A DNA stretch of 64,000 nt from an uncultured Chloroflexia bacterium (GTDB lineage: Bacteria > Chloroflexota > Anaerolineae > Anaerolineales > Villigracilaceae). The stretch is taken from NCBI GenBank assembly GCA_963754835.1, contig CAVWHR010000047.1:35568-99567 (forward strand), in the 5' to 3' direction. Below the pieces are notes generated by a model. The model saw only the letters and a list, made by a program, of their open reading frames with translations. It made no database searches and was not told where the DNA came from. Both the position numbers and the translations under genes were made by a program. Below, piece by piece: positions 1-64,000 of this stretch (the first letter of the stretch is position 1; each line of letters begins with the position of its first letter).

Positions 1-1
1 T

Positions 2-493
2 TTTCCCTGTGGAGCAAACTGGTGTGCTCGTCGAAGTGCCCTCTTAGAAATTGGGGGATTTAATGTGAATTACGGTCGCCAGAGCAGCAATTTCTGGGGT
101 GGTGAGGAATTAGTAGCAGCGAGCCTCATTCACACACTTGGATACAAAATAGCAATTGTCCCTCAGGCTGAAGTATTGCACGATGTCGATCCTCAACGCT
201 TTCATTTAAAACATGTATGGAGAACCATTTTAGCTCGCACCCTTGTCTATTACCAAGCCCAGAAGGATCACTACGTTCCAATGGAGTCAATTATCCATGA
301 AACCCGAAGGAAAACTTGGTATGTTTTGCAAAATTTACTCCACACCCCGAATTCTTCATCAGACCGGAAAATTTCCTGGGAGGAGTTAATTATGAAAGTC
401 GGAGCACGACTTATATTATTTTTGTATCAGCTTCGAGATTTTTGCATAAATAATTGTCCACCGATAGCCCGATTTAGACGAAAATGTTTATGA
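2..493 (+). CDS. Glycosyltransferase family 2-like protein, C-terminal part (5' end outside window)
   Basis: Frame 2 is open from the window edge (FPCGANWCARRSALLEIGGFNVNYG..GGEELVAASLIHTLGYKIAIVPQAEVLHDV). This resembles the GT2 C-terminal core pattern (G.N..R....GGF...GED.el..r...G.ki...P.a.v.H). ORF-track fragment 65..493. Confidence 0.5.
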   Translation, partial: FPCGANWCARRSALLEIGGFNVNYGRQSSNFWGGEELVAASLIHTLGYKIAIVPQAEVLHDVDPQRFHLKHVWRTILARTLVYYQAQKDHYVPMESIIHETRRKTWYVLQNLLHTPNSSSDRKISWEELIMKVGARLILFLYQLRDFCINNCPPIARFRRKCL

Positions 494-518
494 GCGGCGT
501 CGGCGACTGACCAAAAGA

Positions 519-1725
519 CTACTTTTCTCTCGCGCGCAGCCATTCTTGAGCAGGTAATATTGAAAAAAACCAACTGATACCCCAAAGAATAATTAATAGG
601 GGCGTTCCAACCAATGCAGAAAGATAATTCCATTTTTTGGTGACATACTCTAATCCAATTAAGTAGTATATCAGATCAATCAGAAGGCTAATTAAGATTG
701 AAACAATTGTCAATTGATATATTCCGTCATTAAAAGGCCAAACAATCAATATACAGATTAATAAGACTTTGATAAACACTAGCGCGGTTTTTGGTTTCAA
801 CAACATCGCATGGATAAGTGACCAATTAGGTAGGCCAGATCGAAGCAATTTCAAAATATTCTGCTGCTTATTCTTCCAAATCTGTCTCTGACCCTTTAAC
901 CATCGCCCCCTTTGTCGTGCGAGACCCAATATGCTGTCCACTTTGGGATCTAATACCTTGGCTTCCTGAAAATAATGCACAGGAATATTCATTTCTGCCA
1001 AGCGCACAGACAATTCAATATCATCTACTTGTGATCCCAATTCCTGGCAAACTCGACAGAATATGTCGGCTCTAAACGCCATACCTGTTCCCCTGAGAGG
1101 AACAGACCAACGTAATCACGATCGTACCGTATCGTCAATTTTTTGAGACAAAATCTCCGAGTATGAAGCTAACGTGGTCAAGGGGAATCCGTCTTTACTG
1201 ACTCGAATCGCACGAATCCCTGCACAACCTCCACGCCGGGTTCAAACGCCATACGGATCTATTACAGAACTCGGCATCAACCAGCGTGTCCGCATCCAAA
1301 ACCGTGATGATGTCCGTATTAAAGAGCAACTCTTTCTTTTCTTTGACGAACCAGGAAAGAGCTTGTCCTTTTCCGGGGCAATCTTCACTGCGAGCATACA
1401 CTTCAACGCCCATTTTGGTAGCGATAGATATTGTTTGATCTGAGCAATGATCAGCTAAAACTGCAAAACTAATCGAAGCGTCTTTGTCCTTTTGGCTTTT
1501 TATTTGTGCCAGCGTCTGTTCAATTACCCGTTGCTCATTGTGCGCTACGACTAACATTAGCAGCCGGAGGCTTTGCTGTTCGCTGCCACCTTGAAGGATC
1601 GTTTTACCTGGTAAATGAACAACAATTAGAAATATTAACCGATAGATTGAATCAAAGATTACCAGGAACAACGGAAAAAGCAGTAATATGTACAATACCA
1701 AATCCGCCCAATTATTTACAGTCAT
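519..1725 (-). pseudogene. Membrane GT2 glycosyltransferase, disrupted (two -1 frame breaks near 1190-1250 plus in-frame TGA at 1116-1118)
   Basis: N-terminal fragment 1195..1725 has a TM segment, LMLVVAHNEQ and ITVLDADTLVD. C-terminal fragment 519..1082 has GTGMAFRADIF, VDDIELSVRL, QRGRWLKGQ and C-terminal TMs. Between them, shifted frames read VVQGFVRFESVKTDSP and PLTTLASYSEILSQKIDDTVRS*LRWSVPLRGTGMAFR. ATGA stop/start overlap with the upstream gene at 1722-1725. Confidence 0.7.
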
Positions 1726-3731
1726 TTTTGTGTTGGAGTATAGTAGCCTGCGAAGATTTGAAATGGAGTGTAAAAATATCTTTCATCCGATAATTGATAA
1801 TCCTTTGATGTTATCCCGCTCGTTTCGGGCAAAAAAGGAGTGGACCAAAATTGCTCAATTAACCATAAACCTGAGCCGGAAGGTAGTTTCTGACCGATCA
1901 ATTCATTTGTCAATTTTTCCGCCTCTAGATTGGATGTTTTCTCATTATTATAAGGCAAAGAATACCAGACCTTCTGCCCACACTCTGTGTTTATAAAATA
2001 TTGCCAAATTGGGCCCGGATAAGGTTGGATGATCAATATATCTCCCTGTTTTATATTATCGTGAATGAAGCCGCAAATTGGCTGTAATTCCTGAGTCTGG
2101 TAGGCTGGATCAAAAATCCCTAATTTGAGTACTAAAACTGCGGTTAATACAGTAACAATCATTGAAGACCCGCAGAATAGTCTCAGAAACTTTGTGTTGA
2201 TAAGATCATCAGTCAACACTCTTTGCAGATAGATTGTTGCAGTAATAATCAAGCCCAATGCCATACATACAACTACCAAAGCCAAAATTAAGTGGGCATA
2301 TCCGGCTCGCCAAAGTAATAGGTCGGGTTGTTGCGAGACAATTGATCGCCATTGACTGATAATCGGTGTTTTGGCGAAATTCCAGATATATACAGCAGGA
2401 AATACCTTTGAGCTATCATCGTAGGTGCTCAATGTAAATTCGGCAGAGTTGAAGAGCACCGCGGGTAATTGAATTGCGGCCCCAATTGTAAAAAGGGTGC
2501 CAAGAATAGCCCAACCCGCCTTCTTTAAATCTATTAATTCCTCGATGACAGGCAGCGAAGCGACGATTAATAGCGGTATTACCGGAACCAGGAAGCGACT
2601 TCCCCAAGTGGGTGTCCACCACTCACCATCATAAGCCAAGGCTTGATTTAGCAAAAGAACTATCAAGATCGAGAAGGGTAATATGAATAATACTGGCATC
2701 CGGCGGCCATATCTTACAAGTGATACCAATCCCAAGATACATACAGGCGAATAGAAAAACAGCCCTTTCCAGGGACTAATAAGAGGCGCAAGTAGTGCTT
2801 CCAATAGATGGGAATGTGATATAGATGTTAATCTGCCCAATGCATCATGCAGAAATGTACCCGTGAAGCGGTAAAAGATATCAGAATCTGTTGCATGAAA
2901 AGATGCCAAGTAAAAGAATAAAAGTATAAGAATAACAATACCGGCAAGCGCAACAGCACCAGCACCAGCCTGCCGCTTATATTTGTTCATATTCGTTTGC
3001 GTAAAAAATAGGTTAAATAACAAAGCAAAAGCTGCGACAACCATTGTTACTTTTGTCAGGGTAAGCACCGCTAAAATGATAATTAGCAGGCCGGCCAATC
3101 CAATGACCATCCACCAGCGACGTTTCGTGCTGGTCAAATGTAGATAAACGGCCAAGCCGGAAAGCAGAAGAAATGCGATAAATGGTTCCCTGAAAAGAGT
3201 CTTGGCATAAGGCCAGGCCATAGTGCTGAACGCGAAAAGTATTCCCCCGGCAATACCAGTAGCCGGAAAATTTAATTGGGAAGCGATAAGAACAATAAGC
3301 GCTGCCGAACAACCTGTGAAAAGGATCGGTAGAAGATATAAACTTTGAAGGTGACCAAAATTCGTATGTAGGAACAAACGATACCAGAGGGACATAACAC
3401 CCGGAAAACCCGGCTCAACCCCATGGTAACTACCCGCAATGCGGGAATTACCGTAAAGCTGTTCTGCATTTATCTTACCAGTCACAGCGAGATTCCGTGC
3501 AGCGCTGGCGTACAGTTCTTCGTCGTCAGAAATTGGCACGCCGGAAAAAGAGAGCAAATAACAGCCTACCGCTAGACTAAAAACGCAGACCATTGATAAA
3601 ACGGTATTAATTTCTCTTTTATTCGTAGACACATTATCAGCTTGCACTATTTTACCTGTGCACATTGAATTCGCGATCTTCACTGAAAGTTCAACAATAT
3701 TTATATTGAAAGAAAAGCCCAAAAAGATCAC
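1722..3731 (-). CDS. Polytopic membrane protein, candidate GT-C-type (ArnT/PMT-like) glycosyltransferase
   Basis: 669-aa ORF with 12 or more hydrophobic segments. Acidic first-loop motif PISDDEELYASAARNL, as in GT39/GT83 enzymes. C-terminal soluble domain of about 150 aa. 65-nt gap after the essC-like gene. The true start may be an internal Met (MVCVFSLAV). Confidence 0.5.
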   Translation of the reverse strand: MIFLGFSFNINIVELSVKIANSMCTGKIVQADNVSTNKREINTVLSMVCVFSLAVGCYLLSFSGVPISDDEELYASAARNLAVTGKINAEQLYGNSRIAGSYHGVEPGFPGVMSLWYRLFLHTNFGHLQSLYLLPILFTGCSAALIVLIASQLNFPATGIAGGILFAFSTMAWPYAKTLFREPFIAFLLLSGLAVYLHLTSTKRRWWMVIGLAGLLIIILAVLTLTKVTMVVAAFALLFNLFFTQTNMNKYKRQAGAGAVALAGIVILILLFFYLASFHATDSDIFYRFTGTFLHDALGRLTSISHSHLLEALLAPLISPWKGLFFYSPVCILGLVSLVRYGRRMPVLFILPFSILIVLLLNQALAYDGEWWTPTWGSRFLVPVIPLLIVASLPVIEELIDLKKAGWAILGTLFTIGAAIQLPAVLFNSAEFTLSTYDDSSKVFPAVYIWNFAKTPIISQWRSIVSQQPDLLLWRAGYAHLILALVVVCMALGLIITATIYLQRVLTDDLINTKFLRLFCGSSMIVTVLTAVLVLKLGIFDPAYQTQELQPICGFIHDNIKQGDILIIQPYPGPIWQYFINTECGQKVWYSLPYNNEKTSNLEAEKLTNELIGQKLPSGSGLWLIEQFWSTPFLPETSGITSKDYQLSDERYFYTPFQIFAGYYTPTQK

Positions 3732-3795
3732 GCGACCAACTGATCATATCGCATGATCTAAGTTTTTTAATGCAATATTGAGATGGTCTATTAAT

Positions 3796-6700
3796 TTATT
3801 TTTTCAACCGATTGGCCAGAGCTGATTGAGGATCTTCCTTTTCCGACCAGTACGCATAGGCTTGGAACATTTTCCCCTCGCCTCTTTGTATGAGATACCC
3901 TCTGCCTGGCGGGAGATTGGCTGCGCGTTGAAAAGCAGGGACGCGAGCATTGTTGAAATTTTCAACTCCTTCACTTCCACCGAGCAAAACCCCACATCCT
4001 TGTTGCTTCATCCTTTGCATAAAGGAAGGCCCTGTGCCTCCAAACTCCGAAGGTAATTTTGATAGATCGCCGGCGACTATAAAAGCGAGGCCGTATTCTT
4101 CACCGCTAACCAGGCAATTTGTGAGTTTGTTTCTTTCGTTGCTTTCTATCTTGCTGGAAAATAATTCATAGCTATCGATAGCAACTAGAATTTGGGGTAA
4201 TGGTTCAAGGACCTTCCCAATATCGAAAAAATCGGGGTTCTTAGCGTATGCTTTTTCAGTCAAATCCACCCGTTTCTTAATCTCCTTTTCCAATTGATCC
4301 AAAGTCGGCTCGAGATCGGATTTTATTCCAACATATTTTTCCATCAAGGAAAGATGTCTCAACCCCGACAAATTCCTGCTGTGAAAATCAATCAGGTAAA
4401 TTTGAATATCCTTTTTAGTATAGTGCTCGGACAAACCCATCAACCAGGTGTTTAGCAGGGTAGTTTTGCCCGACCTTGGTGTTGACCCAGCTATAAGAAA
4501 AGATGGGCCATCTCTGTCGAGTGAAAACCCTACCTCTTTCAGCGTTTCATAATCTTTGCCAAGCGGTAAAAATAACGGACGTTTTGAAGTGGATACTGAG
4601 GTTCGTTTATCAGGTAAGGGCAGCGTAATCAACAACGGAAGACTTCCGATGGAAGGCGGAGTTTCCCCATGTTGGTTATCCCAGGCCTTGGTCATCTTTT
4701 CCGCTAAGGCTTTAAGGCCCGCAAATTGTTCACTGTCGGTTTCGCCTTTTACAGGTAGTGCTGCTTGAAACTCAAGAGGAGGAGACCCTCTAAGCAGACC
4801 ATGCCCCGGAACCGGCATTTTACTTATATCCTCCTTGATCTTTGCCTCCGATGGCTGCCCTACGATCTCAAAATAAGTACGATGATCAGCTTGATGCATG
4901 GTCATTCTCAGGTTAATGTTCCCAAAAAGGTCCTGTGGCAAATCTGAGGGAAGATTACTCGCGATGATGAGATGAACACCGGTGGCCAACCCGCCGCTCA
5001 CCAAAGAAGTGATGCTGCCCACAAGCTCTGTGCCACCGGGAGTATTCAGAAAAGTTCGCTTCAGGTTAGAGAATCCGTCAATCACCAGGTAAATTGTCGA
5101 CAGCTTTTGGGCCTTGTTTTTGAGATTCGCATTGTAATCAGCCAAGTTATCCATGGAGGTTTGGCGGAATATTTCATTGCGTTCCGCGATCCGGGCATGG
5201 ATGAACTCAATGAGACGCTGCGCTTTCTCGATTTCGAACCGCGTGATTACCGCGCCTACATGCGGAAAATCTTCAAGTATTTTAAGAGCGGATTGACCAC
5301 CGAAGTCCAGAATGTAAATCCATGCTTCATCCGGAGTCTTGGTATGGACGAGGGATGAAACAAAGGTCCGCAAAAGTGTGCTTTTTCCGGTCTTGCCAGA
5401 TCCAAAAATCAGTATATGGCCTTCACCGCGAGAAGGATCGACTCTCAATATAGACTGTCTTTGTTGGGCTGGTTGATCGCATAAGCCGATAATTGGATAT
5501 ACTGTCGAATCTGAGGATGCCTCGGTATTTCTTGCACGACTTTGTTTCCACTTCGAGGTACGGTCATCCCATCCGCCCTCGATGCTTTCCTGCAAGAGGT
5601 CAGGTAAATACAATCGTTCGGGTAATGGGTCGGGCCAAATCGCACGTGGTTTTCTCACATTTAGATTTTCAGCCGCGTATATTAATCGTTCTGCAATCAC
5701 TTGTGACTCAGTTCGTTCGATGGCTAAGGATTGGACTCCTTCCGGTAATGTCTTGGAAAGCGAAACTGTATCATGGCTCGCAAATCTGTACGGACCGCCT
5801 GAATACGCTGCTTGGAAAAGGTGCCTGGTTTGGGCAGCAAAATAGGCTCGTCCTCTGGGGAGGGCGACTGCGTCTCTTATGCCGATCATTTGGATGCTGT
5901 CTTGCGGATCACTAACCCGTAAGCAAATCCGGAATGTGGCATTTTGCAGGATTTCCGGATCGATCGCCGCTTGAATATTTTGTGTAGCTAAGACTAGGTG
6001 AATGCCAAGGGAACGTCCAAGCCTTGCGATACTGATAAGGCGGCGACTCTCCTCGGGGTGTCTTTGTTTGAACTCCGCAAATTCATCAAAGATGATTACT
6101 AACCTGGGCAATATGCGTTTTACGGGCAATTTACGATACTCGTCAATGTGTGTTCGTCCCAAGCCAAATGAGCTTCGTGCATCTTCCAGTACTTTCTTTC
6201 GGTGTTCAATCTCACCGCTCAAGGCCAATATTACGCGTTCCGCATAGGACGCATGAGTCTCGATATCGGTTACCACGCCAACGGTATGCGGCAAATGAAG
6301 AAGTTCGTTGAAAGCCGCGCCACCTTTATAATCAACCAAAGCAAAGTTTAAATCATAAGGATGATGAGTTAGCGCAAGAGCAAGAATAATTGTCTTAAGT
6401 ACTTCGCTCTTGCCCGAACCGGTAATTCCGCCAATCACCCCGTGCGGCCCATGAGCACCGTCCTTGTCACTCAAATCAAATATCAAAGCGGCTTTTTCAG
6501 AAATCCTCCCAATGGGTACCTTTAAATAATCGTAAGGCGATCCATTTTCCCACCAACTCTCGATGGGCAGCTCTTCTAATTTGCTAACACCAAATAATTC
6601 CAGAAAACCCAGACGAGTAGGTGGACGGGAGAGATCAGCAACCTGGTTCCAAGAAATAGCGCCAAGTTTTCTTGCTAATTCTTCGGCCTGCTTCACACTC

Positions 6701-7893
6701 ATGACATCCGGCCGATCACATCTAAACACACTTCCTCCCACCCCCGTTTCCTCGTAAATCCATTTGTTATCTTTAGCCTGGATGGTCGCTCCGCAGCCTC
6801 CGGGAATATCCTTCACATTTGTTTCCAAAAAGATGCCGTGGACTCCAAGTTCGCGTCCTTTTTGAAATAGCAGCGAGAGCGCCGGATGATTGTAAGACGT
6901 TGAAAGCTGATCAAAAATTATGAGAACCTGTGGAAGAATGACCGGCGTACTGGAAGGGTTTTTAGCTTTATCGTGGTCGGCTTCAATAATTTCCTCACGG
7001 CTTTGCAGTAATTTTTCGAGGGAATTCATGAACTCGGTACGAGCTTCTTTGTTGTTGGCTGATTGGGACCCGCGCCATTCCAGCAGGGTTGTCGCATGAG
7101 GTAGATGGTGCATCCAATCCCATTCAGCCCAAATAACACTTTCTTCACCGATTCCCGCAACCTCCACTTCTGTATACCAGTGATGCACCGCAATTTGAGA
7201 AATAAGTGCCCGAGTGATGTCATGCACTTCTCTTGGTTGACCTGCGATACCGATTGATCCGGTTTTTGGAAAGTTGAGAGTTACTGGAGCATCTGTAACC
7301 GTCGAATACTTCTGAAATAATTTATCGGCAATAATATATTCTTCCGTAAGCTCATGGGCGCGGCCTTTGGGGTCCACTTTTGTAAGCGTAATGGATGCAT
7401 TCACGGAGCCCAGGCCCAGTCTTGGACAAAGAAAGTCTGGATCTTCCGGACGTCTTTCTCCAATTCGCCGGTCCTGGTTGTTGACTCGACGAGTACACTC
7501 ATTCGTGTCCGGGCTTATATCCAGCATGATTTGGCGCTGAAGTTCCTGTATAGATCGTAAGCTTTTATCTGCAGCAGCCAGAGTATCGTTATATTCTTGT
7601 TTGGCCCGGGCGAAATCCTGATCATACTTTTTCTTTGCGGCACGGGAAGAAAACCATGTTCCGACGTAGGAGACCAACATTATGGGCAAGAAGATGAGAT
7701 ATCCAAAACCTGCACTACCGCCCCCTGAAACAAGCATAACAAAGACAATAGTAAGGATGATGGCGCCAAATGAAAGCAGGATGGTAATACGATCTAAAGG
7801 TCCCGGCCTGGATGGTAAAGTAGGCGGCGATGGAATCTCAATTGAGTCTTTCGGAAGAGGTTTTTGAATTCGAGGTGGACGGTTGAAGGACAT
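3796..7893 (-). CDS. essC: Type VII secretion FtsK/SpoIIIE-family ATPase (EssC/EccC-like), three P-loop domains
   Basis: 1365 aa. Two N-terminal TM helices (ITILLSFGAIILTIVFVMLV, GYLIFLPIMLVSYVGTWF). Walker A motifs GGITGSGKSE, IFGSGKTGKST, IAGSTPRSGKTT. Walker B-like LVIIFDEFAEF, IYLVIDGFS, ILVAIDSYE. Adjacent to three WXG100 genes. No N-terminal FHA domain. Confidence 0.9.
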   Translation of the reverse strand: MSFNRPPRIQKPLPKDSIEIPSPPTLPSRPGPLDRITILLSFGAIILTIVFVMLVSGGGSAGFGYLIFLPIMLVSYVGTWFSSRAAKKKYDQDFARAKQEYNDTLAAADKSLRSIQELQRQIMLDISPDTNECTRRVNNQDRRIGERRPEDPDFLCPRLGLGSVNASITLTKVDPKGRAHELTEEYIIADKLFQKYSTVTDAPVTLNFPKTGSIGIAGQPREVHDITRALISQIAVHHWYTEVEVAGIGEESVIWAEWDWMHHLPHATTLLEWRGSQSANNKEARTEFMNSLEKLLQSREEIIEADHDKAKNPSSTPVILPQVLIIFDQLSTSYNHPALSLLFQKGRELGVHGIFLETNVKDIPGGCGATIQAKDNKWIYEETGVGGSVFRCDRPDVMSVKQAEELARKLGAISWNQVADLSRPPTRLGFLELFGVSKLEELPIESWWENGSPYDYLKVPIGRISEKAALIFDLSDKDGAHGPHGVIGGITGSGKSEVLKTIILALALTHHPYDLNFALVDYKGGAAFNELLHLPHTVGVVTDIETHASYAERVILALSGEIEHRKKVLEDARSSFGLGRTHIDEYRKLPVKRILPRLVIIFDEFAEFKQRHPEESRRLISIARLGRSLGIHLVLATQNIQAAIDPEILQNATFRICLRVSDPQDSIQMIGIRDAVALPRGRAYFAAQTRHLFQAAYSGGPYRFASHDTVSLSKTLPEGVQSLAIERTESQVIAERLIYAAENLNVRKPRAIWPDPLPERLYLPDLLQESIEGGWDDRTSKWKQSRARNTEASSDSTVYPIIGLCDQPAQQRQSILRVDPSRGEGHILIFGSGKTGKSTLLRTFVSSLVHTKTPDEAWIYILDFGGQSALKILEDFPHVGAVITRFEIEKAQRLIEFIHARIAERNEIFRQTSMDNLADYNANLKNKAQKLSTIYLVIDGFSNLKRTFLNTPGGTELVGSITSLVSGGLATGVHLIIASNLPSDLPQDLFGNINLRMTMHQADHRTYFEIVGQPSEAKIKEDISKMPVPGHGLLRGSPPLEFQAALPVKGETDSEQFAGLKALAEKMTKAWDNQHGETPPSIGSLPLLITLPLPDKRTSVSTSKRPLFLPLGKDYETLKEVGFSLDRDGPSFLIAGSTPRSGKTTLLNTWLMGLSEHYTKKDIQIYLIDFHSRNLSGLRHLSLMEKYVGIKSDLEPTLDQLEKEIKKRVDLTEKAYAKNPDFFDIGKVLEPLPQILVAIDSYELFSSKIESNERNKLTNCLVSGEEYGLAFIVAGDLSKLPSEFGGTGPSFMQRMKQQGCGVLLGGSEGVENFNNARVPAFQRAANLPPGRGYLIQRGEGKMFQAYAYWSEKEDPQSALANRLKK

Positions 7894-7976
7894 GTATAAT
7901 ACCTCCCGGTTGTGTATTTAACCCAAACTTTTCCCTCTTATCTGGGCGCATATCATAGACAAGTCGTTATTAAATT

Positions 7977-8004
7977 CCCCCAACAATTTCTAAATTGTTG
8001 GGGG
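7977..8004 (-). terminator. Hairpin between the last WXG100 gene and essC (possible attenuator or partial terminator)
   Basis: CCCCCAACAATTT / AAATTGTTGGGGG inverted repeat (13 nt arms, 2-nt centre, so the inner pairs must open). On the minus strand it is followed by AATTTAATAA. Confidence 0.4.
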
Positions 8005-8034
8005 CTAACTTTTGTTCTGAGTTGATGGTGAGGA

Positions 8035-8304
8035 CTAAAGGCCGCTGTCAGTTTCACCAAAGGCCGTGGCGGCTCGTTGCAGCAATTGGCCCGCCTGTCC
8101 AAGCGACTGGATGGCTGCAGTAAGACTGGGTTGCATTCCCTGCCATTCCTGAAAGATCCTTTGAGCGCGGTTCCCAGTGAACTGGCCTTCAAGACTGTTC
8201 ATTAAGGATCGGGCTTGTGTCACAAGCGCCTCAAGATCAGCTTGTCGGGACATGAACTGCGAGCCAACACCTGAAACCTGACCTGTATCAATACGAATAG
8301 TCAT
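8035..8304 (-). CDS. WXG100-family protein
   Basis: 89 aa helical hairpin with a central W-x-G (IFQEWQGMQPSL). Sits beside the EssC-like ATPase. Confidence 0.85.
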   Translation of the reverse strand: MTIRIDTGQVSGVGSQFMSRQADLEALVTQARSLMNSLEGQFTGNRAQRIFQEWQGMQPSLTAAIQSLGQAGQLLQRAATAFGETDSGL

Positions 8305-8371
8305 TTTAGCCTCCTTGGCATGAATAAATGGACCTCAAATTATGTTTTGTTCTTTGTTTAGAAGTTAGGGC

Positions 8372-8644
8372 TCAGAACTTCTTGTCGACATGTTCGTAAC
8401 GTTCTGCCATGGCGTGCAATTCCCGGGCTATATTATTCAACAGAGTCTCAAAACCTCCTGAAGCTTGACCCCATTGCTCATACTGTTGATAGAATACTTG
8501 TTTGCTGGCCCCTTCCCATTTTTTCTCTAATTGACCGATGACTTTATCCAATCTTTTGGCGATTTCCGATGTATCCTGGCCCGCTTTTTTAAATTCCTCG
8601 GCTGCTTCGTGCAAGTCCTGGGGAGAAACTGTTGCGCCACTCAT
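8372..8644 (-). CDS. WXG100-family protein with C-terminal YxxxD motif
   Basis: 90 aa with central KKWEGASKQ (W-x-G). The C-terminus AERYEHVDKKF contains Y-x-x-x-D, the motif known as a T7SS export signal in actinobacterial substrates. Confidence 0.85.
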   Translation of the reverse strand: MSGATVSPQDLHEAAEEFKKAGQDTSEIAKRLDKVIGQLEKKWEGASKQVFYQQYEQWGQASGGFETLLNNIARELHAMAERYEHVDKKF

Positions 8645-8650
8645 AATAAT

Positions 8651-8932
8651 TTACCCGACGACATCCGGAACTTCCACGTATATGGTTACATGAATATTTT
8701 CTATGGTTTGAGCGTCGCTCATCAAGGATTCGGCAAGCGAATTCACTCTAGATGGCTGATTTGCAAATTCATCGAAGAATAAATCCTTGGAATGTCCCAG
8801 CCAATTCGTATCAAGCGTATCGCGGATGGAATTCAGGTTACTTGACGACGTGCGCAATTGAGCAGCGGCCCGCCTAAATTCTTGTGCAATTTCATGTGCT
8901 TCAGGTGGAACAAAAGTTCTGGCAACAAGCAT
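8651..8932 (-). CDS. WXG100-like protein (divergent, W-L-G)
   Basis: 93 aa with central LDTNWLGHSKDLF. Same operon, with a 6-nt gap to the next WXG gene. Confidence 0.65.
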   Translation of the reverse strand: MLVARTFVPPEAHEIAQEFRRAAAQLRTSSSNLNSIRDTLDTNWLGHSKDLFFDEFANQPSRVNSLAESLMSDAQTIENIHVTIYVEVPDVVG

Positions 8933-9164
8933 TTTTATGCTCCTCCATGAATTTACCCGATTGCCATCGTGTGAGCAATAGTATATAATCTTGACAGGAA
9001 TTAGTCAATAGGCTTTTTACGCGTTGTTGGGAAATTGTAATTTGTTTATTGTTTTGGCCGGGATATAATAAAGGTCAACTCGTCAATTGAGAGACGTTAA
9101 TTAGATAGTCATCATTGCCGGCTTTGCTGGCAAAGCTAATGAGTGTATTGTACTGATATCAGGC

Positions 9165-10351
9165 GTGGAGACAGCAATCGTGATCATTCAGGTCGATCCA
9201 TCTCTTCTCCATAGTAATGCGAATCAAATCCAAGAAGTTGGCGGTGATATATCTTCGCGGATCAGCAGCGCAGTCAGCGCTGCAGAGAGCGCTCCCAGTT
9301 ATGATGGGCAATTTGGGCCCAAAGTTGCAGCTATTGGAGCCGAGGTCGGTACACGCGGGGGTAATTTATCGGCATTATTGGGAAGCCTGGGTGAAAGACT
9401 GGGAATCAAAGCTACAGAATTTCAAAACGTTGATGATGCAGGCCTACCAGAGATTACCAGTTTTAGCACAGGTGTAATAAGTTGGCTGGAATCTTTCCTC
9501 TTTCCTAATGCTGGAGGAGGCACATTAGTTTCTTTACAAAGGTATCTTTCTCTCGGCAGCCTGCTTAATGGGAACGGAGCCAATCTTTCCTTCGGCGCGT
9601 TGTTTGCCATGATATTTGGATCAAGCCAAATGTGGGGTGGTTGGACTTTCTCCAGTATTGAACGTCCTGCCTGGTGGCCAGGTTGGCTGCCCTGGCTGTC
9701 GCAAGAGCCGGCCAGTATTGTTTCACCGATCCCCGATGACAATCCAAAACCTAAAACTACATTTGGAGATTTGCTGAAGGAAACGCCAGTCGCAAGCCCT
9801 TCCGCACAGGCAAGTGCACGCACCGACAACGGAATCATACGATGTTTATTACAACGTCCCCACCGAGGGGCAGAGTACGTTAAATAAAGATCATGGCTGC
9901 TCGGCGACGGCCGTAAGCATGTTGGTTGATTATTATCACGCTCAAAATGGAGCATACGCGGCTGCCACTCCGCAACAAATACAGACGCCTTTTGGAAATT
10001 CGGGTAATAATATTTCCATGTCCGACACGTCAGGTGAATTAACAAAGCTTGGATATAAGGCTTCATGGACATTTAATGGAGACCCGCCCGGGAAGACCGT
10101 TACGATGTCTGATCTACAATCGGCGCTTAAAGACGGGCCTGTAGCGGTGGTAGCAAAGGTTAAACTCGTCGGGTCGAGCGATGGGACCGGTACAATTGAT
10201 GGCCCTGGATGCTTATTCTCACGCACTAGTCGTTAAAGGCTTTGGAAAAGATACCGTCGTGGTCAATGACCCATGGTCAGGCAAGGAACTTCAAATCCCC
10301 GACGCCACATTTACTCAGATGTGGTCGGGGGGAGCAACGCCATCTTTGTAG
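9165..10351 (+). pseudogene. Candidate T7SS toxin: shared WXG/LXG-like N-terminal domain + W/P-rich linker + papain-like (C39-like) cysteine peptidase; two +1 frame breaks as assembled
   Basis: Fragment 9165..9887 carries the N-domain (VDPSLL..APSYDGQFGPKVAAIGAE). Fragment 9814..10236 has QSTLNKDHGCSATAVSMLVDYY (Cys nucleophile region). A third frame runs to TAG at 10349-10351 and has AYSHALVVKGFGKDTVVVNDPW (His region). Confidence 0.6.
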
Positions 10352-10383
10352 TCCGCCCTTCGTAAATAAGGGATAGCACTTTT

Positions 10384-11337
10384 ATGGATACATCCAAAGG
10401 ATCAATGAATATGACACTCATTAAGGTCGACCCTAGTATCCTGCAAGGTTCCGGCCAGGATATCCAGGGTAACGGGCAAAATATCTCTTCAGCCGGAAGC
10501 AGTGTCTTAGGGGCTGCAACGGGCGCGCCCAGCTACGACGGCCAGTTCGGCCCAAAAGTAGCCGCGATCGGACAGGAAGCCTACTCTCGATTGGGCAATT
10601 CCTCTGATCAGCTTGATAATTTAGGGTCAAGGCTTTCGCTTAAGGGTGCAGAATTTCAAGCGGTCGATATGGAAGGAGAATCTGGTTTTGCAGGTGGGTA
10701 TCCTCTTCAATTGCAAGGTGAAATAGGAGGAGTACTTACAAATGCTGCAAGTGGCCTTAATGCAGCTACTTCTGAAGCAGCGACACGGTTTTTAGATGTA
10801 GGTGGGGTTTTAACTGATGCAGGCCAGATTGCTTGGGAAACGAATTTAGCCGGGCAGTGGATTTCGGTGGCTCCATATCTTAATACCATAGCACAGACTG
10901 CTGGCCAGGAAACTTTGCTCGAAGAAGCAGTAAAAGATACAATAACATCCGAAAGCGAGTCAGTTGCTATACCTTTAGGAGGTCTAGGGAACCTTTTAGA
11001 TTGGGGAAAAGATTATTTTGAGTATCGAGACCAGGGTGCCACAATGGTTGCCTCAGCAATAGGTGTAGACACATCTATATCAGTTGTTGGAGAAGTTGGT
11101 GGAAGTATGATTGGAGGATTAATTGGAGGTGCTATAGGAACCTTTCTGCTCCCCGTCCCTGGTGTTGGCACTGTAGCGGGAGAGGCACTTGGTCAAGAAA
11201 TTGGTGGGGCAGTTGGTCCTATGGCAGCTAAATGGGCGATGGATAATATTCATATTTCTAGTGCGGGCAACGAAAGCTTGCACGATCTGGCAATTAAAGG
11301 CGTTTCAAGTGTTTTAACTGTTACTCCTGTTCAATGA
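10384..11337 (+). CDS. Candidate T7SS toxin: same N-terminal domain + glycine-zipper C-terminal region (membrane-active?)
   Basis: 317 aa. The N-terminus IKVDPSILQG..APSYDGQFGPKVAAIGQEA is paralogous to the gene at 9165. The C-terminus GGSMIGGLIGGAIGTFLLPVPGVGTVAGEALGQEIGGAVG has GxxxG repeats. The start may be an internal Met (10405 or 10411). Confidence 0.55.
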   Translation: MDTSKGSMNMTLIKVDPSILQGSGQDIQGNGQNISSAGSSVLGAATGAPSYDGQFGPKVAAIGQEAYSRLGNSSDQLDNLGSRLSLKGAEFQAVDMEGESGFAGGYPLQLQGEIGGVLTNAASGLNAATSEAATRFLDVGGVLTDAGQIAWETNLAGQWISVAPYLNTIAQTAGQETLLEEAVKDTITSESESVAIPLGGLGNLLDWGKDYFEYRDQGATMVASAIGVDTSISVVGEVGGSMIGGLIGGAIGTFLLPVPGVGTVAGEALGQEIGGAVGPMAAKWAMDNIHISSAGNESLHDLAIKGVSSVLTVTPVQ

Positions 11338-11395
11338 GGCTTGATAACGTTGATAAGTAAACTAAATTCAAACAGACGTTTCGCTATCTCATTCC

Positions 11396-12229
11396 ATGTA
11401 TAAAAAAGGAATAAATATGAGTAGAAACTCAAAAAGCGATTCCAACTTTAATGACTACAAGTTGGGATTTGAGGAATTAGTGATGGCGATCGGTTTGAAT
11501 GGAGAACCCGATATTGCAAAAAAGTCGCTTGTTGCTTTTACAGGAAAATCAAATAACGACGAGGACCGGGGACGTTTACTTGCCGCGAGTCATACTTTGT
11601 TAGCCAAAGAACTTATCACCTTGGATAAGGATACGGGTAAGCTACAACTTCAAGATGATTTAAAGCATATCATTAATATAATTACCAAATATCAATTATC
11701 GCTGCGTTTTAGCTATGGGCCTAAAATGGCAGAAAAAATCTTAGCCTATTATTATCTTGATAAAAAGATTGTTAAGCATGAAATTCTGCCGGAAGCAGTT
11801 CATCGATTATCATGGGTAACTGACCAAAGCCAAATTCTGCAAGATGGAATTCATTTCCTTGGGTTCAATACCTGCAAAGATTTTAAATATCAAGAAGCTG
11901 AAATAAAACAATCTCTCTTAGAAAAGGCTAAAGAAAAAGTAACAACTCAACCTAGCATAGTGCTTGATTACCTCATAAAAGCCGGTGTTTCGAAAAAAAA
12001 CGCTGAACTTTTAAGTGATGATCTTCTCCATCCTGATTATCGTGGAAGTGTTTTACGCGTGGAAAGAAAAGATGGTGGAATAGTATCAGATAGAGGATTT
12101 CTTGTCATGATGCGTAAACCACGGGCCTGGATATTTCCAGTTTATTTTAAGAAGGATGAGCCATATGTACATATCCTTTCTGGCACCGACTCTTCTTTCA
12201 AGAATGAAGTGTTGGCTTTGGTCAAATGA
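11396..12229 (+). CDS. Hypothetical soluble protein, EspG-like pattern (tentative)
   Basis: 277 aa with no TM. The segment DYLIKAGVSKKNAELLSDDLLHP..RGFLVMMRKPRAWIFPVYF resembles, by eye, the C-terminal half of actinobacterial EspG chaperones. Paralogous to the next gene. Confidence 0.35.
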   Translation: MYKKGINMSRNSKSDSNFNDYKLGFEELVMAIGLNGEPDIAKKSLVAFTGKSNNDEDRGRLLAASHTLLAKELITLDKDTGKLQLQDDLKHIINIITKYQLSLRFSYGPKMAEKILAYYYLDKKIVKHEILPEAVHRLSWVTDQSQILQDGIHFLGFNTCKDFKYQEAEIKQSLLEKAKEKVTTQPSIVLDYLIKAGVSKKNAELLSDDLLHPDYRGSVLRVERKDGGIVSDRGFLVMMRKPRAWIFPVYFKKDEPYVHILSGTDSSFKNEVLALVK

Positions 12230-12267
12230 GATAGTAATTTTTTATGATATTCACATAATTTTCAGAC

Positions 12268-13075
12268 ATGAAAAAACAGACGAAAATTGACGAGATAACT
12301 GTGGAACTTTCAAGCGACGAGTTTTGGTTTCTTATACAACAGTTCAGTCCTGCGGTTGTATTAGGGATGCAGAACCCTCATCTAGGTTGGTTAATAGAGG
12401 AAATTGAAAAGGCTGATCGCAGCTCTTTGAGAATACTAGTAGATCGTGGCTTTGTCCGAATTGCCTCGAAAGAATCAAATTGAGCTCGATGACGTGCTTG
12501 CCACCATGATGCGGACGTGCGTCCATCCACAGCATACCGTTATTTCCCAGTTCCAGGATTCAAAGGGCGCAAATAAACAGAGATATATCCATTTCGGCAC
12601 CAATTTGATCGTGGAACATGTCGAATTCAAACGCGGCCAGCATCGCCTGACTGCCCTAAAAGACCGTGAGGTTCTTCTTGCTCATTTGGATGAAGTATTA
12701 AGACTTTCATCTACTGCGTCGAGCCACGGCGGTAAATTCCGCCTGCAGGAGCAGGCTTTATTCGAAGCTCGCTCGCTATGTTCGCAGGGACATGCTCGCA
12801 AGGCCCTCACCAATCTCAAAAAAGCAAAGCTTTCCGAGGAAAAAGCGGGGTTACTTGCCAAAGCCTTGACCAACCCGGTCGCCAACTCTGCATTTGTGAC
12901 CCTTTCCAATCAGGCAAAGCCCCAAATCCAAAATGTGAAAGGTTTTGCCTTGTTGGAAAGCAAAAATGAATTCTGGATCTTGTTACCCTACGATAAAGAC
13001 GGAGATAAGATGGTTGAATTCATTCCCGCCAATTCCAAGCTCGTAAAACAGCGTTTTCTTGAGATTCTCCCATAG
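12268..13075 (+). pseudogene. Paralog of the preceding EspG-like gene; one +1 frame break as assembled
   Basis: Fragments 12268..12483 and 12446..13075. LKKAKLSEEKAGLLAKALTNP..KGFALLESKNEFWILLPY parallels the previous ORF. Confidence 0.35.
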
Positions 13076-13087
13076 AGGCTTATTGCA

Positions 13088-13855
13088 ATGGCAAATAATG
13101 ATGCCACAAAAAACCAGGATGAATTAATAGATACCGGCAGCACACGTCGTTTCCTGACCGTTGAAGCTGAACACCGTCCCGAAAGAGTGGAAATGGAATT
13201 GAAGGGCGACTTGCGCATCGGGGTGTTGTTTCCAATCCTCATCAAGACGCTTGGGTGGCGCATGGTCAGCGAAGAAGCGGACCCGCGCTTTCGATTGATC
13301 GCGATCAAAGATGGCACGGAAATTGAATTAAAAAACTCGGATACGTTGATCAGCGCAGATATCCCCAGCGGGTCCGAACTTAGGATCATGTTCGTCGACA
13401 AAAAAGGAGTAAGCAAGGGATTTGCCCAGAATACGATCCTGGGGCTTGAATCAACGCCGGGACTTGAAAACGGCTTTGGAGTTGGAAATTCCCAGGATCG
13501 ACAAGCAACCATTGCACCGCCTCATTGGGACGAACAGGTAAAGGAGCCTTGCTTCATTGCGTCCTCCGGTAATGTCTTTCCGATCCGAAACCCGCCTCTT
13601 TGGATTGGGCGGCCCGATAAAGGATTTAAACCAGAGATCAATCTTGCCAGGGAAGAAGACCTGGATAATCCAACCGTAAGCCGAAGACATGCCCAGATAT
13701 TTTATGAGGACGATAAGTATGTTCTCAGACCCAAGCCCAGCGTGTGGGGTACATTTGTAAATGGACAGGAGCTTCGCCATAGCCAGGGCCATAATATGAC
13801 AGATGGAGATCGTGTGCGATTCGGTGAGGTGGAGACGATATTTCGATTGCCGTGA
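13088..13855 (+). CDS. YukD/EsaB-like ubiquitin-fold domain fused to an FHA domain
   Basis: The N-terminus LTVEAEHRPERVEMELKGDLRIGVLFPILIKTLGW..RFRLIAIKDGTEIELKNSDTLISADIPSGSELRI fits the YukD beta-grasp pattern. The C-terminus LWIGRPD..NPTVSRRHAQIFYEDDKYVLRP..WGTFVNGQEL..GDRVRFGE is a canonical FHA domain. Confidence 0.65.
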   Translation: MANNDATKNQDELIDTGSTRRFLTVEAEHRPERVEMELKGDLRIGVLFPILIKTLGWRMVSEEADPRFRLIAIKDGTEIELKNSDTLISADIPSGSELRIMFVDKKGVSKGFAQNTILGLESTPGLENGFGVGNSQDRQATIAPPHWDEQVKEPCFIASSGNVFPIRNPPLWIGRPDKGFKPEINLAREEDLDNPTVSRRHAQIFYEDDKYVLRPKPSVWGTFVNGQELRHSQGHNMTDGDRVRFGEVETIFRLP

Positions 13856-13937
13856 AGTTGTTTTTTTTTTCTGAAAAAACGAAAAGATACGTATCACATC
13901 AATTTCTAAATTTTCTTAATCGCAAATTAAACTTATT

Positions 13938-14882
13938 ATGGCTATAAGATTAAAAAGAGGTCAAAAAATTTCGGAATTCACTGTTAAAGGTCTGCTACCC
14001 GAAGGAAGCAGCGGTATGGCAACCGTTGTGAGGGCTATAGGCATTGATGGGGTCGAAGTGGCACTAAAAATCAGTAATTCTGTTAGTGATCGATATTACG
14101 CCGATGCACTCATTGCGGAAACTGAGATACTCCAAAAACTTGACAATCCGGGCGTCGTAAAAATCCTTCCAATTCAAACTGATAATAGTAAGACACGGTT
14201 TATGAAACGAGCGATGGAACTTGATGGAAACCCATGGTTCTTTGCGATGGAATATTTGGAAGGCGGTTCGTTACGGGATTGGTTAAATAGAGTAATCGTG
14301 CTCGCTCCAGGCGAAGCTGCCTTTGTTGCTTTGAAAGTTGCTTGGGCACTGGATTATGTACACTCAAAGGAATATGTTCACAACAACGTCAAGACCGACA
14401 ATATACTCTTTCGGGGTAAATTGGTAAAAGGCTGTGTTTTGGAACCAGTGCTAATTGATTTCGGAATTTTTGCAAAAACAAGGAAAACTCAGCAAGATGC
14501 TGGCTCTCTACAATGGATGTCGCCTGAACGCCTTCAACAGATAAGAGGAGCTTTGGCACCAGAAGTTAACGTGGACGCTACCAAGGTGGATATATATGCG
14601 ATTGGCGTATTATTGTATCGAATGTTAACTACAAAGATGCCTTTTTCAGGTATGACTGAAAGCGGTCATGCCCAACTAATTAGGTTAATACCCCCTAGCC
14701 GCGCATCTACAATTAATTCAAAAGTCCCTTCGGGGCTCGACGAATTGATCATGGCTTGTTTGACTAAACGCCCCGAAGCGCGACCGACTATTCCTCAACT
14801 CATTAAAGAACTCTCGGTATTTAGCGAAGATCAGGTCGTCACTTTGCCGAAGGCTAAAATCCAATTTAGTTGGTTTAAGTAA
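13938..14882 (+). CDS. Hanks-type Ser/Thr kinase-like protein, probable pseudokinase (catalytic loop HNN)
   Basis: 314 aa with VEVALKI (Lys), the catalytic loop YVHNNVKTDN (Asp replaced by Asn), IDFG and WMSPERL. No TM or sensor domain. Confidence 0.8.
   Translation: MAIRLKRGQKISEFTVKGLLPEGSSGMATVVRAIGIDGVEVALKISNSVSDRYYADALIAETEILQKLDNPGVVKILPIQTDNSKTRFMKRAMELDGNPWFFAMEYLEGGSLRDWLNRVIVLAPGEAAFVALKVAWALDYVHSKEYVHNNVKTDNILFRGKLVKGCVLEPVLIDFGIFAKTRKTQQDAGSLQWMSPERLQQIRGALAPEVNVDATKVDIYAIGVLLYRMLTTKMPFSGMTESGHAQLIRLIPPSRASTINSKVPSGLDELIMACLTKRPEARPTIPQLIKELSVFSEDQVVTLPKAKIQFSWFK
14013..14155 (+). repeat. 143-nt block, inverted copy at 18870..19012 (2 mismatches)
   Basis: Hand alignment of this kinase gene against the reverse complement of the kinase gene at 18143..19087: 141/143 identical. 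The flanking coding sequence is much more diverged. Confidence 0.9.
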
Positions 14883-14945
14883 TTCAAATTCTTTCCTAAT
14901 GCATATGTCTCGCGATACATGAAATGTCTGATTTAAATCAATATT

Positions 14946-16415
14946 TCATTTCGATAGATCGCAGCTACCTGGCTGACTTCCACTGCAGATAGTATTCCAC
15001 ATTTTCCAATCCTCATCTGTGATCGACTCATTCGACGTGGGATTGCTGGGTGAAGTCATGTCGATATTGGTCTTACCGGGCGTCGACAGGTTTATAAGAA
15101 CCTCACCTGGTGGTGTATATTGGCAGGCACCCTGCAAACAATAAGCTACTACGGAAGTTCCTTCCTCCGATACACCTAATATCCCTTTTCCACCACTCGA
15201 CAAAATTATCTGAGCATTCTTTTCATTCTGTTGAGCAGGAATTAATATAGCATATTTTCGACTGCCATCTGAACGAACAAGAATTTGCCCTTTCATAAGA
15301 GTAATTTCGGTCAGGTTAATAAATCCTGGATCAGCCGGCGAATTTCCAACAGTCGGTGCGAGGTCCAAGGTAGTGAGAATTGCCTCAGTTTGTTCTGAAA
15401 GATAGATATCTATTCCCGTTATATTCGTAGTATTCGAATTTGATGTATCTGCCCGCCGCTCGAGTTTCAGATTAACTGTGTTACCATTCAAGACGACTAG
15501 AGATATCCCAGGATTAATTGTCGTAAGTTGCTGAATATTAGTTTGAGTTTTAGTCTGTGGGTCAACGCTAGCCGCATTTCCTGAAACAAGAATCGCCAAG
15601 CCAAGATTTTGAGGTCGCGAAGGTTGTTTAGGTTGAAGAGTATATCCGACTGCAATGATTAGCAAAAGAACGACGGCGATTGCAGACACCGCCAAAATGT
15701 TTACAAAAGGTTTTGCGGATCTTCGGCCTAAACCAAGAACTACCACCGTGATATCATCATCTGAATCTAAGCCCTTGGCGATGGAAGTTAGATAACGCGC
15801 TGAACCATGAATGTTGTCATTATTACAAGCAGCTTGAATCTCCCCTTTTACTTTATTATCATAGCTTTCTTTTTCCGGTAAATCGAACAAGCCATCACTG
15901 CAAATAACGATCCTATCCCCTTTCTTAAGTGCCGCTTCCTCTATATGAATATCAAGCGGATCCAGCGAATCGCCTAGACATCTAACACTCCCAAGAGGAT
16001 ATTCAACAAGCGATTCACTTGACAACAATGAAGCGCGGGTTAGTCGGCCTACTTGCCCCATGTGAAGCCGGTTGTTCTTTATAGCAACGACCGTGACACC
16101 TACATAATCATTTCCGTGGTTTTGTTGATAAACAAGTGCATTCGCCGCAAATAAGGAACCTTGTAAAATTTCGTTGAGACTCTTTTCATTTGCCTGTTCA
16201 AATTCAGTAAAGATTGTATCAACTGCCAGTTTTGCTGCCACTTCAGGAGAATTATTTCCCCCACCATCAGCAACGATAGACAAATATACAAGGCCTAATT
16301 GACGGGTCTTAACAGTCTTCGATTCCCAATGATCTTGTTGGGGAGTTTTCTTATCCAAAATACCTTTTTGTTGATCTACGTCTCTTGTTATCAAATTAAT
16401 TAAATTCGTATTCAT
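14946..16415 (-). CDS. Membrane-anchored PP2C phosphatase with extracytoplasmic C-terminal domain
   Basis: 489 aa. PP2C motifs SIVADGGGNN, VICSDGLFD, DDITVVVL. TM segment FVNILAVSAIAVVLLLIIAVGY. An outside domain of about 230 aa carries CLQGACQY and a C-terminal Cys pair. Confidence 0.8.
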   Translation of the reverse strand: MNTNLINLITRDVDQQKGILDKKTPQQDHWESKTVKTRQLGLVYLSIVADGGGNNSPEVAAKLAVDTIFTEFEQANEKSLNEILQGSLFAANALVYQQNHGNDYVGVTVVAIKNNRLHMGQVGRLTRASLLSSESLVEYPLGSVRCLGDSLDPLDIHIEEAALKKGDRIVICSDGLFDLPEKESYDNKVKGEIQAACNNDNIHGSARYLTSIAKGLDSDDDITVVVLGLGRRSAKPFVNILAVSAIAVVLLLIIAVGYTLQPKQPSRPQNLGLAILVSGNAASVDPQTKTQTNIQQLTTINPGISLVVLNGNTVNLKLERRADTSNSNTTNITGIDIYLSEQTEAILTTLDLAPTVGNSPADPGFINLTEITLMKGQILVRSDGSRKYAILIPAQQNEKNAQIILSSGGKGILGVSEEGTSVVAYCLQGACQYTPPGEVLINLSTPGKTNIDMTSPSNPTSNESITDEDWKMWNTICSGSQPGSCDLSK

Positions 16416-16497
16416 AAATATCCGATATCTCCAAGGATTTCATTCGAAGAAATCAAGGAACGTTTAAACTAAAAAGCAACAAGTCTACTATCATGAT

Positions 16498-18107
16498 TTA
16501 CGGCGGACATGGAGTACCGAGGCTCTTGTAATACCTACAAGCTTGAGTCGCAGCAATGTTCGGTGTAGCTGATGGAGTGACAGTAGGAGTAGGTATCAAA
16601 TCAGGGATGAATTGCCAGAGTTCATTTCGAGTGCCTGATCCAGTGGATATCACCTCCGCTCCATTCAAAACTACATGAGAGCCTTGAGGTAGGGACTGAT
16701 TTAAACTGTTTTCGAGATATCCACAAGTACCCTCTAAACAATCAAAATATAATTCGTGTTTCAGAGGATCATACTGAAGTCCCATTATTGAGCCGCTAAT
16801 CCAAGCCTGTGATCCATAAGAAGTCTCCACTATGAAATGCTGATCCTTGTTAAACGTGTTTGGCAATTTAACAAGCAGCATTCCTTGATTAAGTATTATA
16901 TCCAAGGAGTCTTTTGTAAGTATTTCAGTTCCATCGGCAAGATATAACTCAACCTGTCCAGGAAAACCAATAGCTGCATACCCGTTTCCGTTCCCTGAAG
17001 TTGTTAAAGTTTCTCCGCTGTTGAAATCGATTGGAGTATCATCGGATAGTTTGGTGGTGTTATTATCCACCGACCGAGCCTGAAGGGTTGTGTTCCATAC
17101 TTTAGAAATATAGATTTGATTCACAGAAATAGTAGGTAATGGAGGAGCGGGAGGTGAAGGAGGATTCAGGATACGAGGAAGTAGTGTTAATGCTAAAAAA
17201 GCAAAAGCTAAAACAACCGCCCCGATTGGTAGCGCCGAGGGTGGCAATCTCAACGGCTGCTTGCCTCCAGGAATCTCCATCACAATAACTGAGACATTAT
17301 CGTCCACATTTCGATCTAAAGCCTTTTGAATAAGTTGGTCCGGAGCCTCTTTATTAGGGACACTCGTAACAATCTTTACGATTTCTGGCAATTCGACAAA
17401 ATGGCCATCCCCTCCTGGGCGTGACTTGATCAAACCATCAGAACAAAGGATAACTCGGTCCCCAGGTTTAAGTATCATCCCTTGGTTGTGAACTGCGTCA
17501 GCCTCGCTTACATCCGACCCTTGAAAATAAAGCCCCAGATCAACTGCGACAGTCGATTCGTATCCGATGGAGCGCACTAATTCTCCATGCCGGGGATGGC
17601 GAGCTGCTTCTATACTGGTTAGCTTGCGGGATTGGACAACTTCGCGCTCCCAGGTATGATCCACTGTGAGCTGCGAAATCTTGTTATCTCTTACGAGATA
17701 GATTCGACTGTCTCCCACATTCGCCACATATAGATGATTATTAAGAATCGCTGCTACGGTAGCAGTCGAACCCATGTTTTTCTTGTGAGCTTGCTTTTGA
17801 GCTTCATTGAAAACTAGGGAATTAACTTTGTCAATGCCGTCTTAAGCATTTCGGGGATGTTCGTATCAGTGGATTCTTTGCAAAATTGATATATGTTTTC
17901 TGCGGTCAACTCCGCAGCTACTTCTCCCGCATTTTCACCGCCTATACCATCTGCAATAATTCCTAAGCCAATAGACAAACCTCCTTTTGTTAAGATTTGT
18001 TCACATATGAACCGATCTTCAAGGAGACGCTTTAGTTTTTCCCATTTTCCAATGCTTTTATTGCCACTTATCTTAGGAGGAGAAACAAGGGGTAATTGCA
18101 TAATCAT
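16498..18107 (-). pseudogene. Second membrane-anchored PP2C phosphatase; one frame break (near 17830) as assembled
   Basis: Fragment 17814..18107 has GIIADGIGGENAGEVAA. Fragment 16498..17775 has MGSTATVAAI, VANVGDSR, ILCSDGL, DDNVSVIV, the TM segment ALPIGAVVLAFAFLALTLL and an outside domain with DCLEGTCGY. Confidence 0.75.
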
Positions 18108-18142
18108 TGCCTTTCTAATTATGATAAAGGACCTTTTGCAAT

Positions 18143-19087
18143 TTATCCAAATTTTCCAAAGAGTCCCTTACCTTGCGGTACGATCACGACATGTTCTGTA
18201 CTATATTGGCCCAATTCTTTGATAAGCTGACGTGTCGCAGGTCGCGCTTCGGGACGCTTGGCCATACAAGATATTATTAATTCGTCGAGACCAAGTGGAA
18301 CTTTAGAATTTGAAGTCCTTACTTGTTCAGGTATTTTATTAAGGATGGCAGTTGTAACACCTTTTTCAGTGATTCCTGTGAACGGCATCTTTGTAGTTAA
18401 CATCCGATATAACAACACCCCAATAGCATAAATATCTACTTTCGTTGTATCAACTTTTACTTCTGGCGCCAATTCGTTTCTTACCTGCATTAATCGTTCC
18501 GGGGACATCCATTGAAGCGATCCGGCATCCTGTTGTATATGCCTGGTTTTCGCGGCAATTCCGAAGTCAATCAGCACTGGTTCAAAAACGCCGCCTTTCA
18601 CCAATTTATGACGAAAGATTACATTGTCCGCCTTGACATCATTATGTACATAATCTTTTGAGTGAACATACTCTAGGGCTTTTGTAACTTCCCGAGCAAT
18701 GAAACTGGCTTCGCCTGGTGCCAATATGTTAACCTTCTTTAGCCAATCCCTTAATGAACCACCTTCCAAGTATTCCATGATAAAGAACCATGGATGCCCA
18801 TTCAATTCGGTTGCCCTTTCCATATATAGTGTTTTCCCAATATCAGTATGGATTGGCAGTATTTTCACAACGCCCGGATTGTCAAGTTTTTGGAGTATCT
18901 CAGTTTCTGCAATGAGTGCATCGGCGTAATATCGATCACTAACAGAATTACTGATTTTTAGTGCCACTTCAACCCCATCAATGCCTATAGCCCTCACAAC
19001 GGTTGCCATACCGCCGCTTCCTTCAGGCAGCAAGTCTTTGATTATGAATTGCGAAATTCTTTGCCCTTTCTTGATCGCTATGGCCAT
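18143..19087 (-). CDS. Hanks-type Ser/Thr protein kinase (catalytic loop HND intact)
   Basis: 314 aa with VEVALKI, YVHNDVKADN, IDFG and WMSPERL. Paralog of 13938..14882 in inverted orientation. Confidence 0.85.
   Translation of the reverse strand: MAIAIKKGQRISQFIIKDLLPEGSGGMATVVRAIGIDGVEVALKISNSVSDRYYADALIAETEILQKLDNPGVVKILPIHTDIGKTLYMERATELNGHPWFFIMEYLEGGSLRDWLKKVNILAPGEASFIAREVTKALEYVHSKDYVHNDVKADNVIFRHKLVKGGVFEPVLIDFGIAAKTRHIQQDAGSLQWMSPERLMQVRNELAPEVKVDTTKVDIYAIGVLLYRMLTTKMPFTGITEKGVTTAILNKIPEQVRTSNSKVPLGLDELIISCMAKRPEARPATRQLIKELGQYSTEHVVIVPQGKGLFGKFG
18870..19012 (-). repeat. Inverted partner of the 143-nt block at 14013..14155
   Basis: See 14013..14155: 141/143 identical after reverse complementation. 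Confidence 0.9.
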
Positions 19088-19128
19088 ATTATTATCCTCG
19101 GTATAAAAAGTCTATAGCACAAAAGAAC

Positions 19129-21068
19129 TTACCTTCGACGAGGTGTGGTAATTCTACCTTCTATATCCTCGATAGGAGTATCACTCCTTTTTGAATCTGA
19201 AGGATCGTTGTCTTCCGATGGACTGACCAGTGAGAAGCGAAGTCGAATTCCACCTCGCTCGACTTGTCCAAGTTCTATTTCGTCACCATTATGTAACGCT
19301 TCAGGGGTGAGCGGCACAAGCTTTGTATTGTTTAGGTATGTTCCCCATTGGCTGTCTTCGTCTCGAACTGAAAACCCATCATCGCCTTCCTGAATTGTGC
19401 AGTGTAAACGGCTGATGACGCTATCCTCGTCGTTTGCATGGAAGATCAGTTCGGCGTGCCTCCGCGATCTACCGATCGAAGTCGTCCCATAAAGCTCGAA
19501 CGTTGTACGCCCCGAATCAATTCCGGCCATAGCTATTAAATAAGCTTTAGGTGACGCAAGGTTGCGCCTCTTTGTAAGACCTGTGACAATTCCTATTCCT
19601 CCCTCAACTACGCTGCTACCAACAGTTGCAATTTGGCGACGGAAGACAACTACCAGAGCAAGTGCGGCTAACGCAATACCCAATGCTAGAAAATTCGTAT
19701 AAGGTGCTACAACTGTAACTGTAGAACATAGAAAACCGGGGAGTCCTCTACACGCATCCGGCTGGGTTAAGACTATTAGAGGAACACTGGCGCTTGTGCT
19801 CGTCATGCCAAGTTCGTCAGTCACTTGGACCTGGACGGAGACGGGATTCTGCCCCGTTTGGTTATAAGTACGCAAATCCCACGGGACTTGTATAACACCG
19901 GAATTATCTATGGTCGGATTGGCAACTGTTCCCTGGGTCTGATTACCAACCACAACAGAAATGCTGGCTAGCTTACGTGGATGACTATCAGGCCAATCAA
20001 TCTTGACTGTCAAAGAAGCAACATCGGTCCCGGTTCCAGAATTGCTCTGGCCCAATGCCGCTGTACTTGGATTCCGGATTACGGTAGAGTTAGGGGCAGG
20101 ATTCTGAATTGACACCTGAGGCGGTTGCAATGAGATGTCATAGGTTTTGGATGCCGGGATGTTATTCGCGGCTGTGGTTATTACCACCTGACGGTTTCCA
20201 CTATTTGAATTAGGAGTACGGTAGGTGATCAGATATTGATCGCGCCACAATCCCATCGCCTGGTATATCGTATTTGCCGCTTCGGAGGAACTGTATAAAC
20301 TGTAAGCCCCGCCTCCAGCTTTGGCCAAATCACTTAAACTAGCCCCGAATCCATCATCTCCGGCTCTGAATAAGAGCGAATTGATCGTCGGATGATCTTC
20401 ACCTGCCAGTTGGCTGATAACGCTTCTATAAATATCAGGGGTCTGATTTTGGAATCCTGAGGAAAGAAATACGATAAAAGGCTCTTTCCCGTCGGTTTGT
20501 TGCTTCAATCTCGTAAGCGCGTCTAAAACCCCAACATATCCTGATGATGCTTGTGTCGCGTTATATTGATAACCGTTAATGCTGTTCTGAAGATCAGTCG
20601 CCGATGAACTGAAATCGTTAATTACGTTGGTTTTATCCCCATCCTGAGCAAGGATCATGACCGAGTCGGCAGCGTTCATTTGGGAAATGTAATTTTGTAT
20701 TGCTGATTTCATCTCGGAATATCCGAGTTTGCCCCGTAGCGCCAACCGCATTAAGTCCTTGTCCCGCATCAATCAGGAAAATAACACGTATCCCGGCAGT
20801 ATAAGGATCCATGGAAAATTGAACAGGTTGTCCATCTTCATTTACCGTAATAGATTGGGGGGTCAAATTGGTGATCGGAACCGTTATTAGGGCCCAGTGC
20901 TTGTAGTAAGACTTTGATGTTTGGAAATTCTGAAGTATCAATGGTTGATATTTTTAGATTTCGTATCGCATCCTGCGCGAAAACGGGACTTAAATTCGCA
21001 CCCGCCAACAAAACAAATAGAACGAATAAAGACAGAATTGATTTCCACCTAACCATGATTGCCTCCAA
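19129..21068 (-). pseudogene. Signal peptide + vWA-like domain + Ig-like region + TM + cytoplasmic FHA domain; two +1 frame breaks near the 5' end as assembled
   Basis: Fragments 20838..21068 (signal MVRWKSILSLFVLFVLLAGA), 20633..20941 (RVIFLIDAGQG) and 19129..20772 (KLGYSEMKSAIQNYISQMNAADSVMILA). TM segment LALGIALAALALVVVF. C-terminal FHA: IGRSRRHAELIF..ISRLHCTIQ..WGTYLNNTKL..GDEIELG. Confidence 0.7.
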
Positions 21069-21317
21069 GCATATTTGTTTTGGTCCTGTTTTTTTATTAT
21101 TGTCCGGGAATTTAATTGTATATCACCAACCTATAGTAACAGATTATACTTCATCTTAATTGATTTTGTTTGGTCCTGCTTGTGGAGTTTCTTGGCGACG
21201 CTTAATCCCAGAAATGAATGCGTCATTCAGGATAGTGCATATAATGTATCATGCTGCAAAATCGAATATAATCATACTTGCGGGCGAACACATCAAGCTA
21301 TAAAGGGAGAAATAACC

Positions 21318-22799
21318 ATGAAACATCTGTTTACTATTGTTATTGTAAGTGTATTGTTTTCTATCTTACTGGCGGCCTGCCTGCCAAAGGCTGGGCCTAA
21401 TGTTTTAAGTACTAAAGCGACAGCTACTAATACTTCTTCCCTCAATCCTGTATCAACTGAGATCACTGCCACATTAGTGCCAGCTGTTCTTCCTAAGCCG
21501 GAAGCCGCAATAGGTGCAACATTTCGCTACATCGACGGCACTCTCCTCGTAGCTGTACCCGCTGGACCTTTTAAAATGGGCCGCGCCGGGGGCTCGGACA
21601 ATCCCGAGCATACCGTCACCCTCAGCGATTTTTGGATTTATAGTACCAAGGTTACCAATAGGCAATACGCTTACTGTGTTAGCGCAGGTATATGTGCGCC
21701 TCCAGATGTGACGGCTGATTTGGGTTATAACGATTATTCACGGTTCGACGATCCCGTCACAGGTGTAGACTGGAATCAGGCGCAGACTTATTGTACATAT
21801 GTATCTGGACGTTTACCGACCGAGGCTGAGTGGGAGAAAGCTGCCCGTGGTCCTGATGGCAACTTATATCCATGGGGAAACGATGCGCCTACCTGTGACC
21901 TGCTCAATTTTAATAACTGTGTGGGCACGAGCACGAATGTGACTACTTATCCTCAGGGTCAAAGTTACTATCATGCTTTAGACATGGCAGGTAATGCCTA
22001 CGAATGGGTAGCCGACTGGTATGATGGGCGGTACTATAAAACTGGTCCAACCCAGGACCCACTTGGCCCTAAAACTGGTAGTATGCGTTCAGCTCGTTCT
22101 TCGGGCTATAACAGCACTATTGATTCAATACTTTCCTCAGTGCGTTCCCCTTTCAATCCGGATAATCTTCGCCATGATCTTGGCTTCCGTTGTGTGGTAG
22201 ATGATCCCACATACGTTGCTCCAATATGTGAACAGCCGAGTATTTACGGACCGGCCCCAAGCGATGGTCAATCCGTGCAAAAAAATGTGCCAACTAATTG
22301 CCCAATCATTAGTCTGGATATTGCTCAACAAAAATGTGGCAGTAACTCAACCTATGTAACCATTAACTCCAATGCCCCTGGTCTGACGACCGTCGGCGGT
22401 GTTGATAAATGCACCCTACTCTTAGGCAGTTGGGATACTTATCCGCAGACTTACGACTGTCACGCAGCAACAACCGCCACTATTAGTGGCACATGCACTT
22501 ACTCTGGTTTGGGTGATGCACGTTGCGCTGATCACTATAATTTAGATCCGCAGACCGGGACATGTAAATGGGACGGGACGAGTGTTCCTGGTAACCAATG
22601 CCTAGCTGGCTACAATTTTGACTCAACTAATCAGTGTTGTTCGTCAACATCCGGAAAAAAAGCAGATTATTCTTTATGCGCAGTGGGAAGTACTCTGACC
22701 GATCTTGGAAATGGCCAATATAGTTGCGTGACAATCTCAAATTTACAGACAGTCACACCTATCTCAAAGGATGTCAAAATGCCAGCAGTTTGTCAATAG
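21318..22799 (+). CDS. Lipoprotein with FGE/SUMF1 (formylglycine-generating enzyme-like) domain and Cys-rich C-terminal region
   Basis: ATG at 21318 is preceded by AAGGGAGA. Lipobox SILLAAC. FGE-like text FKMGRAGGSDNPEHTVTLSDFWIYSTKVTN..GRLPTEAEWEKAARGPDGNLYPWGN..AGNAYEWVADWY..LGFRCV. I reject the upstream extension to 21075. Confidence 0.8.
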   Translation: MKHLFTIVIVSVLFSILLAACLPKAGPNVLSTKATATNTSSLNPVSTEITATLVPAVLPKPEAAIGATFRYIDGTLLVAVPAGPFKMGRAGGSDNPEHTVTLSDFWIYSTKVTNRQYAYCVSAGICAPPDVTADLGYNDYSRFDDPVTGVDWNQAQTYCTYVSGRLPTEAEWEKAARGPDGNLYPWGNDAPTCDLLNFNNCVGTSTNVTTYPQGQSYYHALDMAGNAYEWVADWYDGRYYKTGPTQDPLGPKTGSMRSARSSGYNSTIDSILSSVRSPFNPDNLRHDLGFRCVVDDPTYVAPICEQPSIYGPAPSDGQSVQKNVPTNCPIISLDIAQQKCGSNSTYVTINSNAPGLTTVGGVDKCTLLLGSWDTYPQTYDCHAATTATISGTCTYSGLGDARCADHYNLDPQTGTCKWDGTSVPGNQCLAGYNFDSTNQCCSSTSGKKADYSLCAVGSTLTDLGNGQYSCVTISNLQTVTPISKDVKMPAVCQ

Positions 22800-22904
22800 A
22801 CAGATGTTAAGTTTGGAACAGAAAACTAAAAAGATCTAACCCTATAGAGTATTGCTAGTCGTCCTGGCTCTTAGCTAGAGAAGTGAAACCGAGGATTGCG
22901 AAAA

Positions 22905-22938
22905 CCATACCCATCTCAAATATGGGGAACTGGTTTTT
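22905..22938 (+). terminator. Intrinsic terminator-like hairpin after the FGE-like gene
   Basis: CCA..CCCAT loop ATGGG..TGG stem followed by TTTTT (22934-22938). Confidence 0.45.
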
Positions 22939-22996
22939 CTCATTAGTAGCTTTTAACTTATAAATTAACAAAAAGACAAAACAAATTAATACACTA

Positions 22997-24120
22997 AGTA
23001 ATCCGTTGAAAGTCTTTATATAAACCGTGTGGGAGTGATAAACTTCCAGGATGCCAAAACCGAGAGATTACCATCTCAAGAAACGTGAACTGGAAGCCCT
23101 TGTCATTGCCATTCGACATGATCAGCGTCCTGAAGTTCGTCAAAGATGTACAACCATTCATCTGTTGCATCTAGGGCATAAGCCGGAAGAAATCGCCGAA
23201 ATGCAGAGCGTCAGTGTTCCCAGCATTTACAACTGGATCAACCGTTGGCGCAGCGGCGGGATCGAAGGTTTGGCGACCAAGCCGAGAAGCGGTCGTCCAG
23301 CCTTAGCGGACGAGGGGTACGCTCTCGCCGTAGAAGAGACGCTGGCGAAGGAACCCGGCGAATTGGGGTATGGGTTTCGGATCTGGACCGTGGATCGCCT
23401 GCGAGCCCATGTAGAGAAGCAGACCGGGATTGGTCTGAGCGAGAGCAGCTTCCGGGAATTATTGAAGCGGAAAGGGTATCGATATCGGCGTCCCAAACAG
23501 GATCTGGGCCATTTGCAGGATAAGAAAGCCAAAGCCCAAGCCGGAAAACTTCTGGAAGAGTTGAAAAAAAGGTCCTCGGAGACGATTTCGAGCTCCTCTT
23601 TGTGGACGAAACGACCCTGAGTTTGGAGCCGCCTGTGCGAGCCTGCTGGATGAAGATCGGTGAGCAGAAACGCATTCCGGCGATCCGAGTAGGGAGCAAG
23701 CAACATCAACATATCTTTGGAGCTTATAACTGGCGTTCGGGTCGGATCAGTTGGACAACCGCCAGGACGAAGAACAGTGCCTACTTCATCACTTTTCTCG
23801 AGCATCTCTTGGTTGACATTTACCCGACGGGACGGGTGGTACTGGTGATGGATAACGCTGCCTATCACAAGAGCGCTTCCGCCTTGGCCGCTTTGAGTTT
23901 GTTCGAACATCGGGTGATGGTGATTTGGCTGCCACCCTACTGTTCGGACCTCAATCCGATTGAACGCTTCTGGCGTCATTTGAAAGACCTCGCGTGCGCC
24001 AACAAACTTCAAGATACTATTCAAGATGTGGTTCAAGCCACCGACCATATTTTGAATGAACAGAACAACCCGAAATCGACTTTGCGCTTCCATGTCTCTA
24101 AATACTTATGACGGATTACT
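22997..24120 (+). mobile_element. IS630-family insertion sequence (about 1.12 kb) flanked by TA
   Basis: Terminal inverted repeats AGTAATCCGT (22997-23006) and ACGGATTACT (24111-24120), with TA on each side (22995-96 and 24121-22). Encodes an HTH + DDE (Tc1/mariner-like) transposase. Confidence 0.8.
23051..24111 (+). CDS. IS630-family transposase, two frames joined by a -1 shift at an A7 run (23565-23571)
   Basis: Fragment 23051..23620 holds the HTH region. Fragment 23602..24111 has LFVDETTLSL, VLVMDNAAYHKS and WLPPYCSDLNPIERFW (DDE_3). A -1 slip on TTGAAAAAAAGG gives ..KKKVLGDDFELLFVDETT. Confidence 0.8.
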
Positions 24121-24122
24121 TA

Positions 24123-25052
24123 GACCCTATCCGTAAAATGAAAGGACCTTAACAAAAAGACACTCCCGATGCAGAATTGGAGGTGCGAACCAAACAACCT
24201 GCAAGGAGTGTCGAATGAGTTATACCACGCTCTGGGAAGTTCCGGATGAGCTTTGGGAAAAGATTGAACGGATTCTTCCCAAGGAGAAACCCATCGGAAG
24301 TCGAGGCAGACCAGCACTGCCAAACCGGCAAGTATTCAATGGAATCTTGTTCGTGTTGCGCAGTGGCTGTCAGTGGAAAGGCTTGAAGAAAGAGTGGTTT
24401 GGAGCCAGCAGTAGTGTGCATACCCGGTTTCAAGCCTGGAATGAAGCCGGTTTGTGGAAGAAGATTTTTCGAGTGATGGTGAAGTATTATCATAAGAAGC
24501 GACGCATTCAGTGGACGTGGCAATCGATTGACAGCAAGATGGTGGCGGCTCCCCTGGGAGGCGATTTGACCGGTCCCAACCCAACCGATAGGGCAAAATC
24601 GGGCTCGAAGCGCCATATTTTGGTTGATCGACCGCGGTGCGCCTTTGTCGGTGCTCATCACAGCTGCCAATGCCCACGATATCACTTGTGCCGTGACCTT
24701 GGTCGACCGACCGATTGTACCTAGACCGAAAACCAAATATCGAGTCCATCATTTGTGTGCAGATAAAGGCTATGACTCGGAACCCTTTCGATGCAAGTTG
24801 CTTAGACGAAAAATCAAACCTCATATCCGCAAGCGCGAATACACATCGCAACCTCCTCCACCGCCTTTGGAATCACAGCGTTATCCGGCCAGACGCTGGG
24901 TAGTGGAACGAACCTTATCCTGGCAAAATGACTTTCGTTCCTTACGTGTTCGCTGGGCGAAGAAGCCGAGCAATTGGCTGGCGTTGATTTATCTCGCATG
25001 CACTTTCGTTCTCTGGAATATGTGCGCCAATGTCTAATTTACGGATAGGGTC
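24123..25052 (+). mobile_element. IS5-family (IS1031/IS427-like) insertion sequence, 930 bp, nested in the IS630 terminus
   Basis: Perfect 15-bp inverted repeats GACCCTATCCGTAAA (24123-24137) and TTTACGGATAGGGTC (25038-25052). 3-bp direct duplication TTA (24120-22 and 25053-55). Confidence 0.85.
24215..25037 (+). pseudogene. IS5-family transposase, split by one +1 frame break (about 24625-24640)
   Basis: Fragment 24215..24724 has RGRPALPNRQVFNGILFVLRSGCQWK. Fragment 24624..25037 has GAPLSVLITAANAHD and LCADKGYDS. No slippery motif is seen at the junction. Confidence 0.75.
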
Positions 25053-25330
25053 TTAGAAATATTAGTCCTTAAAACAGATTTTAAATAACCGTTCACCTTT
25101 GCAAAATGAATAAAAATGGTTAAACTCGAAGTCCAGATGGGGCGGTGTTTTTGCTACACTTTCTACGCCTCATGAGCAGGGTGCAAGAGATGAACGCGCT
25201 CACCAGCCAGGGGGGGATACCTCCGCAAAGCGACACCCGGTAGGCTGTTCGATTGTTAGGTGCCCGATTTCCATACCCATTTTACTCCTCCATAAAACCT
25301 ACAAACAATCACCCCTGAACGGTTATCGAA

Positions 25331-26143
25331 TCAATGTTTCTTGCCTAGCTTATTCTTGGATGCAGGTTTAGGCGTATTCTCTATAGCCGATTCGGGGAGT
25401 GGCGACATAACGAACTTGTTTATTGCTGCCTCAGTTTCGATAAATTCTTTCTTAATGGTTCGATATCGTACTGCTAGGTCTGCTTTGCGTGCTCGATCCC
25501 AAAAGTGAACGTCCCGAGCTGATACAATACCCTTGTATTGAATATCTTGATGCTTGGATAGAGCAAATCTTATTCCTCGTATTTCATAACGTACCCTGCC
25601 CAGCTTCTCTTGGAGGACATTAAAATAATATACCCTTCCCATGTCTGATGGAAATTCCGTCTCAATTTTATTACTTCTGAGTTTTTCCACGTGAACCATA
25701 TAGAGACTGTATAAACTTATAAACAAAAGAAAAATTTGTGCTATCCATAATGATAACGAGTTTGTAGGAAACTTTGACTCCCTAAAAATAACTAATGCGA
25801 GCACAAGGACGGATGCAATTAAATAAAATATAAGAAGGCGTGTTCCGGTATATAGTTTAGTGGAAAAGTCTCGCTGAATTTCTGTCTTGAGTTTTATTAA
25901 TGTGGTAATTCCGGTTCCTACCAGAACAATAGTTGGAAAAGACCATTCCGGTGACAAATATAGAATATCAAAATTTCCTGTTGAAAGATATTTAACACTT
26001 ACAATAACAGCAATTGGCAAAAGTGCAAAAGCGGCATCTTCCAAAAACCAAGCTAGGAAGTCGAAAACCACCTCAATTATTCGATTGGAAAATTTGGATA
26101 CATTCTTGAATAACTTCTTTAATATAGCCAATAACTTACTCAT
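25331..26143 (-). CDS. Hypothetical membrane protein (4 TM + basic cytoplasmic tail), AT-rich orphan
   Basis: 270-aa ORF in a clearly AT-richer stretch than its neighbours. I recognise no motif. Confidence 0.5.
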   Translation of the reverse strand: MSKLLAILKKLFKNVSKFSNRIIEVVFDFLAWFLEDAAFALLPIAVIVSVKYLSTGNFDILYLSPEWSFPTIVLVGTGITTLIKLKTEIQRDFSTKLYTGTRLLIFYLIASVLVLALVIFRESKFPTNSLSLWIAQIFLLFISLYSLYMVHVEKLRSNKIETEFPSDMGRVYYFNVLQEKLGRVRYEIRGIRFALSKHQDIQYKGIVSARDVHFWDRARKADLAVRYRTIKKEFIETEAAINKFVMSPLPESAIENTPKPASKNKLGKKH

Positions 26144-26347
26144 GAGAAATTACCCCTTTCTTCAATCCGACTTGTTTATTTCCTGTTATTTCATTTTCTA
26201 ATTGTAATCTATCTAAGTCGGGATAGGTTAACGATGGGTGGCAAGCCCTAATGTTCGTATAAGGTCGTTGTAAGTGAGCTAAAGTTTAATGGTTTATTAA
26301 ATTGCAGTTAAAAAAACATCTAAGTCACTAAAATATTATAGCAGGAG

Positions 26348-26773
26348 ATGACGATGAAATCCTATCGCAAAGAACTATTCTTCAATCTCCCCACCCGGCG
26401 CGGTTTTGTAAATATTACTTCGCAGGTAGAGGTATGCCTGCATGAAAGTGGCGTTCATGAAGGCCTTGCCCTGATTTGCCCGATGCATATTACCGCCTCA
26501 GTCTTCATCAATGACGACGAATCTGGCCTACACCAGGATTATGAACGCTGGCTGGAGAAGCTGGCTCCGCATGGGCCGACAAGTCAGTATCTTCACAACC
26601 GCACCGGCGAAGACAACGCTGATGCACACATCAAACGCCAGATCATGGGACGCGAAGTTGTTGTTGCAGTAACAGAGGGTAAATTGGACTTTGGAACCTG
26701 GGAGCAAATCTTCTACGGTGAGTTCGATGGACGGCGGCGTAAGCGTGTACTAGTTAAGATTATCGGTGAATAA
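26348..26773 (+). CDS. YjbQ/UPF0047-family protein
   Basis: 141 aa. [77 protein letters not shown] matches the family pattern as I recall it. Confidence 0.8.
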
Positions 26774-26806
26774 TAAGTCTCCCCGACATAAGTCGGGGAG
26801 ACTTAT
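26773..26806 (+). terminator. Perfect 15-bp stem / 4-nt loop hairpin directly after the YjbQ-like gene
   Basis: ATAAGTCTCCCCGAC-ATAA-GTCGGGGAGACTTAT. No T-run follows, so its function as a terminator is uncertain. Confidence 0.5.
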
Positions 26807-26911
26807 CCACTAAATCGACTTGTTGCCTCAATTTGCAGGCAGTTGGAAGTAGGGCATCGGTTGTGTTAGTAGATTAACGAGATTTGGTGATATCGCAAAG
26901 TGGTAATTGCG

Positions 26912-27155
26912 ACGGACCAGTGATCGCAAATCCTCTTCCCCCTTATTATGACCTCTACATGCAAGAGTGACGATATTAGAGGCAATACCTGCTTGACAAC
27001 CGTCATATTTGGGGGATAACCAGCCTACCTACAACCATATGTTGTGTTCCCTTGTGATTACATCGCCAACGCGATATTTGGATGAGCCTGGGTGGTGGCA
27101 CTAGTCATAGAAATAGTGTATCACGGGCGGGATGAAAGCCAAAGTTTTCATAATA
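26912..27155 (-). repeat. Repeat family copy A (IS91-like transposase 5'-region relic?), conserved core 27035..27130
   Basis: The core CCATATGTTGTGTTCCCTTG.GATTACATCGCCAA...GTGTATCACGGGCG is shared with copies at about 35546, 55821 and 62586. A left arm (ACGGACCAGTGATCGC .. CCCCCTTAT) is shared with copy C. Confidence 0.8.
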
Positions 27156-27563
27156 AACAAAGATAAAATGCATATGTGAAAGGATACAAGTATGTCGCTA
27201 GGCGAGATATGTCAATTTTATAAATTGGTAGATCAAAAACACCAAACCCAATGCACTCGGCGATGACACAGATGTAAATCTAGGCGCGGGCGTAGTATCG
27301 TGTATTGAAGTTAGCGCGGACAATCGTGGACTTGGTGGATCTGAGCAGATTCAGGCGGCGCATTTAGCGGCACTTATAGTGTCCCTTAGAGAAAGAACGG
27401 GAATGTAATGCTTCGCAAAGGGCTGCAGTATGGGCCAAAGTTGATGATGGGGGCATAGAGTTCTTACACCGCTTAATCTTATATTCAGTGATTTGTGTGG
27501 GATGGGTCGTTTCACTCGTAATGTCCCATCACCATTGACGCACTTCCGCTTGATATGCTAAAC

Positions 27564-27577
27564 TGAAAGTGCTTTCA
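27564..27577. promoter_or_regulatory. 14-bp palindrome TGAAAGTGCTTTCA, candidate LacI-family operator (upstream of the regulator gene)
   Basis: Perfect palindrome with an identical second copy at 28653..28666. Resembles the LacI/CcpA-type TGnAAnnnnTTnCA operator. Confidence 0.55.
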
Positions 27578-27598
27578 TACCCATTCTCAAGAAATATC

Positions 27599-28634
27599 AT
27601 GGTTAAGAAGAAAAAAAGTCCAACCATCTATGATGTTGCCAAACACGCCGGGGTAAGCATTACCACCGTCTCGCGAATGATGAACGCCCCAAATAAGGTC
27701 AATTCCGAGACACGGGAAAGGGTAATGGCTTCCATCGATGCATTAGGCTTTGTACCGAAAGCAGAAGCTCGAGCCCGGGCGATGCAAAAGAACGGCCGCA
27801 TCGGTGTGATCACCCCCTTCTTCACAGCTCCATCCTTCGTACAACGGCTGCGCGGTATTGCGGGCGCCTTATCCCCCAAGAATTCTGAGTTGGTCATTTA
27901 TACGGTTGATTCGACCAATCATCTGCAAAGATATCTTTCCACCCTGCCTTTGACCGGCAACCTGGATGGGCTCATCATTTTGTCTTTGCCGGTAGGTGAC
28001 GCGGATGCGCGACCGCTTGATAGACCATGAATTACCAACCGTGCTGATCGAGTATCCGCATCCCAAACTGAACTGTGTAGAGATTGACGATGTGCAAGGC
28101 GGGTACATGGCGGCCACCTATTTGCTCAAGAAAGGCCACCGCCGGATCGCCTTTTTGGGTGATACCGATTTACCGGAATATTCCATTCATCCGGTAAGTT
28201 TACGTTTGAGCGGGTTTCGGCAGGCGCTAAAGGAATCCGGGATCGATCTCCCTGATACGTTTGTGCGTCTTGCCCCTTATTCCCAGGAACAAACCCGCCA
28301 GGTTGCCAGGGAATTGCTCAGCCTTTCCGAACCACCGACTGCCATTTTCGCGGCAACCGATTTCCAGGCACTAGGGGTGCTCAAGGCTGCCCGCCAGTTG
28401 AATGTCGAGGTGCCGGAACAACTGGCCGTCATCGGTTTCGATGATCTCGATATGGCTGAATATGCCGACCTGACAACCATTTGCCAGCACCTGGATGAGT
28501 CGGGAAGGTTGGCGGTGGAAATATTACTTGCACAGATAGAATCGTCTTCCCAGACTACCAAGACATGTCAAAATCCCCCTCACCATAATCGAACGAAAAA
28601 CCGCATAAGAAATTGGATATTGACTTTCGTTTGA
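27599..28634 (+). pseudogene. LacI-family transcriptional regulator; one +1 frame break (about 28000-28030) as assembled
   Basis: HTH TIYDVAKHAGVSITTVSRMMN. Sugar-binding domain fragments 27569..28030 and 27996..28634 (IAFLGD.., AIFAATDFQALGVLKAARQL, VIGFDD). Confidence 0.8.
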
Positions 28635-28652
28635 AAAGATGTATACTTATTA

Positions 28653-28666
28653 TGAAAGTGCTTTCA
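28653..28666. promoter_or_regulatory. Second copy of the TGAAAGTGCTTTCA palindrome, upstream of the ABC transporter operon
   Basis: Identical 14-mer, 132 nt upstream of the binding-protein ATG. Confidence 0.55.
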
Positions 28667-28797
28667 TGATACTACTTACATAACATCTTCGATTCCATAT
28701 TCAAAATTCAGGAGGTGTGTTTATCATAAATTCAAAAACCAAAATCCTGACCCTCCTATTGCAAATCCATGATTCAAAATCAAAAGGAGAATGAGAA

Positions 28798-30219
28798 ATG
28801 AACAAGAAATCTGTGTTATCTTCATTGGCAAGCCTGCTGGTCTTGGCGTCCATGCTGCTTTCTGCCTGTGGGACGCCAGCAACAGCTACTGTCGCCCCTG
28901 CTGCAACACAGGCTCCTGCCGCCACACAGGCTGCTACCGCAGCGCCTGCAACGCACAGCTGCCAACGGCTAGCTCCGGCAGCCGCGGGCCCGAGCTGCGG
29001 GACGGATCCTGTCGTGCTCAACGCCTACTTCGAGACCGGCTTCGACATCCCCTTCAAGCTTGCCGAAGAGTTCACCAAGCAGTTCCCGAACGTGACCTGG
29101 GACATCAAGCAGGACCAGTTCGCGAATCTCATCAACGACGACGCCGCGCCTGCTCGCGGGTGACAACCCGCCCGACCTGCTCCGGCTGCCGACGATGGTC
29201 TCGTTCGCCAAGGATGGGCTGCTCAAGAACCTGGACGGCTACGCGACGGCATTCGGCTGGGACAAGTGGCCGGTGCCACAGCTCAACCAGAACCGGTTCG
29301 CGGCAGACGGCACCCGCGGCTCCGGCACGCTCTATGCCATGGGCCTCAACTACAGCCTGACCGGCGTCTTCTACAACAAGAAGCTGGCCGCGCAGATCGG
29401 CATGACCGAGCCGCCCAAGACGGTCGCCGAGTTCGAGGACCTGCTCGCCAAGGCCAAGGCCGCCGGGCTCCAGCCGATCATGGAGTGGGGCAGCGCCAAG
29501 AGCGGCATGGGGCTCGCCTTCCCGCTCCAGAACCTGATGGCCGCCTATCGGCCCGGTCGGACCGATCAACGACTGGATCTTCCAGAAGAAGGGCGCGACG
29601 ATCGACACGCCGACGAACCTGATCGCCGCCCAGCACCTCGAGCAGTGGATCAAGAACGGCTACTTCCCGCCCGACATCAACGCCATCGAGTACACGGACG
29701 CCGCCGCCCGCTTCGGCAAGGGCGAGGGCGTCTTCACCTTCAACGGCGACTGGCAGAACGCCGGCTACGACACAGGACATGCCCGGCAACGTCGGGTTCT
29801 TCCTGATGCCGCCCGCTGAGGCCGGCGGAGCGCCGGCCGCCATGTCCGCCCCGCTGACCTACGGCATCGCCGCCAAGGCCAAGCACGCGGACTGCGCCGC
29901 GTTCTTCCTCAACTGGGTCGCCACGAACGACGACAGCCCGCCAGATCGACGTCGACCGATCGGTGGCTCGAACCCCGGCGGGCCGGCGGATGCCACGATG
30001 CCTGCCGTTGCTGCCGGCTCGGTCACGAACGAGACGCTTGCCGCCGGACCGGTCGTCGGCAAGGCCGGCAACTCGATGGACTTCATCGCCAACTCGACGA
30101 GCTCGATCTTCGCCCAGGGCTGGACGCCCGAGCTCCAGAAGATGGTCGGCGGCAAGCAGGACGCTGCCGGGCTCCTCAAGGCCGTCCAGGCCGAATACCT
30201 GCGGGAACTGGCTCAGTAG
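28798..30219 (+). pseudogene. ABC sugar transporter substrate-binding lipoprotein (CUT1-like); at least three +1 frame breaks as assembled
   Basis: Lipobox LLSAC. Coding passes through phases 1 (28798..), 2 (29195.., PTMVSFAKDGLLKNLDGYATAFGWDKW), 0 (about 29550-29780, IDTPTNLIAAQHLEQWIKNGYFPPD) and 1 (29779..30219). Confidence 0.75.
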
Positions 30220-30276
30220 TGGTGATGAGCCGCGGGACGATGCCTGCGCCTTCCAAATCAACGGTGACATCTACAA

Positions 30277-31210
30277 GTGACGTCAGACAATCGCCCCGCG
30301 GCTCCCGCGCTCTCCCGGCGGACCTTCCTGCACAGGAAGGTCCGCCGGGAGACCATTATTGGCTGGCTGTTCGTCCTGCCCGCGCTTGCTCATGTACGCG
30401 GTCTTCGTGCTCTTGCCCCTCCTGTTGACCATCCTGTACTCGTTCTTTCACTGGAACGGTGTCGGTCCGATGACCTGGGTCGGGTTGAAGAACTACATGA
30501 CTGTCTTCCAGGTTCCCAACCTGATCGGGACGATCTTCAACGCGTTCTGGCTGGTCGTGTGGTTCAGCTTCATTCCGGTGGGCCTCGGTCTCGTCGTCGC
30601 GAGCGTGATCCACCGCGTGGCGACCGGGCGGTTCGGAGCGATAGCCCGGACCGTTCTGTTCCTGCCCCAGGTCATCCCGCTCGTCGCTGCCGGCATCATC
30701 TGGGGCTGGCTGCTGGCCCTCCCGGGCTTGATCAACCAGATCCTCAAGGCCATCGGCCTCGGCGCGATCACCCGTGCCTGGCTCGGCGACTTCGACTGGG
30801 CACTCCCGGCCGTCGGCATCATCGGAATCTGGGTGCTGCTGGGATTCTGCACCGTCCTGCTGTTGACCGGCATGACGAAGATCGACCCGGCCCTCTATGA
30901 GTCCGCGAGGATCGACGGCGCCGGCTGGTTCAGGGAGTTCCTCGCGATCACCGTCCCGCTTCTCAGACACGAGATCGGCGTGTGCCTGACCGTCACGGTG
31001 ATCGCCGCGCTCGCCGCGTTTGACATCGTCTACGTCTCGACGGCCGGCGGGCCCGGCAACTCGACGGCGGTCCCCGGGATCCAGATCTACATCCTTGCGT
31101 TCACCCAGCGAGCTATCGGCCTGGCGTCTGCTCTGGCCGTCATGCTCATGGTCCTGGTCGTCGTGGTCATCCTCCCGATCCAGCGGCTGAGCCGGGAGAG
31201 CACGCGATGA
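30277..31210 (+). pseudogene. ABC sugar transporter permease 1; one +1 frame break near 30385 as assembled
   Basis: RETIIGWLFVLPAL then, in the shifted frame, LMYAVFVLLPLLLTILYSF. Main fragment 30359..31210 carries the permease core ESARIDGAGWFREFLAITVPLL. Confidence 0.8.
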
Positions 31211-32033
31211 AGGTTGCTCGCGGCGAACTCTGGGCAGGCCGGGCGCTTCTCCTGGCGCTGATGGCGTTCACGATCCTGCCCTTCATCAGCATCTTCATGA
31301 CCGCGCTGCATCCGTCGGGGACTGTGCCCAGCGGGCTCGAATGGCCCGCGCACCCGCAGTGGGGCAACTTCGTGGAGGCGTTCAACGTGGCGAACATGCC
31401 CACGCTCCTCGCTATCGAGCACGTTCATTGTGCTTCGCCGTCGTGCCCGTGTCCCTTGTCATCTCGACGATGGCCGGGTTCGCCATCGGCCTCCTGCGGA
31501 TCCCCGGCGCGCGCGTGCTCCTCTTCCTGTTCGTGTTCGGGCTGACGCTCCCGTTCCCAGGGATCATCATCCCTATCTACTTCCTGGAGCGGGCGATGGG
31601 GATCTACAACACCCGGCTCGCGATCGTGCTGCCGCTGATCGCCTTGTACATGCCCTTTGCCGTCTTCTGGATGCGCGCCCACTTCGTCAACATGCCGACC
31701 GAGATCTCGGAGGCGGCCCGCGTCGATGGCGCGACCACCTGGGACCTGTTCTGGCGCATCCACGTCCCGCTCGCGCGGGCGCCGATCGCGTCGCTCGGGA
31801 TCCTCATGTCCATCTGGACGTGGAACCAGTTTCTCCTTGCGCTGGTGCTCGTCGAGGACCCGACGCAGCGAACGATGGCCGGTGCGCTGGGAGCGTTCCA
31901 GGGCCACTACGCGACCGATATCCCCCTGCTGTGCGCCGGCACGATCCTGATCCTGGTACCCACCCTCGTCATCTTCGTGCTGTTCCAGCGCCAGATCATC
32001 ACGGCGCTGCTCCAAGGCGCGGTCAAGGGATGA
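31207..32033 (+). pseudogene. ABC sugar transporter permease 2; two +1 frame breaks near 31420-31440 as assembled
   Basis: Fragment 31207.. and fragment 31341..32033 (EAARVDGATTWDLFWRIHVPLA). ATGA overlap with permease 1. Confidence 0.8.
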
Positions 32034-32407
32034 GCAGCAGGCCCCGGAGCAGGGATGTGCCGAGTGTCATTATCTTTGTATGTGTGCTAATCAATTCATT
32101 TTTCCATGGGCCTATTTGAAATTCACCAGGGAGGCTTTTGCTTCGATAGGATCAATGGCAAAGTCATGCCGGGGGCACAGACTGGAACATGGCCTATGAG
32201 CGTCGCATCACCTATGAGTTTGCAAAGTATTTGCCCGGGAGCAATGGTGGTGAATTTATCGGCAACAATGCTGGGAACTCCCGCGGTCTTAACCATGGCA
32301 TATACGTCGGGGGATTGTCTGCCATTCCGATCGTGCAAAATAGCTTCGAAATTATCAATTATTAATTTCGGTGACGGTCTTTTCTGGAAAATATCTGGAG
32401 ATAGAAG

Positions 32408-33382
32408 ATGCCATTAACTTTCGATCTGTCAATGGAGGAGTTGAAAGCCTATCAAGGCAAAAATCCGCGCCCGCAGAACTTTGACACATTTTGGGAGAAA
32501 AGCCTGGATGAAATGCGGGCGATCGATGGGCACGTTGAACTAATACCTGCCGAGTTCCAAGCGTCCAATGCCGAGTGCTTTCACCTATATTTCACCGGCG
32601 TGGGAGGGGCGCGAGTGCATGCCAAGCTGCTGCGCCCTGTAGGAGTCCCCGGCCCCCATCCCGCCATCCTGTTGTTCCACGGATATACGGGCGACTCCGG
32701 TGATTGGTATGACAAGCTCGGTTATGTTTCCGAGGGATTTATCGTTGCGGCATTAGATTGCCGCGGGCAGGCAGGATTATCCATTGACAACAGCAATGTC
32801 ACCGGCAATACGCTGCATGGGCATATAATTCGTGGGCTGGAGGATGCTTTGAAGGGTTCGCCGGAAAAAATGCTCTTCCGGCAGGTATTCATTGATACCG
32901 CTCAACTCGCCAGGATCGTCATGGAAATGCCCGACGTGGACGTGAACCGCGTTGGCGCGATGGGAGGCAGCCAGGGAGGCGCCCTGACCATCGCCTGCGC
33001 CGCCCTGGAACCGCGCATCAAGCGCACTGTCCCAGTGTACCCCTTCCTCAGCGATTACAAGCGGGTCTGGGAAATGGACCAGGCAAAAGATGCTTACCTG
33101 GAACTACAGGAGTATTTCCGCCATTCGGATCCCATGCACAGGCTCGAAGAGCAGGTATTCGAGCAACTGGGTTACATTGACATTCAATTCCTGGCTCCCC
33201 GCATCCGGGCAGAAGTGCTGTGGGCGATCGGCTTGATGGATACCGTTTGCCCACCCTCCACCCAATTTGCCGTATTTAACAAAATCGCTTCACCCAAGAC
33301 GATGGCGGTTTATCCGGATTTCGGACATGAACCCCTACCCGGTTTTAATGACAGGGCCTTTCAATTTCTGAAGGGTATTTAG
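32408..33382 (+). CDS. Acetyl xylan esterase / cephalosporin-C deacetylase (CE7 family)
   Basis: 324 aa with FHGYTGDSGDW, ALDCRGQAG, the nucleophile elbow GGSQGG, and C-terminal DTVCPPSTQFA and GHE. Confidence 0.85.
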   Translation: MPLTFDLSMEELKAYQGKNPRPQNFDTFWEKSLDEMRAIDGHVELIPAEFQASNAECFHLYFTGVGGARVHAKLLRPVGVPGPHPAILLFHGYTGDSGDWYDKLGYVSEGFIVAALDCRGQAGLSIDNSNVTGNTLHGHIIRGLEDALKGSPEKMLFRQVFIDTAQLARIVMEMPDVDVNRVGAMGGSQGGALTIACAALEPRIKRTVPVYPFLSDYKRVWEMDQAKDAYLELQEYFRHSDPMHRLEEQVFEQLGYIDIQFLAPRIRAEVLWAIGLMDTVCPPSTQFAVFNKIASPKTMAVYPDFGHEPLPGFNDRAFQFLKGI

Positions 33383-33497
33383 GAAATGACAGCGCCATCA
33401 GGTTTGGCAGCAAACTATACATTAAAGTAAAGATTGTCTCATCCTAAACGCAGCCTGTGCAGGCCGCCGACAACACATTGCCGCAGAGATAAGCACT

Positions 33498-34962
33498 ATG
33501 AAAAACACAGTACAGCTCATTACTTATGCAGATCGTCTGGGTGGGAGCGATATTAAGGCATTACATCGATTGCTAAAGGGACCCCTCGCCGGGCTGTTTG
33601 GCGGCGTTCATCTTCTCCCATTCTATTATCCCATTCACGGCGCGGATGCCGGCTTTGACCCGATCGATCACACCAAGATCGATCCCTGCCTGGGAAGTTG
33701 GGCAGATATCAAAGAACTGGGGCAGGATGTGGATCTGATGGCGGACCTGATCGTCAATCATGTATCCTCCTCCTCCCCTCAATTCCTGGATTATTCCGAA
33801 AAGGGCGACGCATCCATTTACAAAGACATGTTCCTGACAATGGACAGCATCTTCCCAAATGGCGCCACCGAAACCGACCTGTTGACCATCTATCGTCCAC
33901 GACCAGGTTTACCCTTTTCCTATGCCACATTGAATAATCACCAGAAACGCCTGCTTTGGACCACCTTTTCGAAACAGCAGATCGATATCAATGTAATGCA
34001 TCCGCAAGGTAAAGCCTATTTGCAATCTGTGTTGCGAACCTTGCATGATAATGGCATCTCCATGGTGCGACTGGATGCCATAGGATATGCCGTGAAAAAA
34101 CCGGGAACCAGTTGTTTCATGATCCCTGAAACTTTCGCTTTTATAGAGTACCTCACTCAGCAAGCGGCAGCTCTGGAGATCGAAGTACTCGTCGAAATCC
34201 ATTCCCACTTTCGTCAGACAGATCGAAATTGCCCGCCAGGTGGATCGTGTTTATGATTTCGCGTTGCCTCCCCTGGTGTTACATGCCATATTCAACCATA
34301 CCGCACGTTATCTGAAACAATGGCTGGAAATCAGCCCGCGCAATGCCATCACCGTGCTGGACACACACGATGGCATCGGCGTAATCGATATCGGAGCTGA
34401 TAGCTCCGATCCTCAAGATCGTCCCGGCATAATCCCCACAGAAGAACTGGATGCCCTGGTTGAAAAAATCCATACCAACAGCAACGGGCAGAGCCGCCTG
34501 GCCACCGGCGCGGCGGCATCCAATCTCGATCTTTACCAGGTGAACTGTACATTCTACGATGCCCTTGGGCGTAATGACCGTGACTATTTGTTGGCACGTG
34601 CGATCCAATTCTTTGCTCCCGGGGTACCCCAGGTATATTATGTGGGCTTACTGGCGGGCGAGAATGATATGACCTTGCTTAACCAAAGCGGTGTTGGGCG
34701 CGATATCAACCGGCATTTTTACACACCTGACGAGATCGAGCGAGCCATTCAGCGCCCGGTGGTTCAATCGCTATTCGACTTAATTCGCTTTCGTAACCGC
34801 CATCCCGCTTTTAGTGGATCGTTCAGTATGCCAGAGACCCGCGACTCCGGAATTGCCTTGCGCTGGGACAATGGAGACGATTGGGCAATGTTGGAGGTGG
34901 ATTTTGCTTCCAGTTCGTATTCCATTTCCAACAGTTCATGTGAGTCGGTGGGACCTAAGTAG
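33498..34962 (+). pseudogene. Sucrose phosphorylase-like GH13 enzyme; one +1 frame break at about 34215-34225 as assembled
   Basis: QLITYADRLGG..GVHLLPFY..DAGFDPIDHTKIDP..DLIVNHVS..VRLDAIGY..EIHSHFRQ then, in the shifted frame, QIEIARQVDRVYDFALPPL. Fragments 33498..34256 and 34240..34962. Confidence 0.8.
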
Positions 34963-35465
34963 CGGGACCTTGAATTCTTTGTAGATTTCTTCGGTGGGGC
35001 AAAAAAAATTGACGGGCACCTGTTTAATGGAGCTCAACCAATGTAATAACCAACACGTGTACCTATTATCCAGCCGGGGAAATGGTGCGGGTGAACGGGG
35101 CGTTGTCGTATGTGCTGAGGGACAACCTCGGTTCGGCCATGACAAGCGGCTGCCGGTTTTGCGGAATGTGGTCAAGGAATCTTGCGGAGGATAGATGCGC
35201 CTGGTCCTAATCAAGACGATAATTCGGTAAGAGGCGGGCAAAGCAGTCATAAAGTCCTTGGTATCGGGATGCCATAAAAACAGTTACCTGATTTCGAATC
35301 CAAATAATCTTATGCAAGAAGCCATCTTAAACAAAACCAGCCCCTGAGGATCATTTGGGGCTGGTTCGTTATATGAATCTATATCATCTCAGGTATTCTT
35401 GTAATCTTTCATCGGAAATGGTTCGGCCGCCATGTTATTTTTTCCGGTTGCCTTCGGCCACGTCA

Positions 35466-35665
35466 AATAAATGAGCGGAGCGTGGTTCCTGGCATAATTT
35501 GTTGTCTGGAGGCCCCATATTTAGGGAGCATGAGCCTCGCCGTGACTATATGTTGTATTCCCTTGAGATTACCTCGCCAACGCGATATTTGGATGAGCCT
35601 GGGCGGTGGCATTAGTCATAGAAATAGTGTATCACGGGCGAGGCAGGAGGCCAAAGTCGAATCCA
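35466..35665 (-). repeat. Repeat family copy B, conserved core 35546..35640
   Basis: Same core as copies A, C and D. Lies 260 nt upstream of the STAND-propeller operon. Confidence 0.8.
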
Positions 35666-35899
35666 TTAGCAGATTACGTAATCCAATATTTCGGTGTACG
35701 ATAATTATCCTAAGATCAAAGCGTTAAAAGGATAAGTTAAGTCAATATAGGTCGGTATATCTGAATTTAATCATGCAGGATAAATGTTGCTAAAAAAGAT
35801 GACAATTGCTCATTATAAATAGATAAGTTTTTCTTTATGATTATTTAACCAAGATTATAAAGGGGGTTGTCATTGTCATTTACAAATAGCGAGGGTTAA

Positions 35900-38800
35900 T
35901 TGGGCGAAATCATCAATCCATATATTGCAGGGGCGCCTGTCATCGAGGCACGCATGTTCTTTGGCCGCGACGATGTTTTCGATTGGATTGAGAAGAGCAT
36001 TACAGGGCAATACGCTGAACACATCCTCGTCATCCATGGTCAACGCCGGGTAGGCAAGACCTCTGTTCTGAAGCAGCTTGGCAACCGACTCCCATCCAAA
36101 TACATCCCAGTCTTTTTCGACCTGCAGGGACGGACCCACACCACACTCGACCGGTTTTTGTGGTGGCTGGCGCGCGAGATCGTGCGTGAGTTGAAGCAGG
36201 AATGTAATATAGACATGTCCCTCCCGGAAAAGGAAGCCTTCGCCGGGGACGCCGAGTTCTTCGAGAGCCATTTCCTGCCCGACCTAAAGAGCAAGATCGG
36301 CGAACACACTCTACTGCTGACATTCGATGAATTCGATAATCTGGAAGAGAGCGAGATCAAGGAAGCCCTGGGCAGGCCATTAATTGATTACCTACGGCGC
36401 TTGATGGGTATGCAGGGACTGACCTTCATCTTCTCGATAGGTTCCTCGGGCCGAAAGCTGGAAAACATGCAGGGTTCTTATACCGAGTTTTTCAAGACCG
36501 CCCTGTATAAAAAAATCAGTTTTCTGAGCGAAGACCAAACACAAAAATTGGTTACCCGTCCGGTGGAAGGCATCCTGGAGTATGAGCCTGCTGCCGTCGA
36601 ACGCATCTATGCGATTGCCTCCGGCCATCCGTACTTCACCCAGTTAACTTGTCATGAGGTTTTTGCACGCTGCCAGCAAACCGAGCAGAGACGGGTGCAA
36701 AAAGAGGACGTGGAAGCGGTGCTGGATGATGTGGTTGAACGCGGTACGGTCAATCTGAAATTCGTCTGGGACGACGCCACTGACCTGGAAAAATGGACGC
36801 TGGCCGCCCTGGCACAATTGGGGAAAACCGACAGCCGCTCGCTGGCTGAATACCTGCGCAAGCAAAGAGTCCGGTTCAGCGATACCGATCTTAACACCAG
36901 CCTGTTGCACCTTCGGGAGAAGGATGTCCTCACATCCGAAAACCGATTCATCATACAGCTGCTGAAGCGCTGGCTGGAAAAAAACCGACCCATCGAGCAG
37001 GTACGCGAAGAACTGACTGAAGTCAACCCGATCGCCAACCGCTATATTGAAATTGGTTTGGAATTCAGTGAAACGCGGCAATACGATCAGGCGATCGATA
37101 GCTTCCAACGGGCGTTGGAGGTCGATACAGATAACATCCAGGCACAGGTCAACATCGCCGAAGTCTACATGGATCAAAAAGACTTTGAAAGGGCTGTCGT
37201 TGAGTTCGAAAAGGCCCTGGCTTTTGACGATGAAGATGTCTCAGCCCGCTCAGGATTATGTGAAGCCCACCTGGCATTAGGGGACGCGGCCATACGCAGG
37301 AACCGCATCAAGGACGCGATCCTGTCGTATCAACGCGTACTGACAATCAATTCAGAGCACATCGAGGCCCGCCAGCGCATGGCGGAGATGATGCGTCAAC
37401 GGGCCGAGAAAGCGTTGACAGATGGCAGGGACGAAGAGGCATTGTCTGCTTTCTCCGAAGCTCTAAAATATACGCCCGAAGAACCGGTCCTCATCGAGCG
37501 CGTGGAACAAGTCAGGACGGAGAAAAAAGCCAAAGTATTGGCTGCACAATTCGCGCGGTCCGAGAAAGAAGCAAGCTCAAAAAATTGGGATAAAGCCATC
37601 GCTGCGTTGAATGAAGCATTGGAGATCGCCCCCGGCGACGAATCCATCCTGAAAAAAATCGCGGATGTAAAAGAAAGCCAATTAAATGAGCGCTTGAAGA
37701 CAATCCTTGCAAAAGCAGACCAGGCTGAAAAGCTGAGCCGCTGGGACACGGCTGTCGCCGCATTAAGAGAATATCTCTCGCTGAAAGAAGATGATGTAAA
37801 GATCCAGAAGCGCCTGGCGGATTTAATCGAAGCAAAACATTCCACATGGCTGAAAACAATCCTAACCCGGACCGAAGAGGCCGTTGCAGCTCAAAAATGG
37901 GATGATGCATTCGCGGCCTTGAACGAGATACTCTCGATCGAGCCGGAGAATCTTGAAATCCAGAAAAAGATGGAGGAAGTCCGCAAGGCGCAAAAGACCG
38001 CGAAGCTGGGTTCGATTCTCAGACAGGCGGAGCAGGTTGCGCAAGCGGGAAAATGGGACGAGGCGATTGAGGCATTAAACAATGGTATTGCGTTGGCGCC
38101 GGCGGATGAAAGATTGCAAAAGGAACTGACGCAGGTGATGGAGGCAAAGCGGACAGCGCGTCTGAAAGCTGCATTACGCCTGGCTGAAACCGCCGCACAA
38201 TCCAATAAATGGAATGTGGCAATTGATTCGCTGAACGAGATTTTAACGGTTGAGCCAGAGAACCATGAAATACAAAACAAGCTGAAAGAAATACAAAAAA
38301 GACAACGCGAGAACCGGTTGAATGCATTGCGGACGCAGGCTATGTCGATGGAGCGCACCGAGCGATTCGAAGAAGCGCTTTCTGCGTGGCAGGCATATCT
38401 CGCTCTCGAACCAGATGATCGCCAGGCAGCCCAGGTTGAGATCGGATCGGTGAAAAAGGCGCAAGAGCTGGCGTTATCCTACGCCACTGCACAAAACGCG
38501 TTCGCAAAGAAAAATTATGACAAAGCAATTGGCCTACTTAAGGGGATCGTCGTAGAGAACGCTGATTACAAAGAAGCCTCCCATTTGATGGCGGAGGCGG
38601 TCGAACTGCGCCGCACCGCCCGCAAGTGGTGGCAAAGCCGCTGGCTGTGGAGCAGTGTTGGGATCGCGGCTGTCGTTGGATTGGTCTTCATAGCCATACG
38701 ATTTGCCCCACTTCAGATGGCAGTCCCCGGAACGCCGATTGCCATATCCATTGTCGGCACTCAAGTCACTGTCGCGGCCACGGTGCAGCCCACCACTGCT

Positions 38801-40654
38801 CCGACCCCCATACCAATGGCATGGTCCCGCATAAATTCAACCCAATTCCTGTCGCGCGATACCATCCATGCCATAGCCATCAACCCCTCCGACCCGGGAG
38901 TGATCTATGTTGGCACCCTTAACGCGGGTGTATTCAAATCAATTGACGGCGGTGTCTCGTGGCAGCCTGCCCAAAACGGAATGGGCGGTGCGTCCATCGA
39001 CACGCTGGTAATCGACCCACAACAACCCGATACGCTTTTTGCCGGCGTCTATTCCGGTGGACTCTATAAGACCACCGATGGAGGCGCAAATTGGGTGTCG
39101 TATGGTTCGGAGTTCGAGAGTGGCGGGATCGACAGCATCATCGTGATGGACCCTGCGGACCATCTGCATTTATATTACGCACCCGATGCGCCTAATTTCG
39201 AGAGCCAGGATGGTGGCAAGACCTGGTCGAAATTCAATCTGGACTCGCCCCGACCTTGTCCCAATCAGATCGGGGCCCTGCTCCTGGACCCGGAAGATCA
39301 ATCCCTGTATGCAAATCAGTGGGGAAACGATGGGACATGCAAACCCGGGGTCTATCAATCTGGGGACCACGGCCGGACCTGGACTCTGGTCGGTTTAAAA
39401 GATGTCAGCTTTATTACCGGTCTATTTATTGGGACGGATTTTAGTGGAGACAAACTGCTCATCGCAATTACGGATCAACACGTGTATTTTTCTATTGATC
39501 AAGGGAAAACGTGGAACACACAAGCCATCTCCTGCCGCGCAATCGCTGTCGACCCTCAGGCCCTTACCACTCTATATTGTGCGAATTGGAATGGTGGCAT
39601 CAGTAAATCGATTGACGCTGGATCATCCTGGACAGATCTCCCGGGGGTGAAATCCGAAACTTTTCAAGCCATCTCTGTCCTGGCCGGAGCCTCTCCCCGC
39701 CTGGCCGCGGGAGGTATAAAAGTCTTCATCTCCGCCGATCAGGGTGTATCGTGGAACAATTACGACAGCGGCCTGGCGGGACAACAGGAAGACCTGACGC
39801 TCGACCCATCCAACCCGTCCATCTTCTATTTGAAAAACAATGCTGCTTGGGAAGATTGCCATCCTCTGTATCGTTCAAATGATGCCGGGCGTACCTGGAA
39901 CCAGATTTCTTCCACAGGCTGCGGATTGACCTTCGGACCCGAAGGGACGGACCTTTATCGAGCTGAAAGTAGCCGGCTTTCCCATTCCACCGACCAGGGT
40001 TCTCATTGGACTACTCTCACCATGCCATCGGGTTGCGAGCAGGTGTATGCAAATCCGTACGCTCCGGGTGAATTGATCGCATCCTGTCCGGGCAGTGACC
40101 CAAATACTTTTTTTTATTCGAATGATTTCGGGAAAACCTGGCAGCAATCCAACGGGGATAGTGAACGAATGGACGTTAACCGATTGTTCTTTGGCGGAAG
40201 TACCGGGCAGCGCGTCTATGCTATTTACTCTCCAGATTACCGGTCGGACGACGGCGGTAAATCCTGGCAAGCTTGCGGGAGTACAGGCTTGGCATCTTCA
40301 TCATCTTCCGATTCCCGTCTGATCATCGATCCACAAAACCCCGATCACATCCTTCGGACTTCCGAAGGCGCGGGTGTCCTGATCAGTACTGACGGTTGTC
40401 GGTCCTGGACACCAAGCAACACCGGCTTGGGCAGCCTGATGGTCAATACCCTGGCGCGCGACCCGAAGAATGTCAACACTATCTACGCCGGCACAGACGG
40501 CGGAGCCTATATATCCTTTAATGGCGGTCAAAGCTGGGGACAGATCAACGACGGCCTGCTCGGCGTAAACGCGGTGTATTCGATTGTGGTGGACCCACAG
40601 TCGAATGTCTACGCCGCCACGCCCTATGGGATCTTCAAGTTGGAGAGCAAGTAA
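35900..40654 (+). CDS. STAND-type P-loop NTPase + TPR + 7x52-aa helical repeats + TM + double Asp-box (BNR/sortilin-like) beta-propeller
   Basis: 1584 aa with a TTG start after GAGGG. NPYIAGAPV..FFGRD..HGQRRVGKTS (Walker A) and LLLTFDEFD (Walker B). TM segment WLWSSVGIAAVVGLVFIAI preceded by RRTARKWW. Thr/Pro linker. 13 S.DGG.SW-type Asp-boxes. Confidence 0.85.
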   Translation: MGEIINPYIAGAPVIEARMFFGRDDVFDWIEKSITGQYAEHILVIHGQRRVGKTSVLKQLGNRLPSKYIPVFFDLQGRTHTTLDRFLWWLAREIVRELKQECNIDMSLPEKEAFAGDAEFFESHFLPDLKSKIGEHTLLLTFDEFDNLEESEIKEALGRPLIDYLRRLMGMQGLTFIFSIGSSGRKLENMQGSYTEFFKTALYKKISFLSEDQTQKLVTRPVEGILEYEPAAVERIYAIASGHPYFTQLTCHEVFARCQQTEQRRVQKEDVEAVLDDVVERGTVNLKFVWDDATDLEKWTLAALAQLGKTDSRSLAEYLRKQRVRFSDTDLNTSLLHLREKDVLTSENRFIIQLLKRWLEKNRPIEQVREELTEVNPIANRYIEIGLEFSETRQYDQAIDSFQRALEVDTDNIQAQVNIAEVYMDQKDFERAVVEFEKALAFDDEDVSARSGLCEAHLALGDAAIRRNRIKDAILSYQRVLTINSEHIEARQRMAEMMRQRAEKALTDGRDEEALSAFSEALKYTPEEPVLIERVEQVRTEKKAKVLAAQFARSEKEASSKNWDKAIAALNEALEIAPGDESILKKIADVKESQLNERLKTILAKADQAEKLSRWDTAVAALREYLSLKEDDVKIQKRLADLIEAKHSTWLKTILTRTEEAVAAQKWDDAFAALNEILSIEPENLEIQKKMEEVRKAQKTAKLGSILRQAEQVAQAGKWDEAIEALNNGIALAPADERLQKELTQVMEAKRTARLKAALRLAETAAQSNKWNVAIDSLNEILTVEPENHEIQNKLKEIQKRQRENRLNALRTQAMSMERTERFEEALSAWQAYLALEPDDRQAAQVEIGSVKKAQELALSYATAQNAFAKKNYDKAIGLLKGIVVENADYKEASHLMAEAVELRRTARKWWQSRWLWSSVGIAAVVGLVFIAIRFAPLQMAVPGTPIAISIVGTQVTVAATVQPTTAPTPIPMAWSRINSTQFLSRDTIHAIAINPSDPGVIYVGTLNAGVFKSIDGGVSWQPAQNGMGGASIDTLVIDPQQPDTLFAGVYSGGLYKTTDGGANWVSYGSEFESGGIDSIIVMDPADHLHLYYAPDAPNFESQDGGKTWSKFNLDSPRPCPNQIGALLLDPEDQSLYANQWGNDGTCKPGVYQSGDHGRTWTLVGLKDVSFITGLFIGTDFSGDKLLIAITDQHVYFSIDQGKTWNTQAISCRAIAVDPQALTTLYCANWNGGISKSIDAGSSWTDLPGVKSETFQAISVLAGASPRLAAGGIKVFISADQGVSWNNYDSGLAGQQEDLTLDPSNPSIFYLKNNAAWEDCHPLYRSNDAGRTWNQISSTGCGLTFGPEGTDLYRAESSRLSHSTDQGSHWTTLTMPSGCEQVYANPYAPGELIASCPGSDPNTFFYSNDFGKTWQQSNGDSERMDVNRLFFGGSTGQRVYAIYSPDYRSDDGGKSWQACGSTGLASSSSSDSRLIIDPQNPDHILRTSEGAGVLISTDGCRSWTPSNTGLGSLMVNTLARDPKNVNTIYAGTDGGAYISFNGGQSWGQINDGLLGVNAVYSIVVDPQSNVYAATPYGIFKLESK
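37526..38632 (+). repeat. Seven tandem 52-aa (156-nt) helical-hairpin coding repeats inside the 1584-aa ORF
   Basis: Units such as RLKTILAKADQAEKLSRWDTAVAALREYLSLKEDDVKIQKRLADLIEAKHST and KLGSILRQAEQVAQAGKWDEAIEALNNGIALAPADERLQKELTQVMEAKRTA. The last unit ends in RRTARKWW just before the TM. Confidence 0.8.
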
Positions 40655-42930
40655 TGGCAGATCATCGCGATCTCGAACAGATTTATACCGACGCTAAATC
40701 TGCACTCAAAGTCCGGGACTACGACCGCGCCCGGGGCTTGTTGACCAGCATCCTGGCGGTGGATGAGAACTACCGGGATGCATCCCGCTTGCTGGCCCAA
40801 ACCGTCCGTTTGCGACGGCGACGCTGGCACAACCATCCAGCGCTATGGATGGTGATCGGGTTGGCCGTTTTGGTCGGACTGGGAATCGTCATCGCTCCCA
40901 AACTTCAGGGTTCATTTTCCAGGCAAATTTCTTCCCCAACACAACCACCAACGGTTACACAACCTATACAGACCACGGCCGTCTCCTCACCGACCTCCGC
41001 AGCGACTCCCATCCCATTGACCTGGTCCCGCCTGAGCCTGGCTCAAATTCTGCCGCGGGACACCATACATGCAATAGCCATCAATCCCTCCGATCCGGAT
41101 GTGATCTATATTGTTACACAGCATGCGGGTGTATACAAATCGATAAATGGCGGTGTCTCCTGGCAACCTGCCCAAAATGGAATGGAAGGCGCGTCCATCG
41201 ATACCCTGGTAATCGATCCCCAACAACCGGAAACGCTTTATGCCGGCGTCTACCAGGGTGGACTATATACGACTACCGACGGAGGCGCAAATTGGGTATC
41301 CTACGGTTCGGAATTTACTGTTAACTACGGTGACAGCTTCATCGTGATTGACCCTGCAAACCATCAACACCTATATTACGATACATCCCAGGCACTGCGC
41401 GAGAGCCATGACAGCGGCGAGACCTGGCCAGAAACCAGCCAGGACTGTCCTAATCAAGTAGGAGCTCTTCTTTTGGATCCCGCAGATCAATCCCTGTATG
41501 CAAGTCAATCACAGGCTGGTGGATCGTGCACCTCGGGGGTTTATCGTTATCAATCTGGCGACTACGGCTGGACATGGACTTTGGTCGGATTAAATGGAGT
41601 CAATGATATTAATGGTCTTTATATAGGGAAGGATTTACGCGGAGACAAACTGCTCATCGCTAAGGCAGAATCGGAAAAATCCCCAGATTCAATCTCCTCG
41701 CCCTCACACGTATATTTTTCTACTGATCATGGGAAAACGTGGAACACCCAGGCCATCGCATGCAACACGCTCGCCGTCGACCCTCAGACAACTACTACTT
41801 TCTATTGCGCGAAAACCAACGGCGGGTTGATTAAATCCACTGACGGCGGAATAACCTGGAAGAGTTTTCTGGGGGTGAATTCCGGAACATACCAGGCCAT
41901 TTCTGTGCTAGCCGGCCCTTCTCCCCGCCTGGTCCTTGGAGGTACAAACGTCGCCATCTCCGCCGATCAGGGCGCCTCATGGACTAATTACGATAGCGGC
42001 CTGCCGGGACAACAAGTAGACCTGACGCTCGACCCATCCAACGCGTCTATTTTCTATGTGAAATCTGTTGGATCGGATACTGATGAAATGGCCGATTGCG
42101 ATCTCTTTTATCGCTCAATTGACACTGGGCGTACCTGGAATCAGAATTCTTCCGCGGGCTGTGGTTTGACCTTCGGGCCCGGAGGAATAGACCTCTATCG
42201 AATCGGTCTTTATCAAATCGCCCGCGAGATGGGTGGTGTTGCCAGTGTGCTTTTCCATTCCACCGATCAGGGTGCTCATTGGACCAATATCTCCTTACCA
42301 TCATACAACGTCCGGCGAGTGTATGCAAATCCATTTGTGCCGGGTGCATTGATCATAGTCGCTTATAGCCCAGGCCCCAATTCCTTTTTCTATTCGAATT
42401 TCGGGTATGACTGGCGGCCGTCCAGCGGATCTGACCGATATGACCCCCTAGTCCGGCTGTTCTTTAGTGGAAGTACTGGGCAGCGCGTCTATGCCGTGTA
42501 CTCGTCCCCTCCCGATTACCGATCCGATGACGGTGGTAAATCCTGGTACTCTTGCGGGGACGCAAATACACAACCATCCTTTTCCGATTCCCGTCTGATC
42601 ATCGATCCGCATAACCCCGATCACATCCTTGAAGCCACTCAAGGCTATGGGGTCGCGATCAGTACTGACGGCTGCTGGTCTTGGAAAGTAAGCAACGCTG
42701 GTCTAGGCAGCCTGTTGGTCAATACTCTGGCGCACGACCCGAAGAATGCCAACACAATCTATGCCGGCACGGACGGCGGAGCTTATGTGTCTTTCGACGG
42801 CGGCCAAAGCTGGGGCCAGATCAACGGCGGTTTGCTCGGAGCGAATGTGGTGTATTCGATCGTGGTGGACCCGCAGTCAAATGTCTACGCCGCCACACCT
42901 TATGGGATCTTCAAGCTGGAGAGCAAATAA
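40654..42930 (+). CDS. TM Asp-box beta-propeller paralog 2 (one helical unit + RRRRW + TM + linker + propellers)
   Basis: 758 aa. TAATG overlap with the previous stop. MADHRDLEQIYTDAKSALK..RLRRRRW, TM segment LWMVIGLAVLVGLGIVI, many S.DGG.SW motifs, and the conserved C-terminus VVYSIVVDPQSNVYAATPYGIFKLESK. Confidence 0.85.
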   Translation: MADHRDLEQIYTDAKSALKVRDYDRARGLLTSILAVDENYRDASRLLAQTVRLRRRRWHNHPALWMVIGLAVLVGLGIVIAPKLQGSFSRQISSPTQPPTVTQPIQTTAVSSPTSAATPIPLTWSRLSLAQILPRDTIHAIAINPSDPDVIYIVTQHAGVYKSINGGVSWQPAQNGMEGASIDTLVIDPQQPETLYAGVYQGGLYTTTDGGANWVSYGSEFTVNYGDSFIVIDPANHQHLYYDTSQALRESHDSGETWPETSQDCPNQVGALLLDPADQSLYASQSQAGGSCTSGVYRYQSGDYGWTWTLVGLNGVNDINGLYIGKDLRGDKLLIAKAESEKSPDSISSPSHVYFSTDHGKTWNTQAIACNTLAVDPQTTTTFYCAKTNGGLIKSTDGGITWKSFLGVNSGTYQAISVLAGPSPRLVLGGTNVAISADQGASWTNYDSGLPGQQVDLTLDPSNASIFYVKSVGSDTDEMADCDLFYRSIDTGRTWNQNSSAGCGLTFGPGGIDLYRIGLYQIAREMGGVASVLFHSTDQGAHWTNISLPSYNVRRVYANPFVPGALIIVAYSPGPNSFFYSNFGYDWRPSSGSDRYDPLVRLFFSGSTGQRVYAVYSSPPDYRSDDGGKSWYSCGDANTQPSFSDSRLIIDPHNPDHILEATQGYGVAISTDGCWSWKVSNAGLGSLLVNTLAHDPKNANTIYAGTDGGAYVSFDGGQSWGQINGGLLGANVVYSIVVDPQSNVYAATPYGIFKLESK

Positions 42931-45224
42931 TGGCAGATCATCCCGATCTCGAACAGATCTACACCGAGGCCAAATCTGCTCTCAAAGCCCGGGAGTATGA
43001 CCGCGCCCGGGATTTGTTGGCTAGCATCCTGGCGGTAGACGAGAACTATCGAGATGTTTCCAGGTTGTTGGCTCAAACCGTCCGGCTTCGCCGGCGACGC
43101 TGGTACAACGATATCCGCTTATGGGGGTCGGTGATCGGCTTGGTTGTAATTGGTCTGCTTGTTTGGATCGTTCCCAAGATATCACTGAAAGCGGCACTGC
43201 CATCTCTGGCGCCTGATATAAGCTCGTTGGTGACAGCAATCCCGGCGAATACGACCATACCAACCGTTTCAACCTCGCCCACACAAACTTCCATTCCACT
43301 GGCATGGAAGAGGGTTTCCATCGGACAGGAGTTTTCGCGTGATACCATAACTGCAATTGTAGTTTCCCCCCAGGACCCTGACATCATTTACATCGGAATG
43401 CAGAGCGCGGGTATCTTCAAGTCAATTGATGGAGGGGTTTCCTGGACGCCCACACAACAGGGGATCGCCAATGCGCAGATCCTGTCATTGGTGATCAACC
43501 AACAGGATTCGAACACACTGTTAGCTGCAACGCAGGGGGGAGTGTTTGTAACACATGACGGAGGAAAATCCTGGACACAAGCAAGCGATAGGATTGGCAA
43601 TTTTCTCCTGATCGATCCAAAGAATGGTTCCCACCTGTACCTTGGAGATGGGTCAAGTGTCTTCGAATCGAATGATATGGGAGCTACATGGAATCAAACA
43701 AGCGGTGAAAGGACTTGTCCATCCCGGAGTAGTTACCACACCCTGGTCATGGATCCCAATAACAGCAGCACTCTTTTCGCAACTACCTCGGGGGAGAATG
43801 AGGGTATGGGAGGCTGTCAGGGAGTTTATCGCTCAACAGATAATGGCCGCTTGTGGACAAGACTGGGGCTGGAAGGGGCTGATGCATTTGTGATTACGCA
43901 GGGACAAGACGGAAATAGCGTCTACCTTACTGATGCTCAGTTCGAGCCCGCCCATGGTGTCAGAAATAAAGGTGGCAGCACCCTAAGCGGATTAGTAGTC
44001 TCTACAAACCAGGGTAAAGATTGGAGCATGCAGCAAAACTATTATTGCATGATATTAACAACCAACCCACAAAATCCCACTTCTGCTTATTGTGGCATCG
44101 AACAGGGAGGCCTCTCCCGGATTTCTTCACCCTTTGGCGGCGTGCTTAGCTCCGGCATAAGTGCTGAACACGTGACTGCCATCCATGTTGACACCTACAA
44201 TGGTCAGGAACGGATCATAGCAGGGGTTGAAAAGAATGGGCTTTATATTTCCAAGGATGGAGGCAAATCGTGGTCTCACCAAATTGGCGGAATAGGATCT
44301 TCGTATTTGGACTTAAATGAATCGGTTGACGGTACAAAGTTGTACGTGAATATAAAATATGACAGTATTAACTGCACCTTATACAGGTCAGATGATGGCG
44401 GCAGGAATTGGAAAACCATTCTTAGTATCGCGAATACGATAGACGAGAATGACAGGAAGAATATGGGCTTCAATGGATTCTCTATATGCTATCCTGGAAT
44501 GGACGCCGATAATAACCTATATACTATCCAGGATTTGGCACCGATGCAATTCAAAAATGGGGGTGACATTTGGGGATCTATTTCAATGCCAAAACTATTT
44601 GAACCACTATCGCTAGGAAACAGATGGATCTCAGCAAATCCGCACATATCTGGATTATTGTACTTTACATCTTGGGAGGAGCCTTATTTATATTACTCCA
44701 TCGATCAAGGTCAATCATGGCAGAAAAGCGCCGGTGCGTCCCAGCATGATAACCAGGATATCAATGCACCTTTATTTTTTGATGATTCAGGAAACATCGT
44801 GTATCGGGAATGGCAACTGTCTCTGGATGCCGGAAAAACATGGCAGGATTGTAATGGAAAATTGGCAAGAAATGATTATTCCGATTCCTTTCTGACCGTT
44901 GACCCGGGAAATAGCAAGCATATAATAATTGCATCTATGGGGGGAATCTGGACCAGCACAGACGGCTGCCAGTCCTGGACTGCAAATAACACCGGTATCG
45001 GGAGTCTGTTCGTGAATTCGGTTGACTTTGACCCTAAGAACCCCAATATTGTCTACGCCGGCACGGATAGCGGAGCCTATGTGTCCTTCGATGGCGGCCA
45101 AAGCTGGAGCCAGATCAACGACGGCCTGCTCGGCGCAACCGTGGTTTATTCGATTATGGTCGACCCGCAGTCCAATGTCTACGCCGCGACACCTTATGGG
45201 ATCTTCAAGCTGGAGAGCAAGTGA
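42930..45224 (+). CDS. TM Asp-box beta-propeller paralog 3 (divergent ectodomain)
   Basis: ATG at 42930 overlaps the TAA (TAATG). MADHPDLEQIYTEAKSALK..RRRRW plus TM. I reject the upstream ORF extension to 42681. Same conserved C-terminus. Confidence 0.85.
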   Translation: MADHPDLEQIYTEAKSALKAREYDRARDLLASILAVDENYRDVSRLLAQTVRLRRRRWYNDIRLWGSVIGLVVIGLLVWIVPKISLKAALPSLAPDISSLVTAIPANTTIPTVSTSPTQTSIPLAWKRVSIGQEFSRDTITAIVVSPQDPDIIYIGMQSAGIFKSIDGGVSWTPTQQGIANAQILSLVINQQDSNTLLAATQGGVFVTHDGGKSWTQASDRIGNFLLIDPKNGSHLYLGDGSSVFESNDMGATWNQTSGERTCPSRSSYHTLVMDPNNSSTLFATTSGENEGMGGCQGVYRSTDNGRLWTRLGLEGADAFVITQGQDGNSVYLTDAQFEPAHGVRNKGGSTLSGLVVSTNQGKDWSMQQNYYCMILTTNPQNPTSAYCGIEQGGLSRISSPFGGVLSSGISAEHVTAIHVDTYNGQERIIAGVEKNGLYISKDGGKSWSHQIGGIGSSYLDLNESVDGTKLYVNIKYDSINCTLYRSDDGGRNWKTILSIANTIDENDRKNMGFNGFSICYPGMDADNNLYTIQDLAPMQFKNGGDIWGSISMPKLFEPLSLGNRWISANPHISGLLYFTSWEEPYLYYSIDQGQSWQKSAGASQHDNQDINAPLFFDDSGNIVYREWQLSLDAGKTWQDCNGKLARNDYSDSFLTVDPGNSKHIIIASMGGIWTSTDGCQSWTANNTGIGSLFVNSVDFDPKNPNIVYAGTDSGAYVSFDGGQSWSQINDGLLGATVVYSIMVDPQSNVYAATPYGIFKLESK

Positions 45225-47001
45225 TGGCAGAGCATCCCGATCTCGAACAGATCTATACCAACGCCAAATCTGCACTCAAAGCCCGGGACTATGACCGCGC
45301 CCGGGACTTGCTGACCAGCATCCTGGCGATAGACGAGAACTATCGAGATGTTTCCAGGTTGCTGGCCCAAACCATCCGGCTGCGCCGGCAACGCTGGTAT
45401 AACGAGTCCGCTTATGGGGGATAGTGATCGGCTTGGTTGCGATTGGTTTGTTCGTATGGATTGTCCCAAAGTTGTCATTGCGAACGACACCGGCATCTCC
45501 GGCGATGAAGATAAGCTCCCCTGCAACAACCATCTCCACAAATGCAGCCATGCCAACTGTTGCATCCTCACCAACTCCAACTGCCTTTCCGCTGGCATGG
45601 AAACGCATTTCCATTGGACAGGAATTCACACGTGATACATTGACCGCCCTCGTTATTGACCCCGAAGACCCAGATATATTGTATGTTGACACGCAACATG
45701 CCGGTATTTATAAATCCATCAATGGAGGAATTTCTTGGGGGCCTGTCCAATCCAACAAACTTTCTAATAGTCCTTCTTACTCAATCTTATTGCAAGCCAG
45801 CCATGATGCCACCCAGCACGTAAGCACCTTTTCCAACACTGCCCCAGATGGAATAGAAAGAATGTATCAATTTGGCGATTTGGTTAAAGGTGTATCGAGT
45901 TTTTGGTATATTTCTGAAGATGGAGGAACGACCTGGAAAAGATTTTCTGAAGGAGGGACTTATGGAGATTCGAACACAATTGCTTTTGGCGCATCAGGAA
46001 CGGTTTTTGTTTTCTGCGGCAACAATATCTGTAAGTTCAGCCCGGATGCCAAGGATTTGACTGTACTGGGAAAGCCGGATGTGGGTGCCGAAAAGCTAAT
46101 TAGCATTTCATCCTCTAATCCAAACATCATCTATGCTGGTGGAGAAGGCCTGGCTGTTTCCAAAGATGGTGGATATACCTGGACAAAATTGAACAACGGA
46201 TTGGGAAATACAATATTAAGTTTGGAATCGGCAAAGGGAACACACAATGTTCTCTACCTGCAACCAGGCGAATGCAACAGAAACAGAGACAGGTCAACCA
46301 TGGAGCAGCCGCTTTACAGGTCCATGGACAATGGATCAACGTGGGAATACCTCCGGAAGGATGGGTGTTTCTTAATCGCGGACGCTGATGGACAAACATT
46401 TTATCGCCTGGGGACCGATGGTGATTATTTTCCCTGGATATGGCACCTGTCCAACAATGGGATGGAATGGGATAAAACCCTCATCCCGTCGCCTATCACC
46501 ACCCTCGTTGCAGATCCGAACCAACAGGGAGTATTGTACGCTTACGATGACCGGACTCCCGAGCACAAGTATGTTTCCAAAAATGATGGATTCACCTGGG
46601 ATAACGCATCCCAATCAAACGTCGGACCATGTTATGGCTCCACAATATATTTTCTCGACAGCTTTAAGCCAATGGCAATCGATCCTAATGACAACAATCA
46701 TGTTTACTTTGTTCAGGAAGGCAAGTTACAAGAGTCCTTGGATAGTTGCAACACTTCTAGTCCCGTTAAGGGAAATCCACCCGACAACATTAATTCAATC
46801 GCCATTGACCCAAACAATCCCTATACGCTCTATGCTGGTACAAACAGCGGCGCGTACGTCTCTTTCGATTCTGCCAAATCATGGAATCAAATCAACGACG
46901 GCCTGCTCGGCGCAACCGTAGTGTATTCGATCGTGATTGACCCGCAGTCGAATGTTTACGCCGCCACGCCTTATGGGATCTTCAAGCTGGAGAGCAAGTA
47001 A
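45224..47001 (+). pseudogene. TM Asp-box beta-propeller paralog 4 (shorter, divergent ectodomain); one -1 frame break at about 45405 between the helical unit and the TM
   Basis: TGATG overlap. Fragment 45221..45424 (MAEHPDLEQIYTNAKSALK..RRQRWYN) and fragment 45424..47001 (RVRLWGIVIGLVAIGLFVWIV..). Compared with paralog 3, one nt is missing in AACGAG-TCCGC. Confidence 0.8.
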
Positions 47002-49268
47002 TGACAGATCATCTCGATCTCGAACAAATTTACGCTGATGCAAAATCTGCAATCAAAGAAGGGGATTACGATCATGCACGGGATCTGTTGACCAGCATAC
47101 TGGCGGTGGACGAGAACTATCGAGATACATCCCGCTTGCTGGCACAAACCATCCGGCTGCGCAGGCGACGCTGGTATAACCATCCGGCATTATGGACGGT
47201 GATCGGGTTGATTGTCTTGATAGGAATTGGGATCCTCATCGCTCCTAAACTGCAAGGTTCACTAACCGGGCAAATTCCTCGTCCAGCACAACACCCAACG
47301 ATTATTCAACCTTTACAAGCCACCGCCGTTTTCTCACCGACTCCCGCACCTACCACCGCACCCACTTCTATCCCATTGACCTGGGCGCGGCTGAATCTTG
47401 CTCAATTCTTGGGGCGTGAAACCATCCATACAATAGCCATCAACCCCTCCGATCCCGATGTGATCTATGTAGGCTTCCTGAACGCGGGCGTGTTCAAATC
47501 GATTGATGGCGGAGTCTCCTGGCAGCCTGCCCAAAATGGGATGGCAGGTGCATCCATCGACACCTTGGTCATTGATCCTCAGGAACCGGATACGCTTTAC
47601 GCTGGCGTCTACCGGGGCGGCCTCTATAGGACTACCGACGGAGGTGCAAATTGGGTGTCCTACGGTCCGAAGTTTGAATATGGCGACGGCGTCGACAGTA
47701 TCGTTTTGATCGACCCTAGGGACCATCTGCATTTGTATTATGCTCCCAAAGGATTGTATTTCGAGAGCCGAGATGGCGGCAGGACATGGTCAAATATCAT
47801 CCCGACCTGCCCCGATCAGGTCGGAGCTCTGATCCTGGATCCCGCCGATCAATCTCTGTACGCAAGTCAGTATGGGGATGATGGGGCCTGCCCAGCCGGG
47901 GTTTATCATTATCAATCTGGCGCCCACGGCTGGACCTGGACTTTGGTCGGTCTGGAGGCTGTCGAAAATATTAATGGCCTCTTTATGGGGACGGATTCAG
48001 GCGGAGACAAACTGCTCATCGCAAATTCACAGGCACTACCGGGGCACGTGTATTTTTCTACTGATGATGGGAAATCGTGGACGATGAAAGCCATCCTCTG
48101 CATAACAATCGCAGTCGACCCTCAGACCCCTACGACCCTCTATTGCGGGAAAAGGAATGGTGGGATTCTTAAATCCACTGACGGCGGATCATCCTGGAAA
48201 AGTATCCTTTGGGCGGTGTTTGGAGATACTTTCCAAGCCATTTCTGTCCTGGCTGGCCCCTCTCCCCATCTGGTCGCCGGAAGTACAGAAGTCGCCATCT
48301 CCACGGATCAGGGCGCCTCGTGGAACAATTACGAAAGCGGCTTGGCGGGACAACCAGTTGACCTCATGATCGACCCATCCAACGCGTCCATTTTCTATTT
48401 GAAATATAATGATCAGTATGTAGCAGATTGCCATCCTTTGTATCGCTCCATGGATGCCGGGCACACTTGGAAATTGATTTCCTCCACGGGCTGTAGCTTG
48501 ACATTTGGACCTGGAGGAACGGACCTTTATCGAGTCACCATAACGGACAATGGTTATGCTGGCATCTTAGGGAATGAGATAGGTGGCCTGCTTTTACATT
48601 CTGCCGACCAGGGTGCGCATTGGGATACTCAATTTATACCATCCGGTTGTGACCACGTATTTGCAAATCCATTCACGCCAGGTACATTGATCACATCCTG
48701 TTCGACTAAGGACCCCCCTTCTGTATACTTTTATTCGAATGATTTTGGGAAGCACTGGCAGCCATTCAGCGATGTGGGTGGCCCAATTTACAATGTCGGG
48801 TTTTACTTTGGCGGAAGTGCCGGGCAGCGCGTCTATGCTATTTATGCTTCGGATTACCGGTCCGATGATGGCGGTAAATCCTGGCAACCATGCGGGGATC
48901 CAGGCGCGCCTTCATCTTCTTCCGATTCCCGTCTGATCATCGATCCGCAAAACCCCGATCACATTATTCGGACTTCCGAAGGCGCGGGTATCTTGATCAG
49001 TACTGACGGCTGTCGGTCCTGGACAAAGAGCAACAACGGCCTGGGCAGCCTGTTGGTCAATACCCTGGCACACGACCCAAAGAATATGAACACCATTTAC
49101 GCCGGTACAGATGGCGGAGCCTATGTATCCTTCAACGGCGGCCAAAGCTGGGGTCAGATCAACGACGGATTGCTCGGCGAAACCGTAGTGTATTCGATCG
49201 TGGTTGACCCGCAGTCGAATGTTTATGCTGCCACACCCTACGGGATCTTCCAACTGGAGAAAAAATGA
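47001..49268 (+). CDS. TM Asp-box beta-propeller paralog 5
   Basis: 755 aa with a TAATG overlap. MTDHLDLEQIYADAKSAIK..RRRRW plus TM. Closest to paralog 2. C-terminus ..PYGIFQLEKK. Confidence 0.85.
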   Translation: MTDHLDLEQIYADAKSAIKEGDYDHARDLLTSILAVDENYRDTSRLLAQTIRLRRRRWYNHPALWTVIGLIVLIGIGILIAPKLQGSLTGQIPRPAQHPTIIQPLQATAVFSPTPAPTTAPTSIPLTWARLNLAQFLGRETIHTIAINPSDPDVIYVGFLNAGVFKSIDGGVSWQPAQNGMAGASIDTLVIDPQEPDTLYAGVYRGGLYRTTDGGANWVSYGPKFEYGDGVDSIVLIDPRDHLHLYYAPKGLYFESRDGGRTWSNIIPTCPDQVGALILDPADQSLYASQYGDDGACPAGVYHYQSGAHGWTWTLVGLEAVENINGLFMGTDSGGDKLLIANSQALPGHVYFSTDDGKSWTMKAILCITIAVDPQTPTTLYCGKRNGGILKSTDGGSSWKSILWAVFGDTFQAISVLAGPSPHLVAGSTEVAISTDQGASWNNYESGLAGQPVDLMIDPSNASIFYLKYNDQYVADCHPLYRSMDAGHTWKLISSTGCSLTFGPGGTDLYRVTITDNGYAGILGNEIGGLLLHSADQGAHWDTQFIPSGCDHVFANPFTPGTLITSCSTKDPPSVYFYSNDFGKHWQPFSDVGGPIYNVGFYFGGSAGQRVYAIYASDYRSDDGGKSWQPCGDPGAPSSSSDSRLIIDPQNPDHIIRTSEGAGILISTDGCRSWTKSNNGLGSLLVNTLAHDPKNMNTIYAGTDGGAYVSFNGGQSWGQINDGLLGETVVYSIVVDPQSNVYAATPYGIFQLEKK

Positions 49269-51064
49269 CCCAGCCACATGAGGTATTCATCAGTTATTCC
49301 AGCCAGGACAAATCTACAGCTGAAGCTATCCGGGAAACTCTCGAGAATGCGTCCCTGGGGTGCTGGATTGCTCCACGCGACATCACTCCTGGCCTGAAAT
49401 ATGCTGAAGCGATCCTGGATGGCATCGACCAATGTAAGGTATTCTTGCTGGTACTCACAGAATCCGCCAATGCCTCCCCACAGGTTGAGATGGAGGTCAA
49501 TCGGGCGGCCAGTCAGAATAAGCTCATCCTGTCACTCAAGCTGGACCAGACCAAGCTATCCAAATCGCTTGAATATTACCTGGGCAACCGGCACTGGCTG
49601 GAGGCTCCCAACCCACCTGGGGAAAAGCACAACCAGGCGCTGATCTCTGCGGTCCGGCAATTAATCTCTCCCGGCGAGTCGCAACCGGGACTAGCCGCCA
49701 TGGACAAGGAAGAGCATGTAATTCCTGCCACGCCGATCGTTCCAGAGGAGAGGAAACGAATGGCAACCGTTCCTTCCAACCCGTTCACCTTTGGGAACCC
49801 GATCAACGAACCGGAACGATTCATTGGGCGGAAGACCGAAATTCGCCAGATCCTCAACCGTTTGCTCTCCAGCGCCCATGAAAGCACATCCATCATCGGA
49901 GAACGCCGCATCGGCAAGACTTCCCTGCTGTATCACCTTTCCAATCCCGAGATCGCCGAGACTCTCGGCCTGGCCCCCAACCAATTCTGCCTGTTTTATG
50001 TGGACTTTCAAGGCCTGACCGATATCACCCCGCAACGTTTCTGGCAGCGGGTGCTTGGCAAGATGGCGAAATCCATTTGCGATGACAGTTTGAAACCGGT
50101 CATCGAATCCGTCATTAAACAAAATAAATTCGACTTGTTCGACCTGGAGGATGTCTTCGAAAAAACCCAGGATCACGGCCTGACTGTCGTTCTGTTCATG
50201 GACGAATTCGAATATGTCACCCAGAACCAGAACTTCAAATCAGATTTCTTCGGCGGGCTGCGCGCCCTGGCGATCCATCATGGGGTGGCGCTCGTCCCGG
50301 CTACCCGGCGCGAACTGGCTGACCTATGTCATTCGGAGGAGATCAAGGGCTCGCCATTCTTCAATATTTTCGCCAACGTGGTCCTGCGTCCGTTCTCCCG
50401 CGCCGAAGTTGATGAACTGCTGGATGGTTATTCCAAGGAGAGCGGACGATCCTTCGACCCGGGCGATCGCGCTTTTATCTGGAACCTGGGCGGTGGCTAT
50501 CCACTTTTCGTGCAGATGGCCGGTTACTATCTGGTCGAAGGCCGGCTGCAAAACCTGGCTGGCAAAGACTTGGTTGAATTCGTCATTGATAACTTCAACC
50601 AGCAAACCGATTCGCATTACACCTACTTATGGGGCCATTGCTCGGATAGCGAAAAGATCGCCCTGCTGACTCTTCTGACCCTGAGACTCCAACCGGAAAC
50701 CCCTAAAAACGTTCCGACTCTCGAAAACCTGACCCGCCTGCGTACGCGTATTCCCCAGGATTTGGGTGTGCTGAAAAAAAGGGGGCTGATTTCTCAGACG
50801 GACGGTCAATATCGCATCTTCTCGTCCACTTTCGAGAATTGGATCCGCTTGGAAATCCTGTCATTCCCGGGGACAGAGGAATCCCAGACCACGGTGGAAG
50901 AATGGCTCAAATCAGGTGGAAGGGAGAATTTAAAAGAAACCAGGCAAGTGCTCCCCGGAATTAAAAAGAAATACTGGAGCCTCATGTCTGAGCTTTTCAG
51001 GGATTTCTCACTGGAATTCGCCGCCGTCGGCACCTTGGAGATCATCAGGACCTTTATTCATTAA
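49265..51064 (+). CDS. TIR domain fused to a STAND-type P-loop NTPase (no repeat or sensor domain)
   Basis: 599 aa with an ATGA overlap with paralog 5. TIR: VFISYSSQDKSTAEAI..CWIAPRDITPG..VFLLVLTESANASPQVEMEV. NTPase: NPFTFGNPI..FIGRK..IGERRIGKTS and VVLFMDEFE, homologous to the NTPase of the 1584-aa ORF. Confidence 0.85.
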   Translation: MTQPHEVFISYSSQDKSTAEAIRETLENASLGCWIAPRDITPGLKYAEAILDGIDQCKVFLLVLTESANASPQVEMEVNRAASQNKLILSLKLDQTKLSKSLEYYLGNRHWLEAPNPPGEKHNQALISAVRQLISPGESQPGLAAMDKEEHVIPATPIVPEERKRMATVPSNPFTFGNPINEPERFIGRKTEIRQILNRLLSSAHESTSIIGERRIGKTSLLYHLSNPEIAETLGLAPNQFCLFYVDFQGLTDITPQRFWQRVLGKMAKSICDDSLKPVIESVIKQNKFDLFDLEDVFEKTQDHGLTVVLFMDEFEYVTQNQNFKSDFFGGLRALAIHHGVALVPATRRELADLCHSEEIKGSPFFNIFANVVLRPFSRAEVDELLDGYSKESGRSFDPGDRAFIWNLGGGYPLFVQMAGYYLVEGRLQNLAGKDLVEFVIDNFNQQTDSHYTYLWGHCSDSEKIALLTLLTLRLQPETPKNVPTLENLTRLRTRIPQDLGVLKKRGLISQTDGQYRIFSSTFENWIRLEILSFPGTEESQTTVEEWLKSGGRENLKETRQVLPGIKKKYWSLMSELFRDFSLEFAAVGTLEIIRTFIH

Positions 51065-51157
51065 ATACGGCCATACCCATCGAACGACTTTACGGATAAG
51101 GGCAGGACCAATTGGAAAGTTGCGCAGGCAGGTTTCATGCCTCTTTGGAGAGGCTAA

Positions 51158-52510
51158 ATGGGACAAATGATCAAAAAGTTATTTAAAGATCTAACGTTAT
51201 GGGGATTGATCCTGGTCCTCTGGATTTGTTTTCTCTATCTGGGATACATCGGTTGGGTCCAATACGAATTGTTGAACAAACAAGTCTATGACACGGGGTT
51301 GGAAATTTATCTGACTATCCAGCTGGTTTCGATGAATTCCGGCGCGGTGGCCCAGCCCATTCCGTTGGCCCTGAACATTGCCAGATTTGCCTTACCGGTT
51401 TTAACCCTGCTGACAGCCATTAAAGCCTTTCTTGGCTTCTTTAAAGATCAGGTACGCACCATCCAGCTTTCCTTATTAAGCGGGCATGTCATTATCTGCG
51501 GGCTCAGCCGCAAGGGTATGCTCCTGGCCACCCGTTTCCGCCGGCAAGACGTGGACGTGGTGGTAATTGAGCAGGATGAGGACAACCCCTGGATCGAATC
51601 CTGCCGGGAAGAAGGCATGTTTACCCTGATCGGAGACGCCTCCGAACCCACACTGCTGCTCCACGCCGGCATACACCGGGCGCGCGGTTTATTCGCTGTG
51701 TGCGATGATGACGGTATTAATGCCGACATCGCCGTGGTGGCTAAAAACCTGCTGAACCAGGATCATCACTCACGAAAAAAACAAGCCTGGCTGCCCTTTG
51801 AACAGGCAAAGAAATCACAAGAAGGCCCTACTTTCAAAATCCTGATGCACAACGCCAACCCGCAATTAGTGGATTTATTACGCCACTATGGTCTACACCA
51901 ACCCCATTCAAATGTTCATATCATTCTGTTTAATGTCTTTGAGCGCGCCGCCTTCCAACTCCTGAATCAATATCCGGCCTGGGACGAGACCTGGATCGAA
52001 ACCGGAAAAGTGCCGCATATCCTTCTGGTTGGTCTGGGGCGCATGGGCGAAAATATCATCCTGCATGCCGCCGAAAAATGGTCTGCCAGCCACTCCTCAA
52101 CTGTCAGCCGTTTGCATTTCACCATCCTCGACCGCCATGCCACGGAAAAAGTGGAATCGCTGGGCGTGCGTTATCCCAGGCTTAACGCACAGTGTGCATT
52201 CACTCCCCTGCAAATGGAGATCAACTCACCGGAATTTGAGCGCGCCACCTTTTTATTTAACTCCCAGGCTGAGCCGGACATCGATCGCATTTATATCTGC
52301 ATCGACAACGATTCACTCGGCCTGCATGCCGGGTTGATGCTGCGCTCACGGCTTCCGCAGGGGACTGATATTCCCATTGTCATTCGCATGAGCGAAGAGA
52401 CCGGTCTGGCACGCCTGCTGGAAGATCACCGCAGACATCCGGAGGAATACCTCTCATTGGCGGCTTTTGGCTACCTGGACCAAACTTGCACACCGGACCT
52501 GCTATGGTAA
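51158..52510 (+). CDS. Membrane-anchored protein with two TrkA-N/RCK-like Rossmann domains
   Basis: 450 aa with three N-terminal hydrophobic segments and no K+ selectivity filter. GHVIICGLSRKGMLLATRFRRQDVDVVVIEQD..LIGDASEP, and a second Rossmann-like domain HILLVGLGRMGENIILH. Confidence 0.65.
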   Translation: MGQMIKKLFKDLTLWGLILVLWICFLYLGYIGWVQYELLNKQVYDTGLEIYLTIQLVSMNSGAVAQPIPLALNIARFALPVLTLLTAIKAFLGFFKDQVRTIQLSLLSGHVIICGLSRKGMLLATRFRRQDVDVVVIEQDEDNPWIESCREEGMFTLIGDASEPTLLLHAGIHRARGLFAVCDDDGINADIAVVAKNLLNQDHHSRKKQAWLPFEQAKKSQEGPTFKILMHNANPQLVDLLRHYGLHQPHSNVHIILFNVFERAAFQLLNQYPAWDETWIETGKVPHILLVGLGRMGENIILHAAEKWSASHSSTVSRLHFTILDRHATEKVESLGVRYPRLNAQCAFTPLQMEINSPEFERATFLFNSQAEPDIDRIYICIDNDSLGLHAGLMLRSRLPQGTDIPIVIRMSEETGLARLLEDHRRHPEEYLSLAAFGYLDQTCTPDLLW

Positions 52511-52684
52511 AGCTGATAAAATTTTTTATGTAAATCATGATAGAGAAACAAATCCATGCCGCAACAAACATTACGTACCTACCTAAACTCCGTCAGTTCC
52601 AGCTTAAGTGAATTGAAGGCTGAACGCCAAGACATATTTGATTGAACGCAGAACCTACTCTCGAACATGGTTGAGGAGGATAAG

Positions 52685-55336
52685 ATGAATAATCTCAAAG
52701 CAGAAAAAGTTGCCATCATCACCGGCGATGTCACCATGGACTGGAACCTGGCGCGCACACGCCGATCCAAGAACGATATATCCTTCTGGAGCGCAGATGA
52801 CACCACCAGCACTACCTGGCAGCGCGGCGGATGCACCCTGCTGGCAGACCTGGTAGAGGCGGTCGCCAAGGATTTACAGAGGAGTGGAGCATCCCAATTC
52901 TCCATCCGTCAGACCGGCGCGCCGCGCAGGTCCAACAAGGTACAGCCGGACAGTGACCAGTACCATCATTCGTATGCCATGTGGTCGCCGTTCAAGTATG
53001 GGGAGAAACCTGCCTGGCGGGTAGAAGAGTTCCTGGGATTAGACCGGTCCGTAAACGACGCCGATCAGAATTGGCAGAAGGTAGTTGGAAGATACCTCCG
53101 AAGCGGACCTGGTGATCCTGGACGATGCCGACCTGGGGTTCCGAAACCACCCGGAGCTCTGGCCGATGGCGCTCAATAACAAAGGGAAAGACCGTCCATG
53201 GATCCTGCTCAAGATGGCCAGGCCCCTGGCTCAGGGTCCGCTCTGGGAACACCTGCACCGGGACTTCTCAGACCGTTTGATCGTGGTCGCCACGGTGGAC
53301 GACCTGCGCTTGAGCGAAGTCCAGATCAGCCGTGAGCTCTCCTGGGAACGAACCGCCCAGGATAGTCTTCTGGGAGCTGGTCCATAACCCATGTGTCAAC
53401 TCGCTTTCGCACTGTGCCCATGTGGTCATTTCATTCGGACCAGCCGGGGCGATCCTCCTGTCACGGAAGGAGGAGAAGGGACCAGCCCGCTTTCCAGTGT
53501 TCCCTGTTCTTCGATCCGAAAGGCATCGAGCGAATGTGGGAGAAGGATTATCCCGGCGGGATGGTCGGCTACAACACTTGCCTGACCGCCGGTCTGGCTC
53601 GCCAGTGGATGCTATCTCCGGACCAACCCGATATCCAGTCGGGGATCCAGTCCGGGCTGGCTGCCATGCGGAACCTGCACCTGGAGGGTTACGGAGAACG
53701 GGGCACGCCCGCCTCCCAGGCCAAACTCGTCTTCCCGATCAAAAGAATCGCAGCCGCCCTGGCCCAACCGGCGAAGCAGTTTTCCGTTGCTCCCGTACAG
53801 GATCCGATGCGCTTCATCCAAAAGCAAGGGGGGCAGGCCGAGAAACCGCTGATCGAAGGCTTCTGGACGATCCTGCAGGATAAATTCAAGAGTGGACTGG
53901 ACCAGGTTGCCATGCAGGTCGTCCTGGAGGGACCGGAAGTGGCTTTGCAGGGAGTGCCCTGGGGACAGTTCGGCAACCTGCTGACGGTCGACCGCCAGGA
54001 GATCGAGAGCTACCGCAGCATCCGCAACCTGGTCGCCGAGTATGCCGGACAAAAGCAGGTGTCGCGCCCGCTTTCGATCGCAGTGTTCGGCACGCCCGGG
54101 ATCGGGCAAGTCCTTCGGCGTCACCGAGATGGCCAAATCGCTCCTGCCCGGCCAGATCGAACCGATCACCTTCAACCTTTCCCAATTCGATTCTGCCGAC
54201 GATCTAATATCTGCCCTCCACCAGGTGCGCGATATCGGCCTGAGCGGGAAGATCCCGCTGGTATTCTGGGACGAGTTCGACACTTCTCTGGGGGAAACGC
54301 CGCTCGGCTGGCTGCGTTACTTCCTGGCGCCCATGCAGGACGGCAAGTTCCAGGAGGGCCAGATCAGCCACCCGATCGGACGGGCCATCTTCGTCTTCGC
54401 CGGCGGGACCAGCTCCAGCATGGCGGAATTCGACAAGGGGATGGATGAGGACTTCAAGTCGGCCAAAGGACCCGATTTCGTCAGCCGGCTCAAGGGCTAC
54501 ATCAATGTCCTCGGCCCGAACCCGGTCAAGGGAAGCAGCGGAGACCCGTACTTCATCATCCGCCGGGCGATCCTGCTGCGCTCGAGCCTGAAGCGCAGCA
54601 CGCCGCAACTGTTCGAGAAACACGGCGGGAAGGAATTGCTAAATATCGACCGCGGGGTGCTGCGCGCCCTGCTGAAGATCGGGAAATACAAGCACGGAGC
54701 GCGCTCGATCGAGTCGCTCTTTGCCATGAGCCAGTTGACCGGCAAGACCGACTTCGAGCGTTCCTGCCTGCCGTCCGAATCGCAGCTCGACCTGCACGTG
54801 GATGGAAAGAGTTTCCTCTCGCTGGTCCAGCAGGTGGAACTGGAAGGAGAAATGCTCGAAAAGCCTGGCCGAAGCCGCGCATGAGGTTTTTTGCGAGGGG
54901 ATGAAGGCACGCGGCTTTCATTATGGTCCGCAAACCGATGAAAAGCTCAAGACCCACAATGCCCTCCTGCCTTTTGCCGAACTGCCGGAAGACTTGAAGG
55001 AAGCCAACCGGCTGAACGTACGCGACATTCCCGACCAAACTGGCATCGGCCGGATACATCATGATCCCGGCACGCAGCAACGAGCCGCCCTTCAACTTCC
55101 CCGGTGAACCCCTGGAGGAATTGGCAGAAGCGGAACACGAACGCTGGATGCAGTCCAAGCTCGACGATGGCTGGACATATGCCCCCGAGACAGACAAGGC
55201 GAAGAAGCTGCACAATTGCCTGGTGCCCTGGGATAAGCTGCCTGAGGACGAAAAAGAGAAAGACCGCGATCTGGTGCGCGGCATCCCGATGATCCTGGCA
55301 CGAGCAGGGTATGCAATTGTAAAAGCGAACGGCTAG
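52685..55336 (+). pseudogene. PfkB/ribokinase-like (weak) N-region + AAA+ ATPase + two RyR (ryanodine-receptor repeat) domains; six +1 frame breaks as assembled
   Basis: Phases run 2>0>1>2>0>1>2 through fragments 52667.., 53085.., 53332.., 53393.., 54042.., 54802.. and 55061..55336. Walker A is VFGTPG(S)GKSFGV and Walker B is LVFWDEFD. RyR-like units are LAEAAHEVFCEGMKARGFHYGP...LLPFAELPEDLKEANR and LAEAEHERWMQSKLDDGWTYAP...LVPWDKLPEDEKEKDR. ATG at 52685 follows GAGGAGG. Confidence 0.7.
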
Positions 55337-55357
55337 GATTTCAATCACCAGGACTGG

Positions 55358-55576
55358 ATGGAAAACAATCGCACGGTTTGGGCAGTGGTCGGTTTCATAA
55401 TCGGAGCAGTGGCGGGTAGCGGGTTGAGTTATCTTCTCCTGTTGCTGACTAATGTCTTCAATCGTCTGTTGGATAAGCCGCAGATCGCGATCAACTGGGG
55501 TCAAGTGCTGCCGCTAGGGTTCTTAATAGGGTTAGCCATTGCACTCAACTTGCTCAACTCCCCATTTGGAGATTAA
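55358..55576 (+). CDS. Small 2-TM membrane protein
   Basis: 72-aa ORF, 22 nt after the AAA-RyR gene, with two hydrophobic helices. Confidence 0.45.
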   Translation: MENNRTVWAVVGFIIGAVAGSGLSYLLLLLTNVFNRLLDKPQIAINWGQVLPLGFLIGLAIALNLLNSPFGD

Positions 55577-55675
55577 GGAACTCGAGCAGCGGAGCGTTGT
55601 GGGGAACCTAGCTGAAGTGCAACGCGAAAGCTGGATGTAATCCATAATCGAGGATAGCTGGACTACGGCCTCGAA

Positions 55676-55916
55676 ACGGACAAGTGATCGCCAATCCAAT
55701 CTCTGTTGAAAAGAGATATCTCTAAGACTACGGTGCCCCCTTATAAATAGGAGGTGCAGTGCTTTACAAGATTTTGTTGTTGCAGGATCCCATATATGGA
55801 CACAACTAGCCTCGCCTTGACCATATGTTGTGTTCCCTTGAGATTACATCGCCAAAGCAATATTGGGGCAAGCTTGGGCGGTGGCGCTAGTCATAGAAAT
55901 AGTGTATCACGGGCGG
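55676..55916 (-). repeat. Repeat family copy C, conserved core 55821..55916
   Basis: Same core as A, B and D. Its left arm is shared with copy A. On the minus strand it is contiguous with the IS91-like/recombinase relic at 55917..56200. Confidence 0.8.
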
Positions 55917-56200
55917 AGCGCGTCCGGTGACAGGGCAGAAGCCGTATTGCATATTTTTGGCGATAAGCGGTACCACACTGGCGAAATATATCAGCCAATT
56001 CCAACACCCCAGGCTCACCACCATTTCGTTTATCGTGTCGCTGATCTGTGCATCTGTTATGGAAGTCAGGCGAGTGGGGATGACTGTGGTGTGAGGAAGC
56101 ATGTCCCAGATAACTTTGGATCCTGCGCAGGTTTACACCGGCTTGGACATGGTTCCCGGCCTCCGGGGTGGGAACCACATGTCAACCATGTTCAAGCCTT
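55917..56200 (-). pseudogene. Relic: tyrosine recombinase C-terminus followed by the N-terminus of an IS91-family-like transposase
   Basis: The minus strand reads ..NHVQAGVNLRRIQSYLGHAS, then (shifted) LPHTTVIPTRLT. This fits the recombinase motif LGH..TT.IYTHLT, but with the Tyr position lost. It then reads (V)LELADIFRQCGTAYRQKYAIRLLPCHRTRSARDTL, which matches my recollection of IS91-family N-termini (LE.ADIFR..G.AYR...LP.HRRAM.DI). Confidence 0.5.
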
Positions 56201-56237
56201 TTCGTTAAGCGCGGAGTATATGCTCGCGAGACCTTTC

Positions 56238-56711
56238 TTATAGCCAGCGCCGCGTGCGCCTTTTGTACTCTGCCCACTCAGCGCCAAACCGAGCGGCCAA
56301 TTTCTGCTCCTCCATTCTGATGAACATTCTGTCCATTAAAAGACCGAAGGCGATGACCATCAGATAGGGCGTAACCGATCTCAAAAGCACGGCCACGCCA
56401 AAGAGAGCCAGCATAAAGCCCAGATACATCGGGTTTCTAGTCAGACGATATGGGCCATTTATTATGAGGGTGGAAGACACTTCAAACGGACACACCGGTG
56501 TATCGGCTTGATGAAAGATTTGATCCGCGTAGATATTGATGATGATGCCCAGAGCAAGAGGCAGCACACCCAGAAGATTCCAAGGCAATGGGATGAGCAT
56601 CATGACAGGCAGGAACACACCCAATGCAGATGCAACGACGAGGGCAATCAAGAGATAGGCTGGCGGTTTGATTTTGAAAGATTGCATGGCTTTCTCCTCT
56701 TGCAGTGACAC
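56238..56711 (-). CDS. Isoprenylcysteine carboxyl / phospholipid methyltransferase-family membrane protein
   Basis: 157 aa and multi-TM. GPYRLTRNPMYLGFMLALFG..EEQKLAARFGAEWAEYKRRTRRW is the ICMT/PEMT signature. Confidence 0.75.
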   Translation of the reverse strand: MSLQEEKAMQSFKIKPPAYLLIALVVASALGVFLPVMMLIPLPWNLLGVLPLALGIIINIYADQIFHQADTPVCPFEVSSTLIINGPYRLTRNPMYLGFMLALFGVAVLLRSVTPYLMVIAFGLLMDRMFIRMEEQKLAARFGAEWAEYKRRTRRWL

Positions 56712-56766
56712 GGCGACCCTTCAAGAAGCTCAGGGCCAGCGCCGTATCCCTGCAAATTATGAATGG

Positions 56767-57180
56767 TTATTCTTTCTTATCGGTCTCTGTCTTATCGTGC
56801 ATACGATCATGCCATTCCTGGAACATGGGCGGGACACCGTTCTCACCCCAGCCATGACGCCCGGCTCGGTGACCCATATATCCCCAGCGTGGTCCCCAGA
56901 AAAGGAAGCTAACCGCGCGCAAAGCAATGAACAGTAGGAACAGGGCAATCAGCGGGCCAAAGCAACCAAATCCAAACCCGAAAAATGGGAAGGGATGCCA
57001 GAAGAAAGGTATGCCATAATATGGATAGGGAACGCTGCCAGTCTGGCCGGCAGCGAGTGGAGGCAGTTTCATGGCCACACCCTGCGCCACGCCCGCATTG
57101 AAGGCGAAAAAGGCTATGCCGGCGATCACAGCGATCAATACCAGCACAGCTAAGATACGAGCAACAATTTTTCCGTTCAT
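56767..57180 (-). CDS. Hypothetical membrane protein (Gly/Phe/Pro-rich)
   Basis: 137-aa ORF with an N-terminal TM and a central FPFFGFGFGCFGPLIALFLLFIAL segment. Confidence 0.45.
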   Translation of the reverse strand: MNGKIVARILAVLVLIAVIAGIAFFAFNAGVAQGVAMKLPPLAAGQTGSVPYPYYGIPFFWHPFPFFGFGFGCFGPLIALFLLFIALRAVSFLFWGPRWGYMGHRAGRHGWGENGVPPMFQEWHDRMHDKTETDKKE

Positions 57181-57672
57181 TTTTCACTCCTTTTGTGAAT
57201 TCTGATCAGAAGTATAAGATTCGGTTGTGAATTGAGTGTGTATAAAAGAGGGAGATATGAATGGAAGCGCTTAATCCGACTCGACCCGTGGCTTTCTACT
57301 CAGCCATATTAACCCGCCAACTAGAGATTATCGAGGGCATGTTAATATGAACAGTTATTTTTGGAAAATCTGGCATACTTTCGAATCGCTATATCACCAA
57401 AGAGCTTCGGCAAACTACGCCCGCCTGTTTTTTTTGCAGGGACCTCATCAACTTCTGCACCTCCGCGCCTAGGCCAGCCGCGATGTGCCAAGTGAGTGAG
57501 GCAGATGTAAGATATATCGCGGGCAGGCAAGCATTTATAAATTAGAAAACTCGGGATGAACGCCAAGAAAATCATAAAAGTTTGTGTACTTCGCATGCCT
57601 GACAGTTGAACCCTCGCCGAATTCAACGCAGTCCGCGACCTTAAGTGAGCCCTGGCTGCCTTTTTTCATCCC

Positions 57673-57701
57673 TTGACTTAATTAACTAAACACTGTATAT
57701 T
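57673..57701 (+). promoter_or_regulatory. Near-consensus sigma70-type promoter for the TetR operon
   Basis: TTGACT (57673-78), a 17-nt spacer, then TATATT (57696-57701). AAGGAG lies 6 nt before the ATG at 57739. Confidence 0.55.
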
Positions 57702-57723
57702 AATAAACTAACAGTGTTCAGTT
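57684..57723. promoter_or_regulatory. Inverted repeat overlapping the promoter (candidate TetR operator)
   Basis: AACTAAACACTGT (57684-96) and ACAGTGTTCAGTT (57711-23): 12/13 complementary with a 14-nt spacer. Confidence 0.5.
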
Positions 57724-57738
57724 AATCAAGGAGCAACG

Positions 57739-58428
57739 ATGGTCAGGCCGACACTCAAGAAGCAAATCCCGAATTTGCAAGAAGCCATCAAGGATGCGGC
57801 GTGGAAGCAGATTGCCAAAGAAGGCGCGCCGGCGCTGTCATTGCGGGCGATTGCGCGCAATCTCAAGATCACTGCGCCCGCGATTTATAACTACTTCGCC
57901 TCCCGCGACGACCTTGTGACCGCGCTCATCATCGATGCCTACACATCCTTCGGCGATTCGCAAATCGAAGCGCGCGATGCGGTCCCGGCAAGTGACCACA
58001 CGGGACGACTGACAGCCATCGGTCTGGCATACCGCAACTGGGCACTTTCTCATCCACAGCGCTATCAATTGATTTTCGGGACGCCCATCCCCGGCTACGA
58101 GGCGCCGTTGGAACAGGTACTGCCCTCAGGAGCACGTTCGATGAGCGCCCTCGTCAGCATGATAGAAGCTCTGCGCGTGGCAGGCAAACTGAAGTCAGAT
58201 GGTTTCCCCGAAGTATCCCGTGCCTACAAACCAAAGTTTGAAATATGGAAAACTTATGCCGGAGAGGTGGACGTGCTAAGCATATCCATCGCCGTGTTGA
58301 TCTGGGCGCGTGTGCATGGCATCGTTTCGTTGGAGATCGCTCAAAATTTACCTCCCTTCGGTACAAACGGCGATGCCTTGTACCTCTACGAAATGGATTC
58401 CATCAGCCGGCAATTTATCAAGGAGTAA
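57739..58428 (+). CDS. TetR-family transcriptional regulator
   Basis: 229 aa with the HTH LSLRAIARNLKITAPAIYNYFASRDDL. Confidence 0.85.
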   Translation: MVRPTLKKQIPNLQEAIKDAAWKQIAKEGAPALSLRAIARNLKITAPAIYNYFASRDDLVTALIIDAYTSFGDSQIEARDAVPASDHTGRLTAIGLAYRNWALSHPQRYQLIFGTPIPGYEAPLEQVLPSGARSMSALVSMIEALRVAGKLKSDGFPEVSRAYKPKFEIWKTYAGEVDVLSISIAVLIWARVHGIVSLEIAQNLPPFGTNGDALYLYEMDSISRQFIKE

Positions 58429-58432
58429 ACCC

Positions 58433-59749
58433 ATGAAAGCAATTCTTTTGGACGGTTCCCATCTTAACGACACTACCGGCGAGCGTGTCTGCGCAGCCAT
58501 GATATCTGAATTACGATCCAGCGGTTGGGAGATCGAGCATATCCTGCTCAGGGAAAGGAAAATAGGCAACTGCGCCGGCGACTTCTTCTGCTGGATCCGC
58601 AACCCCGGTGTATGCAATGTTGATGATGACAACCGCGACATCGCCAAAGCCATCATGCATGGCGATCTGATGATTTATCTTACGCCGGTCACCTTTGGCG
58701 GTTATTCATCGGCCCTGAAGCGCATGGTCGACCACCAGATCCAAAACATCTCGCCCTTCTTTACGCAGGTCAACGGTGAAACGCACCACCAAAAGCGCTA
58801 TGCCAAATATCCCGACTTCCTTGCAGTTGGCTGGATGGATGTCCCCGATGCGCAAGCCGAGGCAGTATTCCGATTTTTAGCCTGGCGCAATGCCATCAAT
58901 TTTCATGCAAAGACCGCGGTTACAGGCTTGGTCTTTGCGAGTCAGGTCGACGAAGAGCTCCGCGGTTCGGCGCATGGTTGGTTGAGCGATCTCCAGAAAG
59001 GCAAGTCCTTGAAACCTGCAAGCCTGCCCGAAAACCATGGGACTACTTTGGAAATAAATCCGATCCGTCGTGCGCTTTTGCTTGTCGGAAGTCCGCGCAC
59101 AAGAAAAAGCAGCTCTTATTCGCTGGGCGGCTATCTTTTTGAGCAATTGAGCAAACACAATATCCAGACTGATACCATTCACATCCACACTTCCCTGCGC
59201 TCGCCTGAGCGGATGCGCGTCCTGCTGAAAGCAGTCGACGAGGCAGATCTGGTATTGCTGGCTTTCCCACTGTACGTGGACTCTCTGCCGGCGCCGGTCA
59301 TTGAGGCATTTGAACGCATCGCCGCGTACAGATCAAGTCATGAAAGGACTCCGCGGCAGTCTTTCGCCGCCATTGCCAACTGCGGCTTCCCTGAAGTACA
59401 TCATAATGCGGCCGCGCTTGCGATCTGCGAGACATTTGCCCGGCAAGCAGGTTTCGATTGGGCCGGTTCATTGGCGCTTGGCGCAGGACAAGGACTGGTA
59501 AATGGCACGCCGCTCGCCGAACTGGATGGGCGCGCCATTTCGTTAAAAAGATCGCTCGAAATGGCAGCCGAGGCACTGGCGAATGGAAACAGCATCCAGC
59601 GCGCGGCGGTGGAATTGATGGCTAAACCGGTCATCCCTGCCTGGCTGTATCGGCTCTCGGGAATCTATGGCTGGAGACAGCAAGCCAAAGTGTATGGCGT
59701 GGCGAAATTACTCAAACGCCGGCCATATTACGATGCAGTAGCTCGATAG
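58433..59749 (+). CDS. Two-domain flavodoxin-like / NAD(P)H-dependent oxidoreductase-like protein
   Basis: ATG at 58433 follows AAGGAG. MKAILLDGSH.. and a second LLLVGSPRTRKSSSYSLG.. module resemble flavodoxin-fold FMN reductases. I reject the upstream extension to 58310. Confidence 0.5.
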   Translation: MKAILLDGSHLNDTTGERVCAAMISELRSSGWEIEHILLRERKIGNCAGDFFCWIRNPGVCNVDDDNRDIAKAIMHGDLMIYLTPVTFGGYSSALKRMVDHQIQNISPFFTQVNGETHHQKRYAKYPDFLAVGWMDVPDAQAEAVFRFLAWRNAINFHAKTAVTGLVFASQVDEELRGSAHGWLSDLQKGKSLKPASLPENHGTTLEINPIRRALLLVGSPRTRKSSSYSLGGYLFEQLSKHNIQTDTIHIHTSLRSPERMRVLLKAVDEADLVLLAFPLYVDSLPAPVIEAFERIAAYRSSHERTPRQSFAAIANCGFPEVHHNAAALAICETFARQAGFDWAGSLALGAGQGLVNGTPLAELDGRAISLKRSLEMAAEALANGNSIQRAAVELMAKPVIPAWLYRLSGIYGWRQQAKVYGVAKLLKRRPYYDAVAR

Positions 59750-59805
59750 CAGCAAGCGATACAAATGCTCGCCCGCATTTTTTTCACCCTATAAAGAGCC
59801 AAAAC

Positions 59806-60927
59806 ATGGGCAAAATACAATCTCGTCCCATCCTAAGTCGCCGTGATTTCCTGAAAATTCTGGCAGCCACCGGTGCGATTACAGCAGGCGGATATGTTCT
59901 TTCCGAATACACACCATGGCTAAATTACGACCAACAAGCCAACAATGCCCGCAGGCCCCTTGAAAGGTATTCTACTGTGTCAGCACAAATGCGAGAACTT
60001 GTCCGTTATGCGACGCTTGCCGCAAGCGGGCACAACACCCAGCCGTGGAAATTTGCTATCAAAGAGAACGTTGTTGAAATCCATCCCGACTATACCCGCC
60101 GTTTGGCAGTCGTTGACCCCAATGAACGGGAACTATGGATCAGCCTGGGCTGTGCGCTGGAAAACCTGCTGGTGGCTGCCCGTGCCGCAGGATATGCACC
60201 CGAAGTGACCTACCCTGACGCAGCGGATTTTATTGACATTCGTCTAACAAAGGATGTCCCGCAAAGGTATCCGTTGTTCGACGCTATCTCTGTACGCCAA
60301 AACACCCGCTCGGAATATGACGGGCAAACCATTAAAAGTGAGGACTTTGACCAGGTGCAGGCCTTGCCGCTGGAACCAGGCGTGGTTCTGCAGTTTGCTA
60401 CAAGCCGTGCTGATTTGGAGACGGTTTTGGGATATGTCAATGAGGGCAATCTAAGTCAGTATGCCAACAAAGCGTTTCTGGATGAGCTGATTCATTGGCT
60501 GCGTTTCGATAAGAAGGAAGCCTTGGCTTGGCTCGATGGCCTGTATTCGCGCTGTTCAGGCAATCCAGAAGTGCCGCGCTGGCTTGGTCAGATGTTTGTG
60601 GCGGGTACCAAGCCGCCGCAGCAGGCCAATTCCGACGCCAGCAAACTGCGCAGTTCCCCCGGCGCAGTTGTTATTGCGTCGGAATCAGATGACAGGATCA
60701 CATGGGTACGCACGGGACAGGTGTACGAGCGCATGGCACTCAAAATGACTTCGTTGGGCGTCAAATCGGCTTTCCTGAACCAGCCTATTGAAGTAGCAGG
60801 TGTTCGCGGGCAGTTCCAGAGTGCCATAGGACTCGGAAATGCTCTACCTCAGTTGCTTATCCGCTTTGGCTATGCCGACCCAATGCCGCGTTCTCTACGC
60901 CGCCCGATAGAACAGGTTATCATGTAG
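59806..60927 (+). CDS. Nitroreductase-superfamily (Acg-like) protein with a twin-arginine signal
   Basis: SRRDFLKILAATGAITAGG (Tat motif). YATLAASGHNTQPWKF is the nitroreductase signature. 373 aa, a two-lobed length. Confidence 0.7.
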   Translation: MGKIQSRPILSRRDFLKILAATGAITAGGYVLSEYTPWLNYDQQANNARRPLERYSTVSAQMRELVRYATLAASGHNTQPWKFAIKENVVEIHPDYTRRLAVVDPNERELWISLGCALENLLVAARAAGYAPEVTYPDAADFIDIRLTKDVPQRYPLFDAISVRQNTRSEYDGQTIKSEDFDQVQALPLEPGVVLQFATSRADLETVLGYVNEGNLSQYANKAFLDELIHWLRFDKKEALAWLDGLYSRCSGNPEVPRWLGQMFVAGTKPPQQANSDASKLRSSPGAVVIASESDDRITWVRTGQVYERMALKMTSLGVKSAFLNQPIEVAGVRGQFQSAIGLGNALPQLLIRFGYADPMPRSLRRPIEQVIM

Positions 60928-61281
60928 GCCGATGTATGCAATATCTATGTCGTTTTCGTTCTCAGGGAGCAGTAACGGAAAGGCCAAGAATCTTATAACC
61001 TTTTCTAGTCCGCTGCCTAAATGTATTTAGGAAATTCTTAGGCTGCAATAGCCTAAAGGGTTTTGAGTTGTTAAACCTCAACCACAGCTTCTTGGTAAGG
61101 CACGGCAAGAAGAACACTTGCCATCTTCGAGAGCTCACCACCTTGCATAAATCTCTACTGCACCACATACCGCTCCGCAGTACGTTGTACTGAAAATACC
61201 CATACTGAAATACTCAGTATGATATAAAGTCGGGTAGCGTACATATTGAAAGCTAATTTTTATTGAACTGGAGGAAACATC

Positions 61282-61953
61282 ATGGAAATGATTTGGTATT
61301 CCCATTTAGCATGGGTCTTAATTGCAGGAATATTAGGTTTTTTGATCCCTGTCATATTCTCCCAATGGCTACACCTATCTCGGTCGTGGTTTGTCGTCCC
61401 CTACGTTTTCATAACGGGAATATTTTCCTTCCTCTATTTTCGATGGGGTCAGATTGATTTTTGGGGATTAGTGCAGTACCAATGGGGTTGGGGAGTAATA
61501 GGTGCATTGGTTTTCGGTGTTTTTGTTGTCAAGAATGTTTTATCACAACCCGCTTCAAAAGGAGCAAAGGGGTGGCATTTGGCCTTGGAGTTGATTTGGT
61601 TGGGAGGGATGTATGGATTCATGGATGCAGTATTCCTCTCAGTTATCCCCGTGCTTGCAACGTGGAACGCATTCTCACAATTGGGATGGACAGCTTTATT
61701 GGAGGGTAAGCTCATAACAGGCCTCATCTGCCTGATAGCCAGTTTGCTGGTGACAGGAGCCTATCACCTGGGATATGAAGAATATCAGGGAACTGCTATC
61801 AAGGCCCCGCTATTTGGAAATGGGATGATGAGCTTTGGGTATCTGATCACGAGTAACCCAATTACTGCCATAGGCAGCCACATAGCGATGCACATTACAG
61901 CTGTATTGCATGGCCCAGAAAGGTCAGTGCAACTACCTCCACATTACAAATAA
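61282..61953 (+). CDS. Hypothetical polytopic membrane protein
   Basis: 223-aa ORF with about 6 hydrophobic segments. GGAGG lies upstream. Confidence 0.45.
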   Translation: MEMIWYSHLAWVLIAGILGFLIPVIFSQWLHLSRSWFVVPYVFITGIFSFLYFRWGQIDFWGLVQYQWGWGVIGALVFGVFVVKNVLSQPASKGAKGWHLALELIWLGGMYGFMDAVFLSVIPVLATWNAFSQLGWTALLEGKLITGLICLIASLLVTGAYHLGYEEYQGTAIKAPLFGNGMMSFGYLITSNPITAIGSHIAMHITAVLHGPERSVQLPPHYK

Positions 61954-62024
61954 GGATGGCGGAATAATTAGACGGCAGGATTGAGGCGACAAGAAAACAC
62001 CGCCCAACGCAATTCGTTTTAGGT

Positions 62025-62381
62025 TTGTTGACAGGAGTAGTAGGCAGGATGTTGCGATCAATCGTATTTATCAAGTCCATCCACACTTTGATCTTTGTAT
62101 TCATGAGTGGCGCGCTGGCAGTGCTCCTCTATGAGGTCGTTGTAGACAAGATCACGATCCTGACATGGATCGCAGTTGCACTTTTCCTCATTGAAGGCAT
62201 TGTGCTCATCGTCAATGGCTGGAAGTGCCCCCTTACCAATTATACGGAGAGGCTAGGCTCAACGCATGGCCAAGTAACCGATATTTTCTTGCCAAAGTGG
62301 TTCGCCGATCGTGTGTTCCAAATCTATGGCGTCTTATGGGCGGTTGCATTACTGCTCCTCGTTATCAGGATGCTCGATTAA
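62025..62381 (+). CDS. Hypothetical small membrane protein
   Basis: 118-aa ORF with 3 hydrophobic segments and a WKCPLT motif. Confidence 0.4.
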   Translation: MLTGVVGRMLRSIVFIKSIHTLIFVFMSGALAVLLYEVVVDKITILTWIAVALFLIEGIVLIVNGWKCPLTNYTERLGSTHGQVTDIFLPKWFADRVFQIYGVLWAVALLLLVIRMLD

Positions 62382-62520
62382 GAGATTGATTACCTTCGTC
62401 AAATGGCGAGTAGCGGGTCACAGGGACCTCCAGGTTATTGATGAAGGGTGACCCACTTGCTCGACCTTTTACTCATAGGTTCCTGGTTTAGGAAATTTAC
62501 GCTCCCGGGTACCCGATAGC

Positions 62521-62680
62521 ATAATTTCCATCACTGCTTGGCCATGGATGTCCCCTATATATGGGCATAGTCAATTTCGCCGACACCAAATATTGTATTC
62601 GCTTGCGATTACATCGCCAAAGCAATATTGGGGCAAGCTTGGGCGGTGGCGGAGGGCATGGAGAGAGTGTATCACGGGCG
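62521..62680 (-). repeat. Repeat family copy D, conserved core 62586..62680
   Basis: Same core as copy C over CATCGCCAAAGCAATATTGGGGCAAGCTTGGGCGGTGGCG. The 3' part is diverged. Confidence 0.75.
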
Positions 62681-62943
62681 CAGTGGAAAACAATAACTCT
62701 GGCTAATTCTCTTGTCACCAAGCAGCGACTATGGAAGCTATGATGACTGCTTCATGAAGCCATATCCATTGGACATATATATTGTAAGGGGATACTCTCC
62801 CTTAACCATTTTCGAGATGAAACGAACCGCGATTTGCTCACTAGACGGCAAATTATTACCGTACTTACTCTTGACCTGGGCACTGCCGGCTCGAATTTTG
62901 GCTTCTGGTTTCGGTTAGAGGTATTGAAGAAAATAGAATCGGA

Positions 62944-63474
62944 TTAGGATGTTTCACCGCTGTAAACCCATTGGGTGATCTGCCCCCTATGGAAGTTGAA
63001 ATGAATGACCGGGTAGTGAAATAATTTCTCGATTGTCATGAATTCACTGAAAGTGGAGTCCCATCGGGTTGGATAGTACATCCCAAGTCCCCATTCATCA
63101 TCTTTGATCGAGTCGATTTGCTTCAAAAGGGAAAAATAGGCAATGTCATACAATTTTCCGATCCGTCTGTATGTAAATAACCGCGCCTGGAGCCGGGCGC
63201 CAAGAGCGTTAATCCGGTTGAATGGACCTGTGAACGCATTCAACAATTCTGCGAACGTTTTGGATGCCAATTTTGGGAAGTGGCCCCATAGACGCGCCAT
63301 CGGAAGAAGGGTATTCAGAATGATGAATCCGAAGGTCATATGAGCGAGGATTTCGCCATTTGTCCATCCCGGGTTGCGGCTTTTCTTACGCAGATCATTT
63401 TCTGATAACGAGTCAAGCAGAGCGTGAAAAGTTATGCGCGTCGATTCCAATTCGGACCGGATGGCGTCTTTCAT
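62944..63474 (-). CDS. DinB-superfamily protein
   Basis: 176 aa. The N-terminus LESTRITFHALLDSLSENDL..GWTNGEILAHM is typical of the DinB/DinB_2 helical bundle. Confidence 0.6.
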   Translation of the reverse strand: MKDAIRSELESTRITFHALLDSLSENDLRKKSRNPGWTNGEILAHMTFGFIILNTLLPMARLWGHFPKLASKTFAELLNAFTGPFNRINALGARLQARLFTYRRIGKLYDIAYFSLLKQIDSIKDDEWGLGMYYPTRWDSTFSEFMTIEKLFHYPVIHFNFHRGQITQWVYSGETS

Positions 63475-63995
63475 GATGGCTTCTCTTGGGTGATGTAAAA
63501 GGTGACACCATAGGTTATCAGGGCAAATATGAAGGCCAGCGACATGCCGAGCGATTCGGTATCGTTACCGCCGCGATTTAGGAACGTAAGTCCGTTTGAG
63601 AAAGCCGCCAATATAAAGAAGAGTCCGATGGACATTCCCACAATAATGGCTTTTCGGCGGCTCATGATGGTCAGGACAAAAAGTGCAATGCTGCCGAGCA
63701 GTAAAAGAATCGCATTGCCTACGTGGATTGTCAGCATCACGCCACCGCCACCGCCAAGCGCCCAGGGAATGCTTGGCGCATACGAACCCTGCGTGCCCGG
63801 ATGAGTATCGGGCAGCTGGGTGTAAAAGTTTATAAGCATACCGGCTATAAACTGAATAACAAGTAAAGCCAATACGACCAGCATGCCGCCACGGAGAAAT
63901 GTTGGCTGCAATTGAAATTTAGTTATCGGTTTCATAACATTCCCCTTTGTATTATTCTCTCTTTTCGTCATCTCACTCTCCTTGTGAAAAATCAT
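63471..63995 (-). CDS. Hypothetical membrane protein (4 TM)
   Basis: 174-aa ORF with an ATGA overlap with the DinB-like gene. Confidence 0.45.
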   Translation of the reverse strand: MIFHKESEMTKRENNTKGNVMKPITKFQLQPTFLRGGMLVVLALLVIQFIAGMLINFYTQLPDTHPGTQGSYAPSIPWALGGGGGVMLTIHVGNAILLLLGSIALFVLTIMSRRKAIIVGMSIGLFFILAAFSNGLTFLNRGGNDTESLGMSLAFIFALITYGVTFYITQEKPS

Positions 63996-64000
63996 TCGCG

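Follow-up and report, generated by a model that had tools for sequence, protein, structure and literature searches.

The analysed DNA (the window) is a stretch of 64,000 nucleotides. [quoted passage not shown] Synteny and a domain fusion show that a signalling set of kinase, phosphatases and phosphothreonine readers occupies the place of the usual membrane partners. The genes of the locus and two conserved neighbours are the following.

519..1725, minus strand: GT2 glycosyltransferase, conserved neighbour, split by an indel
1722..3593, minus strand: GT-C-fold glycosyltransferase, conserved neighbour (AF2 and Foldseek)
3796..7893, minus strand: EssC/EccC-type T7SS ATPase, 1365 aa (profiles and alignments)
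8035..8304, minus strand: WXG100-like protein A, 89 aa, WQG motif, C-terminal FGETD
8372..8644, minus strand: WXG100-like protein B, 90 aa, C-terminal AERYEHVDxKF
8651..8932, minus strand: WXG100-like protein C, divergent, 93 aa, WLG motif
9165..10362, plus strand: effector 1, WXG100/EspC-like N-terminus, C39-like peptidase C-terminus, indel-broken
10384..11337, plus strand: effector 2, 317 aa, N-terminal module as in effector 1
11396..12229, plus strand: EspG-like chaperone paralog 1, 277 aa (hhalign, Pfam matches of the family)
12268..13075, plus strand: EspG-like chaperone paralog 2, directly upstream of YukD-FHA, indel-broken
13088..13855, plus strand: YukD(ubiquitin-like)-FHA fusion, 255 aa (profiles and AF2 model)
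13938..14882, plus strand: kinase paralog, probable pseudokinase, HNNVKTDN with the catalytic Asp replaced
14946..16415, minus strand: PP2C-A, 489 aa, divergent PPM, TM helix, ectodomain
16498..18107, minus strand: PP2C-B, canonical PPM, TM helix, ectodomain, indel-broken
18143..19087, minus strand: soluble Hanks-type Ser/Thr kinase, 314 aa (Pfam Pkinase)
19129..21068, minus strand: vWA-TM-FHA protein with signal peptide, vWA, TM helix and FHA, two indels

ATPase, substrates and the search for membrane partners

The ATPase was matched by Pfam FtsK_SpoIIIE in three stretches (E=1.5e-64). Against the NCBIfam EssC model TIGR03928 it reached E=1e-219 and 732 bits, slightly under the equivalog cutoff of 778 bits, and the scores for EccCa (477 bits, cutoff 509) and EccCb (339 bits, cutoff 346.5) were likewise narrowly below. 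The protein has three P-loop domains and two TM helices, the latter at residues 36-79, and the chain starts 35 residues ahead of the first helix. The alignment with Bacillus subtilis YukB opened only at chain residue 226 and that with EccC5 at residue 6. Thus the protein begins just before its TM helices and lacks N-terminal FHA domains. This N-terminus is kept in all relatives, and the L001 ortholog is 85% identical to the window protein. The generic features of a T7SS are all present, namely a multi-P-loop membrane EssC/EccC, WXG100 genes beside it and a YukD-type domain. The original prediction had named this ATPase, three WXG100 proteins and a YukD-like domain, and profile searches recovered each of them.

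WXG100-like protein A matched Pfam WXG100 (E=2e-8) and TIGR03930 (E=2e-10) and is kept in all loci. Protein B scored over the Pfam WXG100 cutoff (E=1.8e-17, 63.8 bits). It carries a YxxxD export-signal motif within AERYEHVD, which was found in all seven loci with varying final residues. Protein C stayed under the cutoff (E=3e-4), and its position is conserved in all loci.

Two substrate or toxin candidates had been expected, and both genes encode effectors with WXG100/EspC-like N-termini. In effector 1 this module spans about 95 aa (YDG turn, EFxxVD) and is joined to a hydrophobic linker; intact orthologs are found at L019:4849-6105 and L018:5716-6966. Effector 2 ends in a glycine-rich, hydrophobic C-terminus, and we infer that it may be membrane-active. 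In profile searches with 13 effector N-termini, 7 matched WXG100, 6 matched EspC and none matched the LXG domain. The reading of the effectors as LXG toxins was rejected on the basis of these WXG100/EspC-like N-termini. Homology points to a set of polymorphic effectors that share a putative targeting module, some 95 aa long, in which a YxG turn and a [YF]xxxD motif occur. At the C-terminus they resemble either cell-wall hydrolases (C39-like, CHAP, lysozyme-like) or a membrane domain rich in glycine.

The EspG-like paralog 1 was related to the adjoining paralog family by hhalign (99.3%), and 4 of 15 family members matched Pfam ESX-1_EspG (best E=2.3e-6). An EspG-like gene is always found directly upstream of YukD-FHA, and next to the distant homolog P0076 the neighbouring gene is a clear EspG match. 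A mixture of actinobacterial and firmicute traits had been proposed for the locus. The FHA-less EccC-like N-terminus, the YxxxD motif, EspG and YukD were borne out, but the LXG-style toxins were not.

As predicted, no match to EssA, EssB or EsaA, nor to EccB, EccD, EccE or MycP, was obtained with Pfam and NCBIfam for any ORF between 519 and 22799. The sole polytopic candidate, 1722-3593, was ruled out as EccD because it has a GT-C glycosyltransferase fold. The AF2 model was confident (pLDDT 87.8) and the best PDB matches in Foldseek were ArnT, PglB/STT3, ALG9, EmbB and Pmt4, none of them EccD. Hence no canonical partner turned up among the hypothetical ORFs. The GT-C gene adjoins EssC in each of the six relatives whose sequence extends over that flank. 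Its functional tie to the T7SS is putative, and the GT2 protein is presumably its partner.

Kinases, phosphatases and FHA proteins

Both anticipated FHA proteins were recovered, YukD-FHA with E=2.8e-14 and vWA-TM-FHA with E=1e-13. Against the YukD profile, YukD-FHA scored 23.3 bits, below the cutoff of 27, and its homologs also match YukD. The AF2 model consists of a beta-grasp domain (20-103) with a structural match to SUMO, a disordered linker (105-150) and an FHA domain (150-255). The top structural matches of the latter were the phosphothreonine-binding FHA domains of OdhI, GarA, FhaA and EmbR. In a search of 1.84 billion proteins, about 35 among the 150 best cluster representatives had YukD fused to FHA.

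The vWA-TM-FHA protein is built from a signal peptide, an extracytoplasmic vWA domain with a beta-rich region, a single TM helix and a cytoplasmic FHA domain. The vWA domain has a degenerate MIDAS, and the Pfam cutoff was reached only in an intact ortholog (29.7 bits). The phosphothreonine pocket of its FHA domain (GR, SxxH, GT..N) is invariant, with the residues G537, R538, S557, H560, T581 and N584 in the numbering of the L001 ortholog.

The kinase at 18143-19087 matched Pfam Pkinase (E=7e-40). Its motifs VALK, HNDVKxDN (HNDVKADN in the window), DFG and SPE are invariant in seven orthologs, and the HND motif makes it a non-RD type, a point that speaks against phospho-gating. The copy at 13938-14882 forms a 733-nt inverted repeat with this gene (78%). 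No TM helix was predicted in either kinase of the window. An active kinase and a pseudokinase had been proposed, and the motifs support both, with the correction that the pseudokinase, a duplicate, is confined to this window. The two predicted PP2C phosphatases with extracytoplasmic domains were also found, each with PPM domain, TM helix and ectodomain. PP2C-A is a divergent PPM without GDSR or flap that keeps the metal-binding Asp residues; it has a single TM helix, and its ectodomain contains Cys. The ectodomain of PP2C-B is homologous to that of PP2C-A, and the intact L001 ortholog of PP2C-B matches the Stp1 PP2C (E=2.7e-50). The metal-binding Asp residues of the PP2Cs are conserved.

YukD-FHA has the phosphate-contacting Ser of its SxxH motif in the window and in members of the wider family, but most close orthologs have Gly there. 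Thus the FHA domain of YukD-FHA may bind its partner without phosphate. This exchange, together with the window's kinase copy lacking a catalytic Asp, would suit a reading in which kinase, FHA and YukD are a structural scaffold that builds a membrane platform, with no phosphorylation switch acting on secretion. There is a precedent in T7SSb, where the FHA of EssC has no phosphothreonine pocket and binds the EssB pseudokinase free of phosphorylation (PMC11217815, PMC12637312). However, the main kinase retains all catalytic motifs in seven lineages and the FHA pocket of vWA-TM-FHA does not vary. Moreover, two to three PP2Cs with intact metal ligands are always present, which would be purposeless without phosphorylation. 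We consider a mere scaffold quite improbable and favor a set that works through phosphothreonine.

Conservation in relatives and state of the window copy

The gene order is shared by six independent metagenomic relatives (L001/L004, L002, L015/16, L017, L018 and L019), of which L001/L004, a Chloroflexia MAG, is the closest named one. The kinase, PP2C-A, PP2C-B and YukD-FHA are present in six of six. The vWA-TM-FHA gene was found in all five whose contig reaches its position; the L019 contig stops just past the kinase gene. Identity to the window is 53-79% for YukD-FHA and 65-80% for the kinase. The six relatives are fairly close to the window, so that the shared order may partly reflect common ancestry. 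The kinase module could have proved unlinked in related genomes, but its order was kept in all six independent loci. As the kinase, PP2C and FHA genes are kept throughout, the module belongs to the system.

A trio of EspG-like, YukD-FHA and vWA-TM-FHA genes recurs at a distant locus, L023, where vWA-TM-FHA is 32% identical. No EssC, kinase or PP2C was found within 10 kb around this trio. Here the trio is not adjacent to EssC, and vWA-STK-FHA-PP2C operons are known without any T7SS (bioRxiv 10.64898/2026.01.23.701218). Both would agree with a separate operon for envelope signalling, of a widespread kind (e.g. Deinococcus DRA0331-0334), that merely lies beside a minimal EssC/WXG100 system. Such an arrangement is nevertheless very hard to credit. 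One FHA domain is fused to YukD, a T7SS-specific domain, the EspG-like gene invariably precedes this fusion, module and EssC co-occur in all close relatives, and the same combinations of genes recur in T7SSc-j and Esr-Esx.

At least seven single-base indels break six genes between 519 and 21068. Among these are PP2C-B (a deletion near 17800), vWA-FHA (twice), one EspG-like gene (paralog 2, an insertion near 12470), effector 1 (at least two) and the flanking GT2, all of which are intact in relatives. If these indels are real, the window copy may be non-functional in its own organism. The locus in this genome would then be a decaying pseudogene cluster in which phosphatase, vWA-FHA, chaperone and effector genes were lost to frameshifts, and an IS630 element at 23051-24111 would fit such decay. 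Yet all defects are +/-1 indels, no nonsense substitution was identified, and the gene fragments are still open, with about 45-77% identity to intact orthologs over their whole length. Another gene, outside the locus, may also be split (overlapping ORFs 40654-42930 and 42681-45224), and the closest relative belongs to a MAG set built from long reads, with contigs named contig_NNNN. This pattern fits indel errors of assembly. Thus the indels are probably assembly errors, and decay of the locus is unlikely.

Proposed mechanism and comparison with known systems

We think it likely that the kinase/PP2C/FHA set gates the EssC machine via phosphothreonine, an idea for which comparative genomics gives good support. 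The FHA-less EssC/EccC ATPase would be the translocase and would export the three WXG100-like proteins and the polymorphic effectors, accompanied by the EspG-like chaperone paralogs. The YukD domain of YukD-FHA would dock on EssC, as the ubiquitin-like domain of EccD and YukD do in the solved T7SSa and T7SSb complexes. The FHA domains of YukD-FHA and vWA-TM-FHA would bind phosphothreonine made by the kinase, possibly on the kinase itself or on a juxtamembrane segment. This interaction would assemble or activate the channel and would be reversed by the PP2Cs. The ectodomains of the PP2Cs and the vWA protein would sense a signal coming from the envelope or the exterior of the cell. The system would then be a catalytically live, domain-rearranged version of the T7SSb triad of YukD, EssC-FHA and EssB pseudokinase.

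Kinases, PPM phosphatases, FHA and vWA proteins are carried by T7SSc-j, for which phospho-regulation and the T6SS analogy have already been proposed (Garrett, Higginson & Palmer 2024, PMC11217815). Compared by architecture, T7SSc (TscA-G) and the locus share an FHA-less EssC-type ATPase, WXG100, a YukD-like fold, an EspG-like chaperone (TscG), a vWA protein, a Ser/Thr kinase with intact active site and a PPM phosphatase, and both are without the T7SSa or T7SSb membrane components. T7SSc belongs to the Bacillota, in contrast to the Chloroflexota here. Although its domain types are present, none of the five architectures or topologies is the same. YukD is joined to FHA here and free-standing in T7SSc (TscB), the kinase is soluble instead of membrane-anchored (TscD), and the vWA domain is secreted and TM-linked to a cytoplasmic FHA instead of cytoplasmic (TscE). 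Two to three phosphatases are found here, anchored in the membrane and bearing ectodomains, whereas TscF is cytoplasmic, and there are three WXG100-like genes instead of one.

In T7SSb, YukD bridges the FHA domains of YukB and the YukC pseudokinase; it is in contact with the FHA domains and helps them to bind the pseudokinase (Oka et al. 2025, PMC12637312). A ubiquitin-like YukD, FHA and a kinase fold associated with the EssC ATPase are common to this triad and the locus, and the YukD-FHA fusion joins YukD, FHA and kinase parts, the triad of the T7SSb structure. Here, however, FHA resides on YukD and not on EssC, the kinase fold is free and catalytically intact instead of a membrane pseudokinase, PP2C phosphatases are present, and EssA and EsaA are missing.

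In Actinomycetes, a kinase/FHA pathway named Esr gates Esx secretion at the post-translational level (bioRxiv 2026, PMC13622651). Experiments demonstrated that an FHA protein is phosphorylated on Thr and that some of the Esx substrates are under this control, and the pathway, reported as confined to Actinomycetes, needs MoxR, the surface beta-propeller sensor EsrA and the sortase-like EsrD (PMC13622651). Common to Esr-Esx and the locus are vWA, Ser/Thr kinase, phosphatase and FHA output proteins within T7SS loci. The FHA partners differ, being YukD and a secreted vWA here and a pseudophosphatase, zinc fingers or EccC in Esr. No MoxR, beta-propeller EsrA or sortase-like EsrD is found in the conserved block of the window and its relatives. 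Elsewhere in the window, Sortilin/BNR propeller genes lie at 35.9-49.3 kb; these are not syntenic in the relatives.

The T6SS pathway (PpkA/PppA/Fha1; Agrobacterium TssL-Fha) follows a like post-translational logic of Hanks kinase, PP2C and FHA. PpkA carries an extracytoplasmic vWA domain. The apparatus is unrelated and the locus contains no T6SS genes, which makes this an analogy and not a homology of systems. With T7SSa (ESX) the locus shares the FHA-less EccC-like N-terminus, YxxxD on a WXG100 protein and EspG-like chaperones, but it is without EccB, EccD, EccE and MycP, and its ubiquitin-like domain does not sit within a polytopic EccD.

A bolder reading, which we offer tentatively and regard as possible at best, is an unnamed T7SS subtype beyond T7SSa-j, in which the signalling proteins form the membrane platform of EssC, the GT-C/GT2 pair is co-opted for glycosylation and the subtype is a catalytically live, possibly ancestral form of the T7SSb triad. 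If so, the platform would consist of the secreted-vWA-TM-FHA protein, a pair of PP2Cs sharing sensor ectodomains, the soluble active kinase and YukD-FHA, and the YukD/FHA/pseudokinase triad of T7SSb would be the fossilised counterpart of an active set. In summary, the idea of phospho-gating is already published and the general design has been proposed before for other phyla. The particular arrangement found here is undescribed, and what is novel is the phylum and the wiring of the domains.

A type VII-like secretion locus and its conserved gene order

All components listed in the original prediction were found within 3796-21068. The genes are as follows.

3796-7893, minus strand: EssC/EccC ATPase, 1365 aa (Pfam FtsK_SpoIIIE in three stretches, E=1.5e-64)
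8035-8304, 8372-8644 and 8651-8932: three small WXG100-like genes upstream of the ATPase (WXG100 E=2e-8, 1.8e-17 and 3e-4)
11396-12229 and 12268-13075: two EspG-like proteins of ~270 aa, from paralogous families (hhalign probability 99.3%, E=6e-21)
13088-13855: YukD-FHA (FHA E=2.8e-14, with a sub-threshold YukD match ahead of it)
13938-14882, plus strand: kinase copy (Pkinase E=1e-36)
14946-16415, minus strand: PP2C-A
16498-17775, minus strand: PP2C-B, longer fragment
18143-19087, minus strand: main kinase (Pkinase E=7e-40)
19129-20772: vWA-TM-FHA, longest fragment (C-terminal FHA E=1e-13)

The ATPase matched the EssC profile TIGR03928 with E=1e-219 (732 bits) and the EccCa and EccCb profiles with 477 and 339 bits (NCBIfam). 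All three scores are slightly under the equivalog cutoffs, and the protein is therefore placed between the curated actinobacterial and firmicute families. The solved structure of Thermomonospora EccC was aligned to it with E=1.4e-100. The alignment of B. subtilis YukB begins only at chain residue 226, that of EccC5 at residue 6, and the two TM helices of the ATPase are found at residues 36-79. Thus the ATPase has no N-terminal FHA domains. The WXG100-like protein WXG-A carries the [YF]xxxD motif as FGETD at the end of helix 2. In WXG-B, helix 2 ends with YEHVD, within AERYEHVDxKF, and this motif is present in every locus. As claimed beforehand, the canonical T7SS membrane partners are absent: neither Pfam nor NCBIfam detected EssA, EssB, EsaA, EccB, EccD, EccE or a mycosin among all sizeable ORFs of 519-22799. 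An Rfam scan of the window gave zero matches.

Homolog searches yielded six independent YukD-FHA loci, namely L001 (same place as L004), L002/L003, L015/L016, L017, L018 and L019. The source of L001 is 'uncultured Chloroflexia bacterium MFD01689.bin.1.12'. The six loci have one gene order, with both ends unseen in L019, where the contig stops before the polytopic gene and just past the kinase gene. The order starts with (GT2), a polytopic protein of 610-642 aa, EssC (1360-1370 aa) and three WXG100-like genes. One to three effectors, one to three ~270-aa proteins and YukD-FHA follow on the opposite strand. The convergent part holds PP2C-A, PP2C-B (in two copies in L015 and L019), a kinase of 310-314 aa (called as 288 aa in L001) and vWA-TM-FHA (614-652 aa). 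Identity to the window is 85% for EssC in L001, 53-79% for YukD-FHA, 65-80% for the kinase and 59-65% for vWA-TM-FHA in L001 and L002. With this order in six independent loci, the kinase module stays linked to the T7SS genes in related genomes, and the unlinking that was named beforehand as a refutation was not seen. The other loci from the genome scan (L005-L014) had an FHA-domain match only, and one of them, L013, showed no obvious T7SS genes.

Several genes in the window are interrupted. PP2C-B falls into two fragments (17814-18107 and 16498-17775), and the vWA-FHA gene lies in three frames (20838-21068, 20633-20941 and 19129-20772). One of the two EspG-like genes is split at ~12470, effector 1 at ~9820 and again near 10215, and the flanking GT2 gene at ~1200. 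Alignment to the intact L001 orthologs revealed single-base indels at three junctions, in PP2C-B, vWA-FHA and the EspG-like gene, and the remaining junctions are consistent with frame changes of the same kind. Such breaks could reflect gene decay or assembly indels. Among the at least seven frame-breaking events no nonsense substitution was identified, and the fragments are all open and ~45-77% identical to their orthologs along their length. The overlapping ORFs 40654-42930 and 42681-45224 are a possible further split gene outside the locus, and the MAG collection that holds the nearest relative is based on long reads. On these grounds we think that assembly indels are more likely than decay.

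The FGE-sulfatase gene at 21075-22799, a lipoprotein-like product, was rejected as a locus member, since it is not conserved beside the locus in relatives. Behind it lies an IS630-type transposase (23051-24111, in two frames), which does not adjoin the locus in relatives either; at this edge L001 carries another transposase. Further on, 28000-32000 has a GC content of 58-65%, compared with 41-47% in the T7SS region and ~50-56% beyond, and contains many overlapping ORFs on both strands. A foreign insert or an assembly join may explain this. The plus-strand cluster at 35900-51064 resembles conflict or defence systems. It encodes a 1584-aa STAND ATPase-TPR-Sortilin/BNR protein, a 599-aa TIR-nSTAND2 NTPase and four more Sortilin/BNR beta-propeller proteins, two with overlapping ORFs (possibly one split gene).

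Kinases, phosphatases and FHA proteins

The main-kinase orthologs are without a TM helix and retain the VALK lysine, the alpha-C Glu and the motifs HNDxKxDN, DFG and SPE. The kinase copy is 73% identical to the main kinase and was seen in the window only, in none of the six relatives. Its catalytic loop reads HNNVKTDN, compared with HNDVKxDN in the main kinase. The two paralogs form a 733-nt inverted repeat with 78% complementarity (13934-14666 and 18359-19091), which flanks the PP2C-A and PP2C-B genes and might let the PP2C segment invert. PP2C-B has the canonical motifs RYxED, ADGIGGENAGE, NVGDSR, CSDGL and DDNVS. In PP2C-A, GDSR and the flap are missing and the four metal-binding Asp positions are retained. 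Each phosphatase has one TM helix, and their Cys-containing ectodomains are mutually homologous. Weak FecR matches in 3 of 16 ectodomain members allow a tentative assignment to FecR.

The AF2 model of YukD-FHA (pLDDT 70) consists of a bb-a-bb-b beta-grasp (20-103), a disordered linker and an FHA domain (150-255). Its best PDB matches are the phosphothreonine-binding FHA domains of OdhI, GarA, FhaA and EmbR, and the N-terminal domain has a structural match to SUMO. At the Ser position of SxxH that contacts the phosphate, the window and wider family members have Ser, and most close orthologs have Gly. A profile search against 1.84 billion representative proteins showed the fusion not to be rare. 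It gave 25 matches with E<1e-30, and ~35 of the best 150 matches are full-length proteins (219-286 aa), one of them named 'ubiquitin-like protein YukD' by JGI. Close homologs form ~15 clusters among 5.8 billion proteins.

The second FHA protein, vWA-TM-FHA, starts with a signal peptide with an AxA-type site. The vWA domain passes the Pfam cutoff in the L002 ortholog (29.7 bits) and has Gly instead of the MIDAS serines; TIGR03436 matched with E=2.5e-11. The domain is followed by a single TM helix and the FHA domain, where, in the numbering of the L001 ortholog, G537, R538, S557, H560, T581 and N584 do not vary. The cytoplasmic side also has two invariant basic motifs with Thr, LTKRRxxSTPKAYL directly behind the TM helix and TKPRRR at the very C-terminal end (residues ~500-515 and 645-652 of the L001 ortholog; 19129-20772 in the window). 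Both are candidates for phospho-acceptor or docking sites. A trio of EspG-like protein (probability 99.6%), YukD-FHA and vWA-TM-FHA (probability 100%, full-length identity 32%) recurs in the distant locus L023 (9216-12729), and no EssC, kinase or PP2C was found within 10 kb. These three genes may form the tighter evolutionary unit.

Effectors, EspG-like proteins and glycosyltransferase neighbours

The effectors share an N-terminal module of ~95 aa with VDPSLLQ, an APSYDGQFGP turn and an EFxxVD motif. These N-termini matched Pfam WXG100 in 7 of 13 cases and EspC in the other 6. None of the 13 matched LXG, so that the predicted LXG-style toxins were not borne out. Helix 2 is closed by [YF]xxxD, as FQNVD in effector 1 and FQAVD in effector 2. 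The C-termini differ by locus (C39-like peptidase, CHAP or VgrG3-like lysozyme), and effector 2 has a hydrophobic, glycine-rich segment at its end. Two neighbouring effector genes at L017:6636-9070 have near-identical N-termini of ~170 aa, followed by CHAP in one and VgrG3-like lysozyme in the other. Such a pair is a textbook case of cassette swapping in polymorphic toxins; neither gene has an obvious immunity gene behind it.

Pfam ESX-1_EspG was matched by 4 of 15 members of the ~270-aa families (best E=2.3e-6), and on the contig of a distant homolog YukD-FHA is preceded by a gene that clearly matches EspG. The family profiles found nothing meaningful among PDB sequences. The putative EspG identity is based on Pfam matches in paralogs and orthologs. 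With paralog 1 as query, the homolog search gave two proteins only.

The polytopic protein adjoining EssC (1722-3593) had no Pfam, NCBIfam or PDB sequence match, and its fold was resolved by structure search alone. Its AlphaFold2 model (pLDDT 87.8, pTM 0.91, 43-sequence alignment) matched ArnT, PglB, STT3, ALG9, EmbB, Pmt4 and DPY19 in a Foldseek search against the PDB, and EccD was absent from the matches. In this family an Asp near the N-terminus is invariant and the adjacent Glu nearly so, and one distant homolog carries Pfam PMT_2. Based on the model and these features, the product is a GT-C glycosyltransferase, paired with the adjacent GT2. The pair (519-3593 in the window; also L002:1-1974) adjoins EssC in each relative with that flank covered. 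It is a conserved neighbour and not a canonical T7SS membrane component. The pair may glycosylate the envelope, or else secreted or ectodomain proteins. A 31%-identical GT-C homolog (L021) has no T7SS nearby. A 40%-identical one lies in L020 (pair at L020:10001-13131), with Wzm/Wzt ABC transporter genes and further large glycosyltransferases alongside. The protein P0035, at first sight a GT-C-PP2C fusion, proved to be an RsbU-type fragment run into a GT-C gene; this part is unrelated to the locus PP2Cs, and P0035 was discarded as linkage evidence.

L020 belongs to a more distant MAG (GCA_963852015.1). Its segment 1-10004 encodes a WXG100-C39 effector and then five tandem Ser/Thr kinases, three with sensor-type domains (3-keto-disaccharide hydrolase-like, Bmp and periplasmic binding protein). 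Next come the genes for an SH3 protein and for the GT-C/GT2 pair. A 257-aa protein in L020 had no detectable EspG likeness.

Proposed wiring and comparison with known systems

Observed here are the identities of the parts, the linkage kept between them, the fusions, the conserved residues for catalysis and phosphothreonine binding, and the lack of canonical partners. In solved complexes, YukD and the ubiquitin-like domain of EccD dock on the ATPase (PMC12637312). By inference from these complexes, YukD would dock on EssC. Both FHA domains would recognise phosphothreonine that the kinase makes and the PP2Cs remove, and the ectodomains would sense an external or envelope cue.

T7SSc-j were described in Bacillota and Actinomycetota by Garrett, Higginson & Palmer (2024), who proposed phospho-regulation and cited the T6SS precedent (PMC11217815). 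Besides WXG100, YukD and an FHA-less ATPase, T7SSc has a kinase in the membrane, a vWA protein and a PPM phosphatase in the cytoplasm, and an EspG-like protein (PMC11217815). The gene content here is alike, but all accessory proteins differ in architecture or topology, as does the phylum. The 'Esr' pathway of Actinomycetes has vWA, MoxR, kinase, phosphatase and FHA genes embedded in Esx loci; an FHA protein is phosphorylated on Thr by this pathway, the Esr2 branch exerts post-translational control over secretion of a substrate subset, and the authors consider the pathway essentially confined to Actinomycetes (September 2026 preprint, PMC13622651). In contrast to Esr, the locus here is without the hallmark MoxR, EsrA and EsrD. 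The 'vWA ternary system' (Kaur et al. 2020) was rejected as a match, being the MoxR/VMAP system. A full-text literature search for this architecture in Chloroflexi/Chloroflexota found only mentions that WXG100 proteins and T7SS-linked toxins occur there, and no description of the architecture. The original prediction read a real locus correctly, but its central regulatory idea is already published and the conceptual picture is unchanged.

T7SS biology rests on two phyla. The locus extends the kinase/phosphatase/FHA-associated T7SS to Chloroflexota. It is of use for its fusion-based wiring, its live kinase and the GT-C/GT2 genes conserved beside it. Since the kinase is still catalytically competent and accompanied by phosphatases, phospho-switching of T7SS assembly is testable with few soluble domains.

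In T7SSb, the FHA domains of YukB are engaged by YukD, which helps them to bind the YukC pseudokinase (PMC12637312). The same three domain types are redistributed here as YukD-FHA, a free kinase and an FHA-less EssC, and the kinase is, by its motifs, catalytically intact, in contrast to YukC. YukD-FHA and the ecto-vWA-TM-FHA are natural fusions, which independently predict the parts that touch, and the predicted contacts match the YukD-FHA-pseudokinase contacts in the T7SSb cryo-EM. The redistribution reads as fusion-based evidence for the physical triad of T7SSb, in a regulatable form.

Follow-up and report, generated by a model that had tools for sequence, protein, structure and literature searches.

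A candidate two-NTPase membrane signalling module behind a propeller array and a TIR protein in an Anaerolineales bacterium

The window, a stretch of 64,000 nucleotides from an uncultured member of the Anaerolineales, carries an operon in which genes for membrane-anchored beta-propeller proteins are followed by a gene for a TIR domain fused to an NTPase. This arrangement raises the question of whether propeller array and TIR protein form the functional unit, and what such a unit would sense and do.

The operon and its membrane proteins

Seven open reading frames follow one another on the + strand (35900-40654, 40654-42930, 42930-45224, 45224-45424, 45424-47001, 47001-49268 and 49265-51064). 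The first-pass annotation described them as a translationally coupled operon of seven genes. The stop/start overlaps have all been verified (TAATG at 40652-56, 42928-32 and 46999-47003, TGATG at 45222-26 and ATGA at 49265-68), but the gene count falls to six, O1 to O6, because one gene (satellite 4, O4) is broken by a 1-nt frameshift. The region ahead of O1 and a repeat at the gene junctions are as follows.

34963..35899, + strand: leader, AT-rich and non-coding, upstream of O1; presumed operon promoter region
40460..40759, 42736-43035, 45030-45329, 46807-47106 and 49074-49373, + strand: junction repeat D1, five copies, from a repeat search

No ORF of at least 100 aa begins on the + strand of the leader, and an Rfam search of it gives no match. 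The promoter is left unassigned because a consensus scan of the leader finds sites no more often than in shuffled sequence. GAGGG lies directly ahead of the TTG start codon of O1. The position of this start is supported by orthologues, which carry ATG there followed by MGEIINPYIAG.

O1 (1584 aa) is divided as follows.

35900..37009, + strand: NTPase module, cytoplasmic, aa 1-370; Walker A GQRRVGKTS, Walker B LLLTFDEFD
37010..37549, + strand: TPR repeats, cytoplasmic, aa 371-550; Pfam TPR_1, TPR_2, TPR_11, TPR_16 and TPR_19
37550..38641, + strand: seven 52-aa helical (TPR-like) repeats, aa 551-914; self-comparison
38648..38716, + strand: single TM helix, N-in/C-out, aa ~917-939; hydropathy and flanking charges
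38825..40654, + strand: twin Asp-box beta-propeller, extracytoplasmic, aa 976-1584; Pfam and Asp-box count

Pfam, self-comparison and hydropathy thus recover each part of the architecture first proposed, from the NTPase through TPRs, seven 52-aa repeats, TM helix and linker to the propellers. The NTPase matches ATPase_2 (47 bits, cut-off 33.2) and AAA_22 and AAA_35 (33 bits, cut-off 27), and the best TPR stretches lie at aa 382-483. Self-comparison gives 52 aa as the sole scoring offset, with units at 551, 603, 655, 707, 759, 811 and 863; we infer that these repeats form a cytoplasmic stalk reaching down to the membrane. The TM helix (Kyte-Doolittle peak 2.31) has RRTARKWW on its N side and a Thr/Pro-rich linker on its C side, and an O1-type TM helix is found in 100 of 120 homologues. 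The ectodomain matches Sortilin-Vps10 (122 bits) and BNR, and a strict pattern yields 12 Asp-boxes instead of the 13 counted initially. It is 64-66% identical to O2 and O5.

The four satellites, O2 to O5, are encoded between O1 and O6.

40654..42930, + strand: O2, 758 aa; helical hairpin, RRRRW, TM, linker and twin propeller (AF2 model, Foldseek)
42930..45224, + strand: O3, 764 aa from the ATG at 42930; satellite architecture with divergent propellers (Pfam)
45224..47001, + strand: O4, frameshifted satellite with a shorter ectodomain (O4a 45224-45424, 66 aa; O4b 45424-47001, 525 aa)
47001..49268, + strand: O5, 755 aa; satellite, nearest paralogue of O2 and the O1 ectodomain (Pfam Sortilin-Vps10, BNR)

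In O2, O3 and O5, a helical N-terminus of ~58 aa leads through RRRRW to a TM helix, a linker and the propellers, as had been claimed for the satellites. The AF2 model of O2 (pLDDT 87.5, pTM 0.85) places helices at 7-59, the TM helix at 62-86, a disordered segment at 87-112 and the propellers at 122-758. O3 matches Sortilin-Vps10 with 116 bits, has its TM helix at 60-91, and is 40-45% identical to the O1 ectodomain, O2 and O5 and 47% to O4. O5 is 68% identical to O2 and 66% to the O1 ectodomain. O4b matches Sortilin-Vps10 with 55 bits, and O4 is 63% identical to a satellite of the orthologous locus L001. The frameshift cuts through the TM helix of O4, and one extra base anywhere in 45400-45423 restores the frame (for example ...RQRWYNEXRLWGIVIGLVAIG...); it may reflect a pseudogene or an assembly or sequence error. 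Of the seven 52-aa units of O1, the satellites retain the last, their N-terminus matching 38462-38683 at 39% identity. By sequence, O2-O5 are duplicated copies of this unit together with the TM helix and ectodomain of O1. Each D1 copy comprises the final ~190 nt of one propeller gene and the initial ~105 nt of the next gene, and the copies are 66-87% identical to the reference copy. Third-codon-position identity is 0.60-0.80 over the last 120 nt of all five propeller genes; over the preceding 120 nt it is 0.30-0.35 in every pair with O4 and 0.47-0.75 in other pairs. This pattern points to gene conversion, or to unequal crossing-over, at the ends of the genes.

The propellers of O1 and the satellites are strongly indicated to lie outside the cell, as first proposed, rather than in the cytoplasm. 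This placement follows from hydropathy, from the Arg/Lys cluster on the N side of every TM helix, from the Thr/Pro linker, which is disordered in the O2 model, from the cysteines and from the domain types of wider relatives, which carry LysM, CAP, Reg_prop, PD40 or FGE-sulfatase domains after the TM helix. The ectodomains hold 6-10 Cys, always in even numbers, against none in the cytoplasmic and TM parts of the satellites; O1 has 10 in its ectodomain versus 4 in 915 cytoplasmic residues, and all 8 of O2 are in the ectodomain.

The best Foldseek matches of O2 are GH74 xyloglucanases (E ~4e-26, TM-score ~0.47-0.50). Such matches would fit membrane-anchored GH74-like surface glycosidases, with the NTPases aiding assembly, folding or turnover and the TIR of O6 functionally unrelated. 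The NCBIfam F510_1955 glycosylhydrolase family also comes near its threshold (159 and 157 bits, cut-off 175), and acetyl-xylan esterase, amylase and sugar-transporter genes lie just upstream of the operon. However, in a non-rigorous comparison by eye, Gln/Leu occupy the first GH74 catalytic Asp motif (RTDIGG) and the last-blade TDGG motif is not conserved across the family consensus. Orthologous receptors exchange propellers for lectin, FGE-sulfatase or PBP-type domains and keep the NTPase pair, and no STAND NTPase is known to us to act as an assembly factor. We therefore consider surface enzymes very unlikely.

The NTPase pair and its distribution

O6 consists of two parts.

49265..49669, + strand: TIR domain, aa 1-135; TIR_2, catalytic-position Glu77, RD..PG BB-loop
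49775..51064, + strand: soluble nSTAND2-type NTPase, aa 171-599; Walker A GERRIGKTS, Walker B VVLFMDEFE

Its Pfam matches are TIR_2 (68 bits, cut-off 28) and nSTAND2 (79 bits, cut-off 24). The TIR domain can be aligned to the TIR-STING structure 6wt6 and to PdTIR 3h16, and has a dN/dS of 0.10 against its orthologue. All 32 TIR-bearing homologues keep S71, V74, E77 and A81 unchanged, and the domain does not outright lack catalytic geometry; the conserved Glu that the first-pass annotation saw in SPQVEMEV is, by alignment, the second one, Glu77. The C-terminal half also has a winged-helix region and a conserved FKKKYW amphipathic C-terminal tail. Neither Pfam nor the AF2 model (pLDDT 78.7) reveals a repeat or sensor domain in O6, in agreement with the initial description. 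Foldseek matches include archaeal ATPases 2qen and 2fna, ORC/Cdc6 and Avs4; the best is the resistosome core of the plant TIR-NLR RPP1.

The NTPase modules of O1 and O6 are paralogous as judged by BLASTP (24% identity over 310 aa, E 8e-15) and hhalign (97.9%, E 3.8e-13, 278 columns), and both retain intact Walker A and Walker B motifs. The motifs quoted earlier as evidence of one family do align, and the modules do not outright belong to unrelated families, but their best Pfam matches differ (ATPase_2/AAA_35 for O1 and nSTAND2 for O6). O6-type NTPases have many invariant columns across 40 homologues.

Of the Anaerolineales loci, 56 retain 6 kb or more of upstream flank, and in 52 of these the O6-type gene is preceded on the same strand by an O1-type gene; of the four unpaired loci, at least one (L007), and probably also L054, ends at the locus edge. 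In a wider NTPase-TM-ectodomain family, with NTPases 30-46% identical to that of O1 and ectodomains that include LysM, CAP, Reg_prop and FGE-sulfatase, 46 of 80 metagenome loci have the partner gene as a direct neighbour, and in 23 others the contig ends too near to tell. The gene-neighbourhood search proposed at the outset thus recovers a syntenic pair of receptor-type and partner NTPases; TIR and propellers, however, are not specifically associated with each other. This lack of association is what would be expected had a TIR-NTPase gene come to lie behind a propeller array by chance. The synteny counts contradict such a chance juxtaposition, as do the 4-nt ATGA overlap of O5 and O6 and the paralogy of the O1 and O6 NTPases, and we regard it as close to negligible.

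The presence of TIR, propellers and satellites varies independently across loci. Propellers occur in 21 of 56 receptors and satellites in 13 of 56 loci (0 to 4 per locus), and 69 of 84 partner genes have neither a TIR nor another recognisable effector. One TIR-less pair (L057) belongs to Pelolinea submarina MO-CFX1. The TIR is fused to the N-terminus of the partner in 11 loci and to its C-terminus in 4, sits directly on a TM-propeller protein in L004 and, on an NJ tree built from the partner NTPase, changes its state nine times or more. Homologue ectodomains include Sortilin/BNR, C-type lectin, FGE-sulfatase, 3keto-disac_hyd, beta-helix and Bmp types, and orthologues differ by swapped ectodomains. 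The O1 NTPase is 94% identical to its L001 orthologue (dN/dS 0.04), and the two ectodomains are 44% identical with saturated dS. A third conserved gene was sought around the pair in relatives' loci, and none was found. The conserved unit is, on this comparative evidence, the receptor NTPase plus the partner NTPase rather than propeller array plus TIR. Because this unit varies in TIR, propellers and satellites, the idea of an effector-NTPase without a sensor fits the window but not the family, and because most partners are devoid of TIR, the output of the conserved module may not be cell death.

Selection, context and competing functions

Strong purifying selection acts on the NTPase modules, whose inheritance within Anaerolineales looks vertical, a combination that fits a housekeeping sensor and an immune receptor equally. 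PADLOC, run as the defence-system search first suggested, returns only weak matches to the operon proteins. The flanking genes of relatives are heterogeneous and mostly metabolic, with no defence-island enrichment, and searches of plasmid, phage and viral-contig collections yield no relatives.

This setting would suit an outside-in sensor of environmental or envelope glycans with a non-immune role, which would steer metabolism, sheath or envelope maintenance or filament behaviour and to which the TIR would be a secondary add-on, in the manner of Bacteroides hybrid two-component sensors and MalT-type STAND regulators. All ectodomain types seen are carbohydrate-binding or -processing folds (GH74-like, C-type lectin, FGE-sulfatase, 3keto-disac_hyd/LamG, beta-helix, Bmp and LysM), and further Foldseek matches of O2 are the twin-propeller periplasmic sensors BT4663, BT4673 and BT3049 of Bacteroides glycan-sensing HTCS. 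Sugar-uptake and glycoside-hydrolase genes adjoin the operon in the window and in several loci, the NTPases are conserved order-wide, the context is not that of a defence island, and the majority of partners are without TIR. However, O1 and O6 have no DNA-binding, kinase or cyclase output domain, and no conserved flanking gene offers a candidate regulated target. The TIR has been gained repeatedly in three different positions, and to our knowledge the bacterial TIRs characterised to date are NAD+-consuming defence or virulence effectors. Ectodomain swaps between close orthologues and paralogue arrays are also more typical of recognition arms races. A purely glycan-sensing role is therefore possible but rather unlikely.

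The same swaps, set against conserved signalling modules, would be expected of kin recognition or allorecognition in filamentous Anaerolineae, in which polymorphic ectodomains on O1 and the satellites would read the surfaces of neighbours and a mismatch would lead through the NTPase pair to TIR-mediated death, much as in fungal HET-type NLRs. The range of satellite numbers agrees with this, and an array with such junction repeats would be prone to grow and shrink. Two systems are present in some MAGs (L053/L080 and L060/L076), and of L060 and L076 only the latter has a propeller-type ectodomain. The lineage in which the family is concentrated grows as multicellular filaments, and systems of a similar kind have been linked to multicellular bacteria (eLife; PMC7159879, PMC8195603). 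Because a death effector is absent from most systems and the wider family occurs on many soil and sediment metagenome contigs of no known taxonomy, we find allorecognition improbable.

A proposed mechanism and its precedents

We give roughly even weight, for and against, to the reading that the window encodes one variant of a conserved membrane signalling module built on two NTPases, in which a receptor STAND nucleates a partner STAND with TIR output. O1 would be the single-pass, N-in/C-out receptor, with a cytoplasmic STAND NTPase on a repeat stalk and a GH74-like twin propeller outside. O6 would be its obligate partner, a soluble, sensor-less paralogous STAND NTPase that has an N-terminal TIR in this lineage. 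An outside ligand, most likely a glycan or the glycosylated surface of a phage, competitor or neighbouring cell, would bind O1 and release autoinhibition of its NTPase, allowing O1 to nucleate an NTP-dependent hetero-oligomer with O6. The clustered TIRs would form composite active sites that cleave NAD+ or produce a signalling nucleotide, resulting in cell arrest or death. The satellites may dock through the common juxtamembrane unit and TM helix to widen or tune the range of ligands. What we infer, by analogy with other STAND/NLR and TIR proteins, is the ligand, the hetero-oligomerisation, the NADase activity and any part played in conflict or surveillance.

TIR-STAND proteins are already known. 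The searchable literature yielded no STAND that spans the membrane and bears an ectodomain, and to that extent the system can still be called undescribed, but neither its TIR-STAND component nor a two-STAND operon is new. The wide recurrence of the receptor/partner pair in relatives suggests an undescribed bacterial route coupling outside sensing to NLR-type signalling. The paired sensor/helper logic is not wholly novel because a two-gene operon of paralogous nSTAND2-type STANDs, with a predicted hetero-toroid and an effector on one of them, has been described (Kaur et al. 2021; PMC8195603). The nucleation of O6 by O1 would resemble that of NLRC4 by NAIP, or the action of sensor NLRs on helper NLRs.

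Gene order and reading frames

The operon was originally described as seven translationally coupled genes. Seven ORFs are present on the forward strand, but they represent six genes, one of them disrupted, as O4a and O4b together make up a single satellite. The five same-strand stop/start overlaps (TAATG three times, TGATG once and ATGA once) are all confirmed in the sequence, and a translationally coupled operon is predicted on this basis. Satellites are genes for one helical unit, a TM helix, a linker and propellers.

Features of the operon region
34963-35899: AT-rich non-coding DNA of ~940 nt upstream of O1
35900-40654, + strand: O1, the receptor, 1584 aa, TTG start
40654-42930, + strand: O2, a satellite, 758 aa
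42930-45224, + strand: O3, a satellite, 764 aa counted from ATG
45224-45424, + strand: O4a, first part of the disrupted satellite, 66 aa
45424-47001, + strand: O4b, second part of the disrupted satellite, 525 aa
47001-49268, + strand: O5, a satellite, 755 aa
49265-51064, + strand: O6, the partner (TIR plus nSTAND2 NTPase), 599 aa

The TTG start of O1 is supported because orthologues start with ATG (MGEIINPYIAG) at the same position. O4 (45224-47001) carries a 1-nt frameshift inside the TM helix: O4a ends in ...RQRWYNESAYGG*, within the TM helix of its paralogues, and one added base anywhere in 45400-45423 makes the frame continuous again. Because the 66-aa O4a product is already present, annotated as a protein of the same contig, in a public protein collection, the frameshift belongs to the deposited sequence. 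The ectodomain of O4, which is the part after the TM helix, is ~170 aa shorter than those of the other propeller genes and has only 5 strict Asp-boxes. Broken ORFs at 28000-35000 bear on the interpretation of this frameshift. Sugar-utilisation genes there look truncated or split, including a LacI-type periplasmic-binding domain of only 212 aa, two ABC permease pieces and an alpha-amylase in two parts (252 + 240 aa), and this pattern suggests either assembly indel errors or a decayed locus. At 28-32 kb, GC content rises up to 58-65% and long ORFs overlap on both strands.

A scan for promoters and terminators in the window gave no more sites than shuffled sequence, and Rfam and tRNA scans of the window found no RNA features. 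O7 (51158-52510, + strand), 93 nt past O6, encodes a TrkA_N domain (an NAD-binding Rossmann fold) behind a pair of TM helices at the N-terminus. A role for O7 as an NAD-linked third component was considered and rejected, no downstream gene being conserved across the related loci; it is probably unrelated to the receptor/partner system. A separate lower-GC cluster (41-48%) at 1722-22799 has three FtsK/SpoIIIE domains in one protein of 1365 aa (3796-7893, - strand), together with genes for a Ser/Thr kinase (13938-14882), a pair of PP2C/SpoIIE phosphatases (14946-17775, - strand), an FHA protein of 547 aa (19129-20772, - strand) and an FGE-sulfatase protein of 574 aa (21075-22799). In the relevant passages of two eLife papers on conflict systems (PMC7159879, PMC8195603), such domains are listed among effectors or signalling components; a relation of the cluster to type VII secretion is the alternative.

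Domains and topology of the receptor, satellites and partner

The NTPase of O1 (aa ~20-260) is matched by ATPase_2, AAA_22 and AAA_35 above cut-offs, and that of O6 by Pfam nSTAND2 (PF20702; aa 207-466, 79 bits against a cut-off of 24), which scores 93 bits in the TIR-less relative P0075. The two had been assigned to one family by their motifs, and BLASTP shows that they are related, at 24% identity across 310 aa (E 8e-15). When profiles of 18 O1-type and 40 O6-type modules are compared, the probability is 97.9% (E 3.8e-13, 278 columns), and the motifs NP[YF]xxGxP, FxGR, G[QE]RRxGKTS, DxQGxT, DEF[DE] and GxPYFxQ are common to both. Judged by these alignments, the O1 and O6 NTPases are paralogues, although the O1 module has no match to the Pfam nSTAND2 model at E <= 0.1.

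STAND proteins, reportedly defined by Leipe et al. in 2004, are said to consist of a P-loop NTPase with Walker A GxxxxGK[ST] and an acidic Walker B, then a helical domain and a winged helix, with C-terminal repeats as a sensor or autoinhibitory module. That work reportedly names an 'Npun2340/2341' family, and it may hold an early mention of adjacent STAND paralogues. O1 and O6 both have a P-loop with such motifs. Walker A and Walker B read GQRRVGKTS and LLLTFDEFD in O1 and GERRIGKTS and VVLFMDEFE in O6, and they are invariant in the family alignments of O1- and O6-type NTPases. Superstructure-forming repeats follow the NTPase in O1 (TPRs and 52-aa repeats), and the O6 model fits a helical domain and a winged helix and resembles solved STAND and NLR structures. 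This model (pLDDT 78.7; ~80-90 over TIR residues 1-135) shows helices and a beta-hairpin at 486-531. Its best Foldseek match is the plant TIR-NLR RPP1 (E 2.6e-11), and further matches are archaeal ATPase_2-type 2qen and 2fna, ORC/Cdc6, Avs4, NLRP3 and ROQ1.

O6 was described as free of any repeat or sensor module, and no such domain appears in the family scan. Its TIR_2 domain (aa 7-115, 68 bits against a cut-off of 28) is matched by phmmer to the structures 6wt6 and 3h16. The conserved Glu that had been pointed out in SPQVEMEV is the second one, Glu77, which aligns with the Glu of SEWSKFE in oyster TIR-STING and so would occupy the catalytic position. Across 32 TIR-bearing homologues, S71, V74, E77, A81 and the RD..PG loop show little or no variation, Glu77 being kept in 32/32, and the Glu at the catalytic position is also retained in variants with a C-terminal TIR. 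The fold and family match, together with a Glu in the S-x-W-x-x-x-E position, makes the O6 TIR a predicted NADase.

At its extreme C-terminus (aa ~566-599; 50960-51061), O6 carries a conserved FKKKYW(P) followed by a ~30-aa amphipathic helix. This tail is found in all partner NTPases, TIR-bearing or TIR-less, and the motif echoes RRRRW(Y/H)N ahead of the receptor TM helix. It might be a membrane- or TPR-docking tail. The helix was also considered as a tail-anchor TM segment, which was rejected on a mean hydropathy of 1.08 (range 0.19-1.94) over 40 homologues; it is more likely amphipathic.

In O1, the NTPase is followed by TPRs and, at the C-terminus, by Sortilin-Vps10/BNR repeats. Self-comparison of the protein scores at an offset of 52 aa alone and resolves seven units at aa 551-914, in agreement with the seven 52-aa helical repeats counted earlier; TRF found no tandem repeat in the O1 DNA, so that the period is seen at the protein level only. 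One strongly hydrophobic helix (aa ~917-939) lies behind RRTARKWW as claimed, but the strict Asp-boxes number 12 rather than the reported 13. The satellites O2, O3 and O5 retain a ~58-aa helical N-terminus, RRRRW, a TM helix, a Thr/Pro-rich linker and 10-12 Asp-boxes, matching their description as a single helical unit joined to membrane-anchored propellers.

For O2, an AlphaFold model from 45 sequences (pLDDT 87.5, pTM 0.85) starts with a helical hairpin at 7-59, continues through a TM helix at 62-86 and a disordered linker at 87-112, and is all-beta at 122-758. The top 25 Foldseek matches are all GH74 xyloglucanases (E 4e-26 to 1.5e-20), with TM-scores mostly ~0.45-0.50; next come the periplasmic sensor domains, also twin propellers, of Bacteroides hybrid two-component systems. 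Because the model best matches the twin seven-bladed propellers of GH74, two propellers per ectodomain are predicted, as first supposed. The first-blade position of the GH74 catalytic Asp is Gln or Leu in O1, O2, O3 and O5, as read by eye from repeat-level alignments, the only kind that a PDB sequence search for the GH74 catalytic residues returned; these alignments confirm no catalytic Asp pair in the cleft between the propellers.

Four points argue for propellers outside the cell, with an N-in/C-out topology. In the receptor and satellites alike, each TM helix has a group of positively charged residues on its N side. The linker after the TM helix is Thr/Pro-rich and is disordered in the O2 model. 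Cys residues are enriched in the ectodomains only, where their counts are even (10, 8, 8, 6 and 10), and the cytoplasmic and TM parts of the satellites have 0. Finally, LysM, CAP, Reg_prop, PD40, CarboxypepD_reg or FGE-sulfatase domains occupy the post-TM position in distant relatives of the O1 NTPase, and several of these are typical extracytoplasmic domains. The extracytoplasmic placement proposed in the first-pass annotation is therefore favoured at the level of sequence.

Pairing of the two genes and exchange of their parts

All O6 homologues with a source name are labelled as Anaerolineales, Chloroflexota or Chloroflexi MAGs. They come in two sizes, ~600 aa with a TIR and ~428 aa without, the NTPase of the latter being 64-69% identical. 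An O1-type gene lies just upstream in 6/6 contexts examined gene by gene, and the accessory parts differ between loci.

Composition of individual related loci
L001, the closest orthologous operon: propellers, two satellites, TIR partner
L002, L005 and L006: satellite-free; ectodomains unknown, 3keto-disac_hyd, or beta-helix plus 3keto-disac_hyd
L007: propellers, three satellites, TIR-less partner

A scan of species-representative genomes yielded 80 loci, 79 of them titled as bacteria of the Chloroflexota lineage; the exception, L051, is a 5-kb contig binned as Vicinamibacteria. Where at least 6 kb lies upstream of the partner gene (n=56), an O1-type NTPase, defined by at least 50% identity, is found upstream on the same strand in 52 loci. 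Among the four exceptions, at least L007 is truncated where the locus ends, and probably L054 is as well. The juxtaposition of a TIR-NTPase with a propeller array thus reflects synteny of the O6-type NTPase with the O1-type gene. Propeller ectodomains occur in 21/56 loci and satellites in 13/56. Of 84 partner genes, 69 lack a TIR, 11 have one at the N-terminus and 4 have one at the C-terminus; the C-terminal fusions were confirmed by reading the ORFs. In the neighbour-joining tree of partner NTPases, which has no support values, the TIR state changes at least nine times from a TIR-less root.

Several individual loci deserve mention. Two C-terminal TIR partners (L081:9962-11539 and L083:655-2229) have lost the Walker A lysine, the motif being degraded to GDSRMGNTS, and the 10 kb upstream of the L081 partner contain no O1-type gene. 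In another locus (L004:408-2564), one chain combines an N-terminal TIR (SPQVAREVERA), a TM helix after RMNRRF, a Ser/Thr/Pro linker and an Asp-box propeller, and this gene adjoins an O1-type gene and a TIR-nSTAND2 gene. The set also includes the cultured and completely sequenced Pelolinea submarina MO-CFX1, whose locus (L057; NZ_AP018437.1, 2769399-2790751) holds a TIR-less pair: a receptor open frame of 1183 aa with a propeller-type C-terminus is directly followed by a 450-aa partner open frame. This isolate could be a starting point for experiments.

With O1 aa 2-370 as the query, an exhaustive phmmer search extends the family to 1,403 clusters (50% identity) at E <= 1e-30. Representatives at 30-46% identity are shorter (500-1100 aa). 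Exactly one TM helix is found in 48/64 of them, usually right after the NTPase (residue ~400-435), with the TPR stalk absent and variable ectodomains downstream. A metagenome scan seeded with these relatives gave 80 loci, and in 46 of them an O6-type partner NTPase is adjacent and same-stranded. The partner comes first in 33 of these and the receptor in 13; among the remaining loci, 23 lie on contigs with no room upstream. The pairing in this wider family means that the receptor/partner NTPase pair is a general two-gene module, and the window is an elaborate Anaerolineales version of it. The original observations largely hold. Of the original reading of the operon, paired homologous NTPases with one crossing the membrane are retained, but propellers and TIR are not the core unit, as they and the satellites are variable additions.

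Divergence from L001 is uneven along the operon. In the cytoplasmic modules, dS is about 0.85-0.95.

Divergence of operon modules from L001
O1 NTPase: 94% amino acid identity, dN/dS 0.04
O1 52-aa repeats: 82% amino acid identity, dN/dS 0.10
O6 NTPase: 87% amino acid identity, dN/dS 0.09
O6 TIR: 81% amino acid identity, dN/dS 0.10
O1 ectodomain: 44% amino acid identity, dS saturated

The O1 ectodomain is closer to those of O2 and O5 in the same genome (64-66%) than to that of its orthologue, which indicates that it has been replaced or converted and has not just diverged. The last 33 aa of the five propeller genes are ~90% identical on average, and the N-terminal 40 aa of the satellites ~60%. 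Over the final 120 nt of the propeller genes, identity at third codon positions is 0.60-0.80; in the 120 nt before that, it is 0.30-0.35 in all pairs with O4 and 0.47-0.75 in the others. A 300-nt repeat occurs in five copies (40460-40759, 42736-43035, 45030-45329, 46807-47106 and 49074-49373), each spanning a gene junction, and its synonymous-site identity is unusually high compared with gene interiors. These patterns suggest concerted evolution of gene ends within the propeller array and would fit gene conversion or unequal crossing-over that makes and removes satellites.

The TIR, the swapping of ectodomains and the paralogue arrays point to a possible role in conflict or surveillance. An environmental or envelope glycan sensor is a serious rival, because most family members carry no effector, no defence island surrounds the genes and every ectodomain has a glycan-type fold. 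Among 141 flanking genes sampled, no family is conserved (at most 5 members each) and defence genes are not enriched; a defence-island context was accordingly rejected for these heterogeneous neighbours. Carriage by mobile elements was rejected for the plasmid, phage and viral-contig collections searched.

Proposed signalling and comparison with known systems

These facts fit a model of two paralogous STANDs: an effector-free receptor that spans the membrane and bears an exchangeable ectodomain, and a soluble partner without a sensor, to which TIR effectors have been attached repeatedly. By analogy with NAIP-NLRC4, plant sensor/helper NLRs and the hetero-toroid predicted in PMC8195603, ligand-activated O1 would nucleate O6, and O6 oligomerisation would in turn activate the TIR NADase. 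This mechanism is plausible as an inference from those systems. More broadly, we tentatively suggest, with somewhat less than even confidence, that STAND NTPases also form a large, previously unrecognised class of single-pass TM receptors, with swappable ectodomains, a paralogous partner that is nucleated and a TIR as an occasional output. If so, propeller, lectin, LysM, CAP and FGE-sulfatase ectodomains would sense outside ligands, and the hybrid logic of TLRs and paired NLRs would exist in bacteria. Work on NLRs and STANDs assumes cytosolic sensing, and a TM STAND with an ectodomain and a dedicated partner would add an outside-in mode of signalling. It would also be a bacterial system with TLR-like topology and paired-NLR logic. 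In this family, moreover, nature has swapped recognition domains while the signalling part stayed constant. The question is directly testable, given the large receptor family, the simple pairing rule, natural TIR variants (N-terminal, C-terminal or absent), many ectodomains and a cultured carrier of a TIR-less pair (P. submarina MO-CFX1).

Against PADLOC-DB v2, only weak domain-level matches are obtained and no system is significantly matched: O6 hits SAVED_TIR, PDC-S27 and ThsB at E 2e-7 to 2e-3 (PDC-S27 at E 1e-6), O1 hits PDC-S01 at E 3e-5, and the satellites have no matches. One of the closest described systems is the two-gene nSTAND2 counter-invader operon in Fig. 6C of Kaur, Iyer, Burroughs and Aravind (eLife 2021; PMC8195603). 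In the parts of that paper concerned with it, a hetero-toroid is predicted from two adjacent MNS-like/nSTAND2-type STANDs; the effector, GT4 or HEPN, is on only one of them, the NTPase whose NTP-binding motifs are eroded. The architecture given there is STAND+wHTH, then nSTAND2+wHTH+TPR+HEPN or GT4. As in those parts of the paper, two STAND genes are adjacent here (52/56 and 46/80 loci), their modules are paralogous and O6 is an nSTAND2, and the TIR-bearing partners of L081 and L083 with degraded Walker A resemble the 'inactive' effector-carrying member described. By contrast with that account, both P-loops in the window are intact, the effector is a TIR or none, the O1 NTPase falls short of the nSTAND2 model, and the member that lacks an effector is a receptor crossing the membrane once, with both a TPR stalk and an ectodomain. 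The source-data rows consulted for that system list only alpha-, beta- and gammaproteobacteria, whereas the present system belongs to Anaerolineales and looks vertically inherited.

The paired sensor/helper NLR logic invoked in the first-pass annotation is upheld in that the paired NTPases are homologous, but a two-STAND hetero-toroid was already predicted in PMC8195603. Its claim of an undescribed system is likewise split: TIR-STANDs and two-STAND operons are known, but a TM STAND with an ectodomain was not found in the literature searched. The supplements of PMC8195603 contain neither BNR nor Sortilin in a text search, the nSTAND2 source-table rows consulted list no TM or ectodomain STAND, the word-matched passages of Kaur et al. 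2020 mention no STAND with a TM helix and ectodomain, and a 2026 Nature survey of prokaryotic STANDs nowhere uses the words membrane, extracellular or hetero-oligomer. Lectin-type domains fused to STANDs are described explicitly as intracellular sensors in the pertinent passage of PMC8195603.

Cytoplasmic TIR-STANDs and Avs STANDs such as Avs4, a Foldseek match, share the effector-STAND fusion of O6. However, Avs proteins are single-gene systems that detect phage proteins in the cytoplasm with their own C-terminal TPR-like sensor, whereas O6 is sensor-free and O6-type genes are paired with a membrane receptor NTPase in 52/56 loci. The twin seven-bladed propellers are shared with GH74 xyloglucanases, which are secreted enzymes, unlike O1 and the satellites, and with the Bacteroides HTCS sensors BT4663, BT4673 and BT3049, where they lie outside the membrane and are the glycan sensors of a TM signalling protein; the cytoplasmic output of HTCS (histidine kinase, receiver and AraC) differs from that of O1. 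Paired and helper NLRs (NAIP-NLRC4; sensor NLR-NRC; the TNLs RPP1 and ROQ1) show the same split of sensing and signalling between homologous NTPases and a TIR effector switched on by oligomerisation, and the RPP1 resistosome core is the best structural match of O6. However, they are all cytosolic with intracellular ligands and belong to the NB-ARC or NACHT clade, whereas here the sensor crosses the membrane, the genes share one operon and the NTPases are of the MNS/ATPase_2-like clade. Toll-like receptors join recognition outside the cell to a cytoplasmic TIR through one TM helix, and the single L004 chain has exactly this composition. Compared with them, the orientation is reversed, with an N-terminal TIR and a C-terminal ectodomain, the ectodomain is a propeller or lectin rather than LRRs, and in the window two NTPases stand between the receptor and the TIR.
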